DNA of 64,000 bases from an uncultured Methanosarcinales archaeon (GTDB lineage Archaea; Nanobdellota; Nanobdellia; Woesearchaeales; ARS49): NCBI GenBank assembly GCA_964637115.1, contig CAZWVL010000003.1, positions 32,001-96,000 of the forward strand, in the 5' to 3' direction. This document shows positions 1-64,000 of the stretch, in pieces. Each line of letters opens with the position of its first letter. Position 1 is the first letter of the stretch. The position numbers and the translations under genes are program-made. The notes beneath the pieces are model-generated. The model worked only from the letters and a program-made list of their open reading frames with translations. It was not told the DNA's origin and did not search any database.

Positions 1-281
1 GCGTGTCCCATCTCAAAGACTGCGCTCTTTCCTGCATATCCGTTAGGACTCACGACATAGAGAAAATCTGAATTTGCTATTGCTTCCAGATGTCGATCTT
101 CCAATTCTTTATTAGATGCTCCTTTAGGGTCCGATTCCAATAGGGCAAATTCTGCTCCTGGATTAATTATTCGTGACTTGCTTGGTGAAAGTACAACTAT
201 TCCGTTCCTTTCAAATATCTCGTAGGCAGAACATATTTCCTGATAGAATTTCTTGAAACTGCCTGATATGGTTGCTTTCAT
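1..281 (-). CDS. Nucleoside 2-deoxyribosyltransferase-like (NDT/Rcl fold) protein, truncated by window edge; not in ORF track
   Basis: Manual translation from ATG at 281: MKATISGSFKKFYQEICSAYEIFERNGIVVLSP...EDRHLEAIANSDFLYVVSPNGYAGKSAVFEMGH; the D-x-L-Y-V...G-x-S-x-x-x-E-x-G pattern fits the NDT-like fold. Confidence 0.6.
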   Translation of the reverse strand, partial: MKATISGSFKKFYQEICSAYEIFERNGIVVLSPSKSRIINPGAEFALLESDPKGASNKELEDRHLEAIANSDFLYVVSPNGYAGKSAVFEMGH

Positions 282-311
282 GTCATCCCTAACTAATAAT
301 GATCCTTTGCT

Positions 312-542
312 TTATTTATTCAACTCATAGAGTCCGAGTACGCCCATTGTGTAACAGCTGCACTTTACCGCCTCAAGCGCAGCACAAGCAATAAAAGCAT
401 TCCTCTTTTCTGCGGGAGTGTAATTTTTACTATTAAAGTCTTTGCGCATCTGAACAAAAGACCAAAAGGGAATCAAATCTTTCAAAGTTGTCTTGTAAGG
501 AGATTCCTGTGCGCGTTGTTCAAGAGGTTTTTCTTCTGGCAT
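312..542 (-). CDS. Hypothetical small protein (76 aa), possibly membrane-associated
   Basis: ORF track; GGTGA ribosome-binding site upstream; tightly packed with neighbours. Confidence 0.6.
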   Translation of the reverse strand: MPEEKPLEQRAQESPYKTTLKDLIPFWSFVQMRKDFNSKNYTPAEKRNAFIACAALEAVKCSCYTMGVLGLYELNK

Positions 543-545
543 AAC

Positions 546-968
546 TCACCTATGACGCGTTTTGTCTGATGGACTTGATTTATAAAGAAGGTGAATTTTT
601 TCCAGACGGTAAAGTGGTCCTTGAATAGATGTAAGGTCAGGTTTCGGGAGATCTTTTAATTCGCGTTTTGAACTTTCATCACGCACATAAACTGCTCTGT
701 GATCGGGAAGCAGTCCGCCAAAAGTATCAACAGCTTGAGATCTTACCAAAACTTCTTTATTGCCTTGAAGAACATATTCTATGCCTAACCTCTTATTCTC
801 AAATTTATCAGCCTGCACTTTTTTAAACGCTTTTGATTCTTCAGGAGTCAAAGGCCCGCAAGGTATATCGCGAGAGTCTTTGTTAATCAAAAATCTCCAA
901 CCTTGAGATGTGAGTCGCCATTCATCAATCATTTTGCCAATGTTGACAGGGTCAGAGTATTCTTTCAT
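546..968 (-). CDS. Hypothetical protein
   Basis: ORF track 546..977; start moved to ATG 968, which follows a GGTGA SD. Confidence 0.6.
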   Translation of the reverse strand: MKEYSDPVNIGKMIDEWRLTSQGWRFLINKDSRDIPCGPLTPEESKAFKKVQADKFENKRLGIEYVLQGNKEVLVRSQAVDTFGGLLPDHRAVYVRDESSKRELKDLPKPDLTSIQGPLYRLEKIHLLYKSSPSDKTRHR

Positions 969-977
969 TTTAATCAC

Positions 978-3314
978 CTAGTAATAGTCTTTAGATTTAA
1001 AGTCTTCTACAGGCTTGTCGTCTTCAAACTGCTCTGCCATAGGGTCTTTAGGTTTCTTGAAGTAGCCATAGCCCATAACGCCAAGAACTGTCAAAGCGAT
1101 CAGGTTAGCAAGTACAAGAATTGCAGTCAAGATTGCGCCAGTAGACCAGCCGCTTGAAGTTGTTGGTTCAGTTGCTGGAGTAATTATAATTTCATTCTGT
1201 GGAGGCTGCTGAACAACAGGTTGAGGTTCTGGTGCAGCTTCGGTGCATTTGGTTATCACAATATCGGCTGATTTTGACTGTGATGGAACAACATTGTCAT
1301 AGAATGACTTTGCAGTTCCCCTGAAACTGCCAATGGCTGAGTTTTCTTTAACAGGAACACTGAAAGTAACTTTCGCCTCTTCGTTCTGGTCAATTGACAA
1401 TTCATCAAATTTCTTGACAAAATTCAATCCGGGAACAGAAAGTTCAACAGCAACACTTTCCTCATCTTCGCGGCCAGTGTTTTCAACATAAACAGTAACG
1501 TCAACACGAGTATCTTGGCAGTTGTCAACCTTTACAGGGTTAACGGTAATCTTGGTAATTGGCAGGTCGTGCTTCAAACGCTCAATGTCGAGCTTGAAAG
1601 AGAACGTATCGCTATGAGACTTGCCATTTACGTCCTTGCCTTCTGTAGTAATAGTAATATCGACTTTTCCATCTTCTGCTTCTTCATCAATCTTTAATTC
1701 CAAAGTCTTTTCTTCCTCATCGCCGGAATCAAGACTTGAAATGTCGGCAGAATCGCCATCAACATCAGAGCTGTCTGTTTCAACTTCAATATCAATATCT
1801 TCCAAATCATTGTCGCCAACGTTCTCAACCTTGACAGTCAAGTAACACGTTTGGTCAGGACCAATGTTGTCAATGGTCTCGCCATCAGTAACAGTTTCCA
1901 AGGTTGTGCAAGTAAGCTTGACTTTCTCAATTACTAATGCATTCGCAACACCCTTTGCTTCCATGGTAACGGATGCAGATGCAGTTACAGTTGAAGGTGT
2001 GTTAGTTGTAGGCGTGCTGTTGTTTGATGGTGTGTTGTTGTTTGTTGGCGTACTGTTTGTCAAAACAGTCAAGTTTTTCGGACTGCCGTTCAACAGAGGA
2101 TTGTCGCCACTTGGAGAGTTAATCGCTAAAATATTGAACGTGTGATTCCTTGAAGTGTTCAAACTTGCAAGATCTGCAGCAGTGAAAGTATAACTAAATC
2201 CGTGGTTGCCTGAAACGTTCAAGCCAGTTTTAGGCTGGTTTGCTTCAAGCTGCTTCCAGAAAGTTCCATCAACCCAGACATGCACGCTAATTGAAGGTGC
2301 ATTGGCGTCGAAAGCCCAGCCGGACAAAGAAGTCCAGCTAAGGGATTCGAACGTTCCTATCGGGAGGGAATTTGTAGGAGTATGATCAATAGGCAAGTAG
2401 ACAACATACATAGAACCGCTATCTATAGCAGCACCTGTGTAAGAGAATGCTTCTGGAACGCCATCACAAGAGTGAGGACCAGTGCTTACTTTGCCCAAAA
2501 TAACGCCGCCAGTTGGAACTGTTTGAATTCCACCGCCACAAGCGTCTTCTGCAATGACAAGAATTAACTTGCCGTCTGCATTTGGATTGGTAAAGAAGCC
2601 CATCCATCCAGAGTCTGCTGAAGGAAGCTCAAGCAAATTGTCACATAAGCCAGGGCCTGTGTGTATCTTTCCACCATTTAACCAGTTGTTTGGAGGATTC
2701 TGAGACTGTTCGCCACAATCAGCTGCAACAGTGCTCACCCAGTAATCGTTTAACTTGTCAGAGTGCAATCTTGCCCAGCCAGCATCAACTGCGCCTTGCA
2801 AAGGTTGGTTAACCTGAATGTCGGTTTTCCAATCACAAGAGCCAGTGTGCCACTGACCAATAATTGAGCTGTTCAAAGCGGGAGTGTTTTCGCCGCAATC
2901 ATTCGCAGCGCTCATTCCAACAGGAATGACTACCAACTGAGGTGTCTGGTTTTGAGGAGGTGTTTGTGCAGCTGGAGTGCTTGCAGTAACAGTAACAGAG
3001 CCAATCTGCTTTTTGCCAGCAAAATCCTTAGGAACAAAGCCTTTGATGGTAACTATTGCAGAATTTCCTGGTGCAATAGAGGTTGGCTTGTTTTCAAAAG
3101 TAATCTTGTACTGTGAATCAGCATTTGAAGTTATAATAAAGTTTGACAAAACAACGTTATCGTTGTTTGTAATTGTAAAAGTTGCAGTAACGTTAGATTC
3201 TGGGTTTGCAACAGAACTGCCCAAAGCAGGGCTTGAAACCTGCAAAGCAGTAACAGTGCTAAGACAGAATGCAAATATCGTCCAAAGTATGAGTAATTTC
3301 CTCATTGTAGTCAC
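978..3314 (-). CDS. Secreted, C-terminally anchored surface protein with Ig-like/CARDB-like domains
   Basis: Signal peptide (MRKLLILWTIFAFCLSTVTALQ, likely ATG 3305); VKVENVGDNDLEDI and VYVENTGREDE CARDB-like strands; Thr/Asn/Pro linkers; C-terminal TM helix. Confidence 0.75.
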   Translation of the reverse strand: MTTMRKLLILWTIFAFCLSTVTALQVSSPALGSSVANPESNVTATFTITNNDNVVLSNFIITSNADSQYKITFENKPTSIAPGNSAIVTIKGFVPKDFAGKKQIGSVTVTASTPAAQTPPQNQTPQLVVIPVGMSAANDCGENTPALNSSIIGQWHTGSCDWKTDIQVNQPLQGAVDAGWARLHSDKLNDYWVSTVAADCGEQSQNPPNNWLNGGKIHTGPGLCDNLLELPSADSGWMGFFTNPNADGKLILVIAEDACGGGIQTVPTGGVILGKVSTGPHSCDGVPEAFSYTGAAIDSGSMYVVYLPIDHTPTNSLPIGTFESLSWTSLSGWAFDANAPSISVHVWVDGTFWKQLEANQPKTGLNVSGNHGFSYTFTAADLASLNTSRNHTFNILAINSPSGDNPLLNGSPKNLTVLTNSTPTNNNTPSNNSTPTTNTPSTVTASASVTMEAKGVANALVIEKVKLTCTTLETVTDGETIDNIGPDQTCYLTVKVENVGDNDLEDIDIEVETDSSDVDGDSADISSLDSGDEEEKTLELKIDEEAEDGKVDITITTEGKDVNGKSHSDTFSFKLDIERLKHDLPITKITVNPVKVDNCQDTRVDVTVYVENTGREDEESVAVELSVPGLNFVKKFDELSIDQNEEAKVTFSVPVKENSAIGSFRGTAKSFYDNVVPSQSKSADIVITKCTEAAPEPQPVVQQPPQNEIIITPATEPTTSSGWSTGAILTAILVLANLIALTVLGVMGYGYFKKPKDPMAEQFEDDKPVEDFKSKDYY

Positions 3315-3330
3315 CTTTCAGTGATTATAA
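3305..3330. promoter_or_regulatory. Palindromic operator copy A (TTGTAGTCAC-N6-GTGATTATAA) overlapping start/SD of the 778-aa gene
   Basis: Inverted repeat read directly; near-identical to copies at 3357 and 29910. Confidence 0.6.
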
Positions 3331-3339
3331 TGGAGGAGA

Positions 3340-3382
3340 TATATAAATGTTTCGCTTTGTAGTCACTATTAGGTGGCTACAA
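3340..3382 (-). promoter_or_regulatory. TATA box (TTTATATA) plus palindromic operator copy B (3357-3382) 9 nt upstream
   Basis: TTGTAGTCAC-tattag-GTGGCTACAA, then a 9-nt purine-rich BRE-like spacer, then TTTATATA on the minus strand. Confidence 0.65.
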
Positions 3383-3453
3383 ATTTGAGAGTGAGGTTAA
3401 TTATTTTCCATATTGCAGTAAAATTGATATAGAACAATGCGCTACAATACTAT

Positions 3454-3579
3454 ATGGTACACCTCGGCGACCCTGCAACAAAGCTCAGATGCCCAAAATG
3501 CAAATCAGTGCACATTGACACTGCTGAAGAGAACACGGTACTAATATGCCTGGAATGCGGGTATGAGGGGAAAATATAA
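3454..3579 (+). CDS. Small zinc-ribbon protein (41 aa); not in ORF track
   Basis: Manual translation MVHLGDPATKLRCPKCKSVHIDTAEENTVLICLECGYEGKI: CPKC...CLECG motif. Confidence 0.6.
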   Translation: MVHLGDPATKLRCPKCKSVHIDTAEENTVLICLECGYEGKI

Positions 3580-3604
3580 AAGTATGACTCTTTCGCTCTT
3601 CTTT

Positions 3605-4711
3605 ATGTCTGAAAAGTTCTATTATATTGTCGCATTCGCACTGCTTCTGGCAGCCTGCAGCACGCCTCCCAGCACACCTGAAAAAAGCACCATGGCTATA
3701 GGATTTATCGGCCCGCTTACCGGCGACGCAGCTGTTTTCGGAATTGCAGAGAGAAACATCATTGAATTAGCAGTTGAAGAAATTAATTCAGCAGGCGGAA
3801 TCAACGGCACCCTTCTTAACGTAATTTATGAGGACGGAAAATGCACTGAAAAGGATGCCGTCACAGCCGCGCATAAGCTAATTGAAATAGACAACGTGCC
3901 GATTATTCTTGCATTCTGTTCAGCTGAAACCATACCTATCATTCCGCTTACAGAACCAAAAGGTATCATCGTATTTACTTCCTCTACAAATCCAGCAGTG
4001 TCAGAAATGGGCGAGAGTGTTTTCAGAAACTCATATTCCGACACGGATACGGCGCGCGCCGCTGCTGAAACAATCTACAGAAATTCTTCCAGCGTTGGTA
4101 TAATCTATGAACTCACCACATACCCCGTTGGACTCAAGGATGCTTTCACCAAAGAGTTCACTGCACTTGGCGGAACGGCATATGCAGAAGGATTCCCTCA
4201 GAATGACCACGATGTCAGAACACAGCTTACCAAACTTCTGGCAAAGAAACCAACGGCCATTTTTGTTGATCCAGACACACCCGCAACTGGAATTGCAGTA
4301 TTAGAACAGCTTTCTGACTTGCAATTCAATGGCACTATTTATGGGAATTATTTTGGAACAAGCAGCGATGTCATTCCACATCCTGAAGCAGAAGGACTTA
4401 TTTTCTTCGCAGACCCTGAGTTGCAAAATGACTCCAAAAAAAGTGAAGTCTTTGAGAAATACAAACAGCGCTATGGCACTGAGCCGCAATTCGAATACTA
4501 TGCAGCCACCATGTATGATTCGGTCTACATACTGAAAAAAGCCATAGAACACGCCGGCGAAAACGCCAGCAATGTTCGTGATTATCTATATGGCATGGAT
4601 AATTTTACTGGTCTATTAGGAACATATCATTTTGACAAAAACGGCGATGCAATCGGCATCCGTCCTGCGGTCAAACAGATAAGGAATAAACAGCTTATTC
4701 CCTACGGATAA
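3605..4711 (+). CDS. Branched-chain amino acid ABC-type substrate-binding lipoprotein (LivK/LivJ-like)
   Basis: Lipobox LLAAC; IGFIGPLTGDAAVFG, EINSAGGING, YEDGKC, YDSVY..KAIE, G.YHFDKNGD motifs; start moved from 3563 to 3605. Confidence 0.88.
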   Translation: MSEKFYYIVAFALLLAACSTPPSTPEKSTMAIGFIGPLTGDAAVFGIAERNIIELAVEEINSAGGINGTLLNVIYEDGKCTEKDAVTAAHKLIEIDNVPIILAFCSAETIPIIPLTEPKGIIVFTSSTNPAVSEMGESVFRNSYSDTDTARAAAETIYRNSSSVGIIYELTTYPVGLKDAFTKEFTALGGTAYAEGFPQNDHDVRTQLTKLLAKKPTAIFVDPDTPATGIAVLEQLSDLQFNGTIYGNYFGTSSDVIPHPEAEGLIFFADPELQNDSKKSEVFEKYKQRYGTEPQFEYYAATMYDSVYILKKAIEHAGENASNVRDYLYGMDNFTGLLGTYHFDKNGDAIGIRPAVKQIRNKQLIPYG

Positions 4712-4743
4712 GCTTTATATACGGTCCTTAATCGCTTTCTCCT

Positions 4744-6717
4744 ATGCCAAAAGAGACTTACTATATCACCACGCCGATATATTATCCAAATGCACCGCCG
4801 CATATCGGGACAGCATATACTGATATAATTGTAGATTTGTATGCAAGATGGCATTTTTTGCTTGGAGAAGATACTTTCTTTCTAACAGGAACAGATGAAC
4901 ACGGGCAAAAAATAGAGAAAACAGCAAAAGAAGCAGGCAAAACACCAAAACAATTTGTAGACGAAATGTCTGCCCACTTTGAAGAATTGTGCAAAAAATT
5001 GAACACATCCTATAATGAATTCATTAGAACAACTGACAAGAAACACGTCAAGACTGCAACGGAAATCTGGAATAAAGTATACGATAAAGGGCTGATCTAT
5101 AAGGGGTTATATTCAGGCCTGTACTGCACGGGCTGTGAGGCGTTCTACACTGAAAGAGATTTGGAAGGAGGGTTATGCCCCATACATCAAAAACCAGTTG
5201 AAACCCTGAGCGAGGAAAGCTATTTTTTCAAATTATCAGAATTTCAGCAACGCATAATTACCCATATTCAACAGCATCCTGATTTCATCCAGCCAGAATC
5301 ACGCAGAAACGAGATTCTAAACAGATTAAAAGAGCCGCTCAAAGATTTGAGCGTAAGCAGAACGTCATTCAAATGGGGAATACCAGTTCCACAAGACAAA
5401 AGCCACGTGATTTACGTATGGTTTGATGCGCTGATAAATTATCTCAGCGGAGTTTCATATCCCACGACAAAGTTCCAGAAGTACTGGCCGGCAAAATGCC
5501 ATGTCGTAGGGCGCGACATAACTTGGTTTCATTCCGTAATCTGGCCGGCCATATTATTTGCCGCAGATATACCGCCCCCCAAGACCATATTCAGCCACGG
5601 ATTTTTGACTGTCAACGGCCAAAAAATGTCAAAATCACTCGGTAACGTCATTGACCCGATACATGTTGTGGATACTTATGGAGCAGATCCATTACGCTAT
5701 GTACTGCTCAGAGACGTTCCTGCAGGCGAAGACGGCGACTTTTCAGAAGAAGCGCTTATACAACGGAACAACGGAGACCTCGCAGACGCTCTAGGCAATC
5801 TTTTGCAAAGAACATCAGTTTTAGTGCACAAAAACTTCCACGGCAACATTCCAGTGTGCGGGCAAGTGACCGACAAAGAAAAAGAACTTGAAACAGCAAT
5901 ACCTGATGTTGCAAAGCTGAATGAATTTCTGCAAAATTACAAATGGAATCACGCCGTTGAACAAATATGGAATTATGTCGGCAAGTGTAACAAATACGTT
6001 AACGACACAGAGCCCTGGAAACAAACAAACGATGCAAACAGGCTAGCCACAATATTGTACACGCTTGTTGAACACCTTCGCATAATTTCAATTCTTGTCT
6101 GGCCAATCATTCCTTCAAGCGCAGAAAAAATAGCTGTACAATTAGGACAAGAAATTGGCAAACTAAAAGACGCCAAATTCACGAAAAAGACAAAAGGAAT
6201 GCTCGCACAGCCGGAAATATTGTTCAAAAAATTAGAAAAGAAAGTAGAAGATCCTTTTTCAATATTGAACTTACGCGTGGCGCACATTGCAGAAGTTGTT
6301 CCACATCCAAATGCAGACAAATTATATGTTTTACAGCTGGATGTCGGAACTGACGAAAAAAGACAATTAGTTGCGGGAATGCGACCGTACTACACGCCAG
6401 AACAACTTAAAGGCAAACATATTGTTTTCATCTCAAATCTCAAGCCGGCAAACATCAGAGGAATGGAAAGCAATGGAATGATGCTGGCAGCAGAAAAAGA
6501 TGGGATAGTGAAGGTTCTTGAAGCGCCAGAAGCACACGCAGGAGACCAAGTCTTTGTAGAAGGAATAACACCAAAAACAGAACAAATCACCATTGAGGAC
6601 TTTCAGAAAATCAACTTGACAACTAAAAACAAAAATGCAGTATATAATAACAAACCTCTCAAAACGCACAAAGGCCCAGTTGTTGTAGACCAGCCGGACG
6701 GCGCCAAAATAAAATGA
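4744..6717 (+). CDS. metG: Methionyl-tRNA synthetase with C-terminal tRNA-binding OB domain
   Basis: YYPNAPPHIG, LTGTDEHGQK, YVWFDALINY, KMSKS; C-terminal HPNADKLY...QLVAG. Confidence 0.97.
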   Translation: MPKETYYITTPIYYPNAPPHIGTAYTDIIVDLYARWHFLLGEDTFFLTGTDEHGQKIEKTAKEAGKTPKQFVDEMSAHFEELCKKLNTSYNEFIRTTDKKHVKTATEIWNKVYDKGLIYKGLYSGLYCTGCEAFYTERDLEGGLCPIHQKPVETLSEESYFFKLSEFQQRIITHIQQHPDFIQPESRRNEILNRLKEPLKDLSVSRTSFKWGIPVPQDKSHVIYVWFDALINYLSGVSYPTTKFQKYWPAKCHVVGRDITWFHSVIWPAILFAADIPPPKTIFSHGFLTVNGQKMSKSLGNVIDPIHVVDTYGADPLRYVLLRDVPAGEDGDFSEEALIQRNNGDLADALGNLLQRTSVLVHKNFHGNIPVCGQVTDKEKELETAIPDVAKLNEFLQNYKWNHAVEQIWNYVGKCNKYVNDTEPWKQTNDANRLATILYTLVEHLRIISILVWPIIPSSAEKIAVQLGQEIGKLKDAKFTKKTKGMLAQPEILFKKLEKKVEDPFSILNLRVAHIAEVVPHPNADKLYVLQLDVGTDEKRQLVAGMRPYYTPEQLKGKHIVFISNLKPANIRGMESNGMMLAAEKDGIVKVLEAPEAHAGDQVFVEGITPKTEQITIEDFQKINLTTKNKNAVYNNKPLKTHKGPVVVDQPDGAKIK

Positions 6718-7250
6718 AGCTTGTAATAGGAATCATTCTCTTTCCATTCATGTGCATCTTGCTCAGCTTCTTTGTTCTAATTTCCGATACTTCTTTCACC
6801 TACCTATTATTAGACAATCCAGAAGCTGTTCAACCAACAAAACAGTTAACGCAGTATTTCTTTGGAAAAGTAGAAGTTCCGACAGTATTTTCATCAGATG
6901 AAAGAATGCATCTTGCAGATGTCAAACGACTAATATCATATGCGTATTACGTTCTCGAAATTCTTATTATAATTCTAGCGTATTGTATGCTTGAAAATTG
7001 GAGAAAAATCATTAAATGGGGAACAGGATTGCTCATTTTGCTGTTTTTAATGGCATTTTTAACGCCATTTGACAATTTTTTCACTTATTTCCATGAAATA
7101 TTCTTCCCACAAGGCAACTGGATGTTTGCGGCAGACAGCACAATGATAATGTTCTACCCGACGGCATTCTTCATGAATTATAGCATTGCAATTGCGATAC
7201 ACGCGTTAATTGTTGCAGGAATTTTCATAATCGTCTCAAGAAGGGGATGA
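6714..7250 (+). CDS. DUF1461/TIGR01906 membrane protein (Lit, lipoprotein intramolecular transacylase family)
   Basis: 4 TM segments; ERMHLADVK and FFTYFHEIFFPQGNWMF match the two conserved His motifs; ATGA overlap with metG. Confidence 0.72.
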   Translation: MKLVIGIILFPFMCILLSFFVLISDTSFTYLLLDNPEAVQPTKQLTQYFFGKVEVPTVFSSDERMHLADVKRLISYAYYVLEILIIILAYCMLENWRKIIKWGTGLLILLFLMAFLTPFDNFFTYFHEIFFPQGNWMFAADSTMIMFYPTAFFMNYSIAIAIHALIVAGIFIIVSRRG

Positions 7251-7362
7251 AACGACTTCTGCACCCAAGACTATATTTTTGACTACGTAAAAATTTAAAT
7301 ATGGTTTGAGTATCCGGGAATAGTAACAAACAGTATCCTACTAAAAACGGGGGTAGAAACCT

Positions 7363-8568
7363 ATGAACAAAATAGCAATCGTCGCACTTCTCGTAATCGT
7401 GCTTATTGGATGTGCTCCAGTAATGCCGGCGCGCAACCAAACGATGAACAAAACAGTTGAAAAACCAGTCGTGGAAAACAAAACAGTAGAAACAAACGTA
7501 ACTGTGCCTACAATTTCCACGAACGAAACAAAAATGGAAGAAAAGAAGCCGGTAGACACCAGAGACTTGCCGCGAAAGGAAGTAACTGAAGGCGACCTTG
7601 TCAGTTTCCCCAACCTCCGAGCAGTAGACCCAGATGGAGACCCTATCAAGTACACGTTCAGCGAGCCATTAGATGAAAAAGGAAAATGGCAGACAAAAGA
7701 AGGCGATGCAGGAGAAAAAGTAGTAACGATAACTGCATCAGATGGATCGAACACAGTATCTCAACAAGTATTGATTGTTATCAAGTCAAAGAACAGAGCA
7801 CCAGTAATAGAACTTGAACAACCAGTACAAGCAAAAGAAGGAGAAACACTTGTCCTCGAGCCAGCAATCACAGATCCAGAAGGCGACGAAGTAACGGTCG
7901 AGTATGCAGGCTGGATGAACAGCAGCACAAGAGAAGTAAGCCTTGATGATGCCGGAAACAAGAAAGTCATCATAACAGCAACAGACAGTAAAGGTGCAAG
8001 GACAGCTCTTGAAGTGATAATTGCAGTAGCAAAAACCAACCGTGCCCCAGAACTGGCAGACATTCCATCACAAACAATCAAGGAAGGCCAGAAAGTGGCT
8101 GTCAAGCCAAGCGCAAGAGATCCAGACGGCGACAGCATAACATACACCTTTGACTTCCCGCTAGACGAAAAAGGACAATGGGAATCAAAGATTGGAGATG
8201 CAGGAGACTATGAAGTCAAGGTAACTGCATCAGATGGAGAATCAAGCACAGAAAAAACTTTTGTGCTTACGGTACAAGCTGTAAACAAAGCGCCAGTCAT
8301 AGAGCTGGAAAGCCCAATTGAAGTCAACGAAGGCGAGATTATAACGCTTGAGCCGACAATCACTGACTCAGAAGGCGACGAAGTTCGCGTAACGTATTCA
8401 GGCTGGATGAACGCAAACACGAAAACAACCAGCTATGAAGACGAAGGCGAGCACATGGTAACTATAGTTGCACGTGACACGGCAGGCAATGAAGCCAAGC
8501 TTGAAGTCACTGTAAAGGTAGCAGACCAGAACAGACCGCCAATCTTTGGAGCAGGAAGCTTCAATTAA
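7363..8568 (+). CDS. Lipoprotein with tandem Ig/cadherin-like repeats
   Basis: Lipobox VLIGC; repeated NRAP/NKAP/NRPP linkers and DPDGD/DPEGD/DSEGD motifs. Confidence 0.8.
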   Translation: MNKIAIVALLVIVLIGCAPVMPARNQTMNKTVEKPVVENKTVETNVTVPTISTNETKMEEKKPVDTRDLPRKEVTEGDLVSFPNLRAVDPDGDPIKYTFSEPLDEKGKWQTKEGDAGEKVVTITASDGSNTVSQQVLIVIKSKNRAPVIELEQPVQAKEGETLVLEPAITDPEGDEVTVEYAGWMNSSTREVSLDDAGNKKVIITATDSKGARTALEVIIAVAKTNRAPELADIPSQTIKEGQKVAVKPSARDPDGDSITYTFDFPLDEKGQWESKIGDAGDYEVKVTASDGESSTEKTFVLTVQAVNKAPVIELESPIEVNEGEIITLEPTITDSEGDEVRVTYSGWMNANTKTTSYEDEGEHMVTIVARDTAGNEAKLEVTVKVADQNRPPIFGAGSFN

Positions 8569-8572
8569 TCCG

Positions 8573-8620
8573 CGAAAATGCCGTGCATTTTCGGGACCAT
8601 CGGAAATTTTCAATTTCCGA
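8573..8620. repeat. REP-like double-hairpin element, copy 1 (followed by T-tract; may act as terminator)
   Basis: CGAAAATGC-cgt-GCATTTTCG, GGACCA linker, TCGGAAATT-ttc-AATTTCCGA. Confidence 0.65.
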
Positions 8621-8702
8621 GGTTTTTTTATTTTATTTATTTGAATTCTTGGAAGAGAGATTATTGAATAAGATTTAAAAAAGGCAGACAAGAAGCAATA
8701 GC

Positions 8703-9239
8703 ATGTTCAATTTTGTACCTGGCGACCTGGAAGCAACACGCAAATTTCTTGCAGCACAACCTTCGAAGAATAATTCTTTCATATTGTTGAACGGTGAATA
8801 CCTTCTTACTCCCGAAGACAGAAAATTCTTCACGTGTGGAATCCATTATGTTTCTGCCATGGCGTGTCTTAGCAAAGACCGTAATTATGGTTTCTCATTC
8901 GGCATGTTTAGTCTACCTGAAAATGAAGAATTTCGAGGACTTGAAGAAGTTGTGCGCGGAGTAGACGTGCCTGCCGGATATGAATTGGTGCGTGTGGACA
9001 CGTCCAAAGACAGACCTGATAAAAGCACAGCAATAGTAGCCCATTACGGTCCCAAAAAACCAGTCAGCATTGATAATGTGCTAGCATTCGAATTTCATAT
9101 GCAATCCTTCTGCAATTACGCAGCTCAAGTACTGGAAGCAGCAATAAATTCCAGGGTTGAATGGCGTGTGCCAAGAAAAGACTTCTATTTCCTTGTCGGA
9201 AAACTTTCAATCTGGAATCCTGACAGCAAGGAGAAGTAA
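8703..9239 (+). CDS. Hypothetical protein
   Basis: ORF track; no recognisable motif. Confidence 0.6.
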   Translation: MFNFVPGDLEATRKFLAAQPSKNNSFILLNGEYLLTPEDRKFFTCGIHYVSAMACLSKDRNYGFSFGMFSLPENEEFRGLEEVVRGVDVPAGYELVRVDTSKDRPDKSTAIVAHYGPKKPVSIDNVLAFEFHMQSFCNYAAQVLEAAINSRVEWRVPRKDFYFLVGKLSIWNPDSKEK

Positions 9240-9270
9240 ACGCTAGTATGCAATGTCTCAAGTCTTAATA

Positions 9271-9313
9271 TTGTTACTACTGCTAAGTAATTAAAAATAG
9301 AAAGTTTTATAAA
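9271..9313 (+). promoter_or_regulatory. Degenerate palindromic operator (9271-9296) 9 nt upstream of TATA (TTTATAAA, 9306-9313)
   Basis: TTGTTACTAC-tgctaa-GTAATTAAAA; same spacer sequence and spacing as the 29910 copy. Confidence 0.45.
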
Positions 9314-9335
9314 GCTGGATGCTTGTTTATCGTAT

Positions 9336-10097
9336 ATGAAACGTCAATTCATACTTGTCATGGTTGTACTGTTGCTTATCGTCCAAGCTGTACACGCTTA
9401 TGGTTTAGCACAATATCCCTGGATATTCGCAGACAAAGGCGCATTTGATGTTTATTTTGTCATCGGCGAACATGCACCGGCACTGGATGTCGTAAGCGCA
9501 ACTGAACTATCAAGCGCACTATCAAAATATCCTAAAATCAAGCAGCAAATAGGATCTGCGGTTCTTGACACAGAAATATCTAATATAGAAATGACAAATG
9601 CGATAGTAATCGGAAGCCCCTGTGAAAACAAAGTTGCAGCAGAACTCGAAGGCAATCCTTCGCAATGCGATGAAGGCTTAGAGGCAGGAAAAGGATATGT
9701 TAAATTCTTTGAAGATAGACGACGCGAATTCCAGCAAGGAGAAAAACACTACAACCAAATACTCATTACAGGCAAAACAGCAGAAGACAGACATAAAGCA
9801 GCAGTCTGGCTCGCCAACAAGCCAGACACCTGGTTCAGCAGCGAACACATTGTGATGGTTGAGAGAAAATTACCTAAAGAAAAACCAAAAGAAAAACAAA
9901 ACACGCCCGTATCCGCAACTTACGAAACGTGGAAAAAGCAGGAAGAAACGATAGCAACCAAGCCTGTTGAGAAGCAGCCGGATATGACTCAACAGCCAGT
10001 CGAGAAAACCGTATTAAAAACATATGAATTCAGCACGCCAAAAAAAGAAATCCTCGTCGTTAGAATGATGAGGAAATTCATTGACTTCTTCAACTAG
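9336..10097 (+). CDS. S-layer-like secreted protein (Methanococcales/Thermococcales S-layer domain type)
   Basis: Signal peptide; VIGEHAPALDVVSATEL and AIVIGSPCENKVAAEL resemble S-layer N/C-domain motifs. Confidence 0.65.
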   Translation: MKRQFILVMVVLLLIVQAVHAYGLAQYPWIFADKGAFDVYFVIGEHAPALDVVSATELSSALSKYPKIKQQIGSAVLDTEISNIEMTNAIVIGSPCENKVAAELEGNPSQCDEGLEAGKGYVKFFEDRRREFQQGEKHYNQILITGKTAEDRHKAAVWLANKPDTWFSSEHIVMVERKLPKEKPKEKQNTPVSATYETWKKQEETIATKPVEKQPDMTQQPVEKTVLKTYEFSTPKKEILVVRMMRKFIDFFN

Positions 10098-10749
10098 AAT
10101 TTTTTGCACTTATTCCCAAACTCTTAAGTTTTCTATGCAGCGTTTCAAACCTTAATCCAATTTTTCTCGCAGTCTTAGAAATATTACCATCATTTTCTGT
10201 CAAAGCCTTAGTGAAATATCTCGTTTCAAACTCCTTTTCAGCTTCTTTCAGGGTTTTTGGAGTTTCAGGCAATTCCTTGGTGATGTTTTTTGACAAAGAA
10301 GGAGCCTGCTTGTACAACGCTTCGTACTTTCTCGGATTCAATGAAGTCTTGTAGTGTTCCAAAGATTCCTGAATAATGTCCTGCACTGCCAACTGCTTTA
10401 CATACTCGCCTTTCTGCAAAATTTCCCTGAACTTCTGCACTTCAATCTTCATCTCTGCAACAATCCTGTGAATGCTTCTTCTATCTACAAATGCAATTTT
10501 TGCAACTTCTGCGACATTGCCAAAGTTCAATTGCAGCAGATGTGCAACATACTCTCTTTTGAATTTCTTTTTTGCATCCTTGAATTTCAATCTTGTGTCA
10601 ACCTCAAATTCCAATAAAGAAGATTTTTTCAGCCTGTCAGAAATGTCAGTTTCAAGCTCGCTGACTGTAATGCCGAGGTTTTTCTGCATAGCTTCCTCTA
10701 GCATGGGCTTGACTTTGCTTTCAATAAGCCTCTCTAATTCACCCGCCAT
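10090..10749 (-). CDS. Protein with two Fis/NtrC-type (HTH_8) helix-turn-helix domains
   Basis: FKREYVAHLLQLNFGNVAEVAKIAFVDRRSIHRI and FETRYFTKALTENDGNISKTARKIGLRFETLHRKL. Confidence 0.75.
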   Translation of the reverse strand: MAGELERLIESKVKPMLEEAMQKNLGITVSELETDISDRLKKSSLLEFEVDTRLKFKDAKKKFKREYVAHLLQLNFGNVAEVAKIAFVDRRSIHRIVAEMKIEVQKFREILQKGEYVKQLAVQDIIQESLEHYKTSLNPRKYEALYKQAPSLSKNITKELPETPKTLKEAEKEFETRYFTKALTENDGNISKTARKIGLRFETLHRKLKSLGISAKNSS

Positions 10750-10829
10750 ATGCCTTTTTTGTCATACTTTCTAGTATATAAATCTTATGATTTAAATGTC
10801 GTAGTTTTTGTGATGGGGTAGAATACGAA

Positions 10830-10901
10830 CGGGCCGTGTGGGATTTGAACCCACGACCACCCGATTAAGAGTCGGGTGCTCTACCGCTGAGCTAACGGCC
10901 C
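10830..10901 (-). tRNA. tRNA-Lys(CTT)
   Basis: GGGCCGT acceptor stem, AGCTCAGCGGTAGAGC D arm, CCCGA-CTCTTAA-TCGGG anticodon arm, GGTTCAAATCC T loop; no intron, CCA not encoded. Confidence 0.96.
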
Positions 10902-11041
10902 ATAGATTGCGGTATTAATAACTCGTTTAAAAAACATTCGTCGCAGGTACGGCTATCAGTACACAAACCTTATTACTGCCAAAAAGCACATAGTACAAAG
11001 GCATCGGCATAAGCCGATTCGCTAAAAGAGGTGATAATTAA

Positions 11042-11272
11042 ATGGCAAAAGATATGTCAATGCAATGCAGTCCTAAGTGCATTATCTTGGGATTAATAGC
11101 AGCAGCATTAGCAGCAGGAGGATTATGGATGATCGTAGCTGCAATAATGAAACAGTGGTCCGGCATGATGCCGTGGACAAACGTCTTCCTGTGGTATTTC
11201 GGCGGATTCATACTTTTCAGCATTGGAAAGATGATGAAGATGAAATGCTGCAATTTCTGCAAGATGGCGTAA
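11042..11272 (+). CDS. Small two-TM membrane protein with Cys-rich ends
   Basis: GAGGTGA SD; two hydrophobic helices; KCCNFCK tail. Confidence 0.65.
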   Translation: MAKDMSMQCSPKCIILGLIAAALAAGGLWMIVAAIMKQWSGMMPWTNVFLWYFGGFILFSIGKMMKMKCCNFCKMA

Positions 11273-11399
11273 GCCAGTGCAGATTTTTTTATTTTTTTTA
11301 AGTTTTAGATTTACTGATGTTCTAAATATTTAGATGAATAATGGTTTGAACTGGAAGAGAAGGTGAAGAATTTTATATGAGTCCGCTTTCCTTCAGTTC

Positions 11400-11609
11400 A
11401 TGAACCTCAAAAGAATAACAGCGTATGTTTTGCTTATTTTAGGATTTGTTGCAATCATCTTTCAAAGCGGGTTTGGTTGTCTGACAATGTGGCTGGGCAG
11501 ACCACATACGTATCTCGAGAGGTTAAGCATACCGTGCATAACCATCTCGGTGATAATCGGATTAGCGCTGATGTTTATAGGAACAACCATGCTTAAGAAA
11601 TCTACGTGA
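11400..11609 (+). CDS. Small two-TM membrane protein
   Basis: ORF track; TATA about 20 nt upstream of ATG. Confidence 0.55.
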   Translation: MNLKRITAYVLLILGFVAIIFQSGFGCLTMWLGRPHTYLERLSIPCITISVIIGLALMFIGTTMLKKST

Positions 11610-11753
11610 TCAAGCATTCAATAATCCCTACCTTTCAGGATGGTCGATTCCAGCGTAACCTTTATAAATACCCTCTTCTTGGAAAATAATTGAGTGAGAA
11701 AAGGGAAAACACAAACAAAATACGTTTTTCTCACCTAATAATCCCAGTTAAGG

Positions 11754-12122
11754 GTGAAGGGGCAGATGAAGGGTTTAAAACCATTATTACCGACATTAAA
11801 GGAAAAGAAGCGGTATTTAGCGTTTGAAATCATCTCAAAAAGCAAAATAAAGGCTTTTTCAGAGGTTTCCAAGGCAATATGGAACGCAACGCTATCTTTT
11901 GCAGGTACGAAAGGAGCTGCGAAGATGGGAATCTGGGTGTTTCCAGAGAAATACAACATGACAAAACAACGCGGATTAATCAGGGTAGAGCACAGAAGTT
12001 TAGATGAGATGAAAGCATCACTAACACTCATAAAAGAGATAGAAGAACAGCCAGTGGTTGTGCGCTCAATAGGCGCTTCAGGCATCATGGCAAAAGCAGA
12101 ACAAAAATATGTAGCGGGATAG
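11754..12122 (+). CDS. rnp2: RNase P subunit Rpp14/Pop5
   Basis: PTLKEKKRYLAFEI motif; canonical position before psmA; start may be ATG 11766. Confidence 0.9.
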   Translation: MKGQMKGLKPLLPTLKEKKRYLAFEIISKSKIKAFSEVSKAIWNATLSFAGTKGAAKMGIWVFPEKYNMTKQRGLIRVEHRSLDEMKASLTLIKEIEEQPVVVRSIGASGIMAKAEQKYVAG

Positions 12123-12134
12123 GAGGGACAAAAA

Positions 12135-12893
12135 ATGGTGAAACGAGACGATGATATGGGCGGACAACCAATGCCTCATCAACTTATGGGGTATGACAGA
12201 GCAATTACGATGTTTTCGCCAGACGGCAGACTCTTACAAGTTGAATACGCAAAAAAAACAGTCAGACAAGGAAGCACAGCCATAGGAATGGTATGCTCAG
12301 ATGGTGTATTGCTGGTAGCAGACAAAAGAATTATTGACAAGCTCGTCATTCCAGAAAGCGTTGAAAAAATATTCCAGATAGACGACCACATTGCAGCAAC
12401 AGCTTCAGGAATTCTTTCAGATGCAAGAGTGCTGATAGAAAGAGCACAAGTAAAAGCGCAGCAGCATAAAGTGACGTATGACACATCGATTGATACAGTA
12501 AGCGTGGTAAAGGACATCTGCGCACTAAAACAAATCTGCACGCAATCAGGCGGCTTAAGACCATTCGGCGTTTCTATAATATTGGCAGGAATAGACTCGG
12601 ATGGTCCGAAACTCTTTGAGACAGACCCGACTGGCATTTATTTCCAATTCAGAGCTACAGTAATAGGAGAAGGAGAAACAGAAATTGAAGAAGTTCTGGA
12701 CAAAGAATTCAACGATAAAATGACGATAGAGGAAGGCTTGAAGCTGGCAGTGGATGCTCTCAACAAAATACTCGACAAAAACTTCAACGTTGATAGAGTT
12801 GATGCAGCATACATCACAACTGCAGAAAAGAAGTTTGTCAAAGTCAAGAAAGACAAGCTCGAAAAAATCCTCAAAGAAGTCAAGAAGAAGTAA
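12135..12893 (+). CDS. psmA: Proteasome alpha subunit
   Basis: GYDRAITMFSPDGRLLQVEYA signature. Confidence 0.97.
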   Translation: MVKRDDDMGGQPMPHQLMGYDRAITMFSPDGRLLQVEYAKKTVRQGSTAIGMVCSDGVLLVADKRIIDKLVIPESVEKIFQIDDHIAATASGILSDARVLIERAQVKAQQHKVTYDTSIDTVSVVKDICALKQICTQSGGLRPFGVSIILAGIDSDGPKLFETDPTGIYFQFRATVIGEGETEIEEVLDKEFNDKMTIEEGLKLAVDALNKILDKNFNVDRVDAAYITTAEKKFVKVKKDKLEKILKEVKKK

Positions 12894-12898
12894 AAATT

Positions 12899-13606
12899 AT
12901 GAGTGAAACGCTTAACCTTGCACGGCTCAAAAAAGCCTCAGACGTGTTTGAAATCGTGGTAAATCCGGACCAGGCTGTTTATTTTAGACACCATCCGGAA
13001 ACAAACATACGCGACGCGTTAGTATATCCTAAAATCTATTCAGACGTCAAAAAAGGACTTCTTGTACCAGAACAAAAACTGCGGGCGGTATTTGGCACAA
13101 TAGATCCGCTTGAGATTGCAAAACAGATAATCATCAAAGGAGACATTCAGGTTACAACAGAATACCGCCAGAGATTAATGGAACAGAAAAGAAAAAGAAT
13201 TATCGACATAGTTCACAAGCAAGGCGTAGACCCAAGAACAAACGCGCCTCATCCTTTGCAGCGCATAGAAGCAGCGCTAGAGCAATCAAGAGTAAGAATA
13301 GATGAATACAAAGCAGCAGAATTGCAAGTTCCTGAAATTTTGAAAGCATTAAGGCCGATTTTGCCAATAAAATTGGTTATGAAAGAACTAGACGTTGTTG
13401 TACCGGCAGAATACGCGCACAAAGTGCATCCAATAATCAAAGCATTCGGCAAAATACTCAAAGAAAGATGGGAATCAGACGGCAGCTGGAATGGAAAAAT
13501 CGAGATTCCGGGCGGACTTGAAACAGAATTTTACGACAAACTGAACAGCATGACACATGGCCATGCACAAACAACTCACGTTACTACGAAAGGTGAAGCA
13601 ACATGA
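12899..13606 (+). CDS. Ribosome maturation protein SBDS/Sdo1
   Basis: FEIVVNPD, DPRTNAPHPLQRIE motifs; synteny. Confidence 0.93.
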   Translation: MSETLNLARLKKASDVFEIVVNPDQAVYFRHHPETNIRDALVYPKIYSDVKKGLLVPEQKLRAVFGTIDPLEIAKQIIIKGDIQVTTEYRQRLMEQKRKRIIDIVHKQGVDPRTNAPHPLQRIEAALEQSRVRIDEYKAAELQVPEILKALRPILPIKLVMKELDVVVPAEYAHKVHPIIKAFGKILKERWESDGSWNGKIEIPGGLETEFYDKLNSMTHGHAQTTHVTTKGEAT

Positions 13607-14373
13607 AAGAAGAAATATTAGTACAAGACAAAGAAATAGTGGTTCCTGGAGAAACCATTGCCACAGGCATGAGTTTCCTACCGGGCAAAGGAGCCTATCG
13701 TGAAAACGACAAAATATTAGCCCAAAGATTAGGAATGGTAAGCGTGGAGGGCAAGGTAATCAAACTGATTCCCCTCGCAGGAAAGTACATTCCAAAGCTC
13801 AAAGATAGAATAGTCGGAAAAGTGTTTGACGTCCTGTTGAATGGATGGAGACTTGAAATAAACTCCCCATATTCAGCAGTAATGACTTTGAAAGACGCAA
13901 CTTCTGAGTTCATACCCAGAGGAGCAGACCTGACACAATACTACAGCCTTGACGAATATGTCGTGTGCCAAATTGTGAACGTCACCAGCCAAAAACTGAT
14001 AGACGTTTCCATGAAAGGACCAGGACTACGCAAGCTTAGAGGCGGAAGAATAATTGAAGTTAACTCGCAAAAAGTTCCGCGAATAATCGGCAAGGACGGT
14101 TCTATGGTAGGCATGATAAAACAAGCAACCGGCTGCAACATAATTGTCGGACAAAACGGCTGGATATGGCTTGACGGCGAACCACAAGGTGAAGTAACAG
14201 CAGTCAAGGCAATCAAAAAAATAGAAGAAGAAGCACACTTGGGCGGATTAACAGACAGAATGGCTGCATGGCTTGAAAAAGAAACGGGAGTAAAGGTAAG
14301 CCCGCAAGCAGCACCACAGGAACAACCAGCTGAAGAACCAAGTCACCAGCACCACTTTGGAGGATCACAATGA
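13603..14373 (+). CDS. rrp4: Exosome RNA-binding subunit Rrp4
   Basis: S1 plus KH domains; VPRIIGKDGSM, IIVGQNGWIW. Confidence 0.95.
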   Translation: MKEEILVQDKEIVVPGETIATGMSFLPGKGAYRENDKILAQRLGMVSVEGKVIKLIPLAGKYIPKLKDRIVGKVFDVLLNGWRLEINSPYSAVMTLKDATSEFIPRGADLTQYYSLDEYVVCQIVNVTSQKLIDVSMKGPGLRKLRGGRIIEVNSQKVPRIIGKDGSMVGMIKQATGCNIIVGQNGWIWLDGEPQGEVTAVKAIKKIEEEAHLGGLTDRMAAWLEKETGVKVSPQAAPQEQPAEEPSHQHHFGGSQ

Positions 14374-15068
14374 CTTACGCCAAAAGATTTGACGGAAGAG
14401 GAATGGATGAACTCAGACCAATGAGCGCAAAAGTAGGAATAATTCCAAGAGCAGACGGAAGCGCCATGTTCCAGATCGGAAAAACAATGGCATACTGCGC
14501 TGTTTACGGTCCACGCGATTTGCACCCAAAGTTCATGCAAAACCCAGAAACCGGGATTTTAAGAGTTAATTACAACATGATGCCATTCTCAGGCCACGGA
14601 GAAAGAGTAAGGCCTGGCGGCGGAAGAAGAAGCAAAGAAATCAGCATGGTAATGCAAAATGCATTATTGCCAGTATTGGATTTGAAAGACTATCCAAATG
14701 CAGTCGTTGACGTATTCGTCGAGCTGCCGCAAACAGACGCAGGAACAAGATGCGCAGCACTCTGCGCAGCAGCAATGGCACTTGCAGATGCAGGCCTTGA
14801 AATGAAAGACATGGTCTGCGCAGTTGCAACAGGACGCGTCGAGGACAAAATAGTGGTAGACCTAAACTACGATGAAGACTCACACGAAGACGGTACAGAC
14901 TTGCCTATTGCCATTCTGCCAAACTCAGGAAAAGTAACCCTGATGCAAATGGACGGCGAGATGACAAGAGAACAAGTCAACGAATGCGTCATTAAAGCAA
15001 GAGAAGCGTGCAAGAAAATCTATGAAGTGCAAAAAGCAGCACTCAAAGCACGCTTTAAGAGGCAGTAA
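14370..15068 (+). CDS. rrp41: Exosome core subunit Rrp41
   Basis: RFDGRGMDELRP, ADGSA, VYGPR, DAGTRCA. Confidence 0.95.
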   Translation: MTYAKRFDGRGMDELRPMSAKVGIIPRADGSAMFQIGKTMAYCAVYGPRDLHPKFMQNPETGILRVNYNMMPFSGHGERVRPGGGRRSKEISMVMQNALLPVLDLKDYPNAVVDVFVELPQTDAGTRCAALCAAAMALADAGLEMKDMVCAVATGRVEDKIVVDLNYDEDSHEDGTDLPIAILPNSGKVTLMQMDGEMTREQVNECVIKAREACKKIYEVQKAALKARFKRQ

Positions 15069-15069
15069 A

Positions 15070-15846
15070 ATGAACCAAGAACTTAAAATACACCTGCTCA
15101 GAGCATTACAGAAAAACGTACGCTTTGACGGCAGAAAAAACCTCGAGTATAGGCCAATCACTGTTCAATACGGCGTATCGGCAAGCGCTGAAGGAAGCGC
15201 CATAGTAAAAATTGGCGGAACCGAAATAATGGCTGGAGTAAAGTTAGAAACAGGAAAACCCTACCCAGACACGCCAGACCAGGGAAATCTAATGGTTAAT
15301 GCGGAATTACTGCCATTGAGCAACCCGGCATTCGAATCAGGGCCTCCAGGCGAACAGGCAACTGAAATCGCCCGAGTCGTGGACAGAGCGATCAGAGAAA
15401 GCAAATCAATAGACGTGCACAAACTCGTGATTGAATCAGGAGAAAAAGTCTGGAGCGTCAGCATTGACATCTGCACCATAAATGATGAAGGAAACCTGCA
15501 GGATGCAGCATGCCTTGCAGTACTTGCAGCACTGAAAAACACCAAGATGCCTAAATTAAACGAGGACAAAGATGTCGACTATGATGCAGAGAAGACCAAA
15601 GAAGGACTTCCACTGACTAGAGAACCGGTTGAAGTCACTGTTGTCAAAGTCGGCGACCAGTTCTTGGTAGATTTGCTCTCAGAAGAAGAGAAAGCAATTG
15701 AAGCAAGATTAACGGTTGCAATCACGGAGAAAGGCACGGTCTGCGCCATGCAAAAAGGCGGAGCAACTCCTCTGTCTCCAGAAGACATAGACAAGATGAT
15801 AGAAATAGCACAAAAACTTGCGCCATCGTTGCGCAAGGCACTATAA
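15070..15846 (+). CDS. rrp42: Exosome core subunit Rrp42
   Basis: RFDGRKNLEYRPI, EIARVVDRAIRES; start moved from 15022 to ATG 15070. Confidence 0.95.
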   Translation: MNQELKIHLLRALQKNVRFDGRKNLEYRPITVQYGVSASAEGSAIVKIGGTEIMAGVKLETGKPYPDTPDQGNLMVNAELLPLSNPAFESGPPGEQATEIARVVDRAIRESKSIDVHKLVIESGEKVWSVSIDICTINDEGNLQDAACLAVLAALKNTKMPKLNEDKDVDYDAEKTKEGLPLTREPVEVTVVKVGDQFLVDLLSEEEKAIEARLTVAITEKGTVCAMQKGGATPLSPEDIDKMIEIAQKLAPSLRKAL

Positions 15847-15856
15847 GGTGGTGGCA

Positions 15857-16078
15857 ATGGAAAAACATACAAAATACGAAATCGCACGAATGATAGGAAG
15901 CAGAGCACTGCAAATCAGCATGGGAGCACCATTCTTGGTAAAAATGACTGAGAAAGACCTCGAAGCAATCGGATTCAATCCAATCGAGATTGCCAAAAGA
16001 GAATACGAACAAGGCGTACTGCCAATCACTGTTCGCAGGCCTCTTCCAAAACGCGCAGAAAAAGCAGCTGCAGCGTAA
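15857..16078 (+). CDS. rpoK: RNA polymerase subunit K (Rpo6)
   Basis: TKYEIARMIGSRALQISMGAP; start moved to ATG 15857 after GGTGG SD. Confidence 0.95.
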   Translation: MEKHTKYEIARMIGSRALQISMGAPFLVKMTEKDLEAIGFNPIEIAKREYEQGVLPITVRRPLPKRAEKAAAA

Positions 16079-16094
16079 ATTTTTTATTTTTTCC

Positions 16095-16143
16095 TCGAAA
16101 ATGCAAAGCATTTTCGATGGTCATCAAAAACCTACGTTTTTGA
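16095..16143. repeat. REP-like double-hairpin element, copy 2
   Basis: TCGAAAATGC-aaa-GCATTTTCGA, TGGTCA linker, TCAAAAAC-ctac-GTTTTTGA. Confidence 0.65.
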
Positions 16144-16146
16144 GAT

Positions 16147-16422
16147 ATGAATACGATAACTGATGAAAAACTGGACAAGTACTTCGACATTACTTCTCGG
16201 GCGCTGAAAAAAGTAAAAATAGTTACAGAGCACAAAAAACAAGCAGAAGACGCTTTGGATATGGCAAGACGCTATTTCTCAGACGCGCAGCACTTTCGTG
16301 CAAAAGGCGACTACATCAACGCTTTTGCAGCAGTAAATTATGCCCACGGATGGTTGGATGCTGGTGCAAGATTGGGGTTATTTGACGTCGGGCACGATTC
16401 AGAGTTGTTTACGGTGGATTAA
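16147..16422 (+). CDS. DUF357 family protein
   Basis: ARRYFSDAQHF...AFAAVNYAHGWLDAGARLG. Confidence 0.85.
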   Translation: MNTITDEKLDKYFDITSRALKKVKIVTEHKKQAEDALDMARRYFSDAQHFRAKGDYINAFAAVNYAHGWLDAGARLGLFDVGHDSELFTVD

Positions 16423-16450
16423 GCTGTCGTATCTTCTGGACTGGAATCGG

Positions 16451-16993
16451 CTAACTCGCCTTTCTGTGCGTGCCATCTTCTGGACTTGCATCAGCTGACT
16501 CTTCTGGACTTGAGTCAACTTCCTCTCCCTTCTGTGCGTAATAGTTTGCACGGGCAGAAAAGTATGCGGATAAATCCGAAGATTTCATTGCCACAAGACA
16601 ATCCTTTTCGGGAACGAATTTAATATAAGAAGGTGATTCTTCAGGTTTGAATTTTGACAGGTGTTTTTCGGGCAAGTGCAAGTATGTTTCAACAACAACA
16701 CGTTTGCCATTCAGCCAATAACCGAGATCAATTCTTCTCTCCCATTCCATGCCCATTGACACCCAGCGATATATCTTTGCAGGGTCGCATTTGGGATTTA
16801 TTCTTTCAGCATCGTTAAGCAAACGGTTGGCCACATTGCGCATGCCACGAGCAGTGCCCAGCAATATAAGTTCCATGCTTCCATGATCAAAATTCCTTAT
16901 GAAAATCTCATTATCAGGCAGATGTGCAGTGGCATTTCTAGGAATATACAAAGTATTCTTTCCCAGCAACATACCTGTGTAAAATTCTTGCAT
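16451..16993 (-). CDS. Hypothetical protein
   Basis: ORF track; acidic C-terminal tail. Confidence 0.6.
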   Translation of the reverse strand: MQEFYTGMLLGKNTLYIPRNATAHLPDNEIFIRNFDHGSMELILLGTARGMRNVANRLLNDAERINPKCDPAKIYRWVSMGMEWERRIDLGYWLNGKRVVVETYLHLPEKHLSKFKPEESPSYIKFVPEKDCLVAMKSSDLSAYFSARANYYAQKGEEVDSSPEESADASPEDGTHRKAS

Positions 16994-17089
16994 GATGGTA
17001 GTTCTTATGTTTCAACTTAAAAACCTTTCTTTTTTGCCCCCTTGGAGTGGTTAAACTCTCTTATATAGGATTACTTTTAAAGATAAAGT

Positions 17090-17635
17090 ATGCGGCCGAT
17101 AGTAAAGGAAGACATTCTTGCAGTTCTGAAACAAGTAATTGATGCACTGAAAAAAGAAGACTACTCGGCACTTTCAGAACTAAGTAACCACACAATACAC
17201 GATGCGAGCATCTTCCAGGAAGACGACCCGTTGACATTGGCAGTGCTCATTTACTCATTATCGAAATGCATACAGCGCTGCATTGAGCGCAGACAGGCAT
17301 GCCCTGCAGTAATTCCTTCACTGCAAAAGGCACACGAAGCACTTTCAAATGACGATGACAACGCGTATAGGGCGGCCATCAAAAATTTGCTTAGAGAAAT
17401 CGGCGAAATGGACGCGCAGCTCAAATTATACATACAAGAAGTGGTTGAGAAAGCCAAAATAAAAAAAGCAAGCAAACTATACGAGCACGGAATTTCCATA
17501 GCAAGAACAGCAGAATTATTAGGAATCAGCCAGTGGGAGCTGCAAAATTACATCGGAAAAACAGTCACTGATGTACCGCACGACGGAATAAAAGTAGGAG
17601 AACGCTTGCGGCGAGCACGGGAGCTGTTCCGATGA
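17090..17635 (+). CDS. Helical protein with C-terminal UPF0175-like HTH (putative antitoxin)
   Basis: LYEHGISIARTAELLGISQWEL HTH; ATGA overlap with the PIN gene. Confidence 0.55.
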   Translation: MRPIVKEDILAVLKQVIDALKKEDYSALSELSNHTIHDASIFQEDDPLTLAVLIYSLSKCIQRCIERRQACPAVIPSLQKAHEALSNDDDNAYRAAIKNLLREIGEMDAQLKLYIQEVVEKAKIKKASKLYEHGISIARTAELLGISQWELQNYIGKTVTDVPHDGIKVGERLRRARELFR

Positions 17636-18321
17636 AGACGTTAATCTTTGATTCAGGCCCGATAATCAGTCTATCAACAAGCAATTTACTCTGGCTGCTA
17701 GAAGTACTCAAGAAAAAATTCAACGGCAGTTTTGCAATGACTGAAGGAGTAAAAAGAGAGCTCGTTGACCGACCATTGGAAACACTGCGTTTTAAATTTG
17801 AAGCACTGCAAGTGCAGAGCCTAATAGAAAAAAGAGTTTTAGACGTCATCAAGGATGAAGCAGTAAAGAAAAAAGCTCATGAGCTGCTTACTTTAGCAAA
17901 TTCAATATTATCAGCACACGGACAAAATATCAAAATAGTGCAGACAGGCGAAATGGAAACACTTGCTGCAGCACTTTTGTACAAAGCAGAAACAATTGTT
18001 ATAGATGAACGAATAACCAGAACTTTGCTTGAGAATCCAAAAGGACTTCAATTGTTGATGGAAAAAAGACTCCACATGCAATTAAAGCTGAATGAAAGAG
18101 CGCTGAGTGAATTTGAAACGCAAACAAGGCAGGTAGTAGTCATTAGAAGCATAGAACTTGTCACAATTGCCTATGAACTTGGAATGCTTGATAATCTCGT
18201 TGTAGGCATACCAAATGCCAGACGCGAATTAATCGAAAGCATACTTTGGAGCGTAAAACTCAATGGCTGTTCAGTCACGGAAGACGAAATAAACACGATA
18301 GTCAGGGCGGAAAAGTTGTAA
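17632..18321 (+). CDS. PIN-domain protein (DUF3368-like)
   Basis: LIFDSGPIISL, VKRELV, GEMETLA, IVIDERITR acidic PIN residues. Confidence 0.7.
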   Translation: MKTLIFDSGPIISLSTSNLLWLLEVLKKKFNGSFAMTEGVKRELVDRPLETLRFKFEALQVQSLIEKRVLDVIKDEAVKKKAHELLTLANSILSAHGQNIKIVQTGEMETLAAALLYKAETIVIDERITRTLLENPKGLQLLMEKRLHMQLKLNERALSEFETQTRQVVVIRSIELVTIAYELGMLDNLVVGIPNARRELIESILWSVKLNGCSVTEDEINTIVRAEKL

Positions 18322-18461
18322 AGTACTTACACAAAGTTTATAAGCAACTTCTGCGTGAATTTATTAAAATTTAAAAAAGGGTCTGAGAATAAGAGACAAA
18401 TGTTCAATTCTGGCGTTCTTTCTTCGCAGACGTACGTATCTGCAACGATGGTGATGTTTTA

Positions 18462-19109
18462 ATGGATTTCAAAGCAAAAGGCTTGGTCATTGGCTGTCCA
18501 CTGCCGCGAAGCTTCTTTGAAGCAACTGGGACTGGTGAAAGCGACCACCAAATACACGCTGGCAGCTATCATTACGCCATGCAGGCAGCAGGTGTTGAAC
18601 GGGCAAATTTAATTCCATACACCAGCATTCTCCCTTCCATTGCACGCAAGATAACTGTTCAGGAAGGCATGGCGCGCATCCAACACGGCGCAGAAATGAA
18701 AGTCATCCAAGCAGCAGCACATGTTGACATTGCTGCTGGGCAAAAAAGAGCAACTGCCGCCATTCTGTACGGTTGGTTGCGACCAAAAAACGACAAAACA
18801 GCACCACACGCCGGCGGCTTAGTATGCGAGTACAACGGTGATGGAACCGCAGAAGAAGCTTACCAAAACCTTTACGCCTGCTTACAGGGATTGTTCAATA
18901 ATCCTGACAGAAACGGCTACGTCTTCGCAGACCATTACATGCTTGATGTTCAGCCAATGCTCTCAGCAACAATTGAACCAAAGAAACGGTTCGGCACTGC
19001 ATTGTGCGCGCTTGCATTTGTAGACTACTTAATACCTGTTCTTGCCCACAATCTGAATGGAAAAGTAGTCGAGCTCGCCCAGACTGTAATGGTACAACGC
19101 GGCGTTTAA
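18462..19109 (+). CDS. pdaD: Pyruvoyl-dependent arginine decarboxylase
   Basis: GTGESD...AGVERANLIPYTSILP self-cleavage region, GLVCEY, KRFGTALCALAF. Confidence 0.82.
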   Translation: MDFKAKGLVIGCPLPRSFFEATGTGESDHQIHAGSYHYAMQAAGVERANLIPYTSILPSIARKITVQEGMARIQHGAEMKVIQAAAHVDIAAGQKRATAAILYGWLRPKNDKTAPHAGGLVCEYNGDGTAEEAYQNLYACLQGLFNNPDRNGYVFADHYMLDVQPMLSATIEPKKRFGTALCALAFVDYLIPVLAHNLNGKVVELAQTVMVQRGV

Positions 19110-19603
19110 AGCTTCTCCATCGACAATTTAAACCACGGCGTATAATTCTGCGCATTCTTTTTGATGTCTTCCCTAAGCTCTTTCATAGAAATCCATTTCC
19201 AATTATTAGCTTCCTCTGGATTCAATTTTGGAACACCGTCATAAATGCCTTTGTAAACGTGCAAGAACTCGTGTTCGTGCATTCCCTTGTCAAGTGGCAC
19301 TTTGTAAATATAATCGAGCATCTTAGTCAAAGAACATTCAAAACCCATCTCTTCACGCAAACGGCGCTTCATGGCAGCCATTAAATCTTCTCCAGGCCTT
19401 GGATGGCCGCAGCACGCGTTTGTCCACAAGCCGCCGCCATGATATTTTGTCTTTGCTCTTAACTGCAGCATCATATCGCCTTTCGTGTTGTAAATAAGAA
19501 TTGAGAATGCGCGGTGAAGTTTTGCAAGACGATGCGTTTCCAGCTTTTCACCTATGCCGATCTGATTATCCTTCTCGTCCACCAAAATAACGTGCTCAAT
19601 CAT
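19106..19603 (-). CDS. idi: Isopentenyl-diphosphate delta-isomerase type 1
   Basis: [32 protein letters not shown]. Confidence 0.9.
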
Positions 19604-20583
19604 TTTGCGAACGCCTTAGCAACAATCAACGGGAATAAAATAGTTACGTCTCCAAACACCTTGACGCTTCTCGCTTTTGGCAGGATTTTGCCCCAGCTGA
19701 CAGCTTCATCAGGACGTGCGCCACTGTCAGAACCGTCAAACTCCTGCGCGTTGTTGATGTAAACAGCGTAATCGCAGCCGTTTCTCATCATATTAGTGTT
19801 CAAAATGTGGTGTTTTACGACTCCGCTGCCAAGAATAATCAAGCCAGTTTTCTTTGCTTCAAACGTCAAATCGTTTAATCTCTTCATATCTCTTGCAATG
19901 TCAACAGCAAAGTCCGGATTTTTGAAGTTGAAAAAGTAAATCATGTCGCCCATACTTCCATCTGTAATTGCCGGGCAGAAAACAGGAATGTTGTTCTTAT
20001 GACACCAGTAATAAATTGATTCTTTGTTGTCAATTTCCTTGCCTAACCTGTCAACAAACTCGGATGGTGTGATTATTTTGCCGGTTTTCCGCTGCTCATC
20101 AGCCATTTTTTGCAATATTGGTGTCAGGAAATCCTCAAACTTGCAGTATCTGCTGTTTGGCACAAAAATATTGCCAGTCCTGTTGATTCCGCGTTTTCGC
20201 AAATCAGCGCCAGATGCTTCAAAATCGCCCAAAATAAAAGGTTCAATGCACTTGATAATGTCCTCTTCAACTCCGCCGGCAGTTGTTACTATAATGTCAA
20301 CCATTTTGTGCTCGGCAAGATAGCGGAAAACGTCTCTTAAGCCGGACGTGACCATGTTGGAAGTGTAGCCTAAGTAAATCGTGCACTTGTCCTTGCGCAT
20401 CTCCTTGATGAGCTCAATCGCCTTTGCTAAATGAGTTGCTTGGAAGCCGGTTGTTTGGAATGAATCAAGAATCTTGTCGTAGTCTACGCCCTGATTAAAA
20501 TCGTATCCCTGAATAGGTAAACCCTTCGGCTCATCGCTTTCGCGGAGCACGTTTTCATGTCCTTTTTTTAGTTTATCAGTCAT
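19600..20583 (-). CDS. dys: Deoxyhypusine synthase
   Basis: [36 protein letters not shown] with catalytic Lys. Confidence 0.96.
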
Positions 20584-20668
20584 AGAGAAAGAACTAGTAA
20601 GAAGCGATTTATGAACGACTTCTAACCGATTCCATACCGGCTGATTCGTATACTGCAGTATATAAATC

Positions 20669-20806
20669 TTATGGCAGTAATAGAGCCAGCAAGCCGGTCA
20701 GGATAAAGTACAAGCCGATAATCCAGCGGATCATTCCTGGAAATGCTATTACCAAAATACCAAATACGATGCTGATTATGGCTAAAACCACTTTTGCGGA
20801 TACCAT
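20669..20806 (-). CDS. DUF3096-like small membrane protein (45 aa); correct frame not in ORF track
   Basis: Manual translation [45 protein letters not shown] after GGAGGTGA SD. Confidence 0.7.
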
Positions 20807-20817
20807 GTGTCACCTCC

Positions 20818-21240
20818 TTACTTTTTTTCTTTGAAATCTAAAGCTAGCGAGTTAATGCAATATCTTTTGCCGGTCGGCTTTGGGCCGTCGTCAAACAAGT
20901 GCCCAAGATGTCCTTTACATTTCTTACAGACAACCTCAATACGGCGCATTCCTTCACTGAGATCTTCTTTTAACTCAACCGAGTCGCTCTTTTCAACGTC
21001 ATAAAAACTCGGCCAGCCAGTGCCGGACTCAAATTTCGTGCCAGAAGGGAATAATTCATTTCCGCAAGCTGCGCACACAAACATTCCTTTTCGTTTCTCG
21101 TGCAGCAGTTTTCCAGTGCCGGGAAATTCGGTCTGCTTCATGCGCAAAATGCGATATTGTTCTGGTGTCAGACAAGTCTTCCATTCTTTTTCTGATTTCT
21201 TTTCCACGAATATTTCATTGTTGGCAACCTTTAAATACAT
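20818..21240 (-). CDS. msrB: Peptide methionine (R)-sulfoxide reductase
   Basis: LTPEQYRILR, KFESGTGWPSF, GHLGHLFDDGP, RYCINS; two CxxC Zn ligands. Confidence 0.96.
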   Translation of the reverse strand: MYLKVANNEIFVEKKSEKEWKTCLTPEQYRILRMKQTEFPGTGKLLHEKRKGMFVCAACGNELFPSGTKFESGTGWPSFYDVEKSDSVELKEDLSEGMRRIEVVCKKCKGHLGHLFDDGPKPTGKRYCINSLALDFKEKK

Positions 21241-21259
21241 AACGCTTTGCCTTTATGAT

Positions 21260-21571
21260 ATGATACAATATAAGCAAAGATGCGCAATGTGCAAAAAGAA
21301 CATGGTGCTCATCACGGGCAGAAATCAATTCCCAATCTGCTATGATTGCCAGAAAAAAGAACTTTCAGGCGAAATAAAAGATCCGAAAATGAAAAAAATG
21401 TTTAACATTCCAGAAGAATATTACAAACAAAACGGTTTCTTAAGAGCAATAAAATCAAACTATCTCAAATTCGGCAAGCTAACAGACAAACAAATAGATG
21501 CGTTCAAAAAGACGGTGAAAGAGATGAAGGAAAAATGCGACTCCCCAAGCGATACGGACAGAGCCAGATAG
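21260..21571 (+). CDS. Zinc-finger protein (CxxC...CxxC)
   Basis: CAMC...CYDC, C-terminal GKLTDKQIDAFK; start moved from 21020 to ATG 21260. Confidence 0.6.
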   Translation: MIQYKQRCAMCKKNMVLITGRNQFPICYDCQKKELSGEIKDPKMKKMFNIPEEYYKQNGFLRAIKSNYLKFGKLTDKQIDAFKKTVKEMKEKCDSPSDTDRAR

Positions 21572-21783
21572 CGAAATGCCCATTCTGCGGACAGCAAGCG
21601 ACAAGCACCAATTTACAAAAAGTACCGGTTTGCCTGAAGCACAAAGAAGCGTCGTTACAGAACTTAAAATGTGCGTGCGGAAGCTACCTTGATATGAAAA
21701 CGGGCAAATGGGGGCCATTCTTCATCTGCATCAACTGCGGGCCAATCAATATGAGGAAAGCGTTGGAAGTAAACCAGCTGTAA
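21535..21783 (+). CDS. Double zinc-ribbon small protein
   Basis: CPFC...CLKH and CACG...KTGKWGPFFICINC (topoisomerase C4 zinc-ribbon-like). Confidence 0.65.
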   Translation: MRLPKRYGQSQIAKCPFCGQQATSTNLQKVPVCLKHKEASLQNLKCACGSYLDMKTGKWGPFFICINCGPINMRKALEVNQL

Positions 21784-21812
21784 TCATTTCTTGTTGTTGC
21801 ACAACAATCCCA

Positions 21813-22679
21813 TTATCCTTTTTCACGATGCCTGCCAAGCACGTCAAAGAACACGTCAAACACATTCTGGCCGGTATTTGAAGAATAGAACTGTGCGCCA
21901 GCCTCAGTGCATGCCTGCTGAAGTTTGTCAATATGCTCCTGCAGCATGCCTGAATATTGCTTGCGCGCAAAAGGATTAATAAAAGTTCTCAAAACTTCAT
22001 TAGTCTCTAAATCTTTCAGCTTGAAATCGCCTTCCAAGTCAAGATTTTTTTCAATCTTATCAAGAACTTGGATAAGCACTATTCTGTGATTCTTGAACAA
22101 GTACAACGCCTTTTTGATATCATCTACCGGGTAAAGGAAATCGCTGATGATAACCACATATGATCTTGAATTCAGCAGTTTCTTGTAACTCGAAAGAGAC
22201 TGCTCGAGCTTGCTCAAGCCTTTTGGCCTCTTGGTGTTCAGGAATTCAACCATTGAAGCCAGCTGGCCTCTTCCTTTTCTTGCCTTAAAAAACTCCAAAC
22301 TGTCTGAAAACGTGGAAAGAACGAATCTTTCATTATTCTTCAAGGCCAGATAAGCAAAACCAACGCCAACCATGCTGGCAAACTCTGCCTTAGTCATATT
22401 AGTTCCAAAACCCATACTCGCAGAAAAGTCAAGAATGATGTGCACGGCAAGATTGCGCTCTTCCTCATACCTTTTGACGTACAGCTTGTCAGTCCTGCCG
22501 AAAACACGCCAGTCAATACTTCTAAAATCCTCGCCAGGCGCGTAAATAGCGTGATCCTTGAAAATAAGACCACGGCCAGTTGCATGAGAGAATCTCTCGC
22601 CAACGTAGTTGGAAGTAATACGCTTATTGATAATCAAACTAAATCTATCCAGCTGGTGGAGAAACTCTTGGTCAATCAT
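21813..22679 (-). CDS. DUF58 (VWA-like) protein
   Basis: YAPGEDFRSIDWRVFGRTDKLYVKRYEEE, DFSASM, VIISDF. Confidence 0.93.
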   Translation of the reverse strand: MIDQEFLHQLDRFSLIINKRITSNYVGERFSHATGRGLIFKDHAIYAPGEDFRSIDWRVFGRTDKLYVKRYEEERNLAVHIILDFSASMGFGTNMTKAEFASMVGVGFAYLALKNNERFVLSTFSDSLEFFKARKGRGQLASMVEFLNTKRPKGLSKLEQSLSSYKKLLNSRSYVVIISDFLYPVDDIKKALYLFKNHRIVLIQVLDKIEKNLDLEGDFKLKDLETNEVLRTFINPFARKQYSGMLQEHIDKLQQACTEAGAQFYSSNTGQNVFDVFFDVLGRHREKG

Positions 22680-23611
22680 TTCAGGAGCGTCTTAATAACA
22701 TCGTCAGCATGCAAACCCTGTCTTTCCGCCTCAAAACTTAAAATAATGCGGTGGCGCATAACTGGAAATGCCATCTTGTTAATATCGTCCTTACTTACGT
22801 ACTTACGGCCCTCAATCAATGCGCGAGCTTTTGATGCAAGAATCAAACCAATACTTGCTCTCGGAGAAGCGCCAAACTCAATCAAATTCTTCTTCTGACG
22901 AGTAGAAGTAACGAGCTGCACGGCATACTTCTTGATGTCATTCGCAATAGGAATCATCCTTGTCATATTCTGCAAATACACCAAACTGTCCTTGTTCAGA
23001 ACAGGCTTCAAAGCGACCTTCTTGTGCTCTTCAGCAAACCTGTTAACAATCTCAACCTCCTCATCAAAAGTAGGATAATCAACCTTGATCTTCAGCAGGA
23101 AACGGTCTGCCTGAGCTTCAGGCAAAGGATAAGTGCCCTCCTGTTCAATCGGGTTCTGAGTTGCAAGCACGAAAAACGGTTCCTCCAACTTGAATGTAGT
23201 ATTACCTACAGTAACTTGATGTTCCTGCATAGCCTCAAGCATAGCAGACTGCGTTTTTGGAGTTGCACGGTTGATTTCATCTGCCAGCACAATATTGGCG
23301 AAAACAGGACCTGGCTGGAACTTGAAATTACGCTTTCCACCAGAAGTTTCCTCAATAATGTAAGTTCCTGTAATGTCCGACGGCATAAGATCGGGCGTGT
23401 TTTGAATACGCGAAAACTTCAAATCCAACAACTGCGCAAGAGTCTTTATGGTCAAAGTCTTTGCCAGCCCAGGATAACCTTCCAGCAATGCGTGAGAATC
23501 AGCCAATAATGCAACGCTGACCTCTTTAAGAACCTCTGTCTGGCCAACGACAACCTTGTTCAACTCGCTGAAAATGTAATCAAACGTTTTTTTCGCATCC
23601 TCTATTTTCAT
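22676..23611 (-). CDS. moxR: MoxR family AAA+ ATPase
   Basis: EGYPGLAKT Walker A, LADEINRATPKTQSAMLEAM, ATQNPIEQEGTYPLPEAQADRF. Confidence 0.96.
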   Translation of the reverse strand: MKIEDAKKTFDYIFSELNKVVVGQTEVLKEVSVALLADSHALLEGYPGLAKTLTIKTLAQLLDLKFSRIQNTPDLMPSDITGTYIIEETSGGKRNFKFQPGPVFANIVLADEINRATPKTQSAMLEAMQEHQVTVGNTTFKLEEPFFVLATQNPIEQEGTYPLPEAQADRFLLKIKVDYPTFDEEVEIVNRFAEEHKKVALKPVLNKDSLVYLQNMTRMIPIANDIKKYAVQLVTSTRQKKNLIEFGASPRASIGLILASKARALIEGRKYVSKDDINKMAFPVMRHRIILSFEAERQGLHADDVIKTLLK

Positions 23612-23653
23612 ATACAACACCTCGTGCTTTTTGGTATTTAATCTTTATGCTTC

Positions 23654-24439
23654 TTACGACTTCGTAATTTCCTTAAAGTATGTCTTAACTATTCTTTGAT
23701 ACTGCTTTGGGATGTTCTCCTCAAAGCTCACGTCTGTAGTAGCTTTAATATCAGAAGGCGCAACTTCCCTGAAAGTACGCTCTTCTGGCGGCTTGTACTT
23801 GCCAATCAACACATCACTCATAATCGGATTCAATTCAAGGTCAAGCTGCTGCTGGCCGAGCTCAGTAATACTCTTGTCACCCAAAATATCACTTAAGTTC
23901 TGGGACTCCTCATATTCAAGCAATTCCTGATTAACATCATATTCCTGGAACGGCTTAAACTCCCTGATTTCCTTCACAGCCTCCTTCAAATCAAGGAATT
24001 TCACGTTAAACGCGGCAGAGCCGATGATGATAAACGAAACAACAGCCATAACTGCAATTTCTCTAGTCAACTTGCCAAAATTCAAAAAAGAAGAAGTTTT
24101 GATTTCCTTCATCTTCTGCAAGACTTCCTGATTCAACGCATCAATAATCTCATTCTGCTCCTTCCAATTATCAGCAACAGTAATAAGCTGCTCTTTCAAG
24201 GCAGGAAATTTCTCCTCGATAGCTGCAAAGTGAACGTCCTTGATGTTGCCATACGTATGAATGACTGCATACGCTGCTGCAGGAACAAGCGCCCACCACC
24301 CGGGCAAGGACAACAATGTGCACGCCAACAACAATAAAATGTACGCTACTAAAATATCGATTATGCTGTTGAATAACACAACCTGCAAAACTGCTCTTTT
24401 TGCTTCTCTCAACGCTGATGTTATAGGTTTTACGGGCAT
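23654..24439 (-). CDS. Membrane protein of the MoxR/VWA operon
   Basis: TM segments, IEEKFPALKEQLITVADN; C-terminal VKTYFKEI; start moved to ATG 24439. Confidence 0.7.
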   Translation of the reverse strand: MPVKPITSALREAKRAVLQVVLFNSIIDILVAYILLLLACTLLSLPGWWALVPAAAYAVIHTYGNIKDVHFAAIEEKFPALKEQLITVADNWKEQNEIIDALNQEVLQKMKEIKTSSFLNFGKLTREIAVMAVVSFIIIGSAAFNVKFLDLKEAVKEIREFKPFQEYDVNQELLEYEESQNLSDILGDKSITELGQQQLDLELNPIMSDVLIGKYKPPEERTFREVAPSDIKATTDVSFEENIPKQYQRIVKTYFKEITKS

Positions 24440-24951
24440 GTGCACAACGCCTTTGCAGTCAAACAATTGTCTTTATCTCTCTTGTAATTATCACGCTGGT
24501 CTCCACAAACGTCAAGCTGTGAAGACAACTTGTCATTCTCTCCAGTTAAGGTAGTAACAAGATCTTTTTTAGCTTCAAGCTCAGACTGAGTTGAACGCAA
24601 TGAAGACTCTGTTGTTTCCAATTCGCTTTCCAACTGCTCTTTGGAACGCTCAAGCGCAACTTTCTGAGTTTCCAGCTGTTCTTTTGTAGTCTTGACTTCA
24701 GTGAACTTCTCGCCCAACTGCTCCTCACGCTCAGTCTTAACAGTCAATTCTGCCTTAATCTTGTCCAACAACGCCTGCTGAGTCTGTAAGTCCTTTGAAA
24801 TCAACTGCAGCTGCTGCACTTTCTGATTGTACTCAGTGTTAATCTTCTCAAAATTCATCTGGAAGAAAACAGTCGCGCCAACCAAAGATGCAGCACTCAA
24901 CATAATCAAAAACAGCAAAATCATATTCGCATTTTTTGTAATAAAGCCCAT
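24430..24951 (-). CDS. N-terminally anchored coiled-coil protein with Cys-rich tip
   Basis: One TM helix, long heptad repeats, ends CGDQ...NCLTAKALCTCP. Confidence 0.7.
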   Translation of the reverse strand: MGFITKNANMILLFLIMLSAASLVGATVFFQMNFEKINTEYNQKVQQLQLISKDLQTQQALLDKIKAELTVKTEREEQLGEKFTEVKTTKEQLETQKVALERSKEQLESELETTESSLRSTQSELEAKKDLVTTLTGENDKLSSQLDVCGDQRDNYKRDKDNCLTAKALCTCP

Positions 24952-24957
24952 TCTACA

Positions 24958-27345
24958 TCACTCCTTACGCACAAGTCTTCTTATAAATATTTCGACGAGG
25001 AACAAGATAACTGCAAGCATGATAAACGGCCAGCGAATATAATCTCTCGAGCTTATGACGCGCTTTGCCGTTGTCCTTGCGTGCTCAACAATTCCATTAA
25101 TGTCATTCGGATCAAACACCTTGCCTCCGGTTGAACCAGTAATCTTTTCCAATTCAGGATTCAAGCCAAGGTTTCCAAATTCTGTTTCATAATTCACGGC
25201 AAATTCTGCTCCGGCAGCGGACTGGAAGCCAACAGAAGTCGGCAAGATGCTGCCAGTATAAGTATCTTCATCAATCTTATAGAATACAACTCCTTCAGCT
25301 GTAGGCGGAATCGAACTTTTAATAGTAATTTCAGCAGGTTCGTTGATTCTGGTATCCTTTGCATCAATAAATGAAGCGCTCTTTCGCTCAGGGTCGCCGA
25401 TAGCCCAGTTCATTGTTCTCGCGATCAATCTTGAATTTCCTGACATCAACAATGAACCAGCCCACTTGCTGCCATCATCAACAGAGAAAGCAGCAACACG
25501 GCCAAGACCGAGGCGCCAGATGGTCAAAACAGGCTCGCCTGTAGATGTTGTTGCAAGCAATCTTGCAGCACTTTTTGGAGACACTTGATTATAACCATAT
25601 AACGTAGCGTTTGGATCAAAGTTTTCAGTAATAAAGTGATTCTTGTTCAAAATGACCAACTCCATCTGTCCTGACTTTGCCGCCTGCTCATCAGTAGGAC
25701 CAAACAAGATGTTAAGCTTGCTTTCATCAGTTGCCCTGAAATAAATACCGTTGCTGATTTCAGCCAAATCCATCATCGTCTTCTCATCAGTAGTAGGACC
25801 GACGCCAATCGTGTAAATCTTGATTCCATTGTTTGACGCGTATTTAGCAGCCTCATACGCCGAAGCAGGAGACTGTGTCTTTCCGTCGCTCAGAATGATT
25901 ATATTTTTGCTGCCGCCAAACTCACTTAACACGCTGATAGCTTTCAAAAGACCAGCGCCGATATTTGTGCCGCCGCCCCATTTGATGCGACTGATTATGT
26001 CCGGCAAGTCCTGTTTTGAAAACACCGGGCTTAATGCGCTAATCAGATATGCCTGGTTATTGAACGCAATAACTGACACTAAAGTATCAATTTTTACACT
26101 CTGAAGAATGCCAATAGCTGCTGCCTTCTCAAAATCAGCAGTGCTGGCAAACCTTCCAAATGGTGCTCCGGCGCTGCCTGAGATATCAATCACAATTGCC
26201 AGCGCCAAATCGCCTTCCTTCTTTTCAGGCTGGCCAACAAGAACAGGCAGCATTGTTTCAAAGATTGAATTGCGATAATTTCCCTTGTCAAATGAATTCT
26301 CTCCTCCAAACACCACAAGACCATTGCCATCTGCAACAAAATCGTTCAATATGTCTGTAGAAGTGTCTATATGGTCTGCAGGAATGTCATTCACGACAAC
26401 CGTATAATAATCAGTTAATTTTGGTGGAATGCTTGTGGCAGTATCAACAATGTACAACTGCTTCAGCAAAGTTTCCATTGGAGTAGACTTTTCGCTCAAA
26501 AGCAACACTTTTGGCTGAGGAACAACCTTGACAGTCTTGAAAAAGACATTATTGTTCGGGAAAAAGTCCTGCGCATCAATCTTTGCAGTAATCTTATGAG
26601 TTCCTTTGGGCAGCTGCCTTGTAAACTGATATGATTTGTCATTCGTCAGCTGGTCGTAAATAACCTCGCCATCGAGCGTGACTGTAAGTCTCACGCCCTG
26701 AATATTGCCAACACGATTAATGAAAACAGAAAATGTGTTTTCAGAATTTTCCAACGTCTTAGATGGGCCGAAAATCTCAACACTTGCATCATTCCTAATT
26801 GATTTCAGCTTGACGGCATTAATTGTCGCGTTTAATTTAGTCGCAAATAATGCAACATCGCCAAGATTGGCTCCGGAGTTCACGTTGCCATCTGACAGCA
26901 ATAAAATACTGCCGTGCGGTTCAAGATTATTAAGAACTGAATCGCCAATGTTTGAAATCGTATCAGAACCAACAACCTTGACTTCAGTGTTCAACTTTTT
27001 CTCAAGTTTGACAGCAAGCTGCTGAGAAATATCTTCAAACACTGCCATAGAAGTGCTATTGTCGACCAATAACTGCACAAACGCGTCTCCCTCGATAATC
27101 TTTTCCTTGTGGACGTATGGCGACGACAATGCAAGAAGCACGAGAATAACCAAAATACTGCGCGTGAAGAACATCAATCTTCTAACTCGCTTTTTCTGCA
27201 ATTTGACAATAAGCTCTTCCTTGAAAATGATGAACTCATGGCGCAAAATCCACCATATAAGCGGAATCAAGATGATTACGAGCAGCAATACCCAAGGATA
27301 TTCCATATGCGCGTATGCCCACTTCAATATGTCGGTAACGCTCAT
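24958..27345 (-). CDS. Membrane-anchored double-VWA plus GATase-like domain protein
   Basis: MIDAS motifs DNSTS and DISGS, ILLLSDG and IIILSDG, GLVVFGGENSF, WRLGLGRVA; N- and C-terminal TMs. Confidence 0.85.
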   Translation of the reverse strand: MSVTDILKWAYAHMEYPWVLLLVIILIPLIWWILRHEFIIFKEELIVKLQKKRVRRLMFFTRSILVILVLLALSSPYVHKEKIIEGDAFVQLLVDNSTSMAVFEDISQQLAVKLEKKLNTEVKVVGSDTISNIGDSVLNNLEPHGSILLLSDGNVNSGANLGDVALFATKLNATINAVKLKSIRNDASVEIFGPSKTLENSENTFSVFINRVGNIQGVRLTVTLDGEVIYDQLTNDKSYQFTRQLPKGTHKITAKIDAQDFFPNNNVFFKTVKVVPQPKVLLLSEKSTPMETLLKQLYIVDTATSIPPKLTDYYTVVVNDIPADHIDTSTDILNDFVADGNGLVVFGGENSFDKGNYRNSIFETMLPVLVGQPEKKEGDLALAIVIDISGSAGAPFGRFASTADFEKAAAIGILQSVKIDTLVSVIAFNNQAYLISALSPVFSKQDLPDIISRIKWGGGTNIGAGLLKAISVLSEFGGSKNIIILSDGKTQSPASAYEAAKYASNNGIKIYTIGVGPTTDEKTMMDLAEISNGIYFRATDESKLNILFGPTDEQAAKSGQMELVILNKNHFITENFDPNATLYGYNQVSPKSAARLLATTSTGEPVLTIWRLGLGRVAAFSVDDGSKWAGSLLMSGNSRLIARTMNWAIGDPERKSASFIDAKDTRINEPAEITIKSSIPPTAEGVVFYKIDEDTYTGSILPTSVGFQSAAGAEFAVNYETEFGNLGLNPELEKITGSTGGKVFDPNDINGIVEHARTTAKRVISSRDYIRWPFIMLAVILFLVEIFIRRLVRKE

Positions 27346-29150
27346 AAGTCGCCTCTATATTTCACAAAAAATACTTCAAAGATGAGCAATACAAGAGCAA
27401 TAGTCAAAAGCATAATCTCCCAGTGGTATTCTCTTGTTTCCTTAACCGGCTTTAATTCATAATCAACGCTCCTTGTACCGATCTTTTTATCCAGATTAAT
27501 GTTTGATTCCATTTCATCAACAAGATTTACAGCAATAATCCTGTCTTCCAGCTCGTACAAACCCTGCTCATCAAGGATTAATGCCGCTCTTTTCAGAACT
27601 CTGGTGGGAGTCTTGATTTTTTGCTCTTCATTCAGGATTAATGTCTCTCCGGCCTTGGAGTTCAAGTTCTTCACGTCCTGCTGTTCCGTAACGAACTTAA
27701 TTAATTCAGTCCAGAAAATCGGGAAATGAGGAGAATACTTGAAATCGCTTGATTCGGGAATACCGTAATAAACTAGCTTTCCGGCGCCAAGCTGCTTGAC
27801 TGTTATTGCTGGGATTTCATTTACAGTTGCGATAACAGTCTGGTCTCCAATAACTTCTGCCTTCAAAGCATAATCAGCCTTGCCAAAGTCAATATTTTTT
27901 GTAAACCTGTTCAGCTGTTCTACAGTTATAAATCCGCCATCGCTCCTTCCACCGAGCTTAACCGGCAGAAGACCTTTGTAATCGAGTTTTTCAGAATTAT
28001 CCTGCACTGCAACGATAACAGTTGCGCCTTTCTCAGCCTTTTGCTTGACATCCTCAAAAGTGCCAGGCAACAATTGTTTCAAATCAACATTATTAATTAT
28101 GATAACGTCGAAATCACCCTGAGCAATAACGGGAGGCTCTGTAATTGCAACGTCAAATTCTCCGGAGGCAAGCAAAGCATTCTTCAAGAAAATGCTTGCA
28201 TTGTTTGCAATCAACATAACCTTTGCCTTGCCGCCAGCAGGCGCGCTCAAGAAAGCAACATTATCGACTGGGAAATCATCATTTGCAGAAATCTCAAGCT
28301 TTGTCGCGCCAGGAGGAGTCTTGAAAGAATACGTTTCAATGCCTTTCGGCGAAACGGTCAATGTTGTCTGTGTTGTGCCAATCTTCAAAGGCACTGATTT
28401 CTGGACAGCATCATAATTTTTCACGTAAACAGTAGTCTGGTCGCTTCCGACATCTAACTGGATAATGCCCACGTTGCTTCTTGGAGGCCCTGCAATGTTA
28501 ATGAAATCAACCACCAAGCCTTTGCTTTGCAAGACTGCCTTCGCAATATCCGGATCCTGACCTCCTGTGTTAATGAAATCGCTGATGACAACAACTCTTC
28601 CTTCACCTAATGTCTCTCCGGCAAGAATAACTGCTTCGCCGATCTTGGAAACAGTCTCTCTTGGCTTCAAACTGTTAAGGAATTTTGACGTTTCAGCAGC
28701 AGAAGCGTCCTGCAACGCTATAAAAGGAACATCTTTCGCAAGAATAATGGTGTTCTTGTTTCCCAGAACTTTCTTGGCCTGGGCAACAGCCAAATCAAAA
28801 CGAGTTTTGCTGCCTTCCTCAACCTGCGAAGAAGCGCTAACGTCCAAAACAATCACCGTGTTTGACGCAGTAACGTCGTGCTGGTATTTTGTGTAAGGAT
28901 GTGCAAAGGTCAAAGCAAGCCCTAATAGTAGTAAAAGTTGGATTAAAAAAAGCCAGTCGTGCGTTATTTGTTTCAGGAAACTTGTCAGTTTTCTCGCGCC
29001 AGAAGACTTCAGGAAAAACATCAAACTCGGAATCGGCAAAACTTTAGGTTTTGGCCTTATGAGATAGAGAATGATGAGTGGAATTAACGCTAAAAGAGCC
29101 CAAAGGCCGGAAGGGTTCCCTACACTAATCGGTCCTAATGACAATGCCAT
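27342..29150 (-). CDS. BatA-type N-terminal double-TM plus VWA protein
   Basis: GLWALLALIPLIILYLIRPKP...PSLMF, DVSAS MIDAS, VVISDF; C-terminal TM. Confidence 0.85.
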   Translation of the reverse strand: MALSLGPISVGNPSGLWALLALIPLIILYLIRPKPKVLPIPSLMFFLKSSGARKLTSFLKQITHDWLFLIQLLLLLGLALTFAHPYTKYQHDVTASNTVIVLDVSASSQVEEGSKTRFDLAVAQAKKVLGNKNTIILAKDVPFIALQDASAAETSKFLNSLKPRETVSKIGEAVILAGETLGEGRVVVISDFINTGGQDPDIAKAVLQSKGLVVDFINIAGPPRSNVGIIQLDVGSDQTTVYVKNYDAVQKSVPLKIGTTQTTLTVSPKGIETYSFKTPPGATKLEISANDDFPVDNVAFLSAPAGGKAKVMLIANNASIFLKNALLASGEFDVAITEPPVIAQGDFDVIIINNVDLKQLLPGTFEDVKQKAEKGATVIVAVQDNSEKLDYKGLLPVKLGGRSDGGFITVEQLNRFTKNIDFGKADYALKAEVIGDQTVIATVNEIPAITVKQLGAGKLVYYGIPESSDFKYSPHFPIFWTELIKFVTEQQDVKNLNSKAGETLILNEEQKIKTPTRVLKRAALILDEQGLYELEDRIIAVNLVDEMESNINLDKKIGTRSVDYELKPVKETREYHWEIMLLTIALVLLIFEVFFVKYRGDL

Positions 29151-29213
29151 GGCGTATTACAACTCAGTGTACCTTTTAGTATACTGATTTAAATAGTTTG
29201 TGCAACAGCGGAA

Positions 29214-29624
29214 TTATTGAAGCTTTATTCGCTTAATCTCACTTATCTTCTCAAAATCAGAATCGTCTGTAATGAGACTTTCAGCTTTAACTTCAATACA
29301 GGAGGCTGCGTGCAAGGCATCACGAGGGTTTATTTGATGACGCTGCATAAGGTTCAATGAGCGCAAAGAAATGGATGTTATTAGCGGTACAAAACGTATC
29401 GGCAGTTGGTGCAGACGCAACCCTTGTTGGATGGCTGTTTTCCTATCGCCCTTTTTTCGTATTACTGCCCAAATGAGTTCGTCAATAGTGATTAAAGAAG
29501 TATATGCAATTTCTTTTCCTTCGCTAACTCTAATTATGAGGTCTTTTGCTTTTTTTGTGCGGGGGTCGCTATCGTCGCCAAAACCAGCAAAAAAGAACAC
29601 ATTGGTATCAAGATAGACGCTCAT
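29214..29624 (-). CDS. vapC: VapC PIN-domain toxin
   Basis: VYLDTNVF, IDEL, RDALHAAS, ITDDSDF. Confidence 0.9.
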   Translation of the reverse strand: MSVYLDTNVFFFAGFGDDSDPRTKKAKDLIIRVSEGKEIAYTSLITIDELIWAVIRKKGDRKTAIQQGLRLHQLPIRFVPLITSISLRSLNLMQRHQINPRDALHAASCIEVKAESLITDDSDFEKISEIKRIKLQ

Positions 29625-29863
29625 TGTGGAGAACAGAGCTCATCCCAGTCGACCTTTTCAGGCAGGTTGATCTTGTCTTTTACGGCCGTGAAAAATTCCA
29701 AACAAACCTGTCTCGGATCCTTTTTTTCTAAAATGATTTTGTCTTCCTGCACAGAAAAAACAACCTCGCTACCTGGAGAAATGTTGAATAAATCTCTAAC
29801 TGGCTTTGGAATGACAACCTGGCCCTTCTCGCCAACGCCTGCTATGAGCTTAAGTTCTACCAT
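29621..29863 (-). CDS. AbrB/MazE/SpoVT-fold antitoxin
   Basis: VGEKGQVVIPKPVRDLFNISPG; ATGA overlap with vapC. Confidence 0.9.
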   Translation of the reverse strand: MVELKLIAGVGEKGQVVIPKPVRDLFNISPGSEVVFSVQEDKIILEKKDPRQVCLEFFTAVKDKINLPEKVDWDELCSPQ

Positions 29864-29886
29864 TGAGTATGACTAAGTAATACTCA
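29864..29886. promoter_or_regulatory. TA operator palindrome TGAGTAT-GACTAAGTA-ATACTCA between TATA and antitoxin start
   Basis: 7-bp perfect arms plus an inner ACT/AGT pair. Confidence 0.6.
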
Positions 29887-29909
29887 TATATAATACTTTC
29901 TATGGGTGT

Positions 29910-29952
29910 TTGTTGTCACTGCTAAGTGACTATAAAACGAAAGGTTTATATA
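29910..29952 (+). promoter_or_regulatory. Palindromic operator (29910-29935) 9 nt upstream of TATA (TTTATATA, 29945-29952)
   Basis: TTGTTGTCAC-tgctaa-GTGACTATAA. Confidence 0.62.
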
Positions 29953-29981
29953 GTTGGACGTCTCAAGAAAGCGTATAGAGG

Positions 29982-30001
29982 GGTGAACTAAAATGAACAA
30001 A
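29982..30001 (+). repeat. 20-bp direct repeat copy 1 (SD plus start codon)
   Basis: GGTGAACTAAAATGAACAAA, identical to 30391-30410. Confidence 0.85.
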
Positions 30002-30400
30002 CTCGAAACCACGTTGGCAACTTTGGCAATATATTCTGCTCCATTGATAGATGCATTTATGCAAGTCTTGAAGCCGTATTTGTCCTCGCAAGAAGAGGAG
30101 AAAGAATTCAGGCAAGCAAAAGAATTTGACGAGGCAGTAAAGACTCACGAACTAGGAACCCTGGTAAGGGGCCTGGCAAGTTTGAGCTCAAATTATGAAA
30201 AAGGTGCGCGAATTGGCAAAGTGCCCGAAGGCTCAAGTGGAAATGAATGGCACTCTCCATCCGAGAGCGCCAGTATTTTAAGAGACATCATGCAAGAACG
30301 TCTTGCCAAGATAACTGATAATGCGTATCAGTCTCTGCCACCTGTTCTGAAAGCAGTTGTTGATAGGAGCAAGGAAATAGCCTATAGGAAGGTGAACTAA
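29993..30400 (+). CDS. Hypothetical protein
   Basis: ORF track; GGTGA SD. Confidence 0.65.
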   Translation: MNKLETTLATLAIYSAPLIDAFMQVLKPYLSSQEEEKEFRQAKEFDEAVKTHELGTLVRGLASLSSNYEKGARIGKVPEGSSGNEWHSPSESASILRDIMQERLAKITDNAYQSLPPVLKAVVDRSKEIAYRKVN

Positions 30401-30410
30401 AATGAACAAA
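30391..30410 (+). repeat. 20-bp direct repeat copy 2
   Basis: GGTGAACTAAAATGAACAAA. Confidence 0.85.
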
Positions 30411-30929
30411 ACACCATATCAAAAAAATCTTGAAGCAAAGGGCACATTAATGGGAAAAGCAGCCATTGCAGGCGGCTGGACACCAGAAATGAAAGAAGAA
30501 TTTGATTATTTGAACGCATGCTGGGGCGAACTTTTAGCGCCATCAGGCACTTTTACAGGAAAGCCAAACCCTGCACGAGAGCAGGAACTAGGCGACCTTA
30601 TGGAAGCTGGCGTTTACCGCTCACTTTACAACCTTGAAACACACGGCACCGAAGGGGATGCTATTTTCAAGCAGATGCAGATGCAAATCGAAGCTGCAAA
30701 AACAATGAAAGACCCTGTTCTAAGAAAATCACTTGAACAGCTGCTCAGAATCGGCCAGCGTCTTGGAATGACTGTTGAAGAACAACTCCAAGGCACTGGA
30801 TTTAGTCGTCCTCAGATCTACAGATTGGCATTTGATTCGGCGGAGCACTACATTGCTAATGATTTTCATCTCGGAGATCGATATTTAAAAGCAGCACTGC
30901 CGGCTGGCAAAGACAGCTCAGCAGCTTAA
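30402..30929 (+). CDS. Hypothetical protein
   Basis: ORF track; GGTGA SD. Confidence 0.65.
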   Translation: MNKTPYQKNLEAKGTLMGKAAIAGGWTPEMKEEFDYLNACWGELLAPSGTFTGKPNPAREQELGDLMEAGVYRSLYNLETHGTEGDAIFKQMQMQIEAAKTMKDPVLRKSLEQLLRIGQRLGMTVEEQLQGTGFSRPQIYRLAFDSAEHYIANDFHLGDRYLKAALPAGKDSSAA

Positions 30930-30962
30930 TTTTTTTTTAATTTAAATTAATAAAAAAAATTC
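30928..30962. terminator. AT-rich bidirectional terminator-like region between convergent genes
   Basis: T-tract and A-tract flanking TAATTTAAATTA. Confidence 0.45.
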
Positions 30963-32533
30963 TAACCAACTATTGACGCCCAGAGCCTTCTGAAGAAGCC
31001 CTGTTCTCCTGCAGTTCCTGCAGTCATTGCCTGGCCTTCAGCCTGCCCGCAATCCTGCATGCATTTTGCTTTTTCACCCATGCAGGTTTCTCTGTCAATG
31101 CCTGATCGGATGCATTTTTCAGAACGTGCAATGCATTCTTCGGCACAGTTGGGCGCTTTTGCCTCAGGCTTGCAGCGTTTCATACAGGCACCAACTTTCA
31201 TCGCACAAGACGCTTCATCAATGCCTGCCTCAAGACAATCAACTTTTATTTTAATGCAGACGTCCTCACATTTGCCTGAAAAAGGCAAGACTTTGCACTT
31301 TTTAATACAGCCTTCAGACATCTCGCCACACCTTTCCTTTCCATTGCCAGCATCAAGGCACTCCTTTTCAGCAGAAACGCATCCTTCTTCACAAGGGTGC
31401 ACAACAGGCATGCCAGGCATGCACTTGTCAAGACAATCCCCAATCATATTCCTGCAATTAGCCATCATTGTCTGCTGTTCTTCAGGATTATCAATTAAAT
31501 TAGCCTTGCGCATACAGCCGTAATAATCCTTTGAACAATCGATCTCACAACCGCCAGACGGAGGACATTCAGGCTTGCATTGGCGTTTGCATTCATCAAT
31601 CTTCATCTGACAAGAGCGCGGATCAATATTGGCATCCATGCAATCTTTCCTAATCATCTCGCACCTGCCCTCGCAGCTCATAGGCTTTGGAGCACACTGT
31701 ATCATGCAATTCTTGCGGTTGCTGTCGCATGCAGTCTTTATGCCTTCAGCGCTGAATCCTACAGTCTTTTCTAAGCAAATTTGGTGCTCTTTATCACATC
31801 CCTGCTCGCAAGTTTCTGGCTTTTCACATTGATCCTGCACGCATTCATTGTGTAATTTTTCACACGCAGATCTTATACTTTCGATGTTTATTCCTACAGT
31901 TGTTTTCAAACATTCGTTAAGTTTTTTGCCACAACCCTGCTCACAAGTTTCAGGAGGGTGGCCGCACTTGTCCTGCAGACAGTTGTTGCGAACATTCTCG
32001 CACCCTCTCTTTATGGCTTCAATACTGGTTCCTAAACTGCTTCTCATGCACCTGCTATATTCTCCATCACAGCCCTGCTCGCAAGTCTCCTGAGGCTTGC
32101 AGAACTTTTCAATGCAGTTTTGAGCTTGGTTGCCATACATCTCTCGGCAAGAACTCTCACAATCTTCCTTGCAACGATCATGCATACAACGGATAAATAT
32201 TTCAATTCCTTGTGCAGTAAGGCGTTTACACATCGTCGGGCAATCTTCCTTTGGCAGCAATCGTTTCGTTATCACATCAGGCTGAGGATGACATTTGTCG
32301 GTGCACATTTTATCGCATTCCTCGCGCGAGCCTTCTTTATTTTCCAGACATTGACCTGTGCATACTGCAATACACTGCCCCCAGGTTGTTCCATAAACCT
32401 CATCGGCAGAAGTAACTGCAACGCGTATTGTATTGGGATCAATAGTAACAACATCATAAGACTGAGCAAAAACAGAAACAGCAAAAACTAGCGTAACGAT
32501 TGATAATAGAATGACTTTCTTCATTATGACCAC
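30962..32533 (-). CDS. Secreted Cys-rich helical repeat protein
   Basis: Signal peptide; about 63 Cys by manual count; repeated C-x3-C-x6-C...C-x6-C-x3/4-C units; amphipathic C-terminus GFFRRLWASIVG. Confidence 0.75.
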   Translation of the reverse strand: MVIMKKVILLSIVTLVFAVSVFAQSYDVVTIDPNTIRVAVTSADEVYGTTWGQCIAVCTGQCLENKEGSREECDKMCTDKCHPQPDVITKRLLPKEDCPTMCKRLTAQGIEIFIRCMHDRCKEDCESSCREMYGNQAQNCIEKFCKPQETCEQGCDGEYSRCMRSSLGTSIEAIKRGCENVRNNCLQDKCGHPPETCEQGCGKKLNECLKTTVGINIESIRSACEKLHNECVQDQCEKPETCEQGCDKEHQICLEKTVGFSAEGIKTACDSNRKNCMIQCAPKPMSCEGRCEMIRKDCMDANIDPRSCQMKIDECKRQCKPECPPSGGCEIDCSKDYYGCMRKANLIDNPEEQQTMMANCRNMIGDCLDKCMPGMPVVHPCEEGCVSAEKECLDAGNGKERCGEMSEGCIKKCKVLPFSGKCEDVCIKIKVDCLEAGIDEASCAMKVGACMKRCKPEAKAPNCAEECIARSEKCIRSGIDRETCMGEKAKCMQDCGQAEGQAMTAGTAGEQGFFRRLWASIVG

Positions 32534-32580
32534 CCCTCTTAGTTCGTTTCAAAAAGTAGAACGCACTTTATAAAGATTAC

Positions 32581-33579
32581 TCACTCTTTCCTAGGAATAG
32601 TCTGTTTCGGATACGTGCCTGGATTCATAAAAACCTTGTCAATCTTCACGCATAAGCCCTTATTTTCAGTCATCACCTGTTCAGTTGTCATAACTGCAGT
32701 GCCCAATGCGACCAATTCATCTTTCAAACTCATCACAGCAACAATGTTATCCTTATCAATACTTGATTCGATCTTTACAACTCCAGGAACATTCAAGCTT
32801 GCGCCATGGCAAACAGTGTCACATGCAGAATCCTGAATCCAAATTTTTGGCAGATGCTGAACTGCAAACTCAACAGGCCTGATGCAATGCCTTAAAAATT
32901 TTTCATTACCCTCTTCTTTCCAAAATGCATAAGCATCTTCCAAATCCTGCAATGAAACCCAATCTTTCTCAGTAAAAGGACCTGCTTTTGTTCGAATAAG
33001 CTCTGCCATATGCGCGCCAACCTTCAACCTCTTTCCAACATCGTGGCACAGTTTCCTCACGTAAGTGCCAGCCTGCGAACCCATTCTAAAGAGCACATCC
33101 TGCTCGTCAATTTCTAAAATATCAAGATAATACACTTCACGTTCCCTTTCCTTTCTGACAACAGCAGATTTTACTGGAGGCATTTGCATTATTTTCCCAG
33201 TGAATTCTTTCAAAGCCTTTTCTAATTCTTCCTGCGGAACAGGCTTGTGCAAATGCATAATGCAAACATATTCTTTTCCAGCAGTAAGTAATGCCTGAAC
33301 GATTCTTGTCGCGCGAGTGGTTGCAACGGGAAGAACACCAGTAACGGCAGGATCCAAGCTTCCACCGTGGCCGGCTTTTTCAATGTGCAAAATTTTCTGC
33401 ACGTAATCAGAAGCCATATGAGAAGTCGGACCTTTTGGCTTGTTAAGATCAATTACGCCGTACTCAAGCAAATCCTGAATTTTTCTTTCGTCAGGAATAC
33501 AACCGTATCTCGCATCAGTCTCTGCTGCTCTCTTGACAAGAACTTCGCGCTTTATTTTTTCAAACGGTAACAAGCCCAT
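32581..33579 (-). CDS. cbf5: H/ACA RNA-guided / tRNA pseudouridine synthase Cbf5
   Basis: KPKGPTSH, GHGGSLDPAVTGVL (catalytic Asp), AGTYVRKLCHD, PUA domain. Confidence 0.96.
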   Translation of the reverse strand: MGLLPFEKIKREVLVKRAAETDARYGCIPDERKIQDLLEYGVIDLNKPKGPTSHMASDYVQKILHIEKAGHGGSLDPAVTGVLPVATTRATRIVQALLTAGKEYVCIMHLHKPVPQEELEKALKEFTGKIMQMPPVKSAVVRKEREREVYYLDILEIDEQDVLFRMGSQAGTYVRKLCHDVGKRLKVGAHMAELIRTKAGPFTEKDWVSLQDLEDAYAFWKEEGNEKFLRHCIRPVEFAVQHLPKIWIQDSACDTVCHGASLNVPGVVKIESSIDKDNIVAVMSLKDELVALGTAVMTTEQVMTENKGLCVKIDKVFMNPGTYPKQTIPRKE

Positions 33580-33610
33580 ATTCTTGAGAATTAATCAACG
33601 AGTTAAAAAC

Positions 33611-34057
33611 TTATGCTGGTTTGGTTTCAACTTTCTTTTCTGGCGTTTTCTTGACCGCAGGTGCCTTTGGAACTTCTGCTTTCGGCTCTGCTGGTTTAAC
33701 TTCTACTGGTGTTGCTGGTTTTGCTTCTGTCTTGCCGGTTACTTTCTCTGCAAGCTTCTTAACCATGCTTTTCTTCTCTTCCTTGACTTCCTGCACCATT
33801 GGTGAGCCAAAGAGTTGTGCCTTAACAACACCTTTGTCATCCTTGACAACATTAACCTTGACTCTTGAAGGAGGATTTCTCATTCCATGCTTCCACACTT
33901 CCAAATTTAATTCGGGCATCAGTCTGACGTCTTCGCTCTTCATATGTCTAACCAAGAATTCCTTGATAGTATTAATTGCCTTTTTCGCACGCCTATATCT
34001 CGGCGCTTTCAACCAGCCCCTTCTGAGCGGAATTATATAAGTTCTTTCAAGTGCCAT
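33611..34057 (-). CDS. rpl31e: 50S ribosomal protein L31e with C-terminal extension
   Basis: ERTYIIPLR...RAKKAINTIKEF...PPSRVKV. Confidence 0.95.
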   Translation of the reverse strand: MALERTYIIPLRRGWLKAPRYRRAKKAINTIKEFLVRHMKSEDVRLMPELNLEVWKHGMRNPPSRVKVNVVKDDKGVVKAQLFGSPMVQEVKEEKKSMVKKLAEKVTGKTEAKPATPVEVKPAEPKAEVPKAPAVKKTPEKKVETKPA

Positions 34058-34058
34058 T

Positions 34059-34232
34059 TTAGACCTTCAACTTTGTCCTGCGCCAGCTTCGCTTGATAGC
34101 AGTATGTCTGCCTGGGTGAACTCTGCGACCTTTGCCGTAAGTTTTTGGCACGGTCCAGAACGGCGCCCATCTTGTCTGGCGCATACGCTTGACCAAACGT
34201 TTCTTTCTTGCAGGATGCTTGTGAGATGGCAT
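34059..34232 (-). CDS. rpl39e: 50S ribosomal protein L39e; not in ORF track
   Basis: Manual translation MPSHKHPARKKRLVKRMRQTRWAPFWTVPKTYGKGRRVHPGRHTAIKRSWRRTKLKV; canonical position. Confidence 0.9.
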   Translation of the reverse strand: MPSHKHPARKKRLVKRMRQTRWAPFWTVPKTYGKGRRVHPGRHTAIKRSWRRTKLKV

Positions 34233-34233
34233 T

Positions 34234-34800
34234 TTATTGTGCAGCTACTGGAGCTTCCTCCTTTTTCTTTCTTGGAGCGCGAGGCTTCTTGACTTTTTCA
34301 ACAGGAACTTCTGTTTTTACTTCAGATGCTGTTTCCTTTGGAGCTTCTTTAGGCCTTGTCGGCAGGACAATTCCCTGCTCTTTCATAATCGCTGAAGCAG
34401 TATTTTCCAGTATTGCGTGGCCTTTCGGTGTTACGACACGGCCCTTGTGAACTCCTTTTGCTGTTTGCTTTGCAAGACCGGCTTTTTCCAACTGCTGCAA
34501 AATTTTTCTAATATTATTTCCACTTCCAGGATAGAAATGTTCAGGCGCCATTCCCTCATTCTTCCTGCCGCCATACAGCGTCTGAAGTTTGTGAGTTCCG
34601 ATAGGGCCCAGCATGAAAATTTTTCTCAAAATAGAAGCAGCACGCACGTGCCACCAATCACTTTGAACAGGAGCACGTTCTCTTGACATACCAGTCTTTA
34701 CAAACGGCGCCCAAGTTGCCGGCTTAATGTTGGCGTCCTTTTTCAGTTCCTCAGCAACGCGCTTGATAAGCAGCGTTGCATCAACGTCATGTGTTGCCAT
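34234..34800 (-). CDS. rps19e: 30S ribosomal protein S19e with C-terminal extension
   Basis: WAPFVKTG...DWWHVRAASILRK...YGGRK; start likely ATG 34800. Confidence 0.96.
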   Translation of the reverse strand: MATHDVDATLLIKRVAEELKKDANIKPATWAPFVKTGMSRERAPVQSDWWHVRAASILRKIFMLGPIGTHKLQTLYGGRKNEGMAPEHFYPGSGNNIRKILQQLEKAGLAKQTAKGVHKGRVVTPKGHAILENTASAIMKEQGIVLPTRPKEAPKETASEVKTEVPVEKVKKPRAPRKKKEEAPVAAQ

Positions 34801-34808
34801 ATTTGTTT

Positions 34809-34848
34809 GACCTCGCGGTCGCATTTGGATGTTCTATTGAAGCATCCA
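34809..34848 (-). promoter_or_regulatory. Two-hairpin 5' leader of the rps19e-rpl39e-rpl31e operon
   Basis: TGGATG..CATCCA stem and GACC-GCGA-GGTC GNRA hairpin between TATA (~34875-34882) and ATG 34800. Confidence 0.45.
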
Positions 34849-34968
34849 GAATATCTATTGGGCGAGAGGGGTGGTTTATAAAGTTTTCTAATAATATTCA
34901 GATGAGGCTTTGAATAGACTGATAGAGAAGGTGAAGGTTTTTATTTAGGTGATAGTTTAGCACTTGAT

Positions 34969-35316
34969 ATGGATACGCCTCAAAATATTGATGCTTTACT
35001 AAGTAGAATGCCCTCAACGGACTGGCGTTTAACGGAATGGCGTGGCGTTGACATTCTAGGCACATCAGATTCTGAAAATAACTATTATGCGTATTCACGG
35101 AAAGCAGCAATCTTTGTAGAACCGAAAGACGGCAAATCAGCCCCTTATTGTGATGGTTGTAAAATTCCTGTTAAGTTCAAAACTCAGAAACTTATCGGTA
35201 ATGACACAGATCCGCCTTGGGAAGACCAAAGAGAAGTTCCATACTGTTCTAAATGTCAACCCGAACCCAGCAGCTTATCAGTTGATGTTGGCGGTGGTTT
35301 CAGTATTTTTGATTGA
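34969..35316 (+). CDS. Hypothetical protein with CxxC...CxxC zinc site
   Basis: PYCDGC...PYCSKC. Confidence 0.55.
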   Translation: MDTPQNIDALLSRMPSTDWRLTEWRGVDILGTSDSENNYYAYSRKAAIFVEPKDGKSAPYCDGCKIPVKFKTQKLIGNDTDPPWEDQREVPYCSKCQPEPSSLSVDVGGGFSIFD

Positions 35317-35337
35317 AACCTCTACCTTTTCGGACGG

Positions 35338-35829
35338 TTACGGATACAATTTCTCAATCACGTGCGCCAATTCTGGATGCACCAGCTGATTTTTCTTCAC
35401 CATGTCTCTGACGTCTGCGACAGAAAACCATCTGCCGCCAGCGACTTCATCCTCATTAAATTTGAAAGGGCCCTCAGAAATGCCCCTGAAAACCTGCAAG
35501 AATTTGCGCATCTTGTAATGGTCGTACGGACTTTCGTGAATTTTCGTCAGAGGAATATTAATGCCCAGTTCCTCTTTCATCTCTCTTTTCGCAGCCTGCT
35601 CGTATGTCTCGCCTTTCTGCACGTGGCCGCCAGCAGAAGTAACCCAATGGCCAGGGCAGAATTCCTTTTTCGCACTTCTTTGTTGCAAAAATATTTCACC
35701 CTTGTCGTTGAAAATCATAACATGTACAATCCGATGATTCAAGCGCTTAGAATAAATTTCATCAATAGGTGCAGCGCCAACAACCTCGTTTTCTTCATCA
35801 ACAATATCCAAAAATTCCTGCATCACCAT
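35338..35829 (-). CDS. Nudix hydrolase (YfcD/IDI-like)
   Basis: GGHVQKGETYEQAAKREMKEELG Nudix box. Confidence 0.88.
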   Translation of the reverse strand: MVMQEFLDIVDEENEVVGAAPIDEIYSKRLNHRIVHVMIFNDKGEIFLQQRSAKKEFCPGHWVTSAGGHVQKGETYEQAAKREMKEELGINIPLTKIHESPYDHYKMRKFLQVFRGISEGPFKFNEDEVAGGRWFSVADVRDMVKKNQLVHPELAHVIEKLYP

Positions 35830-35856
35830 TTTTCTATTCTTCAGAATGCGGAAATG

Positions 35857-36537
35857 CTATTTATGCTTTTCCATTGCGCGCTTCTTCAACTCTTTCGGCA
35901 TCAGCTCAATAGCATATCTTAGAGCCGTGCGCGGCATTTCTTTTTTGTGCTTCATCACAAAATCAAAAATTTCTTTTTGGTGCTTTTTACCAGCTTCGCG
36001 CAACGCCCAGCCGTACGCTTTCTGGATTAAGTCTTCCTTGTCGGGAAGAAGCTGTTCAGACACTTCAAAAATATCCTTGACATACAAGCCTCGCCTGCAC
36101 GGGTAGACGAACGAAACAGCAGAAGCTCTTCGCGTCCAAAGATTTTTTGACTTAGCCCAGCTCTTGATTTCAGGCAACAAAGAAGCATCTTTCTCCAACA
36201 ATGGACAGAGAACATTAAGACAAATGTCATCAACCTGCGCCCAGTTTGAAGCATACTTGTCCAGCCAGCGCTTCATCAAAGAAACGGTGGCAATCTTTCC
36301 CTGCTTTGACCACATAACTGCAACGACACTTTCCTCGTGCAATCCGGACTGCCACAATTCTTCACACAATTCTTCCAAATCACGGGCGTCCAGATTTTCC
36401 GGAAAGAAATCCTTCGCGATCTTTCTCAAAACCGGATAACGCACGCCATAAGCCTTGATAGGCTCCTTGAAAAACATGTTATAGTTGTAAGTTTTGTCAG
36501 CTTTTGACTTTAGTTCCGCACGAAGAGCATTCAGCAT
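35857..36537 (-). CDS. AlkD-like DNA alkylation repair (HEAT-like repeat) protein
   Basis: YGVRYPVLRK, NWAQVDD, WTRRAS, DLIQKAYGWALREAGK, MPRTALRYAIE; start moved from 36813 to ATG 36537. Confidence 0.88.
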   Translation of the reverse strand: MLNALRAELKSKADKTYNYNMFFKEPIKAYGVRYPVLRKIAKDFFPENLDARDLEELCEELWQSGLHEESVVAVMWSKQGKIATVSLMKRWLDKYASNWAQVDDICLNVLCPLLEKDASLLPEIKSWAKSKNLWTRRASAVSFVYPCRRGLYVKDIFEVSEQLLPDKEDLIQKAYGWALREAGKKHQKEIFDFVMKHKKEMPRTALRYAIELMPKELKKRAMEKHK

Positions 36538-36589
36538 ACTGTTCGCATTTACAACAACATTTTTAAACATATTGCTATCACAAAAAAGT

Positions 36590-38488
36590 ATGCTCAAATT
36601 AACACTTCCAGACGGAAAAGTACTGCAGCTGCCAGACAAAAGCACAGGAATGCAGGCAGCAGAAGGCATAGGAAAGAAATTAGCAAAAGACGCACTGGCA
36701 ATCGAAGTAGACGGCGAAGTCAGAGACTTGATGAGGCAGATAGAAAAAGATGCAAAAATCAAAATTTTGACGTTTGCAGACCAAAAAGGAAAGGACACAT
36801 TAAGGCACAGCACGGCGCATGTCTTTGCTCACGCCGTCAAGCACTTGTATCCAAACGCCAAGCCAACCATTGGACCGCCAGTCGAAGAAGGATTCTATTA
36901 TGATTTTGATGATTTGAAAATCACTCCTGACGATTTTGCAAAAATAGAAGCAAAAATGCAGGAAATCGTAAATTTGAATTATCCTTTCGAGTGGCACGAA
37001 TGGACATTGGCAGACGTCAAGAAATTTGAAGGCGACAATCCATACAAAACAGAACTCGCTGAAGAATTCAAGAAAAAAGGATGGAAACTAACTGCTTACA
37101 AAGACGGTGATTTCATAGACTTGTGCGAAGGACCGCACGTGCCAAGCACCGGTTATGTTAAAGCGTTCAAATTAACAAAAATAGCGGCGGCATACTGGAG
37201 AGGAGATTCAAAGAATAAGCAACTTATTAGGATTTATGGCATATCCTTCCCGTCAACAAAAGAACTCCACGACTACGAGAAATTAATGGAAGAAACAGAA
37301 AAAAGAGACCACAGAAAAATCGGAGCACAACTGGAATTATTCATGACGCACGAATGGAGCCCGGGCTCAGTATTCCTGTTCCCAAAAGGGCAGATAATTT
37401 TCAATGAGCTCGTGAACTTCTTACACAGTGAATACTGGAAAAGAGGATATCAGGAAGTGCAAAGCCCGCAAATGTATAATAAAGCATTATGGGAAGCATC
37501 AGGACACTGGGCGCATTACAAGGAAAACATGTTTGTAATGGAAGTCGACGATGAAGAATTCTCGCTAAAGCCAATGAACTGCCCAGGACACGTATTAATG
37601 TTCAAGGCAAAAACGCGAAGCTACCGCGACCTTCCAGTAAGGTTTGCAGAATTCACCGCACTCCACAGAAACGAAGTCAGAGGAACACTTGGCGGAATGA
37701 CAAGAGTCAGAAGACTGCACCAGGATGATGCGCACATATTCTGCATGCCAGAACAAATACCTGAAGAAATCAGCGGCATTATCGATTTTTTCAAAACAGT
37801 TTATGAAAAAGTTTTCAAGATGAATTACATTGCAAAACTATCAACAAGGCCTGAAAAATTCATGGGCTCACCAGAAATCTGGGACAATGCGGAAAAAACC
37901 CTTGAAACACAGCTCAAAAACCATAAAATACAATACACAATAGACGCAGGAGGCGGAGCATTTTACGGCCCAAAAATAGATTTTTTTGTCAAAGATGCGC
38001 TCGGCAGGGAATGGCAGATTTGCACAGTACAGCTAGACTTCCAAATGCCGGCACGAATGGGAGCAGAATATGAGGGAGCAGACAACACGAAGCACACGTG
38101 CGTAATGATACACAGGGCAATCTTAGGAAGTCTGGAAAGATTCATCGGTGTAATGACTGAACATTATGCAGGAAAGTTCCCGCTCTGGCTCTCACCAGAA
38201 CAGGTTAGAGTATTATCAATCGCAGACAGGTTCAATGCAGACGCACAAAAACTAGTTGACGAAATGAAAAAACACAATATCAGAGCAACACTTGACGCTT
38301 CAGCAGAAACAATAAACAAAAAAGTCAGAAACGCGCAAATCGACCAAGTCAACTATATATTAGTCTTCGGCGAAAAAGAACAATCAGGAGCACTGCAGAT
38401 AAGAACAAGAGACAACAAAGTATTCGGGCCAGTAAAGAAAGAAGCGTTCATTGCAGACTTACTCAAAGAAATAGCAGAGAAGAAGTAA
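36590..38488 (+). CDS. thrS: Threonyl-tRNA synthetase, bacterial type (TGS plus N2 editing domain)
   Basis: RHSTAHVF, GFYYDF, DLCEGPH, RDHRKIG, KPMNCPGH, GAFYGPKID; start ATG 36590. Confidence 0.97.
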   Translation: MLKLTLPDGKVLQLPDKSTGMQAAEGIGKKLAKDALAIEVDGEVRDLMRQIEKDAKIKILTFADQKGKDTLRHSTAHVFAHAVKHLYPNAKPTIGPPVEEGFYYDFDDLKITPDDFAKIEAKMQEIVNLNYPFEWHEWTLADVKKFEGDNPYKTELAEEFKKKGWKLTAYKDGDFIDLCEGPHVPSTGYVKAFKLTKIAAAYWRGDSKNKQLIRIYGISFPSTKELHDYEKLMEETEKRDHRKIGAQLELFMTHEWSPGSVFLFPKGQIIFNELVNFLHSEYWKRGYQEVQSPQMYNKALWEASGHWAHYKENMFVMEVDDEEFSLKPMNCPGHVLMFKAKTRSYRDLPVRFAEFTALHRNEVRGTLGGMTRVRRLHQDDAHIFCMPEQIPEEISGIIDFFKTVYEKVFKMNYIAKLSTRPEKFMGSPEIWDNAEKTLETQLKNHKIQYTIDAGGGAFYGPKIDFFVKDALGREWQICTVQLDFQMPARMGAEYEGADNTKHTCVMIHRAILGSLERFIGVMTEHYAGKFPLWLSPEQVRVLSIADRFNADAQKLVDEMKKHNIRATLDASAETINKKVRNAQIDQVNYILVFGEKEQSGALQIRTRDNKVFGPVKKEAFIADLLKEIAEKK

Positions 38489-38552
38489 TACGGCAAGTCA
38501 TACACAACATTTAAATACATTGTAAGTGTGAATTAACCCAAAAGAGTGTAAA

Positions 38553-38957
38553 ATGAAAAGAGGACAACACGCTATCGGACTCGTATTATTAGGCATAGTG
38601 GCTATCATAGCAATCATAGGACTTGTTCTGCTCATCTCACGGCCAAGCAGCGCATACGTTCCACGGCCGGCATCACCACTCATCATCAGCACGCAAACAT
38701 TAAACTGGTACACACTTGTCGGCTTTACGCACAACTCAGGCAATCTGGGATGGTGCATGCAGCAAAGCGTGTCAAACGGCGGCTTCAAAGAAGCACTAAA
38801 CGGCGAAACACCAAACTGCTTGACTGTTTCTTCACAAATAGTTCCTGAAGATGTTTATCCGCTCTTTACGCAAGCAAGCCAAGGACAAGGATTTGCAACA
38901 GCATGCTTTACGTCATTCAACCAAGCACAACCACGCGTGTGCACAGGAGGTATTTAA
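38553..38957 (+). CDS. Class III signal peptide (pilin-like) protein
   Basis: MKRG|QHAIGLVLLGIVAIIAIIGLVLL; four Cys. Confidence 0.7.
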   Translation: MKRGQHAIGLVLLGIVAIIAIIGLVLLISRPSSAYVPRPASPLIISTQTLNWYTLVGFTHNSGNLGWCMQQSVSNGGFKEALNGETPNCLTVSSQIVPEDVYPLFTQASQGQGFATACFTSFNQAQPRVCTGGI

Positions 38958-38958
38958 G

Positions 38959-39717
38959 ATGAAAAAAGGTCAAACCGGCATAGCATTAGTAATTCTAGGT
39001 GTCATCGCAATAATTGCGGTTATCGGATTGGTATTACTATTCACGCGCGCAAGCAAAACACAAGGCGCATTATTAACAGATTTGTCAATCGGTAACATTT
39101 ACGGCGGCGGCGCACCAAACCAAGGCGAAATGGGAATCTCCCCATTATATGGAACCGCTGAATATGAAAGATTTGGCGGCGGTGGCTATTCAGTCAGGCA
39201 GCCACTCAGAGAAATTCCTGGTTATATTTCATACCCAACAGCCATTGTTAACACCAAAGGAAGCAGAACACCTGCATACATAATCAGCGGCAAATTCGAA
39301 GGAGGAGCGCGCAGTGGCTTTGCAACTATTGCAGACGCATATGGTTGTGAATGGAGCTTAATCTCCGGTGCGAAAATGGGAGTTCCTCACGATGCATTCA
39401 ACTGCTATCAAGTTCCAAACAAGGGAGCAACAGCAGGCGGAGAAGTCAAAGGATTCTTCCCGCCAGACAGTTCAGCAGAAGCACGACCTGGAAAATCTGA
39501 CCTTGGCAACCAGGGCGGAGACGTATACTGCTACGCAAACAGCTATGGTGCAGAACAGCAAAAGCCGGACAGCGAGGACTTAGTCAGAGAGAACGTTCTC
39601 AATGCGGTCAGGAACAGCGTCCCCACCGAAAGATACGAGTGGACAACCACGTATGTAAACGGCTTGGAAGTCCCGGTCTGCTGGATCAGCGCGAAGACAT
39701 TCCCCTTCCCGCAATAA
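38959..39717 (+). CDS. Class III signal peptide (pilin-like) protein
   Basis: MKKG|QTGIALVILGVIAIIAVIGLVLLF after GGAGG SD; start moved from 38851. Confidence 0.75.
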   Translation: MKKGQTGIALVILGVIAIIAVIGLVLLFTRASKTQGALLTDLSIGNIYGGGAPNQGEMGISPLYGTAEYERFGGGGYSVRQPLREIPGYISYPTAIVNTKGSRTPAYIISGKFEGGARSGFATIADAYGCEWSLISGAKMGVPHDAFNCYQVPNKGATAGGEVKGFFPPDSSAEARPGKSDLGNQGGDVYCYANSYGAEQQKPDSEDLVRENVLNAVRNSVPTERYEWTTTYVNGLEVPVCWISAKTFPFPQ

Positions 39718-39738
39718 TTTTTTATTTTTCATTTTTTT

Positions 39739-40344
39739 ATGACTACTAGCAATAAATTACTCCTGCTCGGTGCAATCGCAATAATTGCGATCGTAACCCT
39801 GGTTCTATTATTCACAAGCCAACTGTCAGGAATAACACAATTAGGAATTGGAGATTCTTACGGACCAGAGCCCGGAATTGTGCCATTAACAAAACTTCCT
39901 CCGCGCGTACCATTTGGCCCAACACCGGAATTTCCAGCAGGGCCAAGCGAAACTATTGGCACGAGCACACCATTCATGATATTCTTCAGAGGAGAATACG
40001 GCACAATTGCAGAAATGAGCAAATGCTGGAACGACTTATCTTTTTTCATGGCAGCACCACAAGACGCATTCAGCTGTTATTCTGTACCAACAAGCGGACC
40101 TGCATATGAAGTCACTGGATGGTTCTGGCCCACCAGCTCGGCAATGCCAAAACCATTATACCAAATAGGTGGAGACGTCTACTGCTACGAACAATTCCCA
40201 TATGAAAGATACAAATTATTTGACAAACTGAAAATTTATCTAGAACCAAAAGGCTGGCTAGTCGGACAAGTAAACGGAGAAGATGTCTTGCTCTGCCAAA
40301 AAGGAGCATACTTCATATATCCGCAAGGACTGCGAACATACTGA
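39739..40344 (+). CDS. Paralog of the preceding pilin-like protein lacking the KKG|Q cleavage site
   Basis: Shared DAFxCYxVP...EVxG...P.SSA...GGDVYCY motifs. Confidence 0.7.
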   Translation: MTTSNKLLLLGAIAIIAIVTLVLLFTSQLSGITQLGIGDSYGPEPGIVPLTKLPPRVPFGPTPEFPAGPSETIGTSTPFMIFFRGEYGTIAEMSKCWNDLSFFMAAPQDAFSCYSVPTSGPAYEVTGWFWPTSSAMPKPLYQIGGDVYCYEQFPYERYKLFDKLKIYLEPKGWLVGQVNGEDVLLCQKGAYFIYPQGLRTY

Positions 40345-40374
40345 TTTTTAAGTTTCACATATTTTCTTAAACCA

Positions 40375-40722
40375 ATGGAATACAAGCAAGTCATTCTGGT
40401 GCGAGACGACTTAAAATTAACGAAAGGAAAAATGTCAGCCCAATGCAGTCATGCTTCAGTCGCAGCAGTCCTGAAATCGCACAAAGACGACATCAAAAAA
40501 TGGCAGGAACAAGGAATGAAAAAAATAATTTTACGCGTGAAAGACATTCAGGAACTGCACGAATACAAACGAAAAGCAGAAGATGCAGGACTGGTTGTGG
40601 CTTTGATTACGGATGCGGGGCATACTCACTTAGAGCCGGGCACTGTTACGTGTTTAGGCATCGGTCCAGATAAAGTTGAGAAAATAGACAAAGTAACCGG
40701 CAAACTTTCTCTCATATCGTAG
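40375..40722 (+). CDS. pth2: Peptidyl-tRNA hydrolase Pth2
   Basis: KQVILVRDDLKLTKGKMSAQCSHA, DAGHT, TVTCLGIGP. Confidence 0.96.
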   Translation: MEYKQVILVRDDLKLTKGKMSAQCSHASVAAVLKSHKDDIKKWQEQGMKKIILRVKDIQELHEYKRKAEDAGLVVALITDAGHTHLEPGTVTCLGIGPDKVEKIDKVTGKLSLIS

Positions 40723-40770
40723 TTACAGCAACCGTAATGTTTATAAACCCCCTTCTGAAAATTCACGACT

Positions 40771-41169
40771 ATGGTTAGTTTCAAGGTGGTTATCGGCACA
40801 AAACAAGGCAAGTGTGTCCAGAAGGACATACAAGATCCTGAAGCCAAAACATTTCTAGGAAAAAAGATAGGCGACACCATCTCAGGAGACCACATCGGTC
40901 TTGCAGGCTACGAGTTTATGGTAACGGGCGGAAGCGATTATTGTGGATTCCCAATGAGAAAAGATGTTGAAGGGTTTGCACGCAAACGAATTCTCGCAAT
41001 CAAAGGCATTGGCTTAAAGATGGAAGCAAAAGGAATCAGACAGCGCAAGACGGTCTGCGGCAATACAATCCATCCGAAAATAGCACAAGTAAACCTGAAA
41101 GTCACGAAAGAAGGCAAGGAACCTTTGGCAATACCAGCAGCAGAAAAGAAAGAAGAAGCGGCCAAGTAA
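40771..41169 (+). CDS. rps6e: 30S ribosomal protein S6e
   Basis: GKKIGD, VTGGSDYCGFPM, RKTVCGN. Confidence 0.96.
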   Translation: MVSFKVVIGTKQGKCVQKDIQDPEAKTFLGKKIGDTISGDHIGLAGYEFMVTGGSDYCGFPMRKDVEGFARKRILAIKGIGLKMEAKGIRQRKTVCGNTIHPKIAQVNLKVTKEGKEPLAIPAAEKKEEAAK

Positions 41170-41216
41170 TACGACATTAAGTTTATATACAGCTAATTCT
41201 GTAAATAGCCCAAAAG

Positions 41217-42122
41217 ATGGCTGACGAAGAACTAGTAAAAAAGTTTGTAGAACTGCATTCACAAACAGAACAATTGCTAAACGATGACAAGATTGCTGAT
41301 GCAAAACAAAAATATCTTGACGTTGTCAATGCATATCACGAAATCGAGAAAAGCACCCTGGAACATTTCCACAAAGAATTAGCTTACGACCAGGTAACGC
41401 AACTGTTCAAAAAAGTAAATGAAGCAAAAGAACGCGTGAAGATACCATACCACCTGATTCTCGCAGCAGTTTTGATCATAGGATTCAGCATTGTCATCTT
41501 CTTCAAGCCAAGTATCGTCGGACTCGCAGGATTTGAAGACTTAATCAGACAGCCAACAGACTTAGTATTTACGGAAACAAAATTACAACAGGTTTCACTG
41601 CGCGACAGACCATTAACACTCGCAGCAAGCGGAGAATTTATTGGAAAAGTGAAGCTCTTCTACAAAAAAGGAGACAAGTTCGAATTAATATTTGATTCAG
41701 AAAAAAGCAAGAGCACAAACGGCAGCTTCACAGACGTATGCGAAGAAACCTGCGAAATAATTGCAGATTCAAACGCCATAGAACTATTTGCAGACGTTGA
41801 AAACGGAAGCAGGCTGCACGTCAAGGAACTATTGTACAAAATAGAGCGCAAAGACAACACAGCTCCCGCGTGGACAGGAACAACAAAAACATTTACGGCA
41901 AAGAAAGGCGCGACATTAACAATTGACTTAAATCAATATTTCACAGACGCAGAAACTGACCCATTGGTTTACTTAAGCACAACAGATGAAGGTCTTGAAG
42001 TAACTGTACAGAACAGCAAAGTCACGATAACGCCGAAAGCAGAAGGAACAAAAAACATAGTATTCATTTCTTCTGACTTGTTAGAAGTCACGAAGGTTCC
42101 GGTTACTATTGAAGTTAAGTGA
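41217..42122 (+). CDS. Single-TM protein: N-terminal helical domain, C-terminal cadherin/Ig-like domain
   Basis: Central TM LILAAVLIIGFSIVIFF; NTAP...IDLNQYFTDAETDPLVY. Confidence 0.65.
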   Translation: MADEELVKKFVELHSQTEQLLNDDKIADAKQKYLDVVNAYHEIEKSTLEHFHKELAYDQVTQLFKKVNEAKERVKIPYHLILAAVLIIGFSIVIFFKPSIVGLAGFEDLIRQPTDLVFTETKLQQVSLRDRPLTLAASGEFIGKVKLFYKKGDKFELIFDSEKSKSTNGSFTDVCEETCEIIADSNAIELFADVENGSRLHVKELLYKIERKDNTAPAWTGTTKTFTAKKGATLTIDLNQYFTDAETDPLVYLSTTDEGLEVTVQNSKVTITPKAEGTKNIVFISSDLLEVTKVPVTIEVK

Positions 42123-42291
42123 AAAAGTTCTTTGCAACTATATAATATGCGCTATAGTAACATTTATATACCTTGAAGCAAGAGTTCCAAATACAAAAAA
42201 GGTGGTTTGCTATAGTAATCACTGGGGATTTATAGTATGAAAAGAGCAGCGTTGAACTCTGTTCAACTGGTCTTTTTTTCGTTTAAAGAGG

Positions 42292-44457
42292 GTGAAGTTC
42301 GTGACTAACGAAAAAAAGGGTCAGATTACTATTTTTATAATCATAGGTCTAATACTTCTTGTCATAATTGGCACGGCCATCTATCTCAGCACAAGAGAAG
42401 CTAGAAGACCATTCGAAGTAGCACGGCCGAAAGTAGCAGAGCTATCAACAGAAGTACAACCATTACGCGATTTTGTCGAATCCTGCATCCAACGACTGGC
42501 AACAGACGGTCTTAGAAAAATAGGAGACTCAGGAGGTTATGTAGACCAGAAATATCTCCAGTACAATATTCTTTCTCCAACCGAAGGCGAAGCAGTACAA
42601 ATGTCGCCCGGAGCAGGGCCGTCAGTAGCATACTGGTGGTATTTGAAAAGCAACAACAAATGCCAGCCACCAAACTGCGTTTTTGACTCGAAACGCCCAG
42701 GACTCAGAAGAGGGGATGGGCAGATAACAATCGAAGGACAACTTGACGAATACGTTACAAACAATCTGCGCACCTGCCTTGGAAACTTTGAAGACTACCA
42801 AAAACGAGGTTGCAAGGTGCAAGAACTTGATGATCCAAAAGTCACGGCAAACGTGGCAACAGACGACATATTCTTTGTAGGCAAGTACTCTTTAAGAGCA
42901 GTATGCGGCGGACACAGCTACGACATTGAAGACTATTACGTCACAATAGACCTGAACATCAGAGAAATCTACAATCTTGCAACAGAATTAACCAATTACG
43001 AAAAAGACTACAGACTGCTTGAAAGCGCAACCAAAAATCTAATCTACACCTTCAGCGATGTTGACTCAAGCAAACTTCCGCCACCGCGCGACCTGCAAGT
43101 AGGCCCGCCAAAACCAGGAGTGTTCTGGATAAAAAGCGAAGTAGCAAAGAAGCTTACAGGATTAGTTGCTGCTTACATTCCACTCATACAAACATCAGGT
43201 GTGAGTAACTATCACTACATTACAGCGCCAGAAGGAGTAAGAGACCCAGAAAACTTTGAACTGCTATATAACAGACAATTCTATCTGCCATTAAACTCAA
43301 CACACCCGAAATTAGGGGTAAGATTCAGCTATCTAGACTGGTGGAAGCCATACTTCAACCTGAACTGCAAAGGAGAACTTTGCAGAGCAGATTCTGGCAG
43401 CAATTTCGCACTGCTGCCAATAACAATCAACAGATACCAATTCGCATACGACTTCAGCTATCCTGTTCTGGTTGAAATCAGAAATTCAGAGGCGTTCAAC
43501 ACAGAAGGATACAGCTTCAACTTCTTTTTAGAACAAAACCTGAGAAACTCTGACGCGTTCACAACAGACGTTCCTGAATTCCAGGCAGCAGCAGCAAGAA
43601 CAGCACCATCAATTTTCTGCGATCCAAAACAACAAACCTCGGGAACAGTAAGCCTATTTGTCAAGGACGCTAAAAACCTGAAAGGAACGGAAGATGCGTC
43701 AGTCAGCTTCCTCTGCGGAGACAACGCGTGCATGTTCGGATCCACAAGAAACGGAAGCCTCTCAAGCAAATTCCCCCGCTGCGTAGGAGGAACACTGAGA
43801 ATAAACAAACAAGGATATGCGAGCTTCTCATCGCCCCTCGACACGCAAAGAGAAGAACCAATGAAAATTGACGTTTTACTCGAGCCAGTGCGCACAGTAA
43901 ATGCAACCGTACGAAATTTTGCACTAACGAAGGCAGGCAAACACGACCAGTGGGACTTCAGAGAAGGCGGATCATTAAGGCCGAGCGACAATCAAGAAAC
44001 AACCATACAATTAACGAGAATTGGAAACTCCTGGGAAGAATCATTCAGCTCAGTAGTCAGCTTAACCGGTGATGAAAGCAAAGAAATGTTCATCATACCG
44101 GGAAATTACAGCATAACAATAAACAGTTTCCTAAGAGAAAACCTGACCATACCACCAGACCAGCGCTGCTTCAAAATCAAAAAACTCTTCGGCAGCAAAC
44201 GAAAATGCTTCTGGGTGCCCCAAAACGCCATTGTCTTTAACGAGACCTCGCCATTCCCATACGGGGGAGCAGAATATGAGTATGAGTTCACAAGCTCAAT
44301 GCTAAGAGCAGCAAACAAGATAGAATTCAAACAATTCATCATTGCCATAGACCGAGTGCCAGAAGACAAACGAATTGTAGAAGATTTGAACCAAATCGAT
44401 AATGTAAACGCATATGCGCTGTCAAACCTTGACCGTATATACCCGGTGATAACATGA
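42292..44457 (+). CDS. Large class III signal peptide protein (module A, 721 aa)
   Basis: EKKG|QITIFIIIGLILLVII; start probably GTG 42301 after GAGGGTGA; paralog of 50186..52219. Confidence 0.8.
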   Translation: MKFVTNEKKGQITIFIIIGLILLVIIGTAIYLSTREARRPFEVARPKVAELSTEVQPLRDFVESCIQRLATDGLRKIGDSGGYVDQKYLQYNILSPTEGEAVQMSPGAGPSVAYWWYLKSNNKCQPPNCVFDSKRPGLRRGDGQITIEGQLDEYVTNNLRTCLGNFEDYQKRGCKVQELDDPKVTANVATDDIFFVGKYSLRAVCGGHSYDIEDYYVTIDLNIREIYNLATELTNYEKDYRLLESATKNLIYTFSDVDSSKLPPPRDLQVGPPKPGVFWIKSEVAKKLTGLVAAYIPLIQTSGVSNYHYITAPEGVRDPENFELLYNRQFYLPLNSTHPKLGVRFSYLDWWKPYFNLNCKGELCRADSGSNFALLPITINRYQFAYDFSYPVLVEIRNSEAFNTEGYSFNFFLEQNLRNSDAFTTDVPEFQAAAARTAPSIFCDPKQQTSGTVSLFVKDAKNLKGTEDASVSFLCGDNACMFGSTRNGSLSSKFPRCVGGTLRINKQGYASFSSPLDTQREEPMKIDVLLEPVRTVNATVRNFALTKAGKHDQWDFREGGSLRPSDNQETTIQLTRIGNSWEESFSSVVSLTGDESKEMFIIPGNYSITINSFLRENLTIPPDQRCFKIKKLFGSKRKCFWVPQNAIVFNETSPFPYGGAEYEYEFTSSMLRAANKIEFKQFIIAIDRVPEDKRIVEDLNQIDNVNAYALSNLDRIYPVIT

Positions 44458-47400
44458 GAAAGTTATGCATCATTGCCCTGTTTATGATGGCTCTGATAGT
44501 CAGCATACCGGTAGTATGGGCACAAGAACTAAGCATACAGCAATTCAACGGCAAAGGCAGCAGCAAAGGGGTAGCAAGAACACACGATGAGCTCACGATA
44601 GAAGTTCTCGCAAAGATTCCAGGCGAGGACATAATCAACGAAAGCCAAGTAAGACTATACGTGGAAGACAGCTATTCAAATTTTGATTCCTGCACGTCGG
44701 CAAGCGGCGGATATTACAAGTGCATTTTCCACGAACCAGACTTTGAAGCATACGAGCCAATCGTTTTCACGATAGAACTCCGAAATGACGCGGAAGACAT
44801 AGTGGGCAGCGAAGTAAAAACCCTAATTGTGGACGCTAATGGGCCAGTAATCAAAGATTTTACTGTTGAACCGAACGTGACAAGCGGGGAAGTTTCTGTT
44901 TCATACGTTGCAGAAGATTATGGTCTCAATTACGGAAGCACAGATCAGTGTGCAGGCATCAAACAAATCGTCATAACAGCAGGAAACATTAGCGTAACGG
45001 ACGCAGGCCAGCAAGAAGTATGCACAAAAGACAACACATTGCAACTAACTCTGACAAAACCAGGAAAGCAGCAAGTCTGCGCAACAGCAACAGACCACGC
45101 CAACTACGCCAGCGCGCCAAAATGCACGGAAGTAAGAGTGGACAAAGCTCCGCCAAACATTGAAAAACTGTCAATCTTAGACGACGAAGGATTCTTAATA
45201 ACACACGTGCACTCAGGCGAAGAAAGAACAGCAACAATTACTGCAACAATAAGCGATGACGGCGGAGTTGACAGCAACGAAGTCTACGGAAATTTCTTCC
45301 AATTAAATCCGAACCTTCCAGATGTAATTCCACCTGATTTAGCCTCAGGAGACCTTTACAGCTGGACAGGAATAGGAGTAAGCGAAGTCAGTCCTTGCCA
45401 GTTGAAAATAACGGCTAAAGACATTCTCGGAAATTTCGCGGAGAAACAATTCTCCTGCGACATAAGAGCAGACGATACTCCGCCAATCGTGAAAGGAATC
45501 ATTTCAGAAGCAAACAGAGGAGGAGTTCCGCTGTTTGGATACGGAACACCGCTCATTGTAGAACTTGAAGACCGCGATAATGCAGGCGGAGACGGCATAG
45601 GATTTGTAAGCAAAAAAGTCTACCTTGACATGCACGAGCTTGGAATTGGAAGCAACGTCCAGGCAGATGCCTGCTCACGTTATTCCGGGGCAACGTGGAG
45701 ATGCTTATGGTTCTTGACACCACCAGCAACAGTTCAAGAAAACACGTACCACATACAAGTTCTTGCAGACACAGCAGATGACTTGGGAAATACCGTCGGC
45801 AACGTAGCAGATTACGAGATAATCTACGACAACACAGGACCATACCCGCCACAAGTTCTTGACTTCAAGGTAATATCAGGAGAAGAAGGAGTAGAATATC
45901 GAGGCGGAGCAATCAAAGGAAGCTTTGTACAATACACAGTCAGATCAGCAGACTTCACAACAAGTTATGCAAACTTCACAGACATCGGAGGCAGCGCACA
46001 AACAGGAGCAACAACCTGCACTCCAACAACCGGCAATGCGAGTGACTGCATATTTGAAAGTTTAGTGGATTTAAGCGGACCATACACATCATACTTCACG
46101 TTCGTATTTGCAGACGATGCAAACAACACTGCACGAACAAACGCAACTCTTGAGATTTACGGCATTGATAATGAAACGAATGTCAAGTACTGGAAGTCAC
46201 CTCCAACAGTAACGTGCAGTCCATACGTCATTGACAGATCAACAGCATCACTAATTCCGCCAATAGCAACATGCAGAGTAGATTTAGAAACACCGCGCAG
46301 AGACATAACAACACTAGCAATTGCAGGGCCAACGGCGCCAGACGAATGCACTGGCGACATCGAACTTTTCTTGAATGATATTTACGTGACGAACACAGTA
46401 GAGGGCAGCACGCATCCATACGTGTTCATGAAGCTCGAACCAAGAGATTATGTGTTTAATGAACTAAACATCAACTGCCCGCTGTCAGTCTACAGCAAAC
46501 GCGCAGTTACTGCAGGCGGAAAAACAGTCCATTATGTCTCACCAGAACCGCAAGAAGTTCCAGTAAACATGACGCTTAAGTTCCACAGCAATCCTTTGGG
46601 TGAAATAAACGCGAACATCGACGACGAAATCAGAAGCGCAATGAAAGGAGGGCTGGCAAACGCGGCATGGATAAGCGACCTCCGCAAATGGCTCCACTAT
46701 GGAGAATTAATCTGCCAGATAAAAGTCCTCATCACCAACATCATCAGCGCGCTGTTTATGGTAAGCATAGTGCTTGGCATAACAGCAGTTGCGGTGAGAG
46801 CAACAGGTGTAGGAGCTGGCGCAGCAGAAGTGCCTGCTCAGGCAGCAAAAGCAACTTGCACCGCAGAAGAAGGAGGCTCGGAAAGCTACAAGATAAGCTT
46901 AGGATTCCTTGATTCAATCTGCTCAGTAATCAACTGCGCAGCAGTAAGCGGCAAAGGTTCAGGCATAGAAGCATACGCAGGAGGAGGAGTGCCCTGGTGC
47001 TCAAATATGCGGGCATACTTGCAAAACCTTGACCCAACAGGCCAAGGAGCACTCGACCTTGATGTCAAGAACTCACTCGTACTAAGCATAATATGTTTAT
47101 GCCTGCCAGGCATTATTTACAACTTAGACAAGCTCAGACAAATACAATGCTTTAAGGCAGTCTGTTTGCACGATGACGTCAAATTATCCGGCTATCCTGC
47201 AAGCTTCTGCGATGAAATGTACGGCTACATGATGTGCGCGTTTGTCATTGGAGAACTATTCTCCCTATTCCCATTCATAGCATTCTTCGACAAGATAATG
47301 AACATGGTATTAGACCTAATAACAAACCCAGTTGCACTATTCCTCACAGGACTCGGCTGGGTGTGCACACAAACCTGCTATACAATCGGCACGCAACCAG

Positions 47401-47561
47401 TATTATACACCGGTTGTGCGATATTGAAAACAGTATCGACAGTAGCAGAAGCAGTAGCAGCGTGGAAAACATACCAGAAAAACAAAGATTCATTCGGCAC
47501 AGTAGGAAACAACTACTGCGATAGAATGGAAGAACTGGAAGACGAGATGGGGGAAGGATGA
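44454..47561 (+). CDS. Secreted Ig-rich protein with C-terminal Cys-rich hydrophobic helical region (1035 aa)
   Basis: Signal peptide; D..GP/D..PP Ig-domain boundaries; CLCLPG motif; ATGA overlap. Confidence 0.75.
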   Translation: MRKLCIIALFMMALIVSIPVVWAQELSIQQFNGKGSSKGVARTHDELTIEVLAKIPGEDIINESQVRLYVEDSYSNFDSCTSASGGYYKCIFHEPDFEAYEPIVFTIELRNDAEDIVGSEVKTLIVDANGPVIKDFTVEPNVTSGEVSVSYVAEDYGLNYGSTDQCAGIKQIVITAGNISVTDAGQQEVCTKDNTLQLTLTKPGKQQVCATATDHANYASAPKCTEVRVDKAPPNIEKLSILDDEGFLITHVHSGEERTATITATISDDGGVDSNEVYGNFFQLNPNLPDVIPPDLASGDLYSWTGIGVSEVSPCQLKITAKDILGNFAEKQFSCDIRADDTPPIVKGIISEANRGGVPLFGYGTPLIVELEDRDNAGGDGIGFVSKKVYLDMHELGIGSNVQADACSRYSGATWRCLWFLTPPATVQENTYHIQVLADTADDLGNTVGNVADYEIIYDNTGPYPPQVLDFKVISGEEGVEYRGGAIKGSFVQYTVRSADFTTSYANFTDIGGSAQTGATTCTPTTGNASDCIFESLVDLSGPYTSYFTFVFADDANNTARTNATLEIYGIDNETNVKYWKSPPTVTCSPYVIDRSTASLIPPIATCRVDLETPRRDITTLAIAGPTAPDECTGDIELFLNDIYVTNTVEGSTHPYVFMKLEPRDYVFNELNINCPLSVYSKRAVTAGGKTVHYVSPEPQEVPVNMTLKFHSNPLGEINANIDDEIRSAMKGGLANAAWISDLRKWLHYGELICQIKVLITNIISALFMVSIVLGITAVAVRATGVGAGAAEVPAQAAKATCTAEEGGSESYKISLGFLDSICSVINCAAVSGKGSGIEAYAGGGVPWCSNMRAYLQNLDPTGQGALDLDVKNSLVLSIICLCLPGIIYNLDKLRQIQCFKAVCLHDDVKLSGYPASFCDEMYGYMMCAFVIGELFSLFPFIAFFDKIMNMVLDLITNPVALFLTGLGWVCTQTCYTIGTQPVLYTGCAILKTVSTVAEAVAAWKTYQKNKDSFGTVGNNYCDRMEELEDEMGEG

Positions 47562-49306
47562 GAAAAATCCTCATTATTATTCTGATTGTACTCCTGGTTG
47601 GGTCGGTGATAGTTGAAGCTCAACAAACGTCATCCTCTGGAATTACTGTCACCCGTCGCGTGGAACCAGGCACACAGCCAGCAGCTGCTGCAAAACCAGG
47701 TGTAAAACCACCTACGCAGTACAATTACGTTGCTGAGAGGGACATTTCAAAAGATGAACCAGTTGTTGTAACAACAGGCGGCATTAGATACTACGAGTAC
47801 AAATTTGATACAGATATACGTAAAGGAGATACAATCGCATCACCAGATGCATTAGACACCAAAGTTCTGCAACAAATTCCTCCAGAAGTAAAAAAAGAAA
47901 CTGACAAAAACCGAGAATATACGTATACTTCTGAAACCAACACCTTCGTTTGGTCAAAAGATAAACCAAAAGACGAATATATTATTGAAACAAAGACCGA
48001 CCTCAAAGTAAGCGACGACGGCGAAAGCACAACCAGAGAAACCACACAATCAGTGTATGATAAAACACCTGAAAAAGAAAAGGGCGAATACGTTGAAGGA
48101 TCAAAGCGCACAGAAATTAAAGAAACAAAAACAGCGTCAAAAACAGATCCAAAAACAGGAAAAACAACCGAACGACAAGTGATTGCCAACGAAGGCAGAA
48201 GACTCTATGACAAGCAGGGCAATGAAATCGGAATCCTCTGGACCGGCTATTCAGCATCCGAAAAAAACCCATTGGTGAGCGAGAAAACTTCACTTACCTT
48301 TGTGGGTAAGGATGGTCATACATACTATTATGCTACCCGAGACCCGGACGGCAATCAAGTCATTATGGTAAATGAGCTGGATAAGATGAAAGAAGCCGGG
48401 TTTACAGACGAACAAATAAATCAAGCTAGAGTTGATATCGTCGCGTCAGGCGTCATTGGATTCTTGGATTCTCTAAAAGTGCTCACCTGGCAGCAAAGCC
48501 TCGGCAGATTCATGAGGGCATACTACGAATTTGCAGGATTAAGACAATTATCATCATTATTATGGCCAAGTTATGATGCGGAAGTGCAGGCAAGAAAAGC
48601 AGAAATCCAGCAAAAATTCTGCATTACAGCAGGCATAACAAACTGCGCAATCTCAAAAATATGCGGCACAATATATCCAATCGGTGCAGACAACGTCCTT
48701 GCAGGCAGAGGGCCAGGAGGCAAATTTGTATCCAGCGCCTCACTCAACGCAGAGCGCTCAATCCCAATAGAAGTAGAAGGAATGACAAGACAACAAATGA
48801 TAGACTTGTTCGGCAATGCAACAGTCATCAAAGGAGTGCTTGTAAACCTCACAGACCCGGCATTTGATCCAAGAGTACTTGGCAGGATGAAACTCAGGCT
48901 CTACCACGTGCAGTATAGCGTAACAAACAATGCAGAAGATGAAAAGGAACTCAAGTACAACCTGCACTTCAGAAGAGTTGGAGAACAATTGAACTCAAGC
49001 TATGGAAAACCAGTCTACCAGTCGCGCTGGTGGACAGACAACGCGCCAACATTATCCTATCTTGCAACCGCACGCGACCACATTTACAAGTTCAGCGCAA
49101 CAGAATATGATAATGTATGCCTGGAGTTTGACCCAAAACTGCCGTCAGGACACGCAGCATTCTCAGACATGGTCGATGAATTATGCGTGCCATTCATAGA
49201 ATACGCAGGCGGGCCAACAGAAATAACGCCAGGCGCACAAGCAGCAGCAGGAACACAGCCTGCCCCAGGAGCACCTGTTTCAAGCGTGCCAGGAGCAGCG
49301 GTATGA
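47558..49306 (+). CDS. Secreted hypothetical protein (582 aa)
   Basis: Signal peptide; K/E/T-rich beta region, central helices with C..C..IC; ATGA overlaps. Confidence 0.7.
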   Translation: MRKILIIILIVLLVGSVIVEAQQTSSSGITVTRRVEPGTQPAAAAKPGVKPPTQYNYVAERDISKDEPVVVTTGGIRYYEYKFDTDIRKGDTIASPDALDTKVLQQIPPEVKKETDKNREYTYTSETNTFVWSKDKPKDEYIIETKTDLKVSDDGESTTRETTQSVYDKTPEKEKGEYVEGSKRTEIKETKTASKTDPKTGKTTERQVIANEGRRLYDKQGNEIGILWTGYSASEKNPLVSEKTSLTFVGKDGHTYYYATRDPDGNQVIMVNELDKMKEAGFTDEQINQARVDIVASGVIGFLDSLKVLTWQQSLGRFMRAYYEFAGLRQLSSLLWPSYDAEVQARKAEIQQKFCITAGITNCAISKICGTIYPIGADNVLAGRGPGGKFVSSASLNAERSIPIEVEGMTRQQMIDLFGNATVIKGVLVNLTDPAFDPRVLGRMKLRLYHVQYSVTNNAEDEKELKYNLHFRRVGEQLNSSYGKPVYQSRWWTDNAPTLSYLATARDHIYKFSATEYDNVCLEFDPKLPSGHAAFSDMVDELCVPFIEYAGGPTEITPGAQAAAGTQPAPGAPVSSVPGAAV

Positions 49307-50184
49307 AAATTGGAACGCCAAGAATTATTGGAATTTTATTGATAATAATAGCAGCGCTTGTTTACTTCACCGGACTAAAAGGGTGGTTTGGATTGGGAAT
49401 AGCAGGACTCATTTTGCTGATAGCTTCATTAAATTACACGCAAAAAATGCTAGACCAGTTGATAGAAGCAGTCTCAGAATGGAAAACACTGTTTATCACA
49501 GCACTCTACGACGCAATCTGCTGGCTATTGATATTCGGCAGCGTATACTTCTTCCAATGGAGACTACAGGTAAAATCAGCAATAGCACAGGCAGGCACGG
49601 TACTCACCAGAGAAGCAATGGCGAGTCCACAGTTAACTGCTCAAAACGCAACCCAACTCCAAGGATTCTTCTTTTTCATCCTCACAAGCGCAATCATACT
49701 ATTGGTTTTCAGTTTCCTGGCATATTCGATCTCACGCGGATTCATCTGGACAACAATCGCCAAACAAAAAGCGGATAAAAAATTCTTCACCAGATGGCTT
49801 GGACTGAATGCAATCTGGTGGATAATCTGGACTCCAATATTCCTCATAATCATATTCGCCCTTAAAGGAAGCCCATTGACAAAAGGAGCAATCCTGTTCA
49901 TAATGATGATAGCAGCATACTTCACACCGCTAGTACAAGTTTTGTTCCTGCGGACGAGAAAAATAGGTTACAGTCTCGCAAACGGACTAGGGTGGGGATT
50001 ATCAAAACTGCATCTGCTTATAGTGCCTTATACGTACGCGTTTGTCATATACATAATAATTTACCAATTGTTCAGATTATTTCAAAACACTACAGCAATG
50101 CGGCCAGTATCAATGCTGTTTGTCGTGCTATTCATCGCGTGGCTGAGAATATACCTCTATCACATTATCAAACAATTCAAGTAA
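49303..50184 (+). CDS. Polytopic membrane protein
   Basis: Many TM helices; start moved from 49183 to ATG 49303. Confidence 0.75.
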   Translation: MKIGTPRIIGILLIIIAALVYFTGLKGWFGLGIAGLILLIASLNYTQKMLDQLIEAVSEWKTLFITALYDAICWLLIFGSVYFFQWRLQVKSAIAQAGTVLTREAMASPQLTAQNATQLQGFFFFILTSAIILLVFSFLAYSISRGFIWTTIAKQKADKKFFTRWLGLNAIWWIIWTPIFLIIIFALKGSPLTKGAILFIMMIAAYFTPLVQVLFLRTRKIGYSLANGLGWGLSKLHLLIVPYTYAFVIYIIIYQLFRLFQNTTAMRPVSMLFVVLFIAWLRIYLYHIIKQFK

Positions 50185-50185
50185 A

Positions 50186-52219
50186 ATGAACAAAAAAAAG
50201 GGGCAGATAACAATTTTCATAATCATCGGAATAATTCTATTACTCAGCATAGGAGTAGGCCTATATTTCTACCAAAAAAGAGTTACTGCACCGATCAGAA
50301 GCATAGTTGCCGTTCCCGAAGATGTCCAGCAAATCTACGATTATGTCGCAACCTGCACAAGCCAAATAGCAAAAGATGGACTGATATTACAGGGAACGCA
50401 AGGCGGCTACATCGACGTTCCACCAATAATTCAAAAAAATCCAAACGCATTCATCGCAGCAGACCCTGCAGGTATAGCAAAAACACCATTATGGTACTAT
50501 GAAGGCGAAGACAGAACACCAACATTAGAATTCCAACAACGAGAACTCGCAGTATACGTGAAACAAAATTTACCGGCCTGCGTTGGAAACTTTATGTCAT
50601 TCAAAGACCGCTTTGAAATAATTCCAAAAAGCGATATAATTCCGGTAATCACGTACACGGAAGAAGAAGTAATTGTAGAAATAAAATGGCAGCTCGATAT
50701 CAGAGTGCAAGGCAGGCCAACACAGCTGGACGCATTTGTAGTCAGCTTCCCTCTCAAATACAAAGCAATGTACGAATTAGCCAAGCAAACAATGGAAACA
50801 GAAAACAAAGAAGGATGGTTTGAAAATCTGACAATAGACCTAATGACTGCAAATTCCAAAATACCATTCTCGGGAATGGAACTAAGCTGCGGAACAAAAA
50901 CCTGGCATATACAAGAAGTGAAAAAACAAGTACAAAGAATGCTGTACTACAACCTGCCCCTTATCAGGGTAGCAAACACAAATTATCCTCCGCCACTCGC
51001 CTCACTCAGGACATATGCTAATCTTAAATCACAGGCAGCAGACATAAGAGCAGACCTTGAAAAAGACAAAGAGCCAAACTGGCCTGAAAACCCTCCGGCA
51101 GACGTGTATGAAATGAACAGAATGATGTTTGACGCAGGAGCCAAAAAAACAGACTTGAAAACGGCGTTTACGTACCTGTCAAACTGGCCGTTATTCATTA
51201 ACGCGCAGCCAAACAGCGGGGGAGTGTTAAGCACGGCAAACATGAAAGGACCGCGCAAATACCTAAGATTCCTCTGCATCAACCAATGGCACTTCACATA
51301 CGACCTGATTTATCCAGTCAAAATGCAGATAAAAGATGATAATGCGTTCAACGGCGAAGGATTCGTGTTCCAAATGGGATTCCCAGTCATAATAGAAGAC
51401 AATGAAGAAAGCAGAGTATTCTTCGGCATCAGAAGATTTGTAATCCCTGATGTAGGCACGGAATTCTGCACAAACTACGGCACGCAATCAATAGAAGTCA
51501 GAGCAAAAGGATTTGTCGAAGGAGGAATAGTAGCAGAAGAACTGGATGACGCAAACATAACATACACTTGCCTGAATAAAGAATGCCTGCTCGGCAAAAC
51601 ATACAGTGATGGCTCGGGAATAATCAGGCTAAACTCATACCTCCCAGAAGGATGCGCAAATCCTCTGCTGACTGCGCAGAAAGAAGGATACCTGCCGGCC
51701 AAAAAGTACGTGGACAAAGACTATGTGGAACTAATGATGACAAAGCTCAAACGAATGCCATACAAAATAGAAGTGCATCCATACGACTCAATCAACAAGC
51801 GCTCGATGGCAGACGTGTACTCAAAACTTCCAAAAACAATGCACGCAACAGTTACAATCAGTTTGCGCAACCAATCATTTGACCAATACAAAAGCTATCC
51901 GGCAAATGGTACGCAATTCCAAGCAGAAGGAACAACAGACCTTTCAGACATAAGCGAAGTAACAAAAGATGAAGTAGACTTTGTCTACGACGACGCACAA
52001 TATGACATCGACATACTATTGTTCAAAGGAAACACAGTGGTGGGAGGATACCACAGAGAGAATATCACAATCTCCTACGAAGATGTTGCGTCAGCAAGCG
52101 CTGTAACGTTCAAAGTCTTCGAATGGAGACCACTGCCAGAAGGCGAAAAACAGGCACAAATGTTCCTGTACTTGTATGAAACAAAACACGAGGATTTAGG
52201 ACCAAGCTTCCATGGATAA
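50186..52219 (+). CDS. Large class III signal peptide protein (module B, 677 aa)
   Basis: KKKG|QITIFIIIGIILLLSI; paralog of 42292..44457. Confidence 0.8.
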   Translation: MNKKKGQITIFIIIGIILLLSIGVGLYFYQKRVTAPIRSIVAVPEDVQQIYDYVATCTSQIAKDGLILQGTQGGYIDVPPIIQKNPNAFIAADPAGIAKTPLWYYEGEDRTPTLEFQQRELAVYVKQNLPACVGNFMSFKDRFEIIPKSDIIPVITYTEEEVIVEIKWQLDIRVQGRPTQLDAFVVSFPLKYKAMYELAKQTMETENKEGWFENLTIDLMTANSKIPFSGMELSCGTKTWHIQEVKKQVQRMLYYNLPLIRVANTNYPPPLASLRTYANLKSQAADIRADLEKDKEPNWPENPPADVYEMNRMMFDAGAKKTDLKTAFTYLSNWPLFINAQPNSGGVLSTANMKGPRKYLRFLCINQWHFTYDLIYPVKMQIKDDNAFNGEGFVFQMGFPVIIEDNEESRVFFGIRRFVIPDVGTEFCTNYGTQSIEVRAKGFVEGGIVAEELDDANITYTCLNKECLLGKTYSDGSGIIRLNSYLPEGCANPLLTAQKEGYLPAKKYVDKDYVELMMTKLKRMPYKIEVHPYDSINKRSMADVYSKLPKTMHATVTISLRNQSFDQYKSYPANGTQFQAEGTTDLSDISEVTKDEVDFVYDDAQYDIDILLFKGNTVVGGYHRENITISYEDVASASAVTFKVFEWRPLPEGEKQAQMFLYLYETKHEDLGPSFHG

Positions 52220-55200
52220 GAACACGAAAGAAGAAAAGAGGAAAGTGAATTATTTGACGCGCTCTTTGAGTGAATTTTTCTCCCCCACACTTTGTAAGGG
52301 GGAGAAAAATTCACCCCATCATAGAACTCTTGCGCGGCGGCAGCTTGGGTCAGTGGCATTATTCATGGCATTCCTCATCATCATGCTTCCAATAGTTGAT
52401 GCTCAAGCAATTGGCGACCAGCCAACAGCACAGGGAGAAGAAACAACAGTCAAACCACTGTTTGTAAACGCAACCATTCCACGATATCCGCGCACAATGA
52501 AGATAGACATTGCAGGAATTACAAAACCAGGAGCAACTATTACGATCAATATCAACGGCGCTGATGTCAAAAAAGACATCATTGATGATGGAACATTTTT
52601 GTTCAAGCAAGTCCAACTGCAGGCAAGCAACGCAATAATCATTACAGCAGAACTCGGCGGCGAAACAGCAACACAAACATACCAAGCAGACGTTGACAAT
52701 TCTCCGCCGCTCATCAATATCACGACAACACCCGTAGTAACGGCAGCAAGCTCAACAGTCAAGGTCAAGGTTTCAGAACCAGTCAATCTGACAGTGCAGG
52801 CAGGAAATCAAACAAATAAATCATACTCGCTCCAGGCAGGAAGCAACGACGTTAAAATAGAACTGCAGCCAGGCGAAAACATGGTCGGCTTTACGGCAGT
52901 TGATAGAGCCGGATTTAAATCATTCATTGAAGAAAGAATCGTTTACGACACAGGACCGCCAAGATTTGAAAAAACAAACCTGAACCAATTGTCTCCGACA
53001 TACAGGCAAGAAGTGGAAGTCAAGGGCAAACTATCAGAACCCGGCAGCGTAACAGCATTTGTCAACGGCAAACCACAAAAAACAGAAGCAACAGCTTCGG
53101 ATGGAAGTTTCTCGATAAAAGTAAAACTTGAAAGATCGCTTTCGGTAACTGCAGGCTCACAATCAGCTTCAGGAGTCACGGGAGGAGCAGTATCAATAGA
53201 ACAAGGCATCCAATGGAAAAGCAAACTAAGGCTCGAGGCAATCGACGCAGCAGGACTAAAAGCAACAACGGAAGAAGTTGAGATAGCATATTCCATCTGC
53301 GGAAGCGGCACGTGGATAGACGTCCAATTAACAGACCCAATGCCGGACATACTCAATCCAAGACTGATAATTGAAGGCATACAGCAAGTCGGCATAGGCT
53401 TCAACTACACATACAGAGGCGGCGCAAAAGCAGAAATCGATGCAAGAAGCATCAGAATAAGAACATTAATGCTTTCTCCAGAAGTCAGGAAAGAATTTGA
53501 CAACAATCTGGTGATGGTACGGGCTCCAAACGTAAGAGCTCAGCGCGCAACCAAGCCTAGCGGAGTAGGCTACATACAAGTAAACTTCAATCCTTTAGAA
53601 GACCCGTGGAGCCTGCCTGAAAAAGACGGTAAAAAAGAAGAAGCGCCTGCAAACGCAACAATGTTCGATCGTGAACAAAGAATCTCCCAACACAGAGAAG
53701 GAGACTGCATCACGCCCGGCTTTGGCTGCATGAAACTATTCCTTGAACTTGAAATTCCATTCACAGAAACAACCAGGAAAATGGCCTACGACCCGATTGT
53801 GCGCGGCACACTTGAAAAAGATGTCGTGGAGCCATTAACACAAAGAACGTGCATAGATGTCAACATTGCGATAGACAAAAGAGTTCCTCCGGATGTATTG
53901 CCATCAGGACTTTTGCGAGCATCCAGCGAATTCCTCGGGGCAGTCATACAAGGCATAGACAAAGTATTAATGCCAATCCAGACAATCGGAAAGTACTTGT
54001 TTTACACGTGTGTAGCTGGACAATTCCTGTCACTAGTTCCAATCGTTCTCGAAAAATACAACTGCGAGTTCAGAAAAGTAGCGGACGTTTTAGCAGGAGG
54101 AGAAGGCGCATTTGACCCCAATGTAGCAGCAATCAACGCCTGCGACGCAGAATATGGTGCAGGTTCAGACGCAGCAGACAACTGCAACACCTGCCATAAA
54201 TGGAAAGACTACCGCAAAAAATTTGTCAGAACATACAGACAAATCTGCGACAGAGTAATGTGCCCGGCAGCACCATCACTGCAGTATTATCTCAAAACCA
54301 GAGGCAGAGAATCACCAACAGAAGTCAAAGCAGAAAATGCAAAAGCTGATCCCGTGATTGCCCAATACGCCCAAGGCGGCAAACTCTTTGCCGGCAGCGA
54401 CTGCGCAGCATGGGTTGACGTGAACAAGCGCAAAGAAGAAAGAGGCACGAAGAAACCAGTACTTGCTCCACGATTATTCTTCACCACTGATGAAATTCAA
54501 AAAATCTATGATAACTGGCTCAAACATCAGTCAAACACTGCAGGAGAAACAGAAACAGGCGGCGTAAACTGCGCAGGACTGCACCCTGCAACACCAGAAT
54601 GCTGCGGATATGAGTATATGCAGGAATGGAGTTCAGCGTGCGGAACAAGCGCACTCGGGCAAAGCCTGGATACTTTTGACGAAATAAAAGAAAGCACCTG
54701 CCTCGCAGCACAACGATCAGGCAAGAACGAAATAGGAGGATTAGAAGGAGAATCAATACAGTGCAACAAACTGTTGAATGCAGCCAGCGGATTCTGCGAG
54801 AAAAACGGAATGCCGCCTTTGACGCCAATTAGAGTAACGACAATTGATGCGAGAAAAGCAGAGTCATTAGAACTGCAAAAATACGCAGAAAGCAACGACC
54901 TCTACATCATCGTGCAGGATAAAGGCGCGGCGAGCTCCATTTTAGGCGTAGTACCAACAGGCCAGTCACAAGGATACTCAATCAAGCTGGGCTTAATAAT
55001 AAAAACATTGGAGTTCCAAAAAAGCGACAAGCCGGAAATAATTGCAACAAGCGAACGCTCCAAGCTCACAGAAAAACTTGACGTGATAGAATATCCGGAG
55101 TATACAGCATTCCAAACATCATTCTTCAGCCAGGAACAGATAGACGTTTACAGAGAAAAAGCAGCAATTCCACCAGATTTCAAAAAAACACTCTGTGATG

Positions 55201-58200
55201 CAGCAGGCAAAAAATTCGGTCAGTGCAACATTGATGAAAAGTACATTTACGCCCAAGTAATTCAGGCCATTGGAAGCCCAGACAAAGACTACATCATCAA
55301 GCCAAACGAAGGGCTGATAAACTCAGTCAGATGCCTTTGCATCCCAACAATTGTTGGATACCTCAAATTATGGAGAGGAATAATGGGAGCAGTAAAAAGC
55401 TGCATTGACACCATACTCCTGACTGGCGACGGAGAGAATGGAATGTGCCAGGCACTCGTCAGCAGATACGTCTGCGATTTATTGTATGACGCGCTTGCCT
55501 GCTTCACGCAAAAATTCGGCACAGGACAAGGAAGAGTAGAAAAAGAAGGCGGCGGAGACATAATGGGGGCGTTAGTTTCTGCAGGAAGCGAAATGCAAAG
55601 AGAAGTGCAAGGCAGATATGGAGAAACAGGGCTTTACAAAGCAGTATTTGTCGACAGAAAATTAGTACACTCAATCTGCATGTGGGCGTTCACAGGAACG
55701 TGGAACTTCGACTTGGGAGCAATATTTGACCAAGCAATAGACGAAATCCCGATCAGCAGCCAGGCATTGCTAACACCGTGCAACAGAAGATTCGTAAGCT
55801 TCAACCCAACAACAAGACCAGGAGGACTGGTAACGTGGGTGTATCACTTCGGGTCATTCTTCGCAGCAGGAGCAGACGCAGAAATAGAATTGCACCTTGT
55901 CTGCAGCGATGATTTCACGTGCAAAGAATCAGACGGCTTTGAAAACGGCAAGTGCGACTGCCAAGGCAAAGGAAAAAGAGATATTGTTATCAGGCCGGAA
56001 AACCTTCCAACAAGAGCAAAGAAAAACCAAATCCTGAGCGAAGAAATATTCTTCACGATGCAAGCAGGCAGCGGAGAGAGCAATGTTCGATATGACAAAG
56101 CATACCTCCTCTACAGGTGGAAAGAAGCAAACAAACAGATGAAAGAAGACAAGACAGAACCCTGCTCAATTGGATTAACAGGCGGCGGTGGAAGCATGCC
56201 TGCATTCTGCAGATGGGATCCGTTCACAGTAAGCTTCAGGTGCCAGTTTGGCGAAGCGGCAGGAGGAATACGCTTCAAATCAGGAAAACCAGACTACAAA
56301 CATCCGACAGTAAAAGGCGGAGTTTTCGCACTTGACGAAAGCGTTAGTGTAGAACTGCAGATGCAGCAAGACTATCCAGGCGGAGAAAAGTACAACAAAT
56401 ACTTGCAGTACACCATACTAGGCCCAGGCAACAAAGAACTTGCCACTAACAAAGACAGAGGACTAATATTATTACAGACAAATGGCGATTACAATAAGCG
56501 ATTATCAGCAGACGGCACGCCACCAGTGCCAATAGAAATAAAACGAGAATGGTTCACAACAGTAGAAGCAGGAAAAACCTTTTCGGCCAGACAATGGGCA
56601 AAATCACCACAAAATCCAACAGGCACAGCAGCAGACAACAAAGTAATTGAAGATGTGCAATTGGTAGGACTTGTAGGAGCAGTAGCAGCACAAAAGCAGT
56701 TCGTGCTTGAGCTAACAAGACAAGGCGACAAAATAAATTATGCAGTCTACACAGCTGGCACGAACGACAAGCCAGGAGTGGGGGAAAAGGGCGGATTCTA
56801 CGTTGCAACACCAGCACTCTGCACAGGCACAATTTCTGGAACGAAAATTACGTGCACACCATCAATAGCTCCAAGACCAGGGCAACCACCACAGCCGCAA
56901 GACACTCTAACAATAACACTCAAAGCAGATCCTCTTTACCCAACAGTAGACGAACTAATCCAGCTGCACATAAACATGAACATTCCAAGAACATTAGCAG
57001 CTGACCCGTGCAAAGGAGACGTAAACAACAGGTATCAACAATCATTCAAAATGATGCTGATGGCATACGATGCAGATAATTATGGATCACCATCAGAACA
57101 AGTAGCAGTAGACCCGTATACAGGAGCGGAAGCGGTGTTTGAAATTCCATTTTATGCCATGTGCGCAACGGCAGATGAATTAAAGCCGCTGGAAGGAATA
57201 CTTGGGCCAGCAGAAATATTGGCAGGACTGAGCAAGGACATAAACGCGTGGTTAGCACCAGAAAAAGATTACAAGACCAAACTCGAAGGATTTGTCTCGC
57301 AACCACTCAAGATAGAACAAACTACGAGTGTGCAAAATCAACTCGACCAGATAATCTTTGGCGAAACGGCAAATTCAGTTGTACTCGAGAAATACAAAAC
57401 CAATCTGAAGAATATAACAGGAATGGATGCAGTAAAAGCAGCAGTTGAAGAATTATACAATATTATCAGACCTCCATTCCACGCTGAACTCGATTTGCGC
57501 AATGTTGTCGGCTTGTCAATTGATGCCAAAAATGTTATCACAAACGAGCTTAAAGGCACGCCAAACGTGACAAAAATACAGGATGCGCTCAGACCAATCA
57601 TACCAGAACTTCAGAAAGCACTCGAAGCAAAACAGAAATTACTAACTTTGCTGCCAGCAGCTGCAGGCGAAAAAGGAGCCTGCCCAAGCGGAAAACAAGT
57701 TCCAGAAAAAACAGGAGAATATTATCTCTGTGCAACATCCTTGCCATCAGACAAATGGGTTGAAGTAACGGACAGGCAATGCTACGCAGTTGAAAAACAA
57801 ACATGCTACAAATTGTCGGCTTCAAACCTCTGTTACGACAAAAACACGAATGGAGACACGTTCCACTGCGACACAGAATGCAAAGGAAACTCAGAAACAT
57901 CAAGTGAGCAACGCATTTGTCCGAAGAAAGAAGAGCCAACGTGTTGTGTAGTCAAGTCAACAATTGCGCAAAAACTCCTGCAACTGAAAAACCAAATCGG
58001 CCAGCAGCAAGGCGATGATGAAAGCTTCAGGTCAAGCATTACCACAACAAGGACAAATGAAGAATTAATTACATATCTGGTTGGAACAGGCGATATAAAT
58101 GTCCCAACACTGATATCAGAGCTGAAAGCATATGCGTCTTTGAAAAATCTTGAAAGAGAAGGGCTCTCAAGTGTTGTTGGGTCATCAGGCCTGACACCCA

Positions 58201-59444
58201 CTGATGAAGTCAGACGTTTCATTGGCATGGATGAAGATTATGCCTGGAAAACAACATTTATGGTATTTGGAATACCTTTTGAACTTCACGCTTTGTCGGT
58301 ATCGGTTGAAAACTTGAATAAAATGAAAGACGACCTAGTGGCAATGGCACAAGCGCCGCCAACAGCGCCAAACGGACCATCTCCTGAAAACATAAAAGCA
58401 GCCATTGCCCGCATTTCATTGGAAGTTGGCGTTATTAAGGCAACGCGCGCACTTGCCATCAATTCGCTTGACAAAGACCTAGGCATCATACCAAAGACTA
58501 CAGAAGAAGTTGTAAAAGAAACTGCTGGTGCAGCGCCGGCAGCAGCGTCAGTTGCAGCCCCGCCAAAACTTCCGCTCAGCATCAACGGCAAAACAGACCT
58601 TGCAATTATTACAAAAGGAACAGATATTCAAGTCAAAATAATACTTCCAAAAAACGTACAAGCCTTTGAGTACATTGAATTATTCGCATACAAAAGCAAT
58701 GTTCACATTGCCACCTGGGACCTCAGAAACAACTACAATCCAAGCACGGGTGAGGCAACATATATGTTAGGCCCAGACCAGTACGCCAATTTTGTAATAG
58801 GCGAAACATACGAATTTGACATGGCGTATAATCCGCCGCACACAATTGGAAACAAAGTACAAGTGAGAATAATTGTTCCGCCATGCGGAGACGGAAAAAT
58901 AGACCAAGGAGAAGTATGCGACAGAAAGAGCGATGGAACAGTAATAGCAAGCAATGAAATGGTTTACAATCCAACCACATTTACTGCATACTGGCAGATT
59001 TATGCACCATCGATGGGACCATTCGGAGCGACTGAATATAGAGTATTGTTCAGCAAAAACATGCAGACGTTCTGTAATGATATCATTGGAGAAGATTGTG
59101 ATGACAAGGTGGAATACTCTGCAGAAAAAGGATGGTGTTCAGGAGACTGCAAGAAATTCATGCCAAGAGTTGGGTGCGTAGATGATGACACAATCGGCGA
59201 CAGCGGAAGAGCAGCATATCTCACGCCAGAATTCTATTACGAAGGCACGGAAAAAAAGATGAACAACGTATGGTGGTATCTCTTCAGCGATCCAAACGCG
59301 GGAAGAAATGGATGCTATCCAACCACTGAAGAGGCAGGATTGCCTCCATACAACGATAAATGGACAGAAGCACCAGTTCCAATAGACTATCCGCAATTTA
59401 TGACCAAGCCCGCTCCTTTCCAACCTCCAACGGCACAACCATGA
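52212..59444 (+). CDS. Giant (2410 aa) secreted Ig- and Cys-rich surface protein
   Basis: Signal peptide; N-terminal Ig-like repeats (DNSPP, DTGPP); CLCIPT module; CGDGKIDQGEVCD Myxococcus-type Cys-rich motif. Confidence 0.8.
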   Translation: MDKNTKEEKRKVNYLTRSLSEFFSPTLCKGEKNSPHHRTLARRQLGSVALFMAFLIIMLPIVDAQAIGDQPTAQGEETTVKPLFVNATIPRYPRTMKIDIAGITKPGATITININGADVKKDIIDDGTFLFKQVQLQASNAIIITAELGGETATQTYQADVDNSPPLINITTTPVVTAASSTVKVKVSEPVNLTVQAGNQTNKSYSLQAGSNDVKIELQPGENMVGFTAVDRAGFKSFIEERIVYDTGPPRFEKTNLNQLSPTYRQEVEVKGKLSEPGSVTAFVNGKPQKTEATASDGSFSIKVKLERSLSVTAGSQSASGVTGGAVSIEQGIQWKSKLRLEAIDAAGLKATTEEVEIAYSICGSGTWIDVQLTDPMPDILNPRLIIEGIQQVGIGFNYTYRGGAKAEIDARSIRIRTLMLSPEVRKEFDNNLVMVRAPNVRAQRATKPSGVGYIQVNFNPLEDPWSLPEKDGKKEEAPANATMFDREQRISQHREGDCITPGFGCMKLFLELEIPFTETTRKMAYDPIVRGTLEKDVVEPLTQRTCIDVNIAIDKRVPPDVLPSGLLRASSEFLGAVIQGIDKVLMPIQTIGKYLFYTCVAGQFLSLVPIVLEKYNCEFRKVADVLAGGEGAFDPNVAAINACDAEYGAGSDAADNCNTCHKWKDYRKKFVRTYRQICDRVMCPAAPSLQYYLKTRGRESPTEVKAENAKADPVIAQYAQGGKLFAGSDCAAWVDVNKRKEERGTKKPVLAPRLFFTTDEIQKIYDNWLKHQSNTAGETETGGVNCAGLHPATPECCGYEYMQEWSSACGTSALGQSLDTFDEIKESTCLAAQRSGKNEIGGLEGESIQCNKLLNAASGFCEKNGMPPLTPIRVTTIDARKAESLELQKYAESNDLYIIVQDKGAASSILGVVPTGQSQGYSIKLGLIIKTLEFQKSDKPEIIATSERSKLTEKLDVIEYPEYTAFQTSFFSQEQIDVYREKAAIPPDFKKTLCDAAGKKFGQCNIDEKYIYAQVIQAIGSPDKDYIIKPNEGLINSVRCLCIPTIVGYLKLWRGIMGAVKSCIDTILLTGDGENGMCQALVSRYVCDLLYDALACFTQKFGTGQGRVEKEGGGDIMGALVSAGSEMQREVQGRYGETGLYKAVFVDRKLVHSICMWAFTGTWNFDLGAIFDQAIDEIPISSQALLTPCNRRFVSFNPTTRPGGLVTWVYHFGSFFAAGADAEIELHLVCSDDFTCKESDGFENGKCDCQGKGKRDIVIRPENLPTRAKKNQILSEEIFFTMQAGSGESNVRYDKAYLLYRWKEANKQMKEDKTEPCSIGLTGGGGSMPAFCRWDPFTVSFRCQFGEAAGGIRFKSGKPDYKHPTVKGGVFALDESVSVELQMQQDYPGGEKYNKYLQYTILGPGNKELATNKDRGLILLQTNGDYNKRLSADGTPPVPIEIKREWFTTVEAGKTFSARQWAKSPQNPTGTAADNKVIEDVQLVGLVGAVAAQKQFVLELTRQGDKINYAVYTAGTNDKPGVGEKGGFYVATPALCTGTISGTKITCTPSIAPRPGQPPQPQDTLTITLKADPLYPTVDELIQLHINMNIPRTLAADPCKGDVNNRYQQSFKMMLMAYDADNYGSPSEQVAVDPYTGAEAVFEIPFYAMCATADELKPLEGILGPAEILAGLSKDINAWLAPEKDYKTKLEGFVSQPLKIEQTTSVQNQLDQIIFGETANSVVLEKYKTNLKNITGMDAVKAAVEELYNIIRPPFHAELDLRNVVGLSIDAKNVITNELKGTPNVTKIQDALRPIIPELQKALEAKQKLLTLLPAAAGEKGACPSGKQVPEKTGEYYLCATSLPSDKWVEVTDRQCYAVEKQTCYKLSASNLCYDKNTNGDTFHCDTECKGNSETSSEQRICPKKEEPTCCVVKSTIAQKLLQLKNQIGQQQGDDESFRSSITTTRTNEELITYLVGTGDINVPTLISELKAYASLKNLEREGLSSVVGSSGLTPTDEVRRFIGMDEDYAWKTTFMVFGIPFELHALSVSVENLNKMKDDLVAMAQAPPTAPNGPSPENIKAAIARISLEVGVIKATRALAINSLDKDLGIIPKTTEEVVKETAGAAPAAASVAAPPKLPLSINGKTDLAIITKGTDIQVKIILPKNVQAFEYIELFAYKSNVHIATWDLRNNYNPSTGEATYMLGPDQYANFVIGETYEFDMAYNPPHTIGNKVQVRIIVPPCGDGKIDQGEVCDRKSDGTVIASNEMVYNPTTFTAYWQIYAPSMGPFGATEYRVLFSKNMQTFCNDIIGEDCDDKVEYSAEKGWCSGDCKKFMPRVGCVDDDTIGDSGRAAYLTPEFYYEGTEKKMNNVWWYLFSDPNAGRNGCYPTTEEAGLPPYNDKWTEAPVPIDYPQFMTKPAPFQPPTAQP
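52270..52314. repeat. Perfect 17-bp inverted repeat inside the 5' end of the giant CDS
   Basis: GTGAATTTTTCTCCCCC-acactttgtaa-GGGGGAGAAAAATTCAC. Confidence 0.85.
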
Positions 59445-60250
59445 CCCTAATTACAACCCTCCCCCTCGCCTGGAAGGCATTCACTGAAAACAAGAAGTAT
59501 TTGATATGGATAATCCTAATAGAATTCGTATTCCTCTTTGTTCTAACTCAAATACATTTGATGTACTTCGTGCCAAGCGCAGAAGCAGCAGCAAGAGCAG
59601 GAGAAATAATGACGCAAGAAGTACAGAAATTGCCGGAAACAGAAATTTATCAGCTTGAAACACTGCTTGTGAAAAATGAAGGCTTTATGACAGCATACAA
59701 CGAGTTGCTTGCCTATATGGGCTTTTTCATAATAAGCCTGTTTATTGCATTTGTTGTTTTCAGAACTCCATTATGGTATATCTCGCACAAAAGCATACTG
59801 AAGAAAATGCCCTGGAAACCAGTGCTGATAAAGTTTCCATTGCTTTCACTGTTCTGGTTTGTAGTGCTGGTAATAGCTTTTTCACTTTACAGCATTGGCA
59901 CAGGCAGCACAACAACAGTACTGCCAATTTTCAGCCCGTTCTGGGTGACGATACTAATGTACATAGTATTTCTGGCTATCTTTTACTTCTCCCAAATCAG
60001 TTTTGCTCTCATCCCGTCACAACAAACCTTTAAGAATACGTTCATCTATGGCACTAGACATGCAAAAACAATCATTCCAGCATTCCTCGTCAACGCAATC
60101 ATTACTTTCATTGTCTGCTCATTGCCATTCAACTGGATTACAACAAAACCACTCATCTCGCTCGCAATCATACTCATCATCACAATTCCAGCACTTGCAT
60201 TTGCAAGACTGCACATCATAGTAGCAACATGGCAAAAACCGCAATCATAA
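59441..60250 (+). CDS. Polytopic membrane protein, probable paralog of 49303..50184
   Basis: About 6 TM helices, similar layout; start moved from 59360 to ATG 59441 (ATGA overlap). Confidence 0.75.
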   Translation: MTLITTLPLAWKAFTENKKYLIWIILIEFVFLFVLTQIHLMYFVPSAEAAARAGEIMTQEVQKLPETEIYQLETLLVKNEGFMTAYNELLAYMGFFIISLFIAFVVFRTPLWYISHKSILKKMPWKPVLIKFPLLSLFWFVVLVIAFSLYSIGTGSTTTVLPIFSPFWVTILMYIVFLAIFYFSQISFALIPSQQTFKNTFIYGTRHAKTIIPAFLVNAIITFIVCSLPFNWITTKPLISLAIILIITIPALAFARLHIIVATWQKPQS

Positions 60251-60828
60251 CAATATTGCTGATATTCGTAGTAGTTCTGTTAGTTTACATAGCAGTCAGA
60301 CAGCCAGCAGTTGTAACAACGCCCGCACAGCCAACGCCAATACAGCAGCTAACGCCAAGGGCGCCAGCAATAGAAGTCGGCGTGCCAACGCAAAAAGCGC
60401 CCGTGACAAAACAACCGGCAGCAGGAATTGAAATAGAAAAAGTCATACCGCAAGAAGTAAACTTCTGGATAAATGACATAAGAGCGCCAGAAACAACCAC
60501 GTATGCAGAAGGATTAAACTTCATACCAATCAAGCAAAGCGACATCAAAACATTTGCAGGAAGCTTTGGACCATACTTTGAAGACCCGACTCCGCATATG
60601 AAAGTAGTCCTTTGCGCAGAATATTACAAAGTCGCTGCAGCACCAGCCTGCGAAGTCGTGCAATTAGTATTCCAAGACAAGTATGCAACGTTCGCACGCG
60701 GATACCAATTTGACGAGTACATAGGCGGAATGGCAGCAAAAGACTACGTTGCCTATTACACAATTTACGCCGGAGAAGCTCCAGTTGGATACAGCAACAA
60801 AGCGGTCATTAGAACAGTAAGAGATTAA
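60229..60828 (+). CDS. N-terminally anchored hypothetical protein
   Basis: One TM, Pro/Thr linker, beta domain with a Cys pair. Confidence 0.7.
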   Translation: MAKTAIITILLIFVVVLLVYIAVRQPAVVTTPAQPTPIQQLTPRAPAIEVGVPTQKAPVTKQPAAGIEIEKVIPQEVNFWINDIRAPETTTYAEGLNFIPIKQSDIKTFAGSFGPYFEDPTPHMKVVLCAEYYKVAAAPACEVVQLVFQDKYATFARGYQFDEYIGGMAAKDYVAYYTIYAGEAPVGYSNKAVIRTVRD

Positions 60829-60932
60829 ATTCCGATTTTTTCCATCTTTTTTGAAATTCTTCCAACTCTCATCGTAAACTTTCCAACATTTTCGTCGATG
60901 AATCCATTAAGGAGTTCTGTTTGTTACTTTTT

Positions 60933-60977
60933 GGCCTGCGCGCCTGCACCGGTGCTCGCTCAGCAGACGTGCAGGCC
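60933..60977 (+). promoter_or_regulatory. GC-rich structured leader with two alternative stems
   Basis: GGCCTGCGC and GCCTGCAC can each pair with GTGCAGGCC; 7 nt before ATG 60985. Confidence 0.4.
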
Positions 60978-60984
60978 GCTCACA

Positions 60985-61137
60985 ATGAAATGGGAAGTAA
61001 CAATCGCTGAATTTGAAGATGCAGAAGGAAAGAAATACAAAGTGACACGGCGAATGCCGGAATTATTTGTTGCTGAAACAAAGATCTTTACTTCAAAAGA
61101 AGCAGCAAAAAAGCAATTTGAGGAATGGCTACGCTAA
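60985..61137 (+). CDS. Small hypothetical protein (50 aa)
   Basis: MKWEVTIAEFEDAEGKKYKVTRR...FEEWLR; start moved from 60898. Confidence 0.6.
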   Translation: MKWEVTIAEFEDAEGKKYKVTRRMPELFVAETKIFTSKEAAKKQFEEWLR

Positions 61138-61434
61138 TTCGGCTTCTTTTTTCTTCAACAATTCAACCAGCTCCGGCTGCTTGTAAAAGAACGTGTCGGG
61201 GACATTTATAGAGATAATTCTCTTCTTCAATATAAATTCAGGAAACCGTTTGGCAAGTTCTGTCCGCTGTTCTTCTTCCATTACCACAATTTCATCAGCC
61301 CATGATATTTCTTCAGCAGACACAGGCTTTTCGCAGTACAATCCAGCAGACTTAGTCTCAAATTTACTTCTGAAAACTTCGGCAGCAGTAGGGCTCCTGT
61401 GCCTGTTTTGATTACAGATAAACAAGACTTTCAT
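61129..61434 (-). CDS. Low-molecular-weight protein-tyrosine-phosphatase-like protein
   Basis: LFICNQNRHRSPTA C(x)5R(S) motif; SWADEIVVME, IPD-like VPD. Confidence 0.85.
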   Translation of the reverse strand: MKVLFICNQNRHRSPTAAEVFRSKFETKSAGLYCEKPVSAEEISWADEIVVMEEEQRTELAKRFPEFILKKRIISINVPDTFFYKQPELVELLKKKEAELA

Positions 61435-61486
61435 GCATTAGCTTATATTCCAAACCTTTAAAAAGCTTCCTCGAGAAAACACGCTT

Positions 61487-62458
61487 ATGAACCTCCAAGG
61501 ACTAGGCAAAGTAGATGACTATCAGAAATTGCTCGACATAGCTTTCAAGAACGGAGTAGCAAGCGCTTCAGAATCCAGAGCGCAGACAACTAGTCCAAAT
61601 AAGATGGTTAGAAGCAGGCGCATCGAAATAGCGCGCATAGAATCTGTTGGCAAGTCTCTTATCAACAGCCTTGACTTTATAGGCAGATGCTTTCCTTCAT
61701 TAGACCAATTAGCACCCTTTTATCAAGAACTAGTCAAGTGCACTCTTGATTACGGAATGCTCAAACAGAGTTTGGGAGCACTTGCATGGGCAAAAAAACA
61801 GATAACGGGATTATTGCACAAGTACACAAAAGAAATTTCACAAGCAAGAATACTCGGACAGTTCAACAAACTGCGCATTGCATTCTCAGGAAGAACATGC
61901 TCAGTCATGAAACAGATAAAAGACAATCTTGAGTATCTTGAATATTGCAGAAAAACAATGAAAGGATATCCTTCACTCAAGACGAAAGTAAATACCATAG
62001 TCATTGCAGGCTCGCCAAACGTCGGCAAGAGCACCCTTCTTGCAGCATTAACTGGAAGCAAGCCAAAAACAGCGAGCTATCCGTTCACAACACTAAAACT
62101 CAATCTGGGCTATGACTCAGAAGAGAATCAGTACATCGACACTCCAGGACTTCTTGACAGGCCGTTTGAAAAAAGAAATCCAATAGAGCGGCAAGCAATA
62201 CTTGCACTCAGGCACGTTGCAACAGTCATTGTATTCGTTGTAGACCCAACAGAAACCTGCGGCTATCCATTAACAGAACAGCAGAATTTACTTGACGATA
62301 TCAAAAAATTATTCGACAAGCCAATAATTCTTGTAGCAAACAAAGCAGACACGGGTGCGAAGTACAAGAACGCCATAGAAGTCAGCGCCAAAGAAGGAAC
62401 TGGCCTTGACAAATTAAAAAAAGAAATTACTTCCTTGCTTTCTCGCCAAACCAAATAA
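61487..62458 (+). CDS. nog1: Nog1-family GTPase
   Basis: FPSLDQLAPFY, GSPNVGKST, YPFTT, DTPGLLDR, NKAD. Confidence 0.92.
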   Translation: MNLQGLGKVDDYQKLLDIAFKNGVASASESRAQTTSPNKMVRSRRIEIARIESVGKSLINSLDFIGRCFPSLDQLAPFYQELVKCTLDYGMLKQSLGALAWAKKQITGLLHKYTKEISQARILGQFNKLRIAFSGRTCSVMKQIKDNLEYLEYCRKTMKGYPSLKTKVNTIVIAGSPNVGKSTLLAALTGSKPKTASYPFTTLKLNLGYDSEENQYIDTPGLLDRPFEKRNPIERQAILALRHVATVIVFVVDPTETCGYPLTEQQNLLDDIKKLFDKPIILVANKADTGAKYKNAIEVSAKEGTGLDKLKKEITSLLSRQTK

Positions 62459-62891
62459 GCGCGACGCCCAAAATAATGTAGATGCCTGCAATCAGCCATG
62501 CCTTAGGAACATAAGAATCAATATATTTCTGCAATAATGGCGTGATTTTTCCAAACATACTCAAAAATTCTCCCATACGACGTGGACCTGCAAATGAAAC
62601 GATAACTGCCAACAGGCCAGGAATTAAAGTGAATAAGCCAAGCACGCGCAACGCAATTTTCTTTGTTTTGGAGAAATAAAACACAAGCGCAAAACCCAAA
62701 ATAATTGAGCCAAGCGCAATTCCAAACGCATACCGTGCGTCAACCAATTGATTTGGTGTTAAGGCCAATGGCAGCAACGGAATCAGTGCAGTAAGTCCGA
62801 AAAAATAGAACAGGCGCGCAATAATGCTGATGACTTGCAAGACAACCAGCTCTTTCACCCGCTTTTCTAACTTCATACTATTCTTGCGCAA
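62427..62891 (-). CDS. Membrane protein
   Basis: About 4 TM helices. Confidence 0.65.
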   Translation of the reverse strand: MRKNSMKLEKRVKELVVLQVISIIARLFYFFGLTALIPLLPLALTPNQLVDARYAFGIALGSIILGFALVFYFSKTKKIALRVLGLFTLIPGLLAVIVSFAGPRRMGEFLSMFGKITPLLQKYIDSYVPKAWLIAGIYIILGVALIWFGEKARK

Positions 62892-62935
62892 CTAAAAGTA
62901 TAAAAAGATATCTCTGCGCGAATCATATCAGTAAA

Positions 62936-63229
62936 TTATGCGGTTCTAGCGTAAGGCAAGGAAAGTTCCAAGGCCGATTCCAACAATTCAGGTTTAGGAG
63001 GCAGGTTATTTATCAGGCGCGTGAAGTAAGCACAAACATTATTCCGCGCAACATCAAAACGGTCAGCAGTCATGTCCAAACTGCTTCTTACGGGGCCCAG
63101 CTCAGAACGATATTTAGAATGTACGACGTTGAATTGCCTATTCACTCCAGAATAGCCCTGCAGGTCATTAGTTCGTGCGCACCTCACCAAGCGCACTACC
63201 AGCTCGTACAGCTGGGATTCCTGCACCAT
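62936..63229 (-). CDS. Hypothetical protein
   Basis: ORF track. Confidence 0.5.
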   Translation of the reverse strand: MVQESQLYELVVRLVRCARTNDLQGYSGVNRQFNVVHSKYRSELGPVRSSLDMTADRFDVARNNVCAYFTRLINNLPPKPELLESALELSLPYARTA

Positions 63230-63261
63230 AACGAAAATACATGTCTTTCTAGAATAAAAAG

Positions 63262-64000
63262 CTATTGCTCCCTATGAATGAAATTCAGCAATGTAATCAC
63301 CAAAATGCCCATTGCAGCAACCAAGAAAAGCGCAATCTGGACGCCTTTTGAAGCAGCAACGTCCTGTGGTTCATCAGTCACTGCCCAGCCAACGCGGGGG
63401 AAATCAATGTTAGGCATATCAGGTATAGTGCACGCACCATTATTGCAGCCAACTGGGCATTGGTATGGTTCAACAATACTGGGCACGCCGTTGTTGCAGA
63501 AAAGCTCAAGAATATAACAATTTGTTGGCTGGCATGAGGTGACATTTTGATAAGCTCCTTCTGCTATAATTGCGCAAGTATCAGCCATATTAACATCTGA
63601 TCCATTAACGTTTGCCGCAATGATTCCTTTCGCAAAGTAATTATTCCCGTTATCAGAATCGGTACATACAGGTGCAGCAATCGTGCAACCTGCAGGGCTA
63701 CGGGATACAATCAATTCTCCGGGCGTTGTACAAGAATAGGTTACGCAACAACCGCCCTGGCAGCTCGAGCATGACTGCATCTGGCCGGTGCTATTGACAA
63801 AACTAGTACAGTTAGTGGTCGGGTTTGTACTGCATCCAGAAGTTCCGGGAACAACCATTGCATTAATTGAAGGCCCAAGCATAAAGCTGGCACAAGCGCC
63901 ATTAGAGCATTGTGCGTTTGAAGGACAGCTCGTCCAGTTACTACCCACGCTACCGCCGAAAGCCTGTTTATCACCACAGTAGCATTCTAACAACTGGTTA
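63262..64000 (-). CDS. C-terminal part of a Cys-rich, C-terminally anchored surface protein (begins beyond window)
   Basis: Frame open to the window edge; CTDSDNG..., LELFC, CPVGCNNGAC repeat motifs; C-terminal TM. Confidence 0.7.
   Translation of the reverse strand, partial: NQLLECYCGDKQAFGGSVGSNWTSCPSNAQCSNGACASFMLGPSINAMVVPGTSGCSTNPTTNCTSFVNSTGQMQSCSSCQGGCCVTYSCTTPGELIVSRSPAGCTIAAPVCTDSDNGNNYFAKGIIAANVNGSDVNMADTCAIIAEGAYQNVTSCQPTNCYILELFCNNGVPSIVEPYQCPVGCNNGACTIPDMPNIDFPRVGWAVTDEPQDVAASKGVQIALFLVAAMGILVITLLNFIHREQ

What the first reader, a model, noticed from the sequence alone, without database searches (positions are those of the whole stretch)
42292..60828. Duplicated multi-gene cell-surface machine (best candidate for an undescribed system)
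Seen: eight tightly coupled co-directional genes, none with a recognisable function. Module A: KKG|Q protein (721 aa), Cys/Ig protein (1035 aa), 582-aa secreted protein, polytopic membrane protein. Module B: KKG|Q protein (677 aa), giant Cys/Ig protein (2410 aa), polytopic membrane protein, 199-aa anchored protein. The two pilin-signal proteins align throughout (GGY, NLxxCxGNF, FxYDxxYPV, CxxxxCxxGxT, KxGY). Established: class III signal peptides mark type IV pilus-associated proteins, and DPANN need host contact. Inference: a pilus-delivered host-attachment or membrane-contact apparatus. No ATPase or peptidase is in the locus, so they would act in trans.
Basis: partly seen in the sequence, partly recalled or inferred. 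Interest (0 to 1): 0.82.

Follow-up and report, generated by a model that had tools for sequence, protein, structure and literature searches.

The report
Duplicated pilin-like/giant surface-protein module
A small symbiotic (DPANN) archaeon carries two tandem copies of an ancient three-gene set (a large pilin-signal protein, a giant surface protein and a membrane protein) that is kept in almost all its relatives and probably builds the still-unknown apparatus that touches other cells.

Summary
Eight co-directional genes with overlapping or abutting ends lie at 42292-60828, and none matches a curated family. Profile comparisons show a true tandem duplication of three genes: A1~B1 (E 7e-79), A2~B2 N-terminal Ig part (E 1.5e-10) and A4~B3 (E 1.2e-11). 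A3 and B4 are unrelated add-ons.

Gene order is kept across the order. Other orders of the class, including 0.5-0.8 Mb genomes, carry a single module: a pilin-signal protein, a ~2000-aa giant and mostly a 6-7-TM protein. The A1 profile matched 237 of 251 sampled genomes.

A1 has a conserved [KR]G|Q class III signal and a new N-terminal domain (D1). D1 also occurs alone in ~255-aa pilin-like proteins. The rest of A1 is beta-sandwiches. The type IV filament ATPase, platform and A24 peptidase are encoded elsewhere in the genome.

New evidence: 5 of 111 related giants end in peptidoglycan hydrolase domains from six Pfam families, and two of them were checked to sit in genuine B modules. This points to action on another cell's envelope. 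The window's own B2 has no such domain.

Pilus dependence, complex formation and function remain inferred. I found no published description. The scan had already noted this stretch, and class III signals on large proteins in another genome.

The parts
42292..44457 (+). A1: 721-aa class III-signal protein (the database form starts at GTG 42301 and has 718 aa). N-terminal helix, new D1 and D2 alpha/beta domains (about residues 45-430), then a transthyretin/CarboxypepD_reg-like beta-sandwich (443-531) and further beta-sandwiches to about 690.
   Evidence: ORF. Conserved KKGQ...FIIIG in a 50-sequence alignment. AF2 model pLDDT 87.4, pTM 0.74. VIA Z 11.9 to 5aq0_B (rmsd 1.6, 80 aligned) for residues 448-531. 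No PDB or Atlas neighbour with a name for residues 45-430.
44454..47561 (+). A2: 1035-aa secreted protein. Signal peptide, about seven Ig/PKD/FnIII-like beta-sandwich domains (25-711), then a Cys-rich hydrophobic all-helical C-terminal domain (717-1035) with the CLCLP motif at 881.
   Evidence: AF2 pLDDT 78.6; beta part confident, helical part 45-70. PKD domain 4xed_A Z 11.7, rmsd 1.9, 93 aligned. Generic Ig chains and S-layer proteins in Foldseek. About 18 invariant Cys in 33 sequences.
47558..49306 (+). A3: 582-aa secreted protein with a low-complexity N-terminal half and a conserved C-terminal half. It is an add-on to module A, kept in the family and in part of the order only.
   Evidence: jackhmmer links it to the positional analogues in L016 and L020 but not L017 or L019. 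No similarity to B4 or B2.
49303..50184 (+). A4: 293-aa polytopic membrane protein (about 7 hydrophobic helices), paralogue of B3.
   Evidence: Hydropathy. hhalign A4~B3 prob 97.4%, E 1.2e-11, 245 columns. Alignment shows only W149 invariant and R282 nearly so, with no catalytic-looking motif. No Pfam hit in 10 members.
50186..52219 (+). B1: 677-aa class III-signal protein, full-length paralogue of A1.
   Evidence: BLASTP E 3e-23. hhalign E 7.4e-79 over 636 columns. Separate A and B clades in the tree.
52212..59444 (+). B2: 2410-aa giant secreted protein. N-terminal Ig part homologous to A2, a Cys-rich conserved core (about 590-1350, CLCIP at 1041), a long helical/beta middle, and a variable C-terminal tip (about 2220-2384).
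   Evidence: hhalign A2~B2 N-terminal part E 1.5e-10. Core module vs A2 C-terminus prob 81%, E 1.2e-5. 518 related giants. Tip shared with only some close relatives. No Pfam hit in its own tail.
59360..60250 (+). B3: polytopic membrane protein (6 hydrophobic helices), paralogue of A4. The probable true start is Met28 at 59441, which overlaps the B2 stop by 4 nt.
   Evidence: The start is inferred from the overlap pattern of the other junctions.
60229..60828 (+). B4: 199-aa protein with one N-terminal anchor helix. Add-on to module B, kept in family-level relatives.
   Evidence: An oligo-T tract follows at 60841-60856.
41217..42122 (+). U5: 301-aa protein with a mid-chain membrane helix and an Ig-like C-terminal domain. 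It is the conserved upstream neighbour of A1 in family-level relatives and a possible ninth member.
   Evidence: tblastn in L014, L023, L024 and L025 (31-77% identity). Weak Big_9 hit, E 0.003, below cut-off.

Best explanation
Each module encodes a membrane-anchored extracellular complex made of three conserved proteins.
1. A large pilin-like protein (A1/B1). Its class III signal is cut by the genome's A24 prepilin peptidase. Its N-terminal helix and D1 domain then sit in, or at the base or tip of, a type IV filament-like assembly driven by the ATPase and platform encoded elsewhere.
2. A giant secreted protein (A2/B2). It forms a stalk of Ig-like domains around a disulfide-stapled core and ends in a variable distal tip.
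3. A 6-7-TM membrane protein (A4/B3) that serves as a membrane dock or assembly factor.

The complex reaches out to the envelope of another cell, either a host or prey. In some relatives the giant's tip is a peptidoglycan hydrolase that would cut a bacterial wall. In this genome the tip is a Cys-rich domain of unknown specificity.

The module is ancestral to the class. It was duplicated at or before the radiation of this order into a long (B) form and a shortened (A) form.

Shown: the genes, the paralogy, the synteny, the distribution, the domain folds, the machinery encoded in trans, and the hydrolase fusions in orthologues.
Inferred: signal cleavage, filament dependence, physical complex formation, and the cell-contact role.
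For: - Paralogy of three gene pairs.
- Order A1-A2-(A3)-A4-B1-B2-(B3-B4) is kept in relatives from several families of the order.
- Other orders of the class carry a single module of class III protein, giant and, in three of five, a polytopic protein. This includes 0.5-0.8 Mb genomes.
- The A1 profile matched 237 of 251 high-quality genomes.
- The A and B clades each span six families.
- [KR]G|Q followed by a hydrophobic helix is conserved. About a dozen other proteins of this genome share it, including small pilin-like ones.
- D1 occurs alone in ~255-aa proteins.
- D1 also occurs in a third paralogue, which again sits next to a giant Cys-rich protein and four small class III proteins.
- The A24 peptidase, a 751-aa T2SSE ATPase and the adjacent platform-like protein are encoded in trans. 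This matches the scattered T4F layout reported for DPANN (PMC13705601).
- Among 111 related giants, the only enzymatic Pfam domains in the C-terminal tails belong to six peptidoglycan-hydrolase families, found in 5 proteins.
- Two of these giants were checked and lie in true B modules.
- The distal tip is swapped between close relatives.
- The module's proteins diverge faster than neighbouring housekeeping genes: 43-61% against 83-85% identity to the same genome.
Against: - No direct evidence exists for cleavage, filament incorporation or binding among the three proteins.
- No Pfam pilin family matches A1 or B1, and D1 has no solved structural neighbour.
- Hydrolase tips occur in only about 5% of the sampled giants. 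They are absent from the window's B2 and, for SLT and Amidase_2, from the whole genome.
- Near-universal retention among housekeeping genes, even in 0.5-Mb genomes, fits a basic envelope component as well as a contact organelle.
- The locus contains no ATPase.
- A4/B3 show no conserved polar motif, so their role is a guess.
Confidence: 0.5

Rival explanations
1. Structural envelope: the giant proteins are the canopy of an S-layer-like coat. The pilin-signal protein and the polytopic protein are its membrane anchors, comparable in logic to SlaA/SlaB. The two modules would give two coat components.
For: - The A1 profile matches nearly the whole class, including 0.5-0.8 Mb genomes, and the locus lies among translation genes.
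- Foldseek places A2 next to the S-layer proteins SbsB, Sap and EA1.
- The A1 beta-sandwich resembles a SlaB domain: 8qox_B Z 9.6, rmsd 2.0, 83 aligned.
- No other S-layer candidate was identified here.
Against: - The S-layer matches are generic Ig-chain similarities with TM 0.1-0.16.
- Peptidoglycan-hydrolase tips and swapped distal tips are not expected of a lattice protein.
- A1 is anchored at its N-terminus by a class III signal, whereas SlaB uses a C-terminal helix.
- Giant size varies from 1345 to 2410 aa among orthologues.
Confidence: 0.2
2. Membrane-contact or fusion device: the disulfide-stapled hydrophobic helical module shared by A2 and B2 inserts into the partner's membrane. This would open a pore or cytoplasmic bridge, with the Ig stalk and A1/B1 serving only as a scaffold.
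For: - A shared module surrounds CLC[LI]P (hhalign prob 81%, E 1.2e-5).
- That region contains strongly hydrophobic helices and many conserved Cys.
- Cytoplasmic bridges built from unknown proteins are documented in cultured Nanobdellota (PMC11420986).
Against: - The helical domain is modelled with low confidence (pLDDT 45-70).
- No fusogen or pore-former was matched. The one HAP2 row (5ow3_C, Z 8.9) covers a single generic beta-sandwich.
- The A1 profile found nothing in five class-level genomes. Two of these are 0.5-0.6 Mb single-contig genomes, which by size could be the cultured Nanobdellales in which bridges were seen.
- In A2 the module is at the C-terminus next to a transmembrane-like helix, which points to the archaeon's own membrane.
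Confidence: 0.1
3. Antibacterial or scavenging weapon without attachment: the giants are secreted or displayed lytic and binding proteins used to kill bacteria or harvest wall fragments. The neighbouring genes would be export or immunity helpers.
For: - Six peptidoglycan-hydrolase families are fused to orthologous giants.
- The literature reports 'large lytic murein transglycosylases' in Woesearchaeota (PMC9723730) and many peptidoglycan hydrolases in Nanoarchaeota (PMC12352652).
Against: - About 95% of the sampled giants, including both in this window, have no recognisable hydrolase.
- This genome has no SLT or Amidase_2.
- The conserved parts are the stalk and the core, not the enzyme.
Confidence: 0.1
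4. Bindosome-like nutrient capture: A1 and B1 are class III-signal binding proteins displayed on a type IV filament base, and A4/B3 are transporter permeases.
For: - Class III signals are known on substrate-binding proteins that sit beside transporter genes (PMC13705601).
- A4 and B3 have the size and helix count of small permeases.
Against: - The A1 model shows no substrate-binding-protein fold.
- No ABC or other transporter family matched A4 or B3 in 10 members.
- No ATPase gene is adjacent.
- This reading does not explain the giant protein between the two.
Confidence: 0.05

Closest known systems
Archaeal type IV filament (T4F) loci with large adhesin-like proteins (system 2 and subsystem 4G of the Makarova classification, as reviewed in PMC13705601)
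   Same: - Class III-signal proteins are encoded beside very large Ig-rich 'adhesin-like' proteins and accessory membrane proteins.
- This genome's ATPase has a long N-terminal extension (751 aa) and a single-gene platform, as described for system 2.
- The DPANN layout, with an adjacent ATPase and platform but scattered pilins, matches.
   Different: - The ATPase, platform and peptidase are not in the locus.
- The class III protein is 680-720 aa with a new D1 domain, not a small pilin.
- None of the proteins matches a Pfam or NCBIfam family (arCOG assignments could not be tested with these tools).
- The three-gene unit is conserved across a class and is tandemly duplicated here.
Bacterial type IV pilus tip complexes (large minor pilin or adhesin such as PilY1/PilC with minor pilins; GspK-type large pseudopilin). 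This comparison rests on my own knowledge.
   Same: A large pilin-signal subunit would link a filament to a big non-pilin adhesin and would give the fibre its target specificity.
   Different: - No sequence or fold match was found.
- The lineage is archaeal and the organism has a single membrane.
- The giant partner has its own Sec signal and a Cys-rich core.
- A dedicated polytopic membrane protein is part of the unit.
Sulfolobales two-component S-layer SlaA/SlaB (PDB 8qox)
   Same: A big Ig-rich outer protein is paired with a smaller membrane-anchored protein built of beta-sandwich domains. One A1 domain superposes on a SlaB domain (Z 9.6, rmsd 2.0, 83 aligned).
   Different: - A1 has an N-terminal class III anchor, whereas SlaB has a C-terminal helix and a coiled coil.
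- There is no sequence similarity.
- Orthologous giants carry hydrolase tips and their tips vary.
'Large lytic murein transglycosylases' of Woesearchaeota and Pacearchaeota MAGs (PMC9723730; also mentioned in PMC11537232)
   Same: Giants of the same family as B2 carry SLT, VanY, Amidase_2, M74, M23 or glucosaminidase domains at the C-terminus. These are probably among the proteins those papers counted.
   Different: - The papers record only the enzyme domain.
- They do not describe the 2000-aa conserved stalk and core, the linked pilin-signal and polytopic genes, or the fact that most family members (including this window's) lack the enzyme.

Membership tests
Archaeal class III-signal (type IV pilin-like) proteins | Short basic N-terminus, G/A at -1, then an uninterrupted hydrophobic helix | tested here: met
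   A1 MKFVTNEKKG|QITIFIIIGLILLVIIG and B1 MNKKKG|QITIFIIIG. Q8, F12, I14 and G16 are at least 90% conserved in 50 homologues. The AF2 model shows helix 5-39.
Archaeal class III-signal (type IV pilin-like) proteins | A prepilin (A24) peptidase, a secretion ATPase and a platform protein are present in the genome | tested here: met
   PF01478 at 55.3 bits at C3:7090-7419. PF00437 at 57.8 bits in a 751-aa ORF at C4:1098-3353. The adjacent 710-aa ORF matches PF00482 only weakly (20.7 bits, below cut-off).
Archaeal class III-signal (type IV pilin-like) proteins | Match to a curated pilin family model | tested here: not met
   No Pfam family at E<=1 and no NCBIfam family at E<=0.1 for A1 or B1.
Archaeal class III-signal (type IV pilin-like) proteins | Signal cleavage and incorporation into a filament | not testable with these tools
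   This needs N-terminal sequencing or mass spectrometry and imaging.
Two-component S-layer (SlaA/SlaB type) | Anchor protein with beta-sandwich domains, a coiled coil and a C-terminal membrane helix | tested here: not met
   A1's only membrane helix is N-terminal. One beta-sandwich resembles a SlaB domain (Z 9.6), but the model shows no coiled-coil stalk.
Two-component S-layer (SlaA/SlaB type) | Outer protein forms a lattice covering the cell | not testable with these tools
   The Foldseek similarity of A2 to SbsB, Sap and EA1 is generic Ig-chain similarity.
Peptidoglycan hydrolases (Amidase_2, SLT, M23, M74, VanY, Glucosaminidase) | Catalytic domain recognised by the family model in the window's own proteins | tested here: not met
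   No such hit in any of the eight proteins or in the B2 tail 1351-2410. No SLT or Amidase_2 anywhere in the genome. The feature is met in the orthologues P0253, P0288 and P0264.
Bindosome-type class III binding protein plus transporter | Periplasmic-binding-protein fold and an adjacent ABC permease and ATPase | tested here: inconclusive
   No binding-protein fold among the listed structural matches. No transporter family in 10 A4/B3 members. D1 and D2 were not folded and searched alone.
Fusexin/HAP2-type fusogens and pore-formers | Three-domain class II fusion fold or a pore-forming fold | tested here: inconclusive
   There is only a single-domain row for HAP2 (5ow3_C, Z 8.9, rmsd 2.8, 96 aligned). 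The helical C-terminal domain is too poorly modelled to search.
Type IV secretion / conjugation (VirB4, VirB6/TrbL, TraN) | VirB4-type ATPase and recognisable VirB6/TraN-type components | tested here: not met
   No such Pfam family in any of the eight proteins or in the flanking genes.

The most novel reading that the evidence does not exclude
The three-gene module is the core of a previously undescribed cell-contact organelle, ancestral to most Nanoarchaeia (Woesearchaeales, Pacearchaeales and allies). In this reading a type IV filament-dependent base, built from the D1 pilin-like protein and its polytopic partner, carries a 2000-aa stalk. The exchangeable tip of the stalk recognises the envelope of the host and, in some lineages, enzymatically breaches it. 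The tandem A and B copies would give this order two differently sized devices.
Probability: 0.35. Interest if true: 0.85.

Novelty: new variant of a known kind. Interest (0 to 1): 0.72.

Why it matters
How uncultured DPANN archaea such as Woesearchaeota and Pacearchaeota hold on to and exploit their partners is unknown. Even for cultured Nanobdellota, the proteins of the attachment organelle remain unidentified (PMC11420986).

This module is a concrete, nearly class-wide candidate. It has three conserved proteins, a confident structure model for one of them, a new pilin-like domain (D1) and a giant family with more than 500 cluster representatives.

The peptidoglycan-hydrolase tips in some members tie the module to bacterial partners. 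The variable tip gives a handle for predicting partner type from sequence.

If the module turns out instead to be the envelope scaffold of these cells, that would also fill a gap, because no coat protein is known for them.

Tried and rejected
- **Complex prediction.** A2 residues 717-1035 with A4 gave no verdict (score 0.00, controls not run). This is neither support nor evidence against binding.
- **Family libraries.** Pfam and NCBIfam scans of the eight proteins found nothing above cut-off. Sub-threshold rows (SP24, Glucodextran_B, DUF5826, OmpL47, Bd0108) were ignored as chance or generic Ig. Ten A4/B3 members scanned at E<=5 gave nothing.
- **PDB sequence profiles.** For A1 the only row was a designed protein at E 0.0012. 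For B2 the only row was a glucodextranase Ig domain at E 0.08.
- **ESM Atlas.** The search by shape with the A1 model found only unnamed archaeal clusters (TM 0.45-0.52) and CarboxypepD_reg proteins. Feature searches with the A2 C-terminus and with A1 residues 38-435 gave no usable hit.
- **Structure searches.** Foldseek and VIA on both models returned only single beta-sandwich domain matches. BFVD returned generic beta-sandwich tail and baseplate rows only.
- **A3 and B4.** No relationship was found between A3 and B4 or between A3 and B2.
- **Third paralogue.** BLASTP with the low-complexity filter on missed it. The profile comparison found it.
- **Mobile element or provirus.** Rejected. The flanks are ThrRS, Pth2, S6e and a NOG1-type GTPase. 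The locus is syntenic across an order, and GC content is even.
- **Literature.** No paper describing this gene set was found in seven searches.
- **Rooting.** The tree is unrooted, so it cannot show whether B is the ancestral form. The careful tree search did not finish and the quick tree was used.
Full report
**What is there**

Between 42292 and 60828 the plus strand carries eight ORFs:

| Gene | Length | Character |
|---|---|---|
| A1 | 721 aa | class III-signal protein |
| A2 | 1035 aa | secreted, Ig-rich, Cys-rich |
| A3 | 582 aa | secreted |
| A4 | 293 aa from 49303 | polytopic membrane protein |
| B1 | 677 aa | class III-signal protein |
| B2 | 2410 aa | giant secreted protein |
| B3 | 296 aa, or 269 aa from Met28 at 59441 | polytopic membrane protein |
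| B4 | 199 aa | one N-terminal anchor helix |

Neighbouring genes overlap by 4-22 nt or are 1 nt apart. An oligo-T tract follows B4, and a 170-nt AT-rich spacer precedes A1. The flanks are housekeeping genes: ThrRS, Pth2, ribosomal protein S6e and a NOG1-type GTPase. GC content is even across the window.

Homologues are named Woesearchaeota or Nanoarchaeia archaeon. One relative is labelled Aenigmatarchaeota and two are labelled 'uncultured Methanosarcinales'. The genome is 1.27 Mb and 98% complete. It is therefore a DPANN archaeon.

No Pfam or NCBIfam family reaches its cut-off for any of the eight proteins.

**Is the duplication real?**

Yes, for three of the four gene pairs.
- Family profiles built from relatives give A1~B1 E 7.4e-79 (636 columns), A2~B2 E 1.5e-10 (261 columns, signal peptide plus the first Ig-like domains) and A4~B3 E 1.2e-11 (245 columns).
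- A3 and B4 are related neither to each other nor to the rest.
- The Cys-rich hydrophobic module around CLC[LI]P, noted by earlier readers, gets moderate support as a second shared element of A2 (C-terminus) and B2 (about 1000-1200): probability 81%, E 1.2e-5. The exact motif is kept only within the family.

**Conservation**

tblastn and ORF maps of fetched loci show the order A1-A2-(A3 or a non-homologous ORF)-A4-B1-B2-(B3-B4) in relatives from several families of the same order (L014, L016, L017, L018, L019, L020, L023, L025). In one search at least 17 of 40 relatives have an A1-like and a B1-like gene 1-9 kb apart on one contig.

A quick ML tree puts the A1 orthologues in one clade (SH-aLRT 100), the B1 orthologues in another (97) and the single-copy forms in a third (95). 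The A and B clades each contain families f1, f5, f8, f11, f16 and f17. The duplication is therefore older than those families. The tree is unrooted.

In five genomes from other orders of the class (0.5-0.8 Mb) there is one module only: a 620-715-aa class III protein, then a 1989-2183-aa secreted giant. In three of the five, a 232-273-aa protein with 6-7 helices follows.

The A1 profile matched 237 of 251 high-quality genomes sampled across the phylum at E<=1e-10. Five class-level genomes, among them two single-contig genomes of 0.5-0.6 Mb, had no match even at E<=0.01.

The conserved unit is therefore three genes. It is ancient and nearly class-wide, not an accessory island.

Counts include the unpublished genomes G010, G023 and G270. 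The map of L022 is from G023. No conclusion rests on them alone.

**The proteins**

*A1.* The AF2 model, built on 50 homologues, has pLDDT 87.4 and pTM 0.74. It shows:
- an N-terminal helix (5-39);
- two alpha/beta domains (about 45-235 and 236-430) with no named structural neighbour in the PDB or the ESM Atlas;
- a transthyretin/CarboxypepD_reg-like beta-sandwich at 443-531 (5aq0_B Z 11.9, rmsd 1.6, 80 aligned; also CnaB domains of Gram-positive pilins and a SlaB domain, Z 9.6);
- further beta-sandwiches to about residue 690.

The first domain, D1, behaves as a unit of its own:
- About 255-aa proteins in other orders match profile positions 2-235, and one lies directly after the giant in L039.
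- A third paralogue in this genome (490 aa, contig 4) shares residues 5-228 (probability 99.5%, E 1.4e-22). It again sits immediately upstream of a giant Cys-rich secreted protein (1699 aa), followed by four small proteins with class III-like N-termini.

*A2.* The AF2 model (pLDDT 78.6) has about seven confident Ig/PKD/FnIII-like domains (25-711; 4xed_A Z 11.7) and a poorly modelled all-helical C-terminal domain (717-1035).

*A4 and B3.* They have 6-7 hydrophobic helices and almost no invariant residues. This argues for a structural role rather than a catalytic one.

**Link to type IV filaments**

- The G|Q site and the following helix are strongly conserved.
- A genome-wide scan finds about a dozen further [KR]G|Q N-termini. 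These include two small proteins just upstream in the window (38553 and 38959) and clusters on contig 4.
- The genome encodes an A24 prepilin peptidase, a 751-aa T2SSE ATPase and an adjacent 710-aa protein with a weak T2SSF match.
- A recent survey reports exactly this scattered arrangement for DPANN. It also notes class III signals on non-pilin surface proteins and large adhesin-like proteins in some archaeal T4F loci (PMC13705601).
- Cleavage and filament incorporation of A1 and B1 remain inferences. No curated pilin model matches them.

**What the giants do: new evidence**

The B2 core (590-1350) finds 518 cluster representatives at E<=0.001 (272 at E<=1e-30). Nearly all are 1300-3000 aa, and the best-kept part corresponds to B2 residues about 1010-1350.

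I scanned the C-terminal tails of 111 of these giants against Pfam at E<=1e-5. The only enzymatic families found are six peptidoglycan-cleaving ones:
- Amidase_2 (P0253);
- Peptidase_M74 (P0288);
- SLT together with VanY (P0264);
- Glucosaminidase (one protein);
- Peptidase_M23 (one protein).

That is five proteins in all. The only other hit was an Ig domain.

P0253 and P0288 lie in genuine B modules. A B1 orthologue lies upstream (E 3e-181 and 3.8e-54). Downstream lies a D1-only protein (P0253) or a B3 orthologue (P0288).

These archaea are not known to have murein, so such tips point at bacterial cell walls. This fits earlier reports of 'large lytic murein transglycosylases' in Woesearchaeota (PMC9723730) and of many peptidoglycan hydrolases in Nanoarchaeota (PMC12352652).

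The window's own B2 has no recognisable enzyme, and the genome has no SLT or Amidase_2. Its last ~190 residues (2221-2384) are shared with only some close relatives, and in others the tail is replaced beyond about residue 1925-2140. The distal end is thus an exchangeable part.

The module's proteins also diverge faster than the adjacent housekeeping genes: 43-61% against 83-85% identity to the same relative.

**Most likely mechanism (confidence about 0.5)**

A three-protein surface complex:
- The D1 pilin-like protein is processed by the A24 peptidase. It is held through its N-terminal helix in, or beside, a type IV filament-like assembly.
- It carries or positions the giant stalk protein.
- The polytopic protein is the membrane dock or assembly factor.
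- The exchangeable tip of the giant engages another cell's envelope, and in some lineages it cuts peptidoglycan.

Rivals:
- an S-layer-like structural coat (0.2), favoured by the near-universal retention and disfavoured by the hydrolase and variable tips;
- a membrane-insertion or fusion device built on the Cys-stapled helices (0.1);
- a displayed antibacterial or scavenging enzyme carrier without an attachment role (0.1);
- a bindosome-like uptake system (0.05).

**Comparison with known systems**

It works most like T4F-associated adhesin modules and like pilus tip complexes in bacteria. It cannot be filed in any curated family: no pilin, adhesin, S-layer, transporter, secretion or fusogen model matched.

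I found no paper that describes the gene set. I rate it a new variant of a known kind, with a 0.35 chance that it is the core of an undescribed contact organelle of most Nanoarchaeia.

Earlier notes of this scan had already flagged this same stretch, the CLC[LI]P module and the palindrome. They had also flagged class III signals on large proteins in another genome.

Noticed in passing
window 52270-52314: A perfect 17-nt inverted repeat (GTGAATTTTTCTCCCCC / GGGGGAGAAAAATTCAC, 11-nt loop) lies inside the unusually long 43-residue n-region of the B2 signal peptide. It sits between the B1 stop and the hydrophobic core. Orthologues have a short n-region, and the first ~80 residues of B2 do not align with the same-genus relative. 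It may be an inserted element or an RNA hairpin between B1 and B2.
   Followed up: partly
window 38553-40344: Three small genes lie upstream of Pth2 and S6e. Two have clear class III-like N-termini: MKRG|QHAIGLVLLG (134 aa) and MKKG|QTGIALVILG (252 aa from 38959). The third is a 201-aa paralogue of the second (32% identity). They are candidate pilins for the same filament system.
   Followed up: partly
G000 contig 4, 73748-85770 (minus strand; loci L031, L032): A third module-like cluster. Two secreted Cys-rich proteins (567 and 374 aa) are followed by a 490-aa D1 protein (RKRG|QITIFIIIG), a 1699-aa giant (4.8% Cys, with a C-terminal hydrophobic helix) and four small proteins with class III-like N-termini (180, 371, 191 and 164 aa).
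   Followed up: partly
G000 contig 4, 61997-67132 (minus strand; locus L031): A run of seven small genes whose products have basic N-termini followed by hydrophobic helices. It looks like a typical archaeal pilin cluster. It lies far from the ATPase and platform pair at contig 4, 1098-5482.
   Followed up: no
window 63262-63993 (minus strand): A 243-aa, very Cys-rich protein with a C-terminal membrane helix, cut by the window end. It has no Pfam match. It is another disulfide-rich surface protein of this genome.
   Followed up: no
L039 13196-16037 (groundwater metagenome contig): In this relative the gene after the hydrolase-tipped giant is a 258-aa D1-only pilin-like protein (MKRG|QITLFIVVG) instead of the polytopic B3. 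A 693-aa secreted protein follows. The third position of the module can therefore vary.
   Followed up: partly
G027:C23:1665-5329 and G033:C6:492-4447: In these two order-level relatives the A1-like and B1-like genes appear directly adjacent, with no giant gene between them. This would be a different arrangement of the duplicated module.
   Followed up: no
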